A DNA stretch of 34,601 bases, from the NCBI GenBank assembly GCA_002269645.1, contig NIVC01004809.1, positions 1-34,601 on the forward strand. The letters run 5' to 3'. Position 1 is the stretch's first letter. Every line of letters begins with the position of its first letter. The notes under the pieces are model-generated. The model searched no databases. It saw only the letters and a program-made list of their open reading frames with translations, and was not told the origin of the DNA. The position numbers and the translations under genes are program-made. Source of the stretch: Macrostomum lignano (lineage: Eukaryota). Shown here in pieces: positions 1 through 34,601 of this stretch.

Positions 1-76
1 TTCTGTGTCCTCGACCAAAATGGCCTTGTGCAATGTGCAATCAAAACTGACCAACTCTATGAATTCTCAGACTAAC

Positions 77-350
77 CGCTGCAATACTCCGTGTCTCAAT
101 TGTTCAAGTACACGAGTTGAGGCGGCGCCAGAAGCGCTGTGCAATTCGTGAACCTCGCGCGGTTCTAAAATTCGAATCTCCAAATTATTTCGATGATGCG
201 CGATGTGCCGCTGGACAACTTTGTAGGCCCATAGCGGCCTGTTCTCGTACATAAACACCATTCTGCCGCACAGCTTGATCAGCTGGTGATCCGACTCCCT
301 TAAAAGGGTGTCCCTCTCCGGATGTCTACGCAACAGAGCCAAGATGTCGT
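77..350 (-). CDS. PIK3CA/B/D: Class I PI3K p110 catalytic subunit, coding exon 3 (Ras-binding domain); gene continues off left edge
   Basis: IKLCGRMVFMYENRPLWAYKVVQRHI aligns by eye with p110alpha RBD [26 protein letters not shown]. Phase-1 acceptor atcgcag|AC at 350 fits the upstream phase-1 donor; donor CG|gttagt at 77/76. An extra small exon from the gtgcag acceptor at 444 is possible. Confidence 0.7.
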
Positions 351-444
351 CTGCGATTTTTAGGTTGCAATTATTAATTATAGATTTATTAAGATTGAAG
401 TTGCTATATGCAACAAGTCGCTTTGATGGTGGTGGTATCGACTG

Positions 445-1678
445 CACATGACGATAAAACTAACTATACATGACGATAAAACTAGACTATACATGACGAT
501 AAAACTAGACTATACATGACGATAAAACTAGACTATACATGACGATAAAACTAGACTATACATGACGATAAAACTAGACTATACATGACGATAGAACTAG
601 ACTATACATGACGATAAAACTAGACTATACATGACGATAAAATTAGACTATACATGACGATAAAACTAGACTATACATGACGATAAAACTAGACTATACA
701 TGACGATAAAACTAGACTATACATGACGATAAAACTAGACTATACATGACGATAGAACTAGACTATACATGACGATAAAACTAGACTATACATGACGATA
801 GAACTAGACTATACATGACGATAAAACTAGACTATACATGACGATAGAACTAGACTATACATGACGATAGAACTAGACTATACATGACGATAAAACTAGA
901 CTATACATGACGATAGAACTAGACTATACATGACGATAAAACTAGACTATACATGACGATAAAACTAGACTATACATGACGATAGAACTAGACTATACAT
1001 GACGATAAAACTAGACTATACATGACGATAGAACTAGACTATACATGACGATAAAACTAGACTATACATGACGATAGAACTAGACTATACATGACGATAA
1101 AACTAGACTATACATGACGATAGAACTAGACTATACATGACGATAAAACTAGACTATACATGACGATAAAACTAGACTATACATGACGATAGAACTAGAC
1201 TATACATGACGATAAAACTAGACTATACATGACGATAAAACTAGACTATACATGACGATAGAACTAGACTATACATGACGATAAAACTAGACTATACATG
1301 ACGATAAAACTAGACTATACATGACGATAGAACTAGACTATACATGACGATAAAACTAGACTATACATGACGATAGAACTAGACTATACATGACGATAGA
1401 ACTAGACTATACATGACGATAGAACTAGACTATACATGACGATAAAACTAGACTATACATGACGATAAAACTAGACTATACATGACGATAGAACTAGACT
1501 ATACATGACGATAAAACTAGACTATACATGACGATAGAACTAGACTATACATGACGATAAAACTAGACTATACATGACGATAAAACTAGACTATACATGA
1601 CGATAGAACTAGACTATACATGACGATAAAACTAGACTATACATGACGATAGAACTAGACTATACATGACGATAAAAC
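445..1678. repeat. 23-bp minisatellite (GACTATACATGACGATA(A/G)AACTA), about 53 copies, filling PI3K intron 2
   Basis: Read directly; near-perfect units with one A/G variant position. Confidence 0.97.
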
Positions 1679-1722
1679 TTCAACAGAGAAACATATATGG
1701 TTAAGCGCAGATCATTACTCAC

Positions 1723-2151
1723 TAGGCCTGTCGCCTAAACTGACAACAATATCCACAAAGTTGGAGCGCGACATTCGCGGCTGTTTCAGTCGGCCACCAT
1801 CCGGCTGCTGCAGACGCCGCACGCTCAGGCACATCATCGACGAGTCGCTCAATGCAGGCGGTAACTTGTTGCTTAAAGCTACGGGAAAATTAGTTCGAAG
1901 CCAGGCAACAAATGAGTCGCGATCTTCAGCCGTCTCAGCTTGCAACTCAGAGTCGACTAAACGCCTGACCTGGCTGGCGCAGTGGAACATCTCGATGAGC
2001 TCAGGGTCAGATGGAGAGGCGAGGCACAGAGGTTGACGCTGACACAGTGCGGCGGTGAGCTGCTCAACAATGAGGCGAGACTCCAGATCGCTCGGATTGG
2101 CACTACTCAACGACAAGGTGACAATGCTGCCTAGAGGATCGGATTCTTGGC
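1723..2151 (-). CDS. PIK3CA/B/D: Class I PI3K p110, coding exon 2 (ABD-RBD linker)
   Basis: SPSDPELIEMFHCASQV resembles p110 MVKDPEVQDF. Acceptor ttccacag|GC at 2151 (same-phase alternative at 2130), donor CCTA|gtgagt at 1723; 429 nt keeps phase 1. Confidence 0.7.
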
Positions 2152-2254
2152 CTGTGGAAGTTCGGGGGTTCAGTTTTGAAATCATTTGTTTTTAGGTTCG
2201 TGCACTATATCGCTACGTCTAGGGTGACGTCCACCCACAACCAGTGCTGCTCGT

Positions 2255-2370
2255 ACAAACGCGCCAATACTGTACGCAGGCACGCACTCATATACAAGGT
2301 GAACAGTGGCCCAGACTTTCGAATCATCAAGAGTGTACACCCTGACGTAAGGGGGGGGGAACCTCCAACC
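2255..2370 (+). repeat. Family B, old diverged copy in PI3K intron 1
   Basis: CCAATACTGTACGCAGGCA is a 19-nt exact match to the reverse complement near 8392-8410, and the segment is colinear with 25105-25215. Confidence 0.7.
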
Positions 2371-2455
2371 TCTAGACCAATTTTCGTGCGCACAAGTCCC
2401 AAACGAATGGGGCTGCCGTAAAAATTATAAAACCATGTTTAAAGTTGTCTCCCAC

Positions 2456-2768
2456 CTGCTTTCTCGGTCTGCTGAAAGCGACTAAAACTGCTCAGACGTT
2501 GCGATTCCTCAAATTCGGTGACCCGACGGAAATAGCTGTGGTCGAGAAACTCGAAGTAGTATTCCTGCCTGGATTTCATCAAGTGAATTAGACCCAGATC
2601 GCTTAGCTTTTTCCATACTAGATGCTTGAGCTGGGCAAAGGTGACGTCTAACGATATCATCAAGTCCAGTAGATAGGGAAAGTCATCTTGCTGAATGAGC
2701 ACAGACAGCGGCTGCGGCTCAGAGTACACCTCCGAGTAAGCATAGTCTGAGTTTTCTTCATTCGCCAT
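2456..2768 (-). CDS. PIK3CA/B/D: Class I PI3K p110, coding exon 1 (adaptor/p85-binding domain)
   Basis: VTFAQLKHLVWKKLSDLGLIHLMKSRQEYYF...EESQRLSSF matches the ABD pattern of p110alpha (ATLITIKHELFKEA..LHQLL....YIF...DETRRL). ATG at 2768, donor GCAG|gtggga at 2456. Confidence 0.75.
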
Positions 2769-2786
2769 GAATGCGAACAGCAAGCA

Positions 2787-2798
2787 CTGAAACAAATA
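2787..2798 (-). promoter_or_regulatory. TTTCAG acceptor 18 nt upstream of the PI3K ATG
   Basis: ttatttgtttcag|TGCTTG...ATG; could be cis (see 2988-3283) or trans. Confidence 0.55.
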
Positions 2799-3511
2799 AG
2801 CAAGGTTTCGATTCTACTGCTCAAGCTTATATTTTGTAAATCCTAAGTCTCCTAACCAATAACGGTCTAATGTTAAATACGAGTACTATTTGACCGCTTC
2901 AAGCTCTAAATAGTCGAATTTTGATATTGGTTAGGTGGCGTTTTTGATACTCGAGTAATATACTTGAGTTATAAAAAATAAATATACCATTTCAACTTCG
3001 AAGAGGGTTGGATTAATCTTAACGCGCGTGAGGTGCAAGAAGATCAAGGATTTCTGAGATTCTCGGTACATTGATGAGCCATGTGGAAGAAAAGCCGACT
3101 GTGACCGTTAAACAATCAGTCCTCTGATTGACGGGACTTGATCAATTACATTGAAGGATGTTACGACGACTTAATGGAGATAGGAAAGAATAGTGGCATG
3201 TCAAGAGAATTCCTACACACGATCTGAATGGCGGCGCGGAGACATTCATCCCCCCCCCGGAGCGCGATGTATTTTTGTACACGCTGAAGTCAGTAAGTTA
3301 ATTTGTCATGGTTAGATATTGTTGCATGTTATATCATGTTAAAAAAACGGCAAATCAAGTTAGTTAAGGTGTGTCTTATCGGCAGTTTTCATCGCACAAG
3401 AAAGTAGGTAAAATTATCCCCATGTTGTTATTTTTTTACCGTCTAATCATTAAAATAAATCATTATAAAACAAAACAGATAAAAAGTAAAGTGTAAAACA
3501 GAGGTGGTGTA

Positions 3512-3517
3512 TTTATT
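3512..3517 (-). promoter_or_regulatory. Candidate AATAAA polyadenylation signal of TBC1D19
   Basis: TTTATT on plus strand at the end of a U-rich 3' region. Confidence 0.5.
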
Positions 3518-3782
3518 GAGATAACGAGTGTGACAGTTTCAAACGTTATGAGCAAGGTAAATGTAACATCTAAAAACTTTAAAAATTGCATGAACAATGC
3601 ATGTCTAACTAAAGAAGCACTATTCACAGCCTTAATTTAGAAAATTCCATTTTGCAGAATTAAATTTTGCCTGATTTCAACAAGTTTAAATTAAGTAAAA
3701 AATATTCAAAAAGACCTTTTATCGTAGTACACACAACAGTTGTTCGTAGAAGTTTTGATTGCAGCTTTTTTGAACAAAAAAA

Positions 3783-4066
3783 GTAATTGATTACACCTGT
3801 GCTAATGGTCAGATGTGCAAACGACAGCTCAGTTGCAGCTATTGCGCGGCGTATCTGAAAGCTGCGTACGACTGTTCAGTCCAAGGACTGGGGGTCGTCA
3901 CACTCTCAATTACCCCATCTAATGCCGGTATCTATTTTACAGCTGTGTGAACTAAAGCAATTTAGAGTGAAGTGTCTTGATCAAGAACACAAATTATTCT
4001 ATCTGAGTCGAGAATCGAATCCCAAACCTTTCAGCCATGAGTCTGGCGCTCTAACCAGTGGGCTAC
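3783..4066 (-). mobile_element. tRNA-derived CORE-like SINE, diverged copy, just downstream of the TBC1D19 stop
   Basis: Minus strand GTAGCCCACTGGTTAGAGCG (A-box), GGATTCGATTC (B-box-like); colinear with the other three copies. Confidence 0.8.
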
Positions 4067-4176
4067 AGTCCCCTCGTCTCAAGCTACAACCGCTAACTTT
4101 GAACAAAGTCAACAGAAAAACGCATAGGTGATCGATTTTTTCCAAAAGCTTGTAAAAGCTGTTATTAATCTATCTG

Positions 4177-5058
4177 TCAATCGTTATAACGCGCAAACAA
4201 GGTCAGCTGAAGTATAGGTCCAACGCTTAGCGTGGTTAAATCAGACAGGACAGCTTCAGCAGCTGAGAACGATTTCGTCTGAAGCAAATTATGCTTCCGA
4301 AAAGAGAACACACCAACAGCGAACAATGGCAGAATTGTGAGACTGTCGTAGGCGACAATTCTATCCCAGAGTAGCAGCACCTGTTCCGGCAGCAGTAAAC
4401 CGGAGAAGGCCAGCATCATCCAGCGGAAAGCGATGCGCAACGGTTGAATACCTTCGGAGCGTAGATGATGAAACAGTTCAGGCTCTTGAGTTTGCAGCAA
4501 CGATTCAAATAGGGCGCACAGGCCCAGTATGCTATCTGGTTCGGAGCTGATCACGTGCAACTTGTAGAAGTGGCGAGTGTACAGCTCGCGAAATACCAAG
4601 TAAAGCTCTTTGGGATCCGGATACAGAAAGCACAGCGGACACAGTAGCAGAGCGAATCCGTGGAACGGAATCACACCGGAGGGCGGATAGGCCACAGCGG
4701 CGGATTCGTCTCCAACCCGACCGTTCAAATACGCCTTCGGAGCCGTGGCGCAACAGCGTCGATAAACTCCTACAATAGCTGGATCCCGGCTAAACATCAG
4801 CAATATCATGTGCAGATAGTCTTCAAACACGAAGTACATATCATTGTTGGCGGCAGTCAGTTTGACATCTTTGAAAATAAGCGCGTCAACTAGCAAATCG
4901 TGGTCTAGCACGGCCTGTTTCAGGCCTTGGAGGTATTGTTCGGCGTGTCCGGTGACTGAGACGTCAAAAATTAACGACCAGAGGCGACCACGATAGGACA
5001 GAGGTACACCGCGTTTAGCCAACTCCTGGGCTAGGGGTGCACTGCCAGATTCGAGTAC
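4177..5058 (-). CDS. TBC1D19: TBC1 domain family member 19, exon 2 (Rab-GAP TBC domain, stop TGA 4177-4179)
   Basis: HDLLVDALIFKDVKLTAANNDMYFVFEDYL, YPPSGVIPFHGF and QPLRIAFRWM match human TBC1D19 closely. Acceptor ttttgcag|GTA at 5058; 882 nt. Confidence 0.95.
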   Translation of the reverse strand, partial: VLESGSAPLAQELAKRGVPLSYRGRLWSLIFDVSVTGHAEQYLQGLKQAVLDHDLLVDALIFKDVKLTAANNDMYFVFEDYLHMILLMFSRDPAIVGVYRRCCATAPKAYLNGRVGDESAAVAYPPSGVIPFHGFALLLCPLCFLYPDPKELYLVFRELYTRHFYKLHVISSEPDSILGLCALFESLLQTQEPELFHHLRSEGIQPLRIAFRWMMLAFSGLLLPEQVLLLWDRIVAYDSLTILPLFAVGVFSFRKHNLLQTKSFSAAEAVLSDLTTLSVGPILQLTLFARYND

Positions 5059-5420
5059 CTGCAAAATTGACAGGCAATTGATGTTGAGCAAAAAAGCCAG
5101 CTGTTGGTGTTGAGCGGGGGAAATTGACCTGCTGGTCCATGGCATTAACGTTGAAAAGACAGCTATGCGTCATAATACTAAAGTAGGCACTTTAATATAT
5201 TAACAATTGCAGTGAGAAGATTGCTAACTTATTAGCCCAACCTTGAAACTGCAGTCTTAGACGTTCCGTTTTTTGGTACAATTAGCGCTACTCTGTCTTT
5301 TCGAAAGTGCTGAATTTTCATGCTTTAAAATACAGCAATAATGCCAGTGTAGAAAAAGACATGTTTAGTAGCCAGGAAAGACTAGATAAACTACTGCTAC
5401 TTGAATAGTAACTAACGAAC

Positions 5421-6134
5421 CTTCACAGTGAGCTTTTCCCGTTCAACATCGCCGTCAGGCAGACACTCGTCATCTACGCCAGTCTGCGACAAGCTAATAG
5501 CCAAATCGTGATAGTCCAAACGTAGCTGGTCAATTGTTTTACAGCGCAACGGAGCGTGTATCAGGCCCCAGCGAGTGTCAGTCATCTCTGGCAGAGCGTT
5601 GGGACACCTGACTGCGACCAGCACTTCAAGGAAGTCCTTAGAAGCGTACACGGGTCTGATTGAAGAGACATCTTTCTCTATCACACTCAGCTCATTCCAT
5701 TTCGACACCAGCGCGTTGAAATCTTTCTCCGTTCGACGGCGAGCCAACGGCAAGCCAAGATCTGAGCACATAGTGTTGAGACTTTTGCAGATCCGTTTCT
5801 CCCAATTAGCTTGAGCTCTGCCAATATGAGCAGCCTCACCAACTGGTGTTAACGACTGCTGCTGCTGCTGAGACAGCGGCTGCTGCTGATACTGGCGCTT
5901 GGGCAATTTAGCTGATGCAGCAAAAAGCCAGTTGATAACGCTGCGACGACTTTCAGGCGTGTTTAACCGATCTAACAAAGCGTCTTTAGCGGCGGAGAAG
6001 CCGCCACTACTAGAGGCCAAATAGCTGCTGGATGCGCCCGAAGTCAAGTCTTTCTCCACAGCTTCCAATAGGCTAAGATGCAGATCAGAGTCGAAGAAAT
6101 TGCGGCAGAGTTCTTCTAAATCGGCTTCTTCCAT
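5421..6134 (-). CDS. TBC1D19: TBC1 domain family member 19, exon 1
   Basis: AQANWEKRICKSLNTMCSDLGLPLARRR and RPVYASKDFLEVL match TBC1D19. ATG at 6134 (MEEADL), donor AAG|gttcgt at 5421; 714 nt, phase 0. Confidence 0.93.
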
Positions 6135-6169
6135 AGTGAGATGGAGCAATTATTGACCTCTTTGGTACA

Positions 6170-6178
6170 CTGAAATTT
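6170..6178 (-). promoter_or_regulatory. TTTCAG acceptor 35 nt upstream of the TBC1D19 ATG (candidate trans-splice site)
   Basis: aaaatttcag|TGTACC...ATG; no obvious upstream exon. Confidence 0.5.
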
Positions 6179-6311
6179 TTTAGGAGAATTAACATGATTA
6201 TAAATTGTTATGGAATCGTTTTATCCTTTAGTCTACGTATTATTATATACTACAAAACAAAACAAATCAAGAGAAACTATGATATCCAATCCAAAATAAA
6301 TCCATCACTGG

Positions 6312-6317
6312 TTTATT
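6312..6317 (-). promoter_or_regulatory. Candidate AATAAA polyadenylation signal of RRP12
   Basis: TTTATT on plus strand, about 140 nt before the next gene's acceptor. Confidence 0.5.
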
Positions 6318-6699
6318 GATTTCACAGCGGCATGACAGATACGCCAAAAAACAACCAATTTATCGAACCTAAACCAGGAAATGCTTTTCAAGCGTGAACT
6401 CCAGGTCTCCAGCAGATTAACTAGAAATTGAAAGTTAATTTAATTTCTCAAATGAAATGCTGCTGGCAAACATTTAGTAGTGAATTTTGGGGTAATCACA
6501 ACCATCGCTATTAACACTATTGAATTGCGCATCATTTCGTCAGATTTCAACCGATTTTTTTAGAAAAAGCAAGCTGTTCTCCTTGAATTCTTTTGACAAT
6601 AAGATAAACTATAAAAATCAAGCCTCAATAGAGACATTCATCGAGCTCGTAGAAAAAAAACGGAACTAGAAGACGTTGTCTGATAATCTGGGAAGGCGG

Positions 6700-7225
6700 T
6701 GGTGGCCCAGCAACTCATGATCTATCCGGGAGGCTGGCCCAGCAACTGAGGATCTGGGAGGCTGGCCCAGCAACTGAGGATCTGGGAGGCTGGCCCAGCA
6801 ACTGAGGATCTGGGAGGCTGGCCCAGCAACTGAGGATCTGGGAGGCTGGCCCAGCAACTGAGGATCTGGGAGGCTGGCCCAGCAACTGAGGATCTGGGAG
6901 GCTGGCCCAGCAACTGAGGATCTGGGAGGCTGGCCCAGCAACTGAGGATCTGGGAGGCTGGCCCAGCAACTGAGGATCTGGGAGGCTGGCCCAGCAACTG
7001 AGGATCTGGGAGGCTGGCCCAGCAACTGAGGATCTGGGAGGCTGGCCCAGCAACTGAGGATCTGAGAGGCTGGTCTAGCAACTGGGGATCTGAGAGGCTG
7101 GTCTAGCAACTGGGGATCTGAGAGGCTGGCCCAGCAACTGAGGATCTGGGAGGCTGGCCCAGCAACTGGGGATCTAGGAGGCTGGCCCAGCAACTGCGAG
7201 GATCTGTGAAGCTGGCCCAGCAACT
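6700..7225. repeat. 28-bp minisatellite (GGCTGGCCCAGCAACTGAGGATCTGGGA), about 18 copies, downstream of the RRP12 stop
   Basis: Read directly; the 28-aa three-frame cycling in the ORF track confirms a 28-nt unit. Confidence 0.97.
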
Positions 7226-7322
7226 GACACTCTAAATACAATCATTGACTTTCAATGCTTCTGAGACAATAGGCGATCAACGGTTCCCTTTCAGTCTCAA
7301 CAGTTTATAAAGCATCCACGAT

Positions 7323-8330
7323 TCATTTTCTCCTCCTAGCCTTGGCCTTGCGAATTCCTCCGCTGCCACCAGACTTGGAGCTCGATGCGGGCGCTCGGAC
7401 CAGATTCTTGTACTTGCCAAGACGGGCCAACTTGCCAGCAACATTTTTACGGTTCAACAGCCGCCTATCCAACGACAGGTAAGAATAGGGGTCAAGACCG
7501 TCCGACTGCGTCTTCTTCTTTTTAATTTTAGTAGCGCCAGAAGAAGATTTTGCTTGCTTCCGCAATTGCTGCGACTTGTTCAGCTTGCCTCCAGCTGGCT
7601 GTTTAGTCATGTCCCGATGAATGCCCCGCCCGCCCGGCCGGTACTTGGCTTGGACGCTGAATCGTCTTCATCATCGGATGAGGAGGACACGCCGCCGGAG
7701 ATGCTGTCTTCGTCATCATTGATAGCGGCAGTGCCGACCTGCTGTTTCATCTTTCGACTCTGTTTAGCTTTCTCACCGACATCCGCATCATCCGAGTCGC
7801 TCTCCTCAATGATCAAACGTCCATCAGACGACAATTTGAAATCGTCGCCCAGACGTCGCCGCTTGCTAGCAGCGTCAGCGGCGTCGGCGGATAGCGGCGG
7901 TCGGCTCCGATGGATCCTGGCGGCGGCTAGGGAGTCGCGCAAGTCCAGAATCTCGTCGTCGGCCTCCTCCAACCAGGCGGAATCTGCCAAGCGCTTGCTT
8001 CGAGACTTGTTGCCGCTTTTGGCGCTCTTGCTTCTTCTGCCGTCGCCGTCCTCCGAAGCGGAACTGTCAGACGACATGTTCAACAAGTCGTCGATGCCGC
8101 GTACAACTCGAGTAGCTTCGGAGCGTCCACCGATGCTGCTGGAGTCTTCACGGCCAGCGGCTGTTTGTGAGTCTTCGCCGCGTTTGCCGCGCTGTTTCAG
8201 GCGCTCCTTGTGCTCGGTTCGTTTGCGCACATTGGTCAGCTGTTTGTGATAGAAGGCCGGCAGGCCGGCGCGAAGCGTTTCGTAGGGAAAGCCGGCGAGC
8301 AGGTCGGTGAGGATGCGGCGGACAGTGGCT
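7323..8330 (-). CDS. RRP12: RRP12-like protein, exon 5 (C-terminus; one frameshift near 7650)
   Basis: YHKQLTNVRKR, KYRPGGRGIHRD (after the shift) and DPYSYLSLDRRLLNR match RRP12 C-terminal motifs. Acceptor ttccag|A at 8330; exon is one base short of frame. Confidence 0.85.
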
Positions 8331-8486
8331 CTGGAATTAGGTCAGGGAGCAAGCAGCTCAATAGTGAGTTTGAGCGTGTGTACGAATGCTTGCCTGCGTA
8401 CAGTATTGGGCTGCTTGTATGTGCTCAGGGGTCAAGCGGAATGAGCAGAATTTTTGGGGTCTGTGTGCACCCTGGGGCACTCCACT

Positions 8487-8640
8487 GACTCCCCGGAGCA
8501 GGCACACACTCACACAGGAGTGCACAGAGGCCCCAACTCTATTTATCGTTAGGCATGTACACTTCACTGTGCCTTGGGGGTTGGTCATCAAGGCCGTTAA
8601 TTGCACGAGCAGAGCCAAGCCGAGATTCCAATCTAGCCGC
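8487..8640 (+). repeat. Unclassified dispersed repeat family B, copy in RRP12 intron 4 (inverted partial copy at about 8365-8450)
   Basis: Highly similar to 25086-25266 (GCAGGCACACACTCACACAGG...GCCAAGCCGAGATTCCAAT). Strand is a relative label only. Confidence 0.88.
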
Positions 8641-8649
8641 AAATAAATG

Positions 8650-8955
8650 TGACTAATTGTAGTTAGAGCGTCGGGCTCATAACTGAAAAGTCGGGAGTTC
8701 GATTCTCGATCCCACTGGAACAATTTGTGTCCTTGAGCAAGACACTTAACTCTGCATTGCTTCAGTTCGCCCAGCTGTAAAATGGGTGCCAGCATTAGCT
8801 GGGGTAATTGAGGCTGTGTGTGTGGCGACCCCCCCCCCTCAGTCCTTGGATTGAACAGCCGTTTGCAGCCTTCAGATGCGCCGCGCAATAGCTGCGGCTG
8901 AGCTGTCGGTTGCACATCTGACCCAATTTGGGCAGGTGCAATCAATTATTATATT
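8650..8955 (+). mobile_element. tRNA-derived CORE-like SINE in RRP12 intron 4
   Basis: GTTAGAGCG...GAGTTCGATTC head; TGTGTCCTTGAGCAAGACACTTAAC...CAGCTGTAAAATGGG resembles the MIR CORE as remembered; AT-rich tail. Confidence 0.85.
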
Positions 8956-9091
8956 ATTACTATCATTGTTACTACACTTAAAATCGTTTCTGGGCCGCTG
9001 GGACTTCAGAGCACCGCACTAGGCCACTAGACTACGCCTCCATTGCGATTCAGTGTAGATCTGATAAAAAAATAAGAGCACTAGGACAAAC

Positions 9092-9750
9092 CTGAAAGCC
9101 GGTCGGAGGCTCACCGGCAAAGCCTCCAAGCACTGCGCCACCTGCTCCAGGGTGTAAGCGTGACCAAATCTACGAACCACCGACGCTAAACAACGCAGCG
9201 CCGCTTTCACCAACGTTCTCGGACTGTCCGAAGCGGACATTGTGTCTGACAGGCGTTGCAACAAAGACGCTAACAAAGACCGATTCATACAGTGACGCAG
9301 ATGACTCAGCAGGCCTGTCACCGAGTACAGAGCAGCCTGCAGTGTGGCATGCTCGTTGCCAGCCGCGGCAAACACCGCAGCCAGAAATCCAATAGCAGCA
9401 TTGCCACCAGCATCATCGTCTTCATCAACATCTGTTCGCACCTGTTGAGCATAGAATCGGAACACCTCCAACAGGAGACTGTCAGCGGCTTCTCTAGCCT
9501 GACTGTTCTGCTCTGTGCTACCCAGTACAGCCTCTGGCAGGGCCAGCTCTGCCAACTGGCGCCTCTGCTCGTCAGTCTCCAACCAGCTGGTTCCATTGGA
9601 CACGCACAGAGCCAGACAGCGTAGCCGGGACTTGCGACTACTTGGCAAGGCTTGGCCTCCAGACGAGGCCAGATCTAATAGCAGCTTGGCTAGACGATGA
9701 ATATTGGCTATATTGGACTCGGATGCGATGCCTGAGTTGCTGGGCAGCGA
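9092..9750 (-). CDS. RRP12: RRP12-like protein, exon 4
   Basis: SSRKSRLRCL resembles SPAKRPRLKCL; LPEAVLGSTEQNSQAREAA is RRP12-like. Acceptor ttccag|TCG at 9750, donor TTCAG|gtttgt at 9092, phase 2. Confidence 0.85.
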
Positions 9751-9830
9751 CTGGAATGTGTTGGTTGGGACAATACCTAATGTAAATTTATGGTATTGAC
9801 ATACTGCCCATTAACTTATTGTAATTTTAC

Positions 9831-10505
9831 CAAATATCTGACTCAATAGCTGACCTAATATCTGACTCAATATCTGACCCAATATCTGACTCAATATCTG
9901 ACCCAATATCTGACTCAATATCTGACCCAATATCTGACTCAATATCTGACCCAATATCTGACTCAATATCTGACCCAATATCTGACTCAATATCTGACTC
10001 AATATCTGACCCAATATCTGACTCAATATCTGACTCAATATCTGACCCAATATCTGACTCAATAGCTGACCCAATATCTGACTCAATAGCTGACTTAATA
10101 TCTGACTCAATAGCTGACCCAATATCTGACTTAATATCTGACTCAATATCTGACCCAATATCTGACTCAATAGCTGACCCAATATCTGACTCAATATCTG
10201 ACCCAATATCTGACTCAATAGCTGACCCAATATCTGACTCAATATCTGACTCAATATCTGACTCAATAGCTGACCCAATATCTGACTCAATAGCTGACCC
10301 AATATCTGACTCAATAGCTGACCCAATATCTGACTCAATAGCTGACTCAATAGCTGACTTAATATCTGACTCAATATCTGACCCAATATCTGACTCAATA
10401 TCTGACTCAATATCTGACTCAATATCTGACTCTATAGCTGACCGAATATCTGACTCAATAGCTGACCCAATATCTGACTAATTAGCTGACCCAATATCTG
10501 GTCAA
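9831..10505. repeat. 12-bp minisatellite (TGAC(C/T)CAATA(T/G)C) in RRP12 intron 3
   Basis: Read directly; gives the (SQIL/GQIL/GQLL)n ORF. Confidence 0.96.
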
Positions 10506-10530
10506 TATCAACAATTGATCCAGCAATCAC

Positions 10531-12245
10531 CTCATCCCTGCTTTTCCTAGCCGCAGTTAACAAGGCTTCAGCCAGTCTGTAGCCTTTCTTCTCCAAAGCA
10601 GCAGATACTTGCTCAACATCGCTGTCAGACTGATGGACATTGCACCATTGGTTACACAGGTCCACAGCAGGTCCAATGTCAGTCAGGCTAGGCGCCAAAG
10701 CAATAACCAAATCTGCAGCATCTCTACAAGCGGCTTCATCGCTACTAGTATCCTTCATCTTGTAGCCAGCCTCTTTAACTTTAGCAGCGGCTTTAGCAAA
10801 CCAACTGGATAAAAGATTAGATGGTGAGATTTTAGCATAGACTCGAATAGTCTCCAGAGCTGCTAAACGATGCGATCTTGTCGCTGAACTGTCCGAGTGC
10901 AAGGCAAACAGTCTCGGCACGTAGTTCTTAGCGTAGCCAGACATCAGACTGTACAGAGCAGAATTGTCAGCGGCGGCAGCTGACAGGCGTCTCAAAGCAG
11001 CCAACAGATGCAAGCGAATATCCGATCTGGACATGAGCAGCTCGCCAAGCTGCCTGGCCAACCCGGGCAGAGCTTCGGCAGCATCGGTTGGACCGTAGCA
11101 GAACGCCGGCAGAGACTGCCAGACCTGCAGTTCCAGCAGCCGGCAGTCGGAGATCCCGAAGCAGCGCCTGTTGGCAGCGCTTAGCCAGCGGCAGGAGATG
11201 ACGCGAGAAGGCCGCCAGCTGGGCGCCTCGCCGAATATGTCGGGGCAGCATCGGCAGCAGCCAAGATCGACGCCAGGTGTCGGACGGAGCGGCCGGATCC
11301 AAGCTGTCCAACGACACGGCGGCAAGGAAATCAGTCGGACCCAGAGTCTCCAGCGCAGCCGCCAGTGCCGACTCCAAGCAGGTGCACAGATCGGCGTCTT
11401 TATCGTCAGCCGTGTCGCGCAGGTTAGCTAAACTGGTCAGACTGGCAGTCAGATCCGATTGGCCTCGACAATCGTCACCATGACAACGAATAAATGCGGA
11501 CAATAGCCGACCAATATGCGGCCAAGACGGATAATACTGATAGGATGATAGTCCGCTGGTTAGAGTGGCCAAGACGGCAGAACGAATGCTAGCAAGAGCG
11601 GCAGGACGCCGGATTCGAGGGGCCAGCTCGATCAGCACGTGATGACAGGCATCACGACAAGCCCGTCGGGCAGCCTCGGCGAGACCCGACTGGCCAAGGC
11701 CGCGAAACGACACGGTGAACAGTTTGATGAGATGGGATTCGAATATCTGGCACTGTTCAGAGTCTGGTGCTGCTTTTCTTCAGCATCTTCGTCAGCTTCA
11801 ACAGGTGCCAAAGCGCCTAAGCCGGCCTTGGCGGTGTCCAACCAGATTCGAGTGCTCTCGGCATCCTCCAAGGCGGCGGGCATCGTACAGCGCTGACAAT
11901 CTGGCCGATCAGCTGGACAGGCAGCCGACTGTCCAGTCGACGACGCCAGAACAGCGACCGGATGGCGAGCATGGCTTCGGCGAAGGTTCTGGCATCGGCG
12001 GTGGGAGCTACGGCGAGAACTGCTTCGACTGTTGACTTGGCCTGGCGCTCTGTCTGGTGACTGGCGGCCACTCGAAGGAGCCGAAGCGAGAAAGCCGCGG
12101 AGCTGGCGGAGTTGAGCCGATCCAAAGCGAATGCGGTTACCAAGGCAACGGGGACGGAGGCTTCGGTAGAGGCGAGAGTTTCGGTCACGGCTTGCATAGC
12201 TGCTTTGCGAATGCGCGGTCGATCGGACTGGGTGAACTGCAGGAC
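10531..12245 (-). CDS. RRP12: RRP12-like protein, exon 3 (HEAT/NUC173 region; frameshifts near 11890, 11750 and 11150)
   Basis: FTQSDRPRIRKAA, RRSWLLPML, QVWQSLPAFCYGPTD..GLARQLG and KKGYRLAE match RRP12 in alternating frames. Acceptor cgcag|GTC at 12245; donor GAG|gtgatt at 10531 is less certain. Confidence 0.85.
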
Positions 12246-12254
12246 CTGCGTGGG

Positions 12255-12385
12255 AGTAGTTGTAGTATACTAGATGAAGTAGTAGTGTAATTAGTAGTAT
12301 TAGTAGTAGCAGTAGTATTAGTAGTATTAGTAGTAGTCGTAGAAGTAGTAGTAGTGGTAGTATTAGTATTAGTAGTAGTAAAACC
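12255..12385. repeat. (TAG)n-type degenerate microsatellite in RRP12 intron 2
   Basis: agtagtagtattagtagtag tract read directly. Confidence 0.9.
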
Positions 12386-12442
12386 CCAGATAAATTGTAC
12401 AGAAAATAGCACTACTAATAGTAGTTTAAAACAGCTACTCAC

Positions 12443-12746
12443 CGCCTGCAGCACCTGTCGGGTGGCCGCCGCGTGCCAGGCAGTCTTGGGCAGGGCGGCC
12501 AGAGCGCTGCCAAGGCACAGCAGCAAACTGCGAGGCAGTCCCGCGCCCGATGAAGCAGCAGACTGATCAGCGGTGTCGGATGCTGCGGTCTCAGGCGAGT
12601 GCAGCAGCTGCAAGCAGGCCTGCGTGAGCGGAGCGAATGCCGGCGCCAGAGTGGCCGGGTCCATCCGCTTGGTGAGCACGCTGAGTAAGTGAGCTGCGGC
12701 CGGACGAATGTCCGAATCAACGGACACTAGAGCAGTCAGTAGGGGC
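12443..12746 (-). CDS. RRP12: RRP12-like protein, exon 2 (one extra base in the G-run 12742-12745)
   Basis: AAAHLLSVLTKRMDP resembles AVAYLLNLVLKRVP; SLLLCLGSAL. Acceptor cccag|G at 12746, donor GCG|gtgagt at 12443; 304 nt = 3n+1. Confidence 0.82.
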
Positions 12747-12819
12747 CTGGGTGTAGGGCAGATATAACATTTTATAGTTGGCTTTTTTTATGCATTACAT
12801 CTTTTTCGATACATATCGG

Positions 12820-13195
12820 TAACAACTATTTCGGCATAAGAAAGTATTTTTACTACATATCGGCACCAGCTAGTTTAGATAATGAAATTGTGTTTCCTAT
12901 ACATATTGGTAGATTTTATTTTCGATACATATCGGTAACAAATATTTCGGCATTAGATTGTACTTTCGATACATATCGGCACCAGCAAGTTTAGGCAATT
13001 ATATTGTGTTTTCGATACATACCGGCACCAGCTAGTTTAGTCAATCAAACTGTGTTTTCGATACATATCGGCACCAGCTAGTTTAGGCAATTAGATTGTG
13101 TTTTCGATACATACCGGTAGATTATATTTTCGATACATATCAGTACCCGCTACTTTAAAAAAATTATTTTGTGTTTTCGATACATATCGGTTCTA
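12820..13195. repeat. Degenerate repeat with palindromic core TTTCGATACATATCGG, about 10 copies, RRP12 intron 1
   Basis: Core recurs at irregular 25-50 bp intervals. Confidence 0.85.
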
Positions 13196-13223
13196 GCTGA
13201 AGTAAATCAGAGCAAATGCGCAC

Positions 13224-13679
13224 CTGAAAGTATTCTTCGTTGGTCTCCCGACCTCCTCTGTCACGAATCAGTTGAGCCACTGCCGCCAACACCGCCAGCG
13301 CGCTACGCCTGGCCTCGGAATTCTGGCGATCAGCCCAGTGCGTGAGCACCTTCTCAAAGCACTGATTAGTGCAACCAGTGAAATTCGTTGCCCAAGTCTC
13401 CACCGATTCAACCGACGACTCATCATCGTCATTATCGATCGGTTCTTCTTGTATTTGATCTTTACCGTCTATTCGTTTATTATGCCGCTCCAAGGCCGCC
13501 TTTGTAATGCCGCCGCCCTGTGTGGGCAGGTCTGGGGCGAACTGTACAACTCGAGCTCGGTTTACAGCGCTAGCAGCCTCGCGAAATCTTTGACACCTTG
13601 GATTTGACGAACTGCTCTGGCCCTTCTTCCAGCGAACTCCGGTGCGTAGAGTTTTACGCGCGCTGCGCGACACTTTCAT
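13224..13679 (-). CDS. RRP12: RRP12-like protein, exon 1
   Basis: MKVSR...RWKKGQSSSSNP matches the RRP12 N-terminal RWKKGHSSDSNP; GGRETNEEYF. ATG at 13679, donor CAG|gtgcgc at 13224; 456 nt. Confidence 0.9.
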
Positions 13680-15445
13680 TGCAGGCAATTAGAAATCACT
13701 TCTATTTGATATTTTAGTGAAGCTCAGCTACTTGTAGTAGAAACAATTGCGTTTTAGCTGTAAAAAATATATAGTTGGGAAAATTTATTAGGTCGTAAAA
13801 TCCGATAAGATCTTTAAAGAAAATCTGCATAAATACGAAGGATGCCCTGTGCCCTGGTGGTTGGCCCCCATGGGTTGTGAGACTCGAGAAACAAGAGAGA
13901 CTATTGACACCTTCTAGTCTCTATAGCTAACACACAGACTAAGCTGACTTAACTTAAAAAAAACTGGCAAAAATGCAAAAAACACGTACTGCAGTCACTT
14001 TGTTATATATTGCTCCTAAATATGTATATATATGTAACATATGTATTTATATATATATATATATATATCATTTTTGAATTATGCAATTACTATTAATAAT
14101 TAATAAAACAATAACTTTGGGATTTTGTCCGCAAACACGAGTCCCAGCAATAGAAATATATTGATACGCCAAGTTAATCAGACATACTGGGTAATAATAT
14201 GATTATTTGCTATCAGTATATCAATACACAGTAAAAACTTGGCAAAAATGGAGTCGAACGTTTCTATATATAAAAAAAATTATTAAGCAAGCAAACAAAT
14301 TTAAAATTAAACGCGATTTAAAATCCTACGTAAGGCCTGTTAGGGTTTTCAACTTTTAAGCAGATCCGATACTGTTATATCACAGGTGCAGGCGGCAGAC
14401 TGTTGGGACTTAAAATTGCTGTATTCGATAGAACAAAGAACACATTATTTTTGAAAAGAAACTAAATTTCCATTGTAGTCTGTTAAAGCTGGTGCATAAT
14501 TAAATAGTTGAGTCAAAATTATTAATAATAATGATGATGTTTGCTACAAACAGAAATACGAAACGTTTAAAACAGCATAGTTGCAATGGAAGTTAAGAAG
14601 TCAAATTTTAATTATTTGAATAACATAAACAGGTGAATAGAAATTAATATAATGTTATAAATAATATCTATACTGGAAGAAGTTGGGCTGCAAAGCATTG
14701 TTAACGCTCTCTACTAAGCTAAATCAATACGATAAAAGGCATTCATATTGATTACTGTTGACACAATTAGAACTAAGTATCCATAGGAATGCATTATTTT
14801 ATCATATAGATTATTAATAAACCGTTGTCAGTAATATTGTACGCATTCATTACGGCCTTACATAGAAAAGTGAAGATAAAAAATAGATTATAATATTTTC
14901 TTGACACTTCAAGCAAGATAAAACAGGTGATAAAAACAAAAAAAAATCGAAAGTTTTAACAAACTTGATTCTCTTTTTCTAAGAATATACGATTTTATTA
15001 AATTAATTAGTGAAAATTAAAGTGAAACTAAGTCTAAATATCATATTTATTTATGCAAGATTAAGCACAAGAGGCACTAAAGTTCCTACCGTAAAACCGA
15101 TTAAAAGATACAGGTTATTTGTCAAAGCAAAGCATTAAATAATAATAATAATAGCAATGAATGGCACAGCCCTGTACAGACAGAAGCAAATGTACGCTCC
15201 ACAGTTCCTGGAAATATTGTATTTGGCAAGTAAACTTCAAACTTGTTTTACTGCCAATTATCATCTAAACATTCATAAGGCCTGGAAAAATCATTTATTA
15301 GGCACTTAGGCACTAAAATATTACATTTTTTGATCGATTATAACCCGCATCAAATGTTTAAAGCAAACACTTATTATACTACTTATTTATACTTTGGTTG
15401 GCGTCTGTATAATTACTTTGTGCTGCACTAATTAGAGTAGCGAGT

Positions 15446-15598
<153 letters not shown>

Positions 15599-15974
15599 TT
15601 AATTTTGACATTTTTTGTGTATAACTGTTGTAACACACTGTAAATATGTTTTCATTGCTACTTGTAGTAGATAAATCGGAAAAATATTAATTTAAATAAA
15701 CTTTTGAAAACAAGTAATTGTAACTATTAAACTCGTTGCAACTAGAAAAAAACTGCAGTTTCTGATAGTTAACCAATTTTTCCAAAATTGCAGAATAAAA
15801 TAAAGGCAATCTGTAATGGATAATATATAAGGTATGAAATTGTAATTATATTGTAGCCTACTTAAATATTTCGACAATATAGATAGCGTATACACTGGGT
15901 ATTAGGTAGCAGTTGAAACAAAAAATGTATTAAAATCAAGACAAGAGATGCTAGCAGTCTCTAGGGTGGATTCA

Positions 15975-17803
<1,829 letters not shown>

Positions 17804-17904
17804 TCACGCATTAACGCTCCCACACACTTTTTTACACTATATAATTCATTTACTAGACGTCTATAGTAGTTCAGTAACGCATAACCCATCCTACATAAAT
17901 TCTC

Positions 17905-18685
17905 ATTGGCAAACACCCAACCCCCTATAACAACCCATCCTCGATAACACCCTATCCTTCATAACACCCATTCCCCCATAAACATCCCATCCCCTACAAA
18001 AACCGATAAGACCCCAACCCCATAACACCCCATCCCCATAACACCCCATCCGCCATAACACCCCATTCCCATAACACCCCATCCCCCATAACACCCCATC
18101 CGCCATAACATCCCATCCCCATACCACCGATCCACCATAACACCCCATCCCCCATAACACCTATCCCCCATAACACCAACAACAACAACAGCAACAGAGT
18201 ACGCTGCCGGATCACAAAAGCAACGTCAGATGGCACGCTTCGAAGCCTGGGCGCGAACAAAGGCCGCACCGCCGGCAGAGTCCGGGGCGCCGGCGTCAGC
18301 CCACATCCCATAAAACCCCATCCTCCATACCACCGATCCGACATAACACCCCATCCCCATAACACCCCATCCGCCATAACACCCCATCCCCATCCGCCAT
18401 AACACATCATCCCCATAACACCCCATCCCCCATAACACCCCATCCCCCCATACCACCGATCCACCATAACACCCCATACCCCATAACACCCATCCCCCAT
18501 AACACCCCATCCCCATAAACACCCCATCCCCCATAACACCCCATCCCCATAAACACCCCATCCCCATAACACCCCATCCTCCATACCATCGATCCGCCAT
18601 AACACCCCATCCCAATAACACCATGTCCCCATAACACCCCATCCCCATAACACCCCATCCCAATAAACACCCCATCCCACAACCC
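17905..18685. repeat. 16-17-bp C-rich minisatellite (CATAACACCCCATCCCC) in PKN intron 3, interrupted by a unique island at about 18180-18305
   Basis: Read directly; G-rich on the transcribed strand. Confidence 0.93.
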
Positions 18686-18699
18686 CCAGCGGGACTCAC

Positions 18700-19208
18700 A
18701 GCGGGCTGCCTGCTAGCAGTCCTTGGCGGTGGGGTGGGCACCAGCTCGTGCAGATTGGTCCTACTCTTAGACGCAATAGTAATGTCATTCCGATCGCCCA
18801 AGCGCTTCTGAAACGGCCACCAAGTCATCCAATTGACATTCTTCGGCATCTCAGCGGCCATCCGTTTGCCCTTCCGCCGGCTGAGCAGCCTCTGCCGCTG
18901 CCGTTGCAACGGCTGCTTCTTTCGGAAGATTTGCGGATTGCTGAAAATCAACTCGGCAAAGAAGAAGCCGTCGGGTTCCAGATAGAATGGCACAGCGTGC
19001 TTCTCGCAGTCCAGATAATCCTCCAGCTTCAAGAACCTCACAGCGGCCAAGCCGCGACTATCTCGCCAGTGAATTTGAATCTCTAACTCGCGAGCAGTTT
19101 CCAGCGGTATGCTGATCCGATTGTTCCAGCACTCGTGCGACATCGGGCGCCACTCGGATGACCATTCGAATTTGTTGTTGTCAATCCGTAGTATGCATTT
19201 GACCTCCT
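18700..19208 (-). CDS. PKN: Protein kinase N, exon 3 (C2-like domain)
   Basis: EVKCILRIDNN...LETARELEIQIHWRDSRGLAAVRFLKLEDYLD matches the PKN C2 region. Acceptor ttcgcag|AG at 19208, donor GCT|gtgagt at 18700. Confidence 0.92.
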
Positions 19209-19339
19209 CTGCGAATGGTGACGGGTTTTAGGGGGAGGTGGTTTGTCACATAAATCCTATACTAAAATGAGTACACACTGACAGATATGATAACAAAATT
19301 GAGCTCGTAAAATACGAGTATTTCACATGTATTTTCTTC

Positions 19340-19940
19340 ATTACTGATCCCATTGTCTTTAATACTGATCCCATTGTCTCTATCACTGATCCCATCGTTT
19401 CCATCACTGATCCCATTGTCTCCATCTCTGATCCCATTGTCTCCATCACTGATCCCATTATTTCCATCACTGATCCCATTGTCTCCATCACTGATCCCAT
19501 TGTCTTTATTACTGATTCCATTGTCTCTATCACTGATCCCATCGTTTCCATCACTGATCCCATTGTCTTTATCACTGATCCCATTGTCTCTATCACTGAT
19601 CCCATCGTTTCCATCACTGATCCCATTGTCTTTATTACTGATCCCATTGTCTCTATCACTGATCCCATCGTTTCCATCACTGATCCCATTGTCTCCATCT
19701 CTGATCCCATTGTCTAATACTGATCCCATTGTCTCCATCACTGATCCCATCGTTTCCATCACTGATCACATTGTCTCCATCACTGATCCCATTGTCTCCA
19801 TCACTGATCCCATTGTCTTTATCACTGATCCCATTGTCTTCATCTCTGATCCCATTGTCTTTATTACTGATCCCATTGTCTTCATCTCTGATCCCATTTC
19901 TTAATTACTGATTCCATTGTCTCCATCACTGATCCCATTG
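19340..19940. repeat. 21-bp minisatellite (CACTGATCCCATTGTCTCCAT) in PKN intron 2
   Basis: Read directly; 7-aa periodic ORFs (MGSVMET). Confidence 0.95.
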
Positions 19941-20779
19941 CCAATGTCATTGCTTTCACTGTTCACTTTACTAAACACATCCTATCACTTTCCACACTAC
20001 ACAGAGTATGCTACACAATCTGACTCAACACAGTCAAACATGTAAAATGGTTTAAAAACATTCAATAAAAAACTTTCTTGAAAAATAATTCGCAACATGA
20101 TAAACATAAAAGCGGAACCAGTTAGCCTGCTGGTTGGCAATAAAATGTCAAATTCTGTCAATCTGTTTCAAAACTATAATAGAAGATGCATTTGTTAGTA
20201 ATATTTAAGTATCTTGCTACCCTAATGCTCAGTACTAGCCGCGATCAAATCCGCTTAACTTAGGCTAGGGAGATCCCATATATGCAGATGTATAAACTGG
20301 GGATTCGAGTTCGGGACCATGCCAGTTCAAATCGATTTATCGATTGCATATAAACTCGCCATCCGGTAAAATGTTAACAAATCATCATATGTATTGTGGT
20401 ACACTAAAAATTCATTGCATGCCTGTATATGGTTCTGTTCCTTTTTGAATCAATCAATTATTACCATAGACATTGCTATGCGATAGGCGCCGCATGAGAG
20501 CGGGCGCGCAACCGCTTATTAACATGTCTGGCACAGTGGGCGGCTGTGGCGCCGCCCTTTCTGGGCTGATTGCGAATCCTGAATCGATTGATTGATTGAT
20601 AATTAATAGATTAATTAATAGTCTCTGCACATATCATAGTCAGAGGTAATAGGTTTAAAACAAGTAATGATACCGATATTCAATAATTTTGGATAGAACA
20701 TGCCTGCTTCCTGTTTATATCGCTTTCTAAACTGTTTCCCGGCAATATACCTGTCTACCTGTTAACCTGGAAATCTTAA

Positions 20780-21342
20780 CTATCTACCCATCAATCTCAA
20801 CTGGCTGCCCGTCAATCTCAACTGGCTGCCCATAAATCTCAACTGGCTGCCCGTCAATCTCAACTGGCTACCCGTCAATCTCAACTATCTACCCGTCACT
20901 CTCAACTATCGACCCATCAATCTTAACTATCTACCCGTCAATCTCAATCTCAATCACTATCCACCCGTCAATCTCAACTATCTACCCATCAATCTCAACT
21001 ATCTACCCGTCAATCTCAGCTATCTACCCATCAATCTCAACTATCTACCCGTCAATCTCAACGGTCAATCTCAATCTCAATCACTATTCACCCGTCAATC
21101 TCAACTATCTACTCATCAATCTCAACTATCTACCCGTCAATCTCAACGGTCAATCTCAATCTCAATCACTATCCACCCGTCAATCTCAACTATCTACCCA
21201 TCAATCTCAACTATCTACCCATCAATCTCAACTATCTGCCTGTCAATCTCAACTATCTACCCGTCAATCTCAACGGTCAATCTCAATCTCAATCACTATC
21301 TACCCATCAATCTCAACTATCTACCCGTCAATCTCAACTGTC
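20780..21342. repeat. 21-bp minisatellite (ATCTCAACTATCTACCCGTCA) with higher-order variants, PKN intron 2
   Basis: Read directly. Confidence 0.93.
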
Positions 21343-21485
21343 TGTCCTGAAATATTATAATAAACTATACACAAAGCTACTAAATATCGTTAGAAGGAAA
21401 GAATGTTAGAAAATTAGAAGACAAAAAACCAGGTTTGGCAATAGAAACTAAATCAATCAGCATTATTGCCCTATTAACAGCTCAC

Positions 21486-21933
21486 TAGTTAGTTCGTCTT
21501 CATGCAACCGCATGCTGTAGCTCCTAGTGGGCATGATACCCTTTGATCCTTTGCGCAGAGATTGATAATCACCACTGGCTGCCACAGGCAGGGGGCTGGC
21601 GCTACCGCCGAAGTTGCCGTTGCCGGAGGCCCCCAAGCCGCCATCAGACGGCCGAGGCCTCAGCACGGCCGGGTCTTCAATCAGCTCTTTACAACCGAGC
21701 ACTTTAATCTCGAGTTTGCCACTAACAGGCGCCGGAGCCTTTACCAGAGTCTCCAATGCTGCGTACTCCTTAGCTAGCAGCAGCTGTCTGTCCCGGCGAA
21801 CCCAATCGAGATTGTCGTCCATCTCCGCTAGCAGACGGCCGAGAGAGTACTCGAATAGAGCCACTTTGCACTGGGCTTCGGCTAGATTCTGCTGTACGCT
21901 GGCTGCGCGAGCCTTGTCCGGAGCTCGGACCGT
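21486..21933 (-). CDS. PKN: Protein kinase N, exon 2 (end of HR1c, start of C2)
   Basis: TVRAPDKARAASVQQNLAEAQCKVALFEYSLGRLL; APVSGKLEIKVLGCKELIE. Acceptor cgcag|ACG at 21933, phase-1 donor ACTA|gtgagc at 21486. Confidence 0.92.
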
Positions 21934-22109
21934 CTGCGGTATGGTTCAAGATTGTGTGCGACACAGGTGAGTAAAATGGCATTTGTTTTAATTCAATGAC
22001 AGAATCAATCCGGAAAAACTAGACAAGGTCTAGTAGGATTTGCTAGACTATTTTAGAATACCAATAGCAATAGTGATATACCAATAGTGAGCACGAAAAG
22101 TACTTTAAC

Positions 22110-22450
22110 CACCTCTTTCACGCATTCTCTGTTTCTCTATTTACTTATCGATTATCTTCCCGACTTTCTACTCTCTACCCTTCTCCTCTACTCTCTCCTC
22201 TCTATTCTCTTTTCACTATCTCTCTCCTCTACTCTCCTTTCTACTCCTCTCATCTACTCTCTCCTCTCTACATCTTTCCTATACTCTCTCATCTCGATCC
22301 CTTCTTTTCTATTCACTCACCTGTACTCTTCTTCTCTACTATATCTTACATCTACGCCTCTCATGTACTCTCCTCTCATTGCTACTCCTATCTAATCTCT
22401 CATTTCTACCCTTTCTCTACTCTCTCCTGTCTACCCCTCTCCTCTACTTT
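22110..22450. repeat. CT-rich low-complexity tract (CTACTCTCTCCT-like) in PKN intron 1
   Basis: Read directly. Confidence 0.85.
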
Positions 22451-22469
22451 TGGCTGTTGGCACGTTTTT

Positions 22470-22579
22470 CAGGCACACACTCATACACACGCTCACACAG
22501 AGTGCACAGCAAGCCCTGACTAATCGAATATTTAATCCTCAGGCATGTACACTATCTGTGCCTTGGGGGTTCGGCCCTC
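22470..22579 (+). repeat. Family B, diverged partial copy in PKN intron 1
   Basis: CAGGCACACACTC...AGGCATGTACACT...GTGCCTTGGGGGTT shared. Confidence 0.78.
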
Positions 22580-22661
22580 ATTGGTGTGAATTTCCGTGCA
22601 CACAAGCCCCAAAACGAATGTGACCGCGCAGCGCAAGAGTGTAAAAATCTCTCTCACACAC

Positions 22662-23456
22662 CTGCAGAGCTCTCGCCGCTTTCATTGCTCCATCGCACAG
22701 TCGCCATTCAACTTTCAATTTGTGCTTCAACTCTTCGATTCGTTGCTGCTCAGCTGACAGCTCCGTTGGCGCGAGAATCACCCCGACGCCGGTACCGTCT
22801 GAAGAGGAAGCGGCAGCAGCAGCCGCGGCCGCCGCTGCAGCGCTAGCAGCCGCCGTGTCCTCCTGCTGCAAGCGCAACAGGCTGTTCTTTAAAAAAGCAA
22901 TCTTATCGCGACTCTCGGCAAGCTCCTGTCTGGCCCGTTCCAGCAGAGCGGCTGAAGCGCCAGACACGGCCGCGCCTTTGCCGCACAGATTCTCAATCAG
23001 CCTCTCGGCTCCAGACTTCACTTTCATCTCAATTGCCAGCTGCTTTTGAAGGTCAGTAATTCGCGGATCGACGCCACCAGAACCGCCAAATCCGCCGTCA
23101 TCTGATGCTCCACCGCCGCCACCGTCGGCTTCGTTAGCAGCTGCCGATGTGACACCGCGGATGTGCTGCAGCACCAGCATTTCGTTGCTGGTTTCCTGGA
23201 TCTGGTCGTGAATCTCGTGAAGGTCTCTCTCGTAGTCGGCAATCTGTTTATTAACATCTTTTGCTTTCTTTTTTTCCATAGCGTTGCGCAAATTCTCGGC
23301 GCCAGCTTTCAACTTGCGCACCTTGAATAGTTCATCTTTTAGAGATTCTTTCTGCGCTTCGAGACGGCGCATCACTTGGTCAAACTGCTCAGGATCGGAG
23401 CCAGGCCGCAAGCTGTACTTTGTGGCCACGCTAGTGTAGGAATCCAAAGTGTCCAT
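22662..23456 (-). CDS. PKN: Protein kinase N, exon 1 (HR1a/HR1b Rho-binding repeats)
   Basis: KVRKLKAGAENLR, RITDLQKQLAIEMKVKSGAERLI and RIEELKHKLKVEWRLCDGA are HR1 repeats. Donor CAG|gtgtgt at 22662; 795 nt. Confidence 0.92.
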
Positions 23457-23671
23457 TGCTGCTGCTGCGTGACCTCTAAGTGAGAAAATCTGACTAATCT
23501 ATAGCAGGCCAATACTTGGTTGCCCGAATTGGGTTTGACAATTTCAGAAATGTTTATAACGCAGATTTCCTGTTAACAATGGTTATTACTTCTAGTTGTA
23601 CAGTTGGTTCGTTGTATGATTAACTGAGTAAAATACCTCTCGAAAACAATTAAATTACTTTAAACGGCTAA

Positions 23672-23940
23672 TAATAATTGATTGCACCTGCCCTAATGAG
23701 CAGATGTGCAACCGACAGCTCAGCCGCAGCTATTGCGCGGCGCATCTGAAGGCTGCGTACGGCTGTTCAGTCCAAGGACTGGGGGGGGGGGGTCGCCACA
23801 CACCCTCAATTACCCAGCTAATGCTGGCACCCATTTTACAGCTGGGTGAACTGAAGCAATGCAGAGTTAATTGTCTTGCTCAATGACACAAATTGTTCCA
23901 ATGGAATCGGGAATCGAACCCCAGACCACAACTAGGCTAC
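23672..23940 (-). mobile_element. tRNA-derived CORE-like SINE with a short head deletion, upstream of PKN
   Basis: Near-identical body to the 8650 and 25325 copies; B-box GGTTCGATTCC. Confidence 0.85.
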
Positions 23941-25085
23941 AGCCCCATTTAAACCGTCGCAATATAATATTTAAATAGTTTTGACTCAAAAACTCCTTAA
24001 ATTAATGCCACAAAGTCTTAATAAAAAACGCGTCTATATTTATACACAAAAACTTGACATACTGACCGTTCCTAATTGTACATAAGAAACATCTAAACAA
24101 TAACTATATGTGAGCTAAAAATAAAGAAAGAAAATAAATAGTTAAGTAAAATAAAAAAGAATTGTTTATAATGTGAAATGACAGCATTTACTGTAACGAT
24201 ATACAGGCCGGAATACACTACTGGATGAAATTCAGGTTTAAAAAAACATAACTTTTTATTCAAAAAGCAATTTAAAATGGGTTTAACAAAAACTGGGTTA
24301 AAATTGATTATTGAGTTAATGTATATGCAAATCTATATAACTATTGATAAACATTAAACGATTAATTTTTAATATATCATATCTCATGCCACGGTACCAT
24401 GCTAAAAGTACACCAGATTTTGTACATAAAGCTTTTTGTGTCTTTCAATTTCTTATAGCAATCCAATAATAGAAAATTGTAAAAATTTCTGACAAAAAAC
24501 GTTTTTTTTCAAAAGAACACCATTTATGCAGCTTATAATTATTGAAAATTAACAAGCGCTGGTTCTGAATTACAATAACAATTTAATACTTATATATAAT
24601 ATGTGTGTATACTGTACATCAATATGTACGTAACTAATTATTAAATTTAATATAACAAAAGGACACACAAAAGCACAATTTTGATAATTAAATATTCAGT
24701 GCAATCATCACAAAAATTATATACCGATATATATAAAATACTAGAATGATGCATGCAATAAACAATTTATAAACGTGTTTAATAACGTTAATAAATAGGC
24801 TTTTCTTGAACTATATACATGCAAATATTAGTCAATACTAATAATATTAACTAGGATAACTATAAACAATTGAGTTAGCATAAAATTGTTAAGCTTAATG
24901 TATAATCAGCATTTGAAAAGCTTGAAAATCTATGAAATTGTATAATATATTTTTGATGGCTTGATTTAACTTTAATAGTACATTAGCAAGATGAGGAAGG
25001 CATTTTCGCTGAACTTTCAGCAAGCTTATAAACCTTATTAATATTTATTATTTTCCAAATTTTAACTGGCAATGCCCATTCCGCC

Positions 25086-25266
25086 GACTCCCCTGAGCAG
25101 GCACACAAGCGCACAGATACGTACGCAGGCACACACTCACACAGGAGTGTACAGCGGCCCTAACTTTATTTATCGTTAGGCATGTACACTTCACTGTGCC
25201 TTGGGGGTTGGCCCTCAAGGCCGTTAATTGCATGAGCAGAGCCAAGCCGAGATTCCAATTTAGCCC
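25086..25266 (+). repeat. Unclassified dispersed repeat family B
   Basis: Aligns by eye with 8487-8640 with few mismatches. Confidence 0.88.
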
Positions 25267-25324
25267 CAAATTTAGCCTAACCATTATGGCAGCTGGACAA
25301 CTGGGCTACGGACCCCCAATTATT

Positions 25325-25605
25325 ATAATTTATCACACCTGCCATAATGGCCAGATTCGCAACCGACAGCTCAGCCACAGCTATTGCGCGGCGCATCTGA
25401 AGGCTGCGTACGGCTGTTCAGTCCAAGGTCGCCACACACCCTCAATTACCCCAGCTAATGCTGGCACCCATTTTACAGCTGGGTGAACTGAAGCAATGTA
25501 GAGTTGAGTGTCTTGCTCAAGGACACAAATTGTTCCTAAGTGGAATCGGGAATCGAACCCCAGACCTTCAAGTCCTGAGCCCGACTCTATAACCCACTAG
25601 GCTAC
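25325..25605 (-). mobile_element. tRNA-derived CORE-like SINE downstream of the NCKAP1 stop
   Basis: Minus strand GTAGCCTAGTGG (A-box) and GGTTCGATTCC (B-box), then the CORE-like segment. Confidence 0.87.
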
Positions 25606-25768
25606 AACCTCATTTTACCATTAACAATAGCTAATACATTCAACAAAAAGAAAAAACAGGTCTTCAAATACGAGATTAAAATTGTTAAACAATCAATCAA
25701 AAGGATAGATTTTACTCAAGATTAATACGCTCGTAATCCCAATGAATCGCTGATTCAACAGCAGATCC

Positions 25769-26203
25769 CTAAGACTGATGATGCGACGCCACTGGCCGTC
25801 TGGCGGAACCAACAGCATTGTAGGCCTGGCGAATCAGTGCATAGGGGAAGCACATCTCCAGCAGACTGGCAGTCAGGTAGGGGCACTGCTTCACTATCAG
25901 GTCCAAGATGATGAACACTGAGGGCAGATTCCTGCCAGTGAGCTCGTCCTGGCTAGCCCTGAGCAGTGAGCTGCTGCACAGAGCTAGAAATTCTTTCCAA
26001 CGATCGCCCAATTCAACGCTCAGCTGCTGCGGAGTGCACAGAGTTAGCAGGGCTGGCAGGACTGAGTTCAAGGCTCCCGCAATGGTGTGGGTATTGTTGT
26101 AGTGCGCCTCAACATCGTGGCCATAGACTGTGTTGTCAAGGGCGGCCAGGCGGGGCAGAGACACGGACAGGAAGACCAGCATGTGGCACACCAGCATGTA
26201 CTC
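25769..26203 (-). CDS. NCKAP1: Nck-associated protein 1 (Hem-2/NAP1), last exon
   Basis: EFLALCSSSLL and CFPYALIRQAYNAV match NCKAP1 KEFLALASSSLL and CFPYVLLRNAYHAV. Acceptor cgcag|GAG at 26203, stop TAG at 25769. Confidence 0.95.
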   Translation of the reverse strand, partial: EYMLVCHMLVFLSVSLPRLAALDNTVYGHDVEAHYNNTHTIAGALNSVLPALLTLCTPQQLSVELGDRWKEFLALCSSSLLRASQDELTGRNLPSVFIILDLIVKQCPYLTASLLEMCFPYALIRQAYNAVGSARRPVASHHQS

Positions 26204-26394
26204 CTGCGGTGGGGTGGCAAGGGTCATGACCGGTTAGAATGCAGATTCAGAACAAGGTGAGATAGATATAATGGTGAGATAGAAAATAGAATAGCTGAGG
26301 TAGAAGATAGAAAAGGTGAGCATGAAGGTATAATTTGTGAGACTGGAGATATAATACTGGAGTGACAAGATATAATGGCTGAAAAAGGAGATAG

Positions 26395-26792
26395 AATGGA
26401 TGAGATGGTAGATAGAATGGCTGAGATAGGAGATAAAATGGCTGAGATAAGAGATAGAATGGCTAAGATAGGAGATACAATGGCTAAGATAGGAGATTGA
26501 ATCGCTGAGATAGGAGATAGAAAGGCTTAGACAGGAGATAGAATGGATGAGATAGGAGATAAAAGGCTGAGATAGAGATAGAATGGCTGAGATAGGAGAT
26601 AGAATGGCTGAGATAGGAGGTAGAAAGGCTGAGATAGGAGATAGAAAGGCTGAGATAGGATATAGAAAGGCTGAGATAGGAGGTAGAAAGGCTGAGATAG
26701 GAGATAGAAAGGCTGAGATAAGAGATGGAAAGGCTGAGATAGGAGATAGAAAGGCTGAGATAGGAGGTAGAAAGGCTGAGATAGGAGATAGA
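26395..26792. repeat. 21-bp minisatellite (GGCTGAGATAGGAGATAGAAA) in last NCKAP1 intron
   Basis: Read directly; begins about 6 nt after the donor. Confidence 0.95.
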
Positions 26793-26798
26793 ATTCAC

Positions 26799-27113
26799 CT
26801 GCTCAGGTTTCCCTTTAAGCCGTTCCAGCGCCTGCAGCAGGCCCAGATCCACTGAGCTGTCCAGTCCCATTCCGCTGCGGAACAGTGCGGTGACTTCGCC
26901 CCGATCTCCGAGCAGATCTTCAGCAGTTTTGATGAGGAACGGAGACCGTTTCTGCATGACGGAGTTCAGGCCCTCCTGGCACAGGCGGCGGAAGCTCAGG
27001 TAGACGCCGGCGTTTTTAAAACGGCACAGAAATTCGACCGGTTGCTGCAGGCGACCGGATAGTTCGGACATCCGCGTTGGATCTTCGAAGCTGACACGGA
27101 GGGCTTGGAGAAC
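26799..27113 (-). CDS. NCKAP1: NCKAP1 internal exon
   Basis: VLQALRVSFEDP...GVYLSFRRLCQEGL resembles GVILSFRSLAQEAL. Acceptor ccaag|GTT at 27113, donor CAG|gtgaat at 26799; 315 nt. Confidence 0.92.
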
Positions 27114-27244
27114 CTTGGGGAAGGAATCGAGGATGTCAGGGGAGGCTTATTAAGAATCTTAGATTGCAGTAGCTTTGGATGGCACAGTGCAGTGATAGGC
27201 CAGCGGTAAAAGAAGCGATTAATCTGTTTTTTAATGTGCTTAGA

Positions 27245-27640
27245 TTAATGATTGATGGATTGGTTTGTTGATTGATTGATTGGCTGATTGATTGATTGAT
27301 TGGTTTGTTGATTGATTTACTGATGTATTGATTGGTTGATTGATTGATTGGCTTATTGATTGATTAGCTGATTGATTGACTTATTGATTAGTTTCTTGAT
27401 TGATTGGCTGATTGATTGGCTTATTGATTGATTGGCTGATTGATTGGCTTATTGATTGATTGGCTGATTGATTGATTGGCTGATTGATTGGTTTGTTGAT
27501 TGATTGACTGATTGATTGGTTTGTTGATTGATTGGCTGATTGATTGGCTTATTGATTGATTGGCTGATTGATTGGTTTGTTGATTGATTGGCTGATTGAT
27601 TAGCTGATTGATTGATTGATTGGCTGATTGATTGATTGGC

Positions 27641-27684
<44 letters not shown>

Positions 27685-27875
27685 GGATTGTTTGATTGAT
27701 GGATTGGCTAATTGATTGATGGATTGATTCGATCGATTGATCGATTAGTTGATTGATTGGCTGATTGAATGATTAAGTGATTGATTGATGGCTTGATTGA
27801 TTGGTTCATTGATTGGCTGATTGTTCAAATAATTGATTGATTGATAAATTAGTTGATTGATTGATAGATGGATAG
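27245..27875. repeat. (ATTG)n degenerate microsatellite in NCKAP1 intron
   Basis: Read directly. Confidence 0.95.
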
Positions 27876-28004
27876 ATTAATATACTGGTTGAGAGATCGA
27901 TATACGACATGGCTGATTGGCATACATCATAATTGATGTATAAATCATAGCTAGAAAAAGCAAGTTTAGCAGCAAAAGCACACGGCAATATGAGAACCCC
28001 TCAC

Positions 28005-28693
28005 CTCCATATTGGCCATAACCAACTTCTTAGCTTCTTCAATCTCCGCGGCAACCAATTTGCAGACCTCCTCATCAAGATACTTCATACCGTAGGGACC
28101 GATCAGTTCGGCCAGAGCGCAGATCTCGTTATAATCAGCGTACTCTTCAATAGGGAACGGCTGGTTGGGGTCCATCATGAGGAAACTCTTGAACCTGGGA
28201 CTGTAGATCACCCTAGGCGAGTCGGCAACCACCTTAGGCAGCAGGGCACCGCAGTACCAAGCTATGTAGTTGTGCGTGATGGTCTGGTCACCGCGCCAGC
28301 TGTCTCTGAGCTGGGTCTGCTGCAACAGCACCATGTTGAACACCCGAGGCAGGTCCAATGTCATGAAACAGTCCAGATCTTGGAGCACACCTAGAGACGC
28401 TTTTAAACAGCTCAACAGTTCCGAGGGTTTAGCGATCTCTTCCCGTTCGGCATTGTACATCTGGCTGGCAACGATAGTTTTACAGAACTTCTGTTCCAAT
28501 TCAGCAGTCAGAACCTCTCTGGGCACGATGGATCGGTATTGAAAATTGACAGTTCGGCAGTTGTGCAGGGAGCAGCACAGCTCGCTCAGTGCCATGCGGT
28601 ATTTGTCAATAGAGGTCATGTTCTCTCGGCGCTTTCGCTGCGACTCCGTGCCGGGAACTTCGGCGGCCGCGGCTGACGCCAACGCCGCTGCGG
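28005..28693 (-). CDS. NCKAP1: NCKAP1 internal exon
   Basis: PGTESQRKRRE, EIAKPSELL and ALAELIGPYGMKYL are NCKAP1 motifs. Phase-1 acceptor cgcag|CC at 28693, donor GAG|gtgagg at 28005. Confidence 0.95.
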
Positions 28694-29087
28694 CTGCGTG
28701 TGGCGAAACGATCGTTTTGTTTTAACAAATAAGGGATATGTTGCCATGCAGATGAGTTCCAATTCTATTGCTGCAATACCCATGGCATTGAAATGCTAGT
28801 AGAGATCGTTGCTAAGCTAGTAGAAGCCGTTGTTATGGCGTAAAAAACCGTTGCTATGCTAGTAGAACATGTTGCTATGGTGTAAAATCCGGTGCTATGG
28901 TAGTAGAACCCGTTTCTATGCTAGTAGAGCCCGTTACTATGCTAGTAGAGCCCGCTGCTATGCTATTAGAACCCGTTGCTATGCTATTAGAACCCGTTGC
29001 TAAGCTATTAGAACCCGTTACTATGCTATTAGAACCCGTTGCTATACTATTAGAACCAGTTGCTATGCTATTAGAACCCGTTGCTAT

Positions 29088-30077
29088 TGTAGAGATCTCC
29101 AGAGGCATTACAAGCAGACTACTGTAAGTAGTAACATAAAAATGCGAAAAACTTGAATGTTGTAAAAACTGCAAATTGTCACACTCTATTTTTAAAGACA
29201 CGAAAGCAACAAATGACCATCTTTTGCAACACTTAAATTTAGAACTCCGAATATGGTATTGACGCTCAAACCTAATGTATTCCATAGGGGCCAAATTTCC
29301 AAAGCGCTAAACTGTCACCTACTAAAAATAAGCTGTTTCTCAATAATTTTTCCTATAAATACAAGCCAAAATCCGAGCTAAAAATCTCAGACTCGGAGCA
29401 GCCTCAAAAGATCTTGGGACTCGGAGCAGCCTCTAAAGATCTTGGAGCTGCTGGAACAGCTAAGCGAGGCTACATCTCTGAGAGAGAAGTAAACCAATTG
29501 GTGAACCGTTGCTCGAGCCTTTGTTATTGATTTTGAGAGCGATTTATTGCCGGCCGCTACTGTCCAGTCGTTTGGACTGAGATCATTGAATTTGAGGCCT
29601 CCCATTTTCCTAAGGGATTGGATAGGATCTGCGGACCGATTCCGATACCCTTAGAGGATTATCGATTGATTGATTTTGGTTATCCTAGATTAACCGATAG
29701 GAGCACACGACTCCGATTCCGTTAGATCTAGAAGAAGACGCCCCTCTTGGAGGTCCTCGTGATTATTACAGAAGTTGATTTTATTACAAAGGCGCATCGT
29801 TGATATTGATTACTGAGCTTAAGGCCTATATTGATTTGCATTCGAGAAATACTGCGACGTCGCCTGATTTGATCGTCACGCTCTCATTCGGCCGATTCGA
29901 GACTTCAAGAAGATTCCTCCGGAGAAGAAGAAGATTAGAAGAAACGAGCTCGGAGAACCTGCACTACACAGAAGAGGAGCCCGCAACAGTAAGTGATCAC
30001 TTTATTTTGTTCCCAGGCTTAAGTGTCTGGAAGTGGGAGTTTTCGGGAGACTGATCACCTCCCGAATCAACTCTTCA
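29088..30077 (+). mobile_element. Solo LTR, 990 bp, probably from a Gypsy-type LTR retrotransposon
   Basis: Starts TGTAGAG, ends CTCTTCA (inverted TG(T/A)AGAG); 4-bp duplication CTAT at 29084-29087 and 30078-30081; TATAAATA at 29354; no coding domain. Family and strand are inferred. Confidence 0.8.
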
Positions 30078-30172
30078 CTATGCTATTAGAACCCGTTGCT
30101 ATGCTATTAGAACCCGTTGCTATGCTATTAGAACCCGTTGCTATGCTATTAGAACCCGTTGCTTGCTATTAG

Positions 30173-30364
30173 CAGTGGCGTAGCCAGGTGGGGTTGGGCG
30201 CGGCGGATACCAAAAACCAGGAGGCAATTGAGTGCCTGCGGCGCCGAAATAAGTGCCTGCGGCGCCAAAATGAGCACCTACGGCGCCAAGTGGCAATGGC
30301 ATGAGGCATGGCCAGCCAAAGCAACCCGTCCCTCCCCCAATTGAAATTCCTGGCTACGCCACTG
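30173..30364. mobile_element. 192-bp non-autonomous hAT-type MITE
   Basis: Perfect 16-bp TIR CAGTGGCGTAGCCAGG / CCTGGCTACGCCACTG; 8-bp TSD GCTATTAG at 30165-30172 and 30365-30372; three internal 21-bp GTGCCTGCGGCGCC-type repeats. Confidence 0.93.
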
Positions 30365-30588
30365 GCTATTAGAACCCGTTGCTATGCTATTAGAACCCGT
30401 TGCTATGCTATTAGAACCCGTTGCTATGCTATTAGAACCCGTTGCTATGCTATTAGAACCCGTTGCTATGCTATTAGAACCCGTTGCTATGCTATTAGAA
30501 CCCGTTGCTATGCTATGTTAATAGCATACAGAATAGCATTGAAAATTAAAATTCACCCCAAGCGGGCTAATTAAAAGTACACGCTCAC

Positions 30589-31117
30589 CTTGACTTTTCT
30601 TGCCGGCATTAGGCGCAGGCAGCGGCATCATTTTAATGGCGGCCATTTTCGGCAGCAGCCGATAGCTCAGCTGAGTCTGCTCCTCAAACACGCATATTAC
30701 TAATTGAATAATCTCGTGACAGATATTGCGAACAAAGGAGAGAGCCCGTTCGAAAGCTCGCTCGGCAACTAGGGCGGTCTCCTCCGGGCAGAGCGGGTGG
30801 GTCAGCGTGGTGTAGTGAGTGCAGATCTGGGGGAACACGGTGATGTACCTGTGCTGAGCCGGGAATTCGATGTTCAAATTGAACATTTGAATTAGGAAAT
30901 CGTCGTAGAAGAAGAACAGATGCAGCGACGAAGTCTCGGCCAGGACGCCGTCCAGATCGTCGATGAGGCGAGTGTGAAAAGCGGCGCTGTTCATATGCTT
31001 GGCGAACGGGTCGCACTCGCGGATGCTGGGCACCCCGCTGCTGGAACTGAGCTTGGCCTGAAGGCGGAGCCAATCGATGCGGACGTCCGACAGTTGGATT
31101 GGCTCTTTGTCTTCGAC
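30589..31117 (-). CDS. NCKAP1: NCKAP1 internal exon
   Basis: VEDKEPIQLSDVRIDWLRLQA, EFPAQHRY, HPLCPEE, EQTQLSYRLLPKMAA. Acceptor gccag|GTC at 31117, phase-1 donor CAAG|gtgagc at 30589. Confidence 0.95.
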
Positions 31118-31214
31118 CTGGCGATGAAGGGGGGACAGATGGAGAAGGAAGTGAATGTTTTTGAGCATTCAATCCAAGGTTCAATTGTTATGCAGCTAGG
31201 ACTGGCTGCTATAT

Positions 31215-31930
31215 GGGGTGAGGATCTGCTGCTATGGAGTAAGGACCTGTTGCTATGGGGTAAGGATTTGTTGCTATGGGGTAAGGATTTGTTGCTATAG
31301 GGTAAGGATTTGTTGCTATGGAGTGAGGACCTGTTGCTATGGAGTAAGGACCTGTTGCTATGGGATAAGGACATGTTGCTATGGAGCAACAATCTGTTGC
31401 TATGGGGTAAGGATTTGTTGCTATGGAGTGAGGACCTGTTGCTATGGAGTAAGGACCTGTTGCTATGGAGTAAGGTCATGTTGCTATGGGGTAAGGACCT
31501 GTTGCTATGGTGTAAGGATTTGTTGCTATGGCGTAAGGATCTGTTGCTATGGTGTAAGGACCTTTTGCTATGGAGTAAGGTCATGTTGCTATGGAGTGAG
31601 GACCTGTTGCTATGGCGTAAGGTCATGTTGCTATGGAGTAAGGACCTGTTGCTATGGAGTAAGGTCATGTTGCTATGGAGTAAGGACCTGTTGCTATAGA
31701 GTAAGGTCATGTTGCTATGGAGTAAGGTCATGTTGCTATGGTGTAAGGATATGTTGCTATGGGGTAAGGATTTATTGATATTCGGTGAGGATCAGTTGCT
31801 ATGGCGTAAGAATATGTTGCCATGGTAGAAGTAACTGTTGCTATGGCGTAAAGACCGGTTGCTATAGCGTAAGGACCAGTTGCTAAGGTGTAAGGATCTG
31901 TTTCTATGGCATGAGGACCTGTTGCCATGA
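31215..31930. repeat. 21-bp minisatellite (GTTGCTATGGAGTAAGGACCT) in NCKAP1 intron
   Basis: Read directly. Confidence 0.95.
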
Positions 31931-32042
31931 TGCTAACTGCTGTTTGCATCATAATGCTCTTTAGAGACAAGGAACTGTTGTATGAGGACATGCTGTACAC
32001 CATACAGGCTAACTATTAGATACACAACTATTAGAATTTTAC

Positions 32043-32198
32043 CTGTTTCACGGTGAGACTACTCAATTTCTGCAGCACATCCGACAGCATTGATGCGTCC
32101 TCCTCCATCAGGGTGCTCCCCAAGGCGCCTTTCAGTTCGCGTTCGAGCAGCACGCTGTCCCAGTTGATCAGAGTTTGCACGTTGAATCGTTGAATCAC
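32043..32198 (-). CDS. NCKAP1: NCKAP1 internal exon (not in ORF track in the coding frame)
   Basis: Hand translation VIQRFNVQTLINWDSVLL...LSSLTVKQ resembles VMQRYYVQYLSGFDAVVL...TSLSVKQ; 156 nt, phase 0 at both ends. Confidence 0.92.
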
Positions 32199-32204
32199 CT
32201 TTGG

Positions 32205-32805
32205 AGAAACAGACGAATCTCATTATAACAAAACAGACGAATCTCACTATAACAAAACACACGAATCTCATTATAACAAAACAGACGAATCTCATTATAA
32301 CAAAACAGACGAATCTCATTATAACAAAACAGACGAATCTCACTATAACAAAACAGACGAATCTCATTATAACAAAACAGACGAATCTCATTATAACAAA
32401 ACTGACGAATCTCATTATAACAAAACAGACAAATCTCATTATAACAAAACAGACGAATCTCACTATAACAAAACAGACGAATCTCATTATAACAAAACAG
32501 ACGAATCTCATTGTAACAAAACAGACGAATCTCATTATAACAAAACAGACGAATCTCATTATAACAAAACAGACGAATCTCACTATAACAAAACAGACGA
32601 ATCTCATTACAACAAAACAGACGAATCTCACTATAACAAAACAGACGAATCTCATTATAACAAAACAGACGAATCTCATTATAACAAAACTGACGAATCT
32701 CATTATAACAAAACAGACGAATCTCATAATAACAAAACAGACAAATCCCATTATAACAAAACAGACGAATCTCACTATAACAAAAGACAAATCTCATCAT
32801 AACAA
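32205..32805. repeat. 24-bp minisatellite (CATTATAACAAAACAGACGAATCT) filling an NCKAP1 intron
   Basis: Read directly; the last unit merges into the acceptor tract. Confidence 0.96.
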
Positions 32806-32827
32806 AACAGAGAAGTCCCAGCCTCAC

Positions 32828-33232
32828 CTGGTGATACTTCCTAACCAGCTGCCTCAGCTCCTCCATGTGATAGATGAACTCAGGCAGGAACCTGTCCTGC
32901 GTGCTGTCACCAGCATTCTGTCCGGCCTTCTGACGCAACTTGCCCGCTCCCGACGGGTGAACACCGTGACGAAGAAACCAGAGAACCTCGTCGCGACAAT
33001 AGGACAGCGTCATCAACAGGTAGAGCACCTTGGGACCCAGCAGGCCAGGCTGGTCAGAGAATATCAGGCAGAGCTCTTTGAGTATGTTTCGCAAATATTT
33101 CCGGCGCTCCCTGTGCACCTCGGGTCCCTGCTGGCAGACCTGCGTGTGCCACTCCTTCACTTCGTTCACTCGGCGACTGTAGTTGCGAATTGTGTCAAAG
33201 AAGCTGATGATGAAGCTGTGAGTCTGGATCAC
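32828..33232 (-). CDS. NCKAP1: NCKAP1 internal exon
   Basis: HRERRKYLRNILKEL..FSDQPGLLGPK and FIYHMEELRQLVRKYHQ. Acceptor ttccag|GTG at 33232, donor CAG|gtgagg at 32828. Confidence 0.96.
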
Positions 33233-33339
33233 CTGGAATTTGATGCGGGATTTTAAAAAAGCTAGATTTGAAGGAGCATTTTTATTTGCTATAATGGGGA
33301 TTGGGAATCTTACGTATTACATGTACTTATTGAGGTGGG

Positions 33340-33965
33340 ATTAGGGGTATTAGGATGGGGATTTGGGGTATTATGATTGGGATTTGGGGTAGTATGATTG
33401 AGATTTGGGGTAGTATGATTGAGATTTGGGGTATTATGATTGGGATTTGGGGTATTATGATTGGGATTTAGGGTATTGTGATTGGGATTTAGGGTATTAT
33501 GATTGGGATTTGGGGTATTGTGATTGGGATTTGGGGTAATTATGATTGGGATTTAGGGTATTGTGATTGGGATTTAGGGTATTGTGATTGGGATTTAGGG
33601 TATTATAATTGGGATTTAGGGTTTAAAATTGGGATTTAGGGTATTGTGATTGGGATTTAGGATATTATGATTGGGATTTGGGGTATTATGATTGGGATTT
33701 AGGGTATTGTGATTGGGATTTCGGGTATATGATTGGGATTTGGGGTATTTATTGGGATTTAGGGTATTTTGATTGGGATTTGGGGTATTGTGATTGAGAA
33801 TCGGGGTATTATAACGGGATTTGGGGCATTATGATTGGGGATTGGGGTATTTATTGAGATTCGGGGTATTATGACGGGATTTGGGGCATTATGATTGGGG
33901 ATTGGGTATTTATTGAGATGGTATTATGACGGGGATTTGGGCATTATGATTGGGATTTGGGGTAT
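33340..33965. repeat. 21-bp minisatellite (GGGGTATTATGATTGGGATTT) in NCKAP1 intron
   Basis: Read directly; degenerates toward 33965. Confidence 0.94.
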
Positions 33966-34079
33966 TAAATGGGAATGTTGGGTTTTAAGAAAGGGCATTT
34001 TTTGATAGAGAACTCCTTTAAATATTAATTGGAGTAATGACAGTGAAATTCCATCATAATTCTATAATCCAATGCAAAC

Positions 34080-34465
34080 CTGATCTCTATAGAGCGGCAG
34101 GACCAGCTAGAAAGCAGGGCCTGTTTCCACAGATTGAACGGCTCCTCATCATTGAGCTGCGGGTGGATCACAACGAAACCCAGCACTAGCCAGCGCCCAG
34201 CCGCTCCTGACTGACAACCTCCAGAGCCAAGATGTCGGAGGACAGAGCGTTAACCAGCGAGCTGGGCTCTTTCAGCAGCGAAAGAAATTGCACAGCGCGC
34301 CAGTTCTCCGCGCGTAGAAAGCGCCGACTGCAGATGCCGCGAAGCGACATCAGCGCCGGCAGAGCAGGCGCGAGTGAGGAACGAACTCGTCTGCAAGCGG
34401 CGCATCGTGTGGGTTGGCTGGTCATAGTCCAGCATGAGCTGCGCCAGGCGGGGGAACTGCTTCTC
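34080..34465 (-). CDS. NCKAP1: NCKAP1 internal exon with four apparent 1-nt deletions; upstream exons lie beyond the window
   Basis: EKQFPRLAQLMLDYDQP / DEFVPHSRLL / NWRAVQFLSLL / RWLVLGF...LWKQAL / LYRDQ match NCKAP1 across frames; 386 nt + 4 = 390 restores phase 0. Confidence 0.88.
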
Positions 34466-34504
34466 CTGGATGGGTTGGGGTGAGGATAAAAGGGAATTAC
34501 AGGG

Positions 34505-34601
34505 GAGGATTAGTGCAGAGTGACTCTCATGTGAGGTAAGGATTAGTGTAGAGTGAATCTCAGGTGAGGTGAGGATTAGAGTAGAGTGACTCTCAGGTCA
34601 G
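34505..34601. repeat. Partial tandem repeat (GAGGATTAGTGTAGAGTGACTCTCAGGTGAGGT-like, about 33 bp) running off the right edge
   Basis: About three degenerate copies visible. Confidence 0.7.

Follow-up and report, generated by a model that had tools for sequence, protein, structure and literature searches.

The locus analysed here raises the question of whether five neighbouring genes of Macrostomum lignano form a single operon resolved by spliced-leader (SL) trans-splicing and, if so, whether a common function of their products underlies the arrangement. The window, meaning the whole stretch of 34,601 nucleotides, is contig NIVC01004809.1 of the Mlig_3_7 assembly. A sequence-only reading had proposed a five-gene trans-spliced operon, enriched in small-GTPase signalling genes, composed of NCKAP1, PKN, RRP12, TBC1D19 and PI3K p110. 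The five identities proved correct by Pfam and exact protein matches, and all five genes are encoded on the minus strand (Table 1). They are immediate neighbours pointing the same way: the GenBank calls on the window contig and three paralogous contigs comprise these genes only, all on one strand, and the inspected plus-strand ORFs of the window fall within minisatellites and SINEs. Rfam and tRNA scans of the window gave no matches. Co-orientation of five genes is expected by chance with P ~0.06.

Locus tags were recovered by rebuilding the exact annotated proteins from GT-AG enumeration and, for PI3K, by a representative search, which placed its paralogues under BOX15_Mlig000947g5 and g7. About 1010 codons of the 3' part of NCKAP1 lie in the window, the 5' end being beyond it. 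The RRP12 coding sequence is interrupted in the window contig by unpolished homopolymer indels, so that GenBank annotates only 628 aa of it (11034..7607, BOX15_Mlig000947g13), while the paralogous copies encode 1382 aa. The window contig is an unpolished duplicate with false frameshifts.

Table 1. Coordinates of genes, splice acceptors, AATAAA hexamers and repeats in the window, in the order of transcription
Feature	Position	Strand	Details
NCKAP1 (Hem/Nap1)	25769..34579	-	Pfam Nckap1; exact reconstruction = PAA46548; tblastn with 1139-aa paralogue; stop 25771-25769; GenBank annotation in the window is a 454-aa fragment only (28619..25769, BOX15_Mlig015109g1)
NCKAP1-PKN gap	23457..25768	-	36% GC; longest gap, repeat- and AT-rich
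Two tRNA-like SINE copies in NCKAP1-PKN gap	25606-25321, 23927-23671		
Another repeat in NCKAP1-PKN gap	25271-25125		
Probable true PKN trans-splice acceptor, TTTC[A/T]G	23545..23550	-	Junction 23545/23544; exon start 23544
cacttag, earlier proposed as PKN acceptor	23476..23482	-	Exon start 23475, 19 nt before ATG; outside YTNCAG motif
PKN CDS	15446..23456	-	ATG 23456, stop 15448-15446; PAA46547, 1054 aa, BOX15_Mlig030858g3; five exons: 23456-22662, 21933-21486, 19208-18700, 17734-16466, 15589-15446
AATAAA, possible distal PKN poly(A) signal	13784..13789	-	27 nt upstream of RRP12 acceptor; conserved in all copies
Putative RRP12 trans-splice acceptor, tttttacAG	13758..13766	-	Exon start 13757, 78 nt before ATG
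RRP12 CDS	7323..13679	-	ATG 13679, stop 7325-7323
28-bp minisatellite, ~18 copies	6724..7227	-	Between RRP12 stop and RRP12 AATAAA, so within the inferred 3' UTR
AATAAA, likely RRP12 poly(A) signal	6312..6317	-	Conserved in all four copies
Putative TBC1D19 trans-splice acceptor, tttcAG	6170..6175	-	Exon start 6169, 35 nt before ATG
TBC1D19 CDS	4177..6134	-	ATG 6134, stop 4179-4177; PAA46545, 531 aa, BOX15_Mlig000947g8; two exons: 6134-5421, 5058-4177
tRNA-like SINE copy	3784..4067	-	Between TBC1D19 stop and AATAAA at 3517; in all four locus copies
AATAAA, only one in TBC1D19-PI3K gap	3512..3517	-	Conserved; 726 nt before PI3K acceptor
cttcAG in PI3K spacer	3286-3284	-	Exon start 3283; conserved
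Putative PI3K trans-splice acceptor, tttcAG	2787..2792	-	Exon start 2786, 18 nt before ATG
PI3K p110 CDS, 5' part	1..2768	-	ATG 2768; exons ~2768-2454, 2182-1718, 351-70; runs off window

The stop-to-ATG gaps, from NCKAP1 to PI3K, measure 2312, 1766, 1188 and 1408 nt, in agreement with the earlier estimates of about 2.3, 1.8, 1.2 and 1.4 kb. Such lengths are not unusually short for this genome, in which 72,846 genes of 7.5 kb mean length occupy 764 Mb (Table 3 of PMC5730564), leaving by our own arithmetic a mean intergenic distance of ~3 kb. Published M. lignano operons are delimited instead by a repeat-adjusted distance of <1 kb between the upstream transcript end and the downstream trans-splice site (Ustyantsev & Berezikov 2021, PMC8629364). 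With transcript ends estimated from AATAAA hexamers only, this distance would be ~120 nt from RRP12 to TBC1D19 and ~700 nt from TBC1D19 to PI3K. The RRP12 hexamer, which had been placed about 140 nt from the TBC1D19 acceptor, lies 143 nt before it (6317-6312), and both this and the 726-nt placement before the PI3K acceptor are under the 1-kb limit. From PKN to RRP12 the estimate ranges from 27 to 1537 nt depending on the hexamer chosen (others lie at 15299, 15051 and 14999), and from NCKAP1 to PKN it would be ~450-1360 nt after subtracting one SINE. The latter gap still measures ~1.6 kb from stop to ATG without its in-window repeats. The copy number of the 28-bp minisatellite differs among the paralogous loci.

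The acceptor strings from which trans-splicing had been proposed are all present, with exon starts at 23475, 13757, 6169, 2786 and 3283. In M. lignano, trans-splice acceptors have the motif [T/C]TNCAG, and intercistronic distances have their mode at ~100 bp (PMC8629364). On this strand YTNCAG occurs 2.2 times per kb, and the 100 nt upstream of a random position contain it with P = 0.19; for three of four ATGs to have it at that range, the chance probability is P ~0.02. In the window the motif is found within 80 nt of the ATG in three of the four downstream genes.

Evidence on the use of these acceptors was obtained from the paralogous copies of the locus. M. lignano has a single SL of 35 nt, ending in ...TTGCATG (Wudarski et al. 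2017, PMC5730564; Ustyantsev & Berezikov 2021, PMC8629364), and polishing of the assembly with Pilon made use of RNA-seq data (PMC5730564), which accounts for SL-tail bases being written into the assembly at junctions. At RRP12, the ACAG of the window reads CATG in three other copies, producing ttttttCATG, the SL tail. At TBC1D19, the window tttcAG is tttATG in NIVC01003482.1 and tttAAG in NIVC01001133.1, and at PI3K it is tttcTG in two other copies. For PKN, the site at 23545..23550 is tttcTG in the window and NIVC01003483.1, and NIVC01001133.1 has tttcAG; the T at position 23546 of the window is probably a polishing artefact. The changes sit exactly at these four junctions, and 7/7 changed positions go to the SL base, which by direction alone has a probability of (1/3)^7, ~5e-4 by our own arithmetic. 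Over 16 kb, the window and a near-identical copy (L002) differ by homopolymer indels, one SNP and the ACAG/CATG block, and by nothing else. Nine cis acceptors and nine donors were without change in every copy covered by the alignments. AG/TG variants across the whole locus number 35 copy-wise, at ~25 distinct sites. They are genuinely enriched at the 5' junctions, although this count taken by itself is evidence of no more than moderate strength; the argument rests on the direction toward the SL and on the comparison of the window with L002. Adjacent double substitutions are not rare in the copy alignment, and their rarity was not relied on as evidence.

Real acceptor-loss mutations in one homeologue were considered and rejected, as the copy groups affected differ between genes and every change is toward SL bases; this origin is also disfavoured by the presence of one such change between copies otherwise 99.8% identical. 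The C-to-A change at position -3 of the TBC1D19 junction, found in one copy without a change at -2, is a poor fit to a simple read-depth footprint model.

Taken from the assembly footprints and the annotation, SL trans-splicing is supported at the RRP12, TBC1D19 and PI3K acceptors, as had been proposed, and a PKN junction carries a footprint as well. The site previously assigned to PKN, cacttag, is not supported: it is identical in all copies, free of any SL footprint, and the footprint lies instead at the TTTCAG 88 nt upstream of the ATG. The PI3K coding sequences in GenBank are annotated as 5'-partial, their first base lying no more than 15 nt from the ATG, which fits an mRNA whose genome-encoded part starts at the acceptor. 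The AUG at the end of the SL would share its reading frame with the PI3K ATG located 18 nt downstream.

The annotation of transcriptional units (TUs) indicates which genes are joined. A locus-tag prefix names a cd-hit cluster of assembled TUs, and therefore unrelated genes share a prefix only if one TU spans them. On NIVC01003482.1, the Mlig000947 genes g2, g3, g4 and g5 are the C-terminal part of PKN, RRP12, TBC1D19 and PI3K, respectively, so that one TU spans PKN(3')-RRP12-TBC1D19-PI3K; on NIVC01003840.1, g9, g10 and g11 are a PKN part, RRP12 and TBC1D19, again within one TU. The TU is split in the window contig, where PKN is Mlig030858 and the RRP12 and TBC1D19 numbers are non-consecutive, and on NIVC01001133.1, where TBC1D19 is Mlig030299. 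Copies of NCKAP1, on the four contigs where it is named, carry the prefixes Mlig015109, Mlig007036 and Mlig033510, never Mlig000947 or Mlig030858. Merging of TUs by StringTie/TACO can also come from read-through or abutting UTRs. A search of Logan through the clusters of all five proteins returned no M. lignano transcript contigs, the best match to TBC1D19 being an uninformative one of 59% identity, and the gene IDs of the locus were not found in the supplements of the published papers checked.

We consider it likely that the locus holds a polycistronic, SL-resolved unit of the kind conventional in M. lignano, made up of RRP12, TBC1D19 and PI3K p110 and probably headed by PKN. One primary transcript would cross the spacers, which are AT-rich and carry repeats; the upstream mRNAs would be cleaved and polyadenylated, presumably at the AATAAA hexamers, and each downstream mRNA would receive the SL at a YTNCAG acceptor 18-88 nt upstream of its start codon. 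The shared TU would then reflect one promoter. The same arrangement could be produced if each gene had its own promoter in the upstream spacer, the SL only trimming a short outron and the shared TU name being an assembly merging of read-through or abutting UTRs. Around 60% of SL trans-spliced M. lignano genes are indeed outside operons (PMC8629364), the TUs are split between genes in two of the four copies, the window included, and spacers of 1.2-2.3 kb are roomy enough for promoters, given that no more than 2 kb of upstream sequence sufficed for reporters according to the M. lignano authors. Yet transcript assembly yielded a TU covering four unrelated genes on at least one contig and one covering three genes on another, the conserved RRP12 hexamer leaves only ~120 nt before the TBC1D19 acceptor, and the RRP12-to-TBC1D19 and TBC1D19-to-PI3K distances, as estimated from the hexamers, would fall within the published limit, all of which renders individual promoters rather improbable. 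Still less can be granted to the view that the acceptors are cis acceptors joined to unannotated 5'-UTR exons without any SL, which we hold to be extremely unlikely: motif alone cannot separate cis from trans splicing, and the PI3K spacer does contain a further acceptor, the conserved cttcAG, but the bases overwritten at four genes all spell (C)ATG, with which the published SL terminates. Cis exons that differ from one of the four genes to the next would not all end alike, and the cis acceptors within the same genes lack such a change.

Whether the unit extends to NCKAP1 is a separate matter. The NCKAP1, PKN, TBC1D19 and PI3K p110 families each have some link to small GTPases. The proposal of a single operon of all five genes, under selection for joint expression of small-GTPase (Rac/Rho/Ras/Rab) signalling components, draws on this link in four of the five products, on the co-orientation of all five genes and on PKN, which seems to be trans-spliced and so need not be the first gene. 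Against it stand the NCKAP1 prefixes and the NCKAP1-PKN gap, the longest of the four, rich in repeats and AT, and still ~1.6 kb with its in-window repeats removed; moreover, the GTPase category is broad and was chosen post hoc, RRP12 falls outside it, published operons are enriched simply for conserved genes, and among the ~10,000 operon genes of the genome a coincidence of this sort is to be expected once. We regard this extension as very unlikely, and as quite implausible its stronger form, in which selection kept the five genes together in one promoter-driven unit so that proliferating neoblasts have matched doses of Rac/Rho/Ras/Rab signalling and ribosome biogenesis; if true, the block would be a functionally themed metazoan operon. 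The part of the five-gene proposal that is supported is the PKN(3')-RRP12-TBC1D19-PI3K segment, with its footprints and shared prefix Mlig000947. The SL-resolved unit likely comprises three or four genes, a unit of five is not supported, NCKAP1 most likely stands apart as a gene of its own upstream, and the link to small GTPases is probably a coincidence.

The finding is real in part but ordinary, because SL trans-splicing is already known to be common in M. lignano. The locus is an ordinary trans-spliced cluster of this species, this particular unit being so far without individual description, and it is biologically minor, one more case beside some ten thousand catalogued operon genes, with four of its five genes already grouped by the public annotation. 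In practice, promoters for RRP12, TBC1D19 or PI3K transgenes would be sought upstream of PKN and not in the spacer directly before each gene. Better supported than the themed five-gene operon is an assembly artefact: trans-splice acceptors of the reference were apparently corrupted when it was polished with RNA-seq reads, and Pilon may have overwritten acceptor AGs with SL-tail bases throughout Mlig_3_7. Only 44% of annotated M. lignano trans-splice sites showed the YTNCAG motif, a figure that assembly-wide scars could explain. If widespread, they would be a source of bias at thousands of 5' ends, for motif statistics as well as for splice-site models and variant calls, and they could serve as a read-free marker of trans-splice sites.

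Compared with the SL operons described in M. lignano (PMC5730564, PMC8629364), the locus is alike in the 35-nt SL ending in ATG, the YTNCAG acceptors, the co-oriented conserved genes and the repeat-inflated spacers, and its genes are already under one TU prefix in the public annotation; nothing essential differs. About 15% of the genes of the species (~10,000) have been assigned to operons, which number in the thousands, 75% with two genes and 18% with three (PMC8629364). The locus would lie in the upper quarter of these sizes with three genes and in the upper 7% with four, and its TBC1D19-to-PI3K distance (~700 nt) is well above the 100-bp mode. The operons of Caenorhabditis elegans are similar in their polycistronic precursor, their mixed gene functions and the position of the upstream poly(A) signal ~100-140 nt before the trans-splice site, as from RRP12 to TBC1D19 here. 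They differ in that C. elegans has a dedicated SL2 for downstream genes, whereas M. lignano has one SL only, so that SL type cannot tell operon from non-operon genes, and in the spacers, which at this locus reach ten times the length and contain SINEs and minisatellites. In Schistosoma mansoni and other flatworms the SL likewise ends in AUG, and at this locus that AUG would open the reading frame of PI3K; for S. mansoni, PMC8629364 gives 'a few genes in operons', against thousands in M. lignano.

Alignment of the four spacers between the paralogous copies of the locus, of which the assembly (Mlig_3_7) contains four, located the acceptor AGs at exactly the differing positions, every change being toward the tail of the spliced leader (SL), ...CATG; in RNA-seq-polished copies the sites appear overwritten by the SL bases CATG, ATG or NTG (see the table). 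As controls in the same genes, nine cis acceptors and nine donors are identical in every copy covered by the alignments. M. lignano has a single SL of 35 nt, CGGTCTCTTACTGCGAAGACTCAATTTATTGCATG (PMC8629364), and Pilon polishing of the assembly used RNA-seq plus genomic reads, according to its Methods (PMC5730564). Overwriting of the acceptor would result from end-to-end alignment of reads whose first bases are the final few of the SL. Chance differences between copies would instead demand seven substitutions, each to the SL base (~5e-4 for direction alone), and all seven on four predefined junctions. We infer that the copy differences are a fossil trace of SL-bearing mRNAs joined at 13757, 6169, 2786 and 23544, and the window T at 23546 is probably a polishing artefact.

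The cleanest control for the putative footprint is the comparison with L002, the near-identical copy on NIVC01003840.1 (99.8% identity over window 1-16134). Along these 16 kb the two differ by homopolymer indels, one SNP (11429) and the ACAG/CATG block at 13761-13758, and by nothing else. This part of the window is apparently an unpolished duplicate keeping the raw AG, and its polished twin has the SL tail. Homopolymer indels at 11891, 11877, 11872, 11768, 11167, 11144 and 7649 frameshift RRP12 in the window, and therefore GenBank annotates 628 aa, not 1382 aa; RRP12 is no true pseudogene here.

Other sites resemble scars. At 24762-24752 (junction before 24751), the AT-rich NCKAP1-PKN spacer contains 11 nt that match the 3' end of the SL exactly (TTTATTGCATG), with the same sequence in three copies. 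Chance could account for the match (roughly 1%, an estimate), or it could be a longer SL scar at an unannotated trans-spliced exon. At 14758-14756, in the PKN-RRP12 spacer, the window has caaCAG/TAATC and three other copies caaCTG, either an ordinary shared SNP or an SL footprint at an unannotated acceptor.

Coordinates of genes, acceptors and repeats in the window (slash, splice junction)
Feature	Position	Strand	Details
NCKAP1 fragment	28619..25769	minus	GenBank gene call
PKN	23456..15446	minus	GenBank gene call, 1054 aa
RRP12 fragment	11034..7607	minus	GenBank gene call
TBC1D19	6134-5421 + 5058-4177	minus	two exons; 531 aa, exact match to PAA46545 on NIVC01004809.1, the contig of the window
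PI3K p110	start 2768	minus	continues past window end
PKN acceptor	23546		88 nt upstream of ATG; NIVC01001133.1 tttCAG/AAATT; window and NIVC01003483.1 tttCTG
RRP12 acceptor	13761-13758		window ttttttACAG/CTAAAAC; three copies ttttttCATG/CTAAAAC
TBC1D19 acceptor	6172-6171		window and L002 tttCAG/TGTACC; NIVC01003482.1 tttATG; NIVC01001133.1 tttAAG
PI3K acceptor	2788		window and L002 tttCAG/TGCTTG; two copies tttCTG
SINE-like repeat	25606-25321, 23927-23671, 4067-3784	gene strand	~260-290 bp
SINE-like repeat	8662-8953	opposite	in RRP12 intron
Second repeat	25271-25125, 8498-8644		common to both sites
Intron minisatellites	446-1679, 9833-10509, 15976-16445, 17912-18681, 19331-19940, 20772-21343, 26264-26794, 27249-27878, 28793-29087, 31212-31929, 32207-32811, 33336-33967		0.3-1.2 kb, periods 16-36 bp

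The sequence-only reading had proposed a trans-spliced operon of five genes, NCKAP1, PKN, RRP12, TBC1D19 and PI3K p110, with an acceptor before each downstream ATG. All its coordinates proved correct on rechecking, and its acceptors for RRP12, TBC1D19 and PI3K are real and show SL footprints in paralogous copies. YTNCAG, the trans-splice motif published for M. lignano (PMC8629364), lies 18, 35 and 78 nt upstream of three of the four downstream ATGs (P ~0.02, given a chance of 0.19 within 100 nt). The 'cacttag' assigned to PKN does not fit this motif, and the PKN acceptor probably lies 69 nt farther upstream.

The extent of the unit was approached through locus tags, obtained by exact reconstruction of annotated proteins followed by protein cluster look-up. 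In the published annotation, assembled transcriptional units (TUs) were grouped by cd-hit at 95% identity with one prefix per cluster; SL and poly(A) signals then served to split the units into genes (PMC5730564). On NIVC01003482.1, Mlig000947 covers PKN (g2, C-terminal 656 aa), RRP12 (g3), TBC1D19 (g4) and PI3K (g5), and on NIVC01003840.1 a part of PKN (g9), RRP12 (g10), TBC1D19 (g11) and PI3K (g7). The window has Mlig000947g13 (RRP12), Mlig000947g8 (TBC1D19), Mlig030858g3 (PKN) and Mlig015109g1 (NCKAP1), and NIVC01001133.1 has Mlig000947g1, Mlig030299g1, Mlig030858g1 and Mlig007036g1 for RRP12, TBC1D19, PKN and NCKAP1. A prefix can be common to unrelated genes only where one assembled TU covers them all, so at least one copy had PKN(3')-RRP12-TBC1D19-PI3K joined in the published RNA-seq assembly. 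By these tags NCKAP1 is joined to the Mlig000947 TU in no copy. Membership of NCKAP1 in the proposed operon is unsupported, and the best-supported unit is PKN-RRP12-TBC1D19-PI3K, with the membership of PKN queried. TU breakage tends to occur in repeat-rich spacers, according to the annotation authors (PMC8629364).

For assignment to an operon in the published analysis, genes had to be co-oriented, with the downstream one trans-spliced and the distance, adjusted for repeats, <1 kb; the modal distance was ~100 bp (PMC8629364). Co-orientation of the five genes has P ~0.06, and the intergenic gaps (2312, 1766, 1188 and 1408 nt, of which repeats within the window fill 690, 0, 525 and 284 nt) are unexceptional in size for the genome. 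A conserved AATAAA lies 27 nt upstream of the RRP12 acceptor, with three more near the PKN stop; another conserved one (6317-6312) is 143 nt upstream of the TBC1D19 acceptor, and the sole one in the TBC1D19-PI3K gap (3517-3512) is 726 nt upstream of the PI3K acceptor. If these hexamers are used, RRP12-TBC1D19-PI3K would fall within the published distance. The head of the SINE-like repeat is tRNA-like (GGTTCGATTCCCG box B), and ARAGORN and Rfam gave no call for the repeat in the window. Minisatellites occupy many introns of the genes, vary in copy number between paralogous loci and cause long spurious ORFs on both strands.

GenBank calls on the contig are all on the minus strand, and a TBC1D19 exon search returned M. 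lignano proteins at 96-99% identity. The first ~130 codons of NCKAP1 lie outside the window, at the end opposite PI3K, and its GenBank annotation is limited to the last 454 aa. NCKAP1 exons at 34579-34103, near the contig end, have 45-77% identity to the paralogous protein, which suggests sequence errors there.

At 2786-2766, the AUG closing the SL would share the reading frame of the PI3K ATG, put seven codons (AUG UGC UUG CUG UUC GCA UUC) in front of it, and could serve as initiator of PI3K; PI3K CDSs of paralogous contigs are 5'-partial in GenBank, starting 3-15 nt upstream of the ATG. The predicted outcome is a short upstream ORF for RRP12 and PKN, and an overlapping one for TBC1D19.

The putative SL scars from RNA-seq polishing are the sole unexpected item, a methodological by-product which a literature search found described in no paper; if they are general, Mlig_3_7 would have many of its annotated trans-splice acceptors corrupted. 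In M. lignano 30-39% of genes are trans-spliced, and 10,458 (~15%) belong to operons of 2-9 genes (PMC8629364); multi-gene precursors are almost 7% of assembled transcripts (PMC5730564). The small-GTPase theme of the sequence-only reading is probably coincidental, its category being broad and post hoc and the published enrichment of operon genes being for conservation only (PMC8629364). Within this well-described class, the gene cluster of the window is unremarkable.
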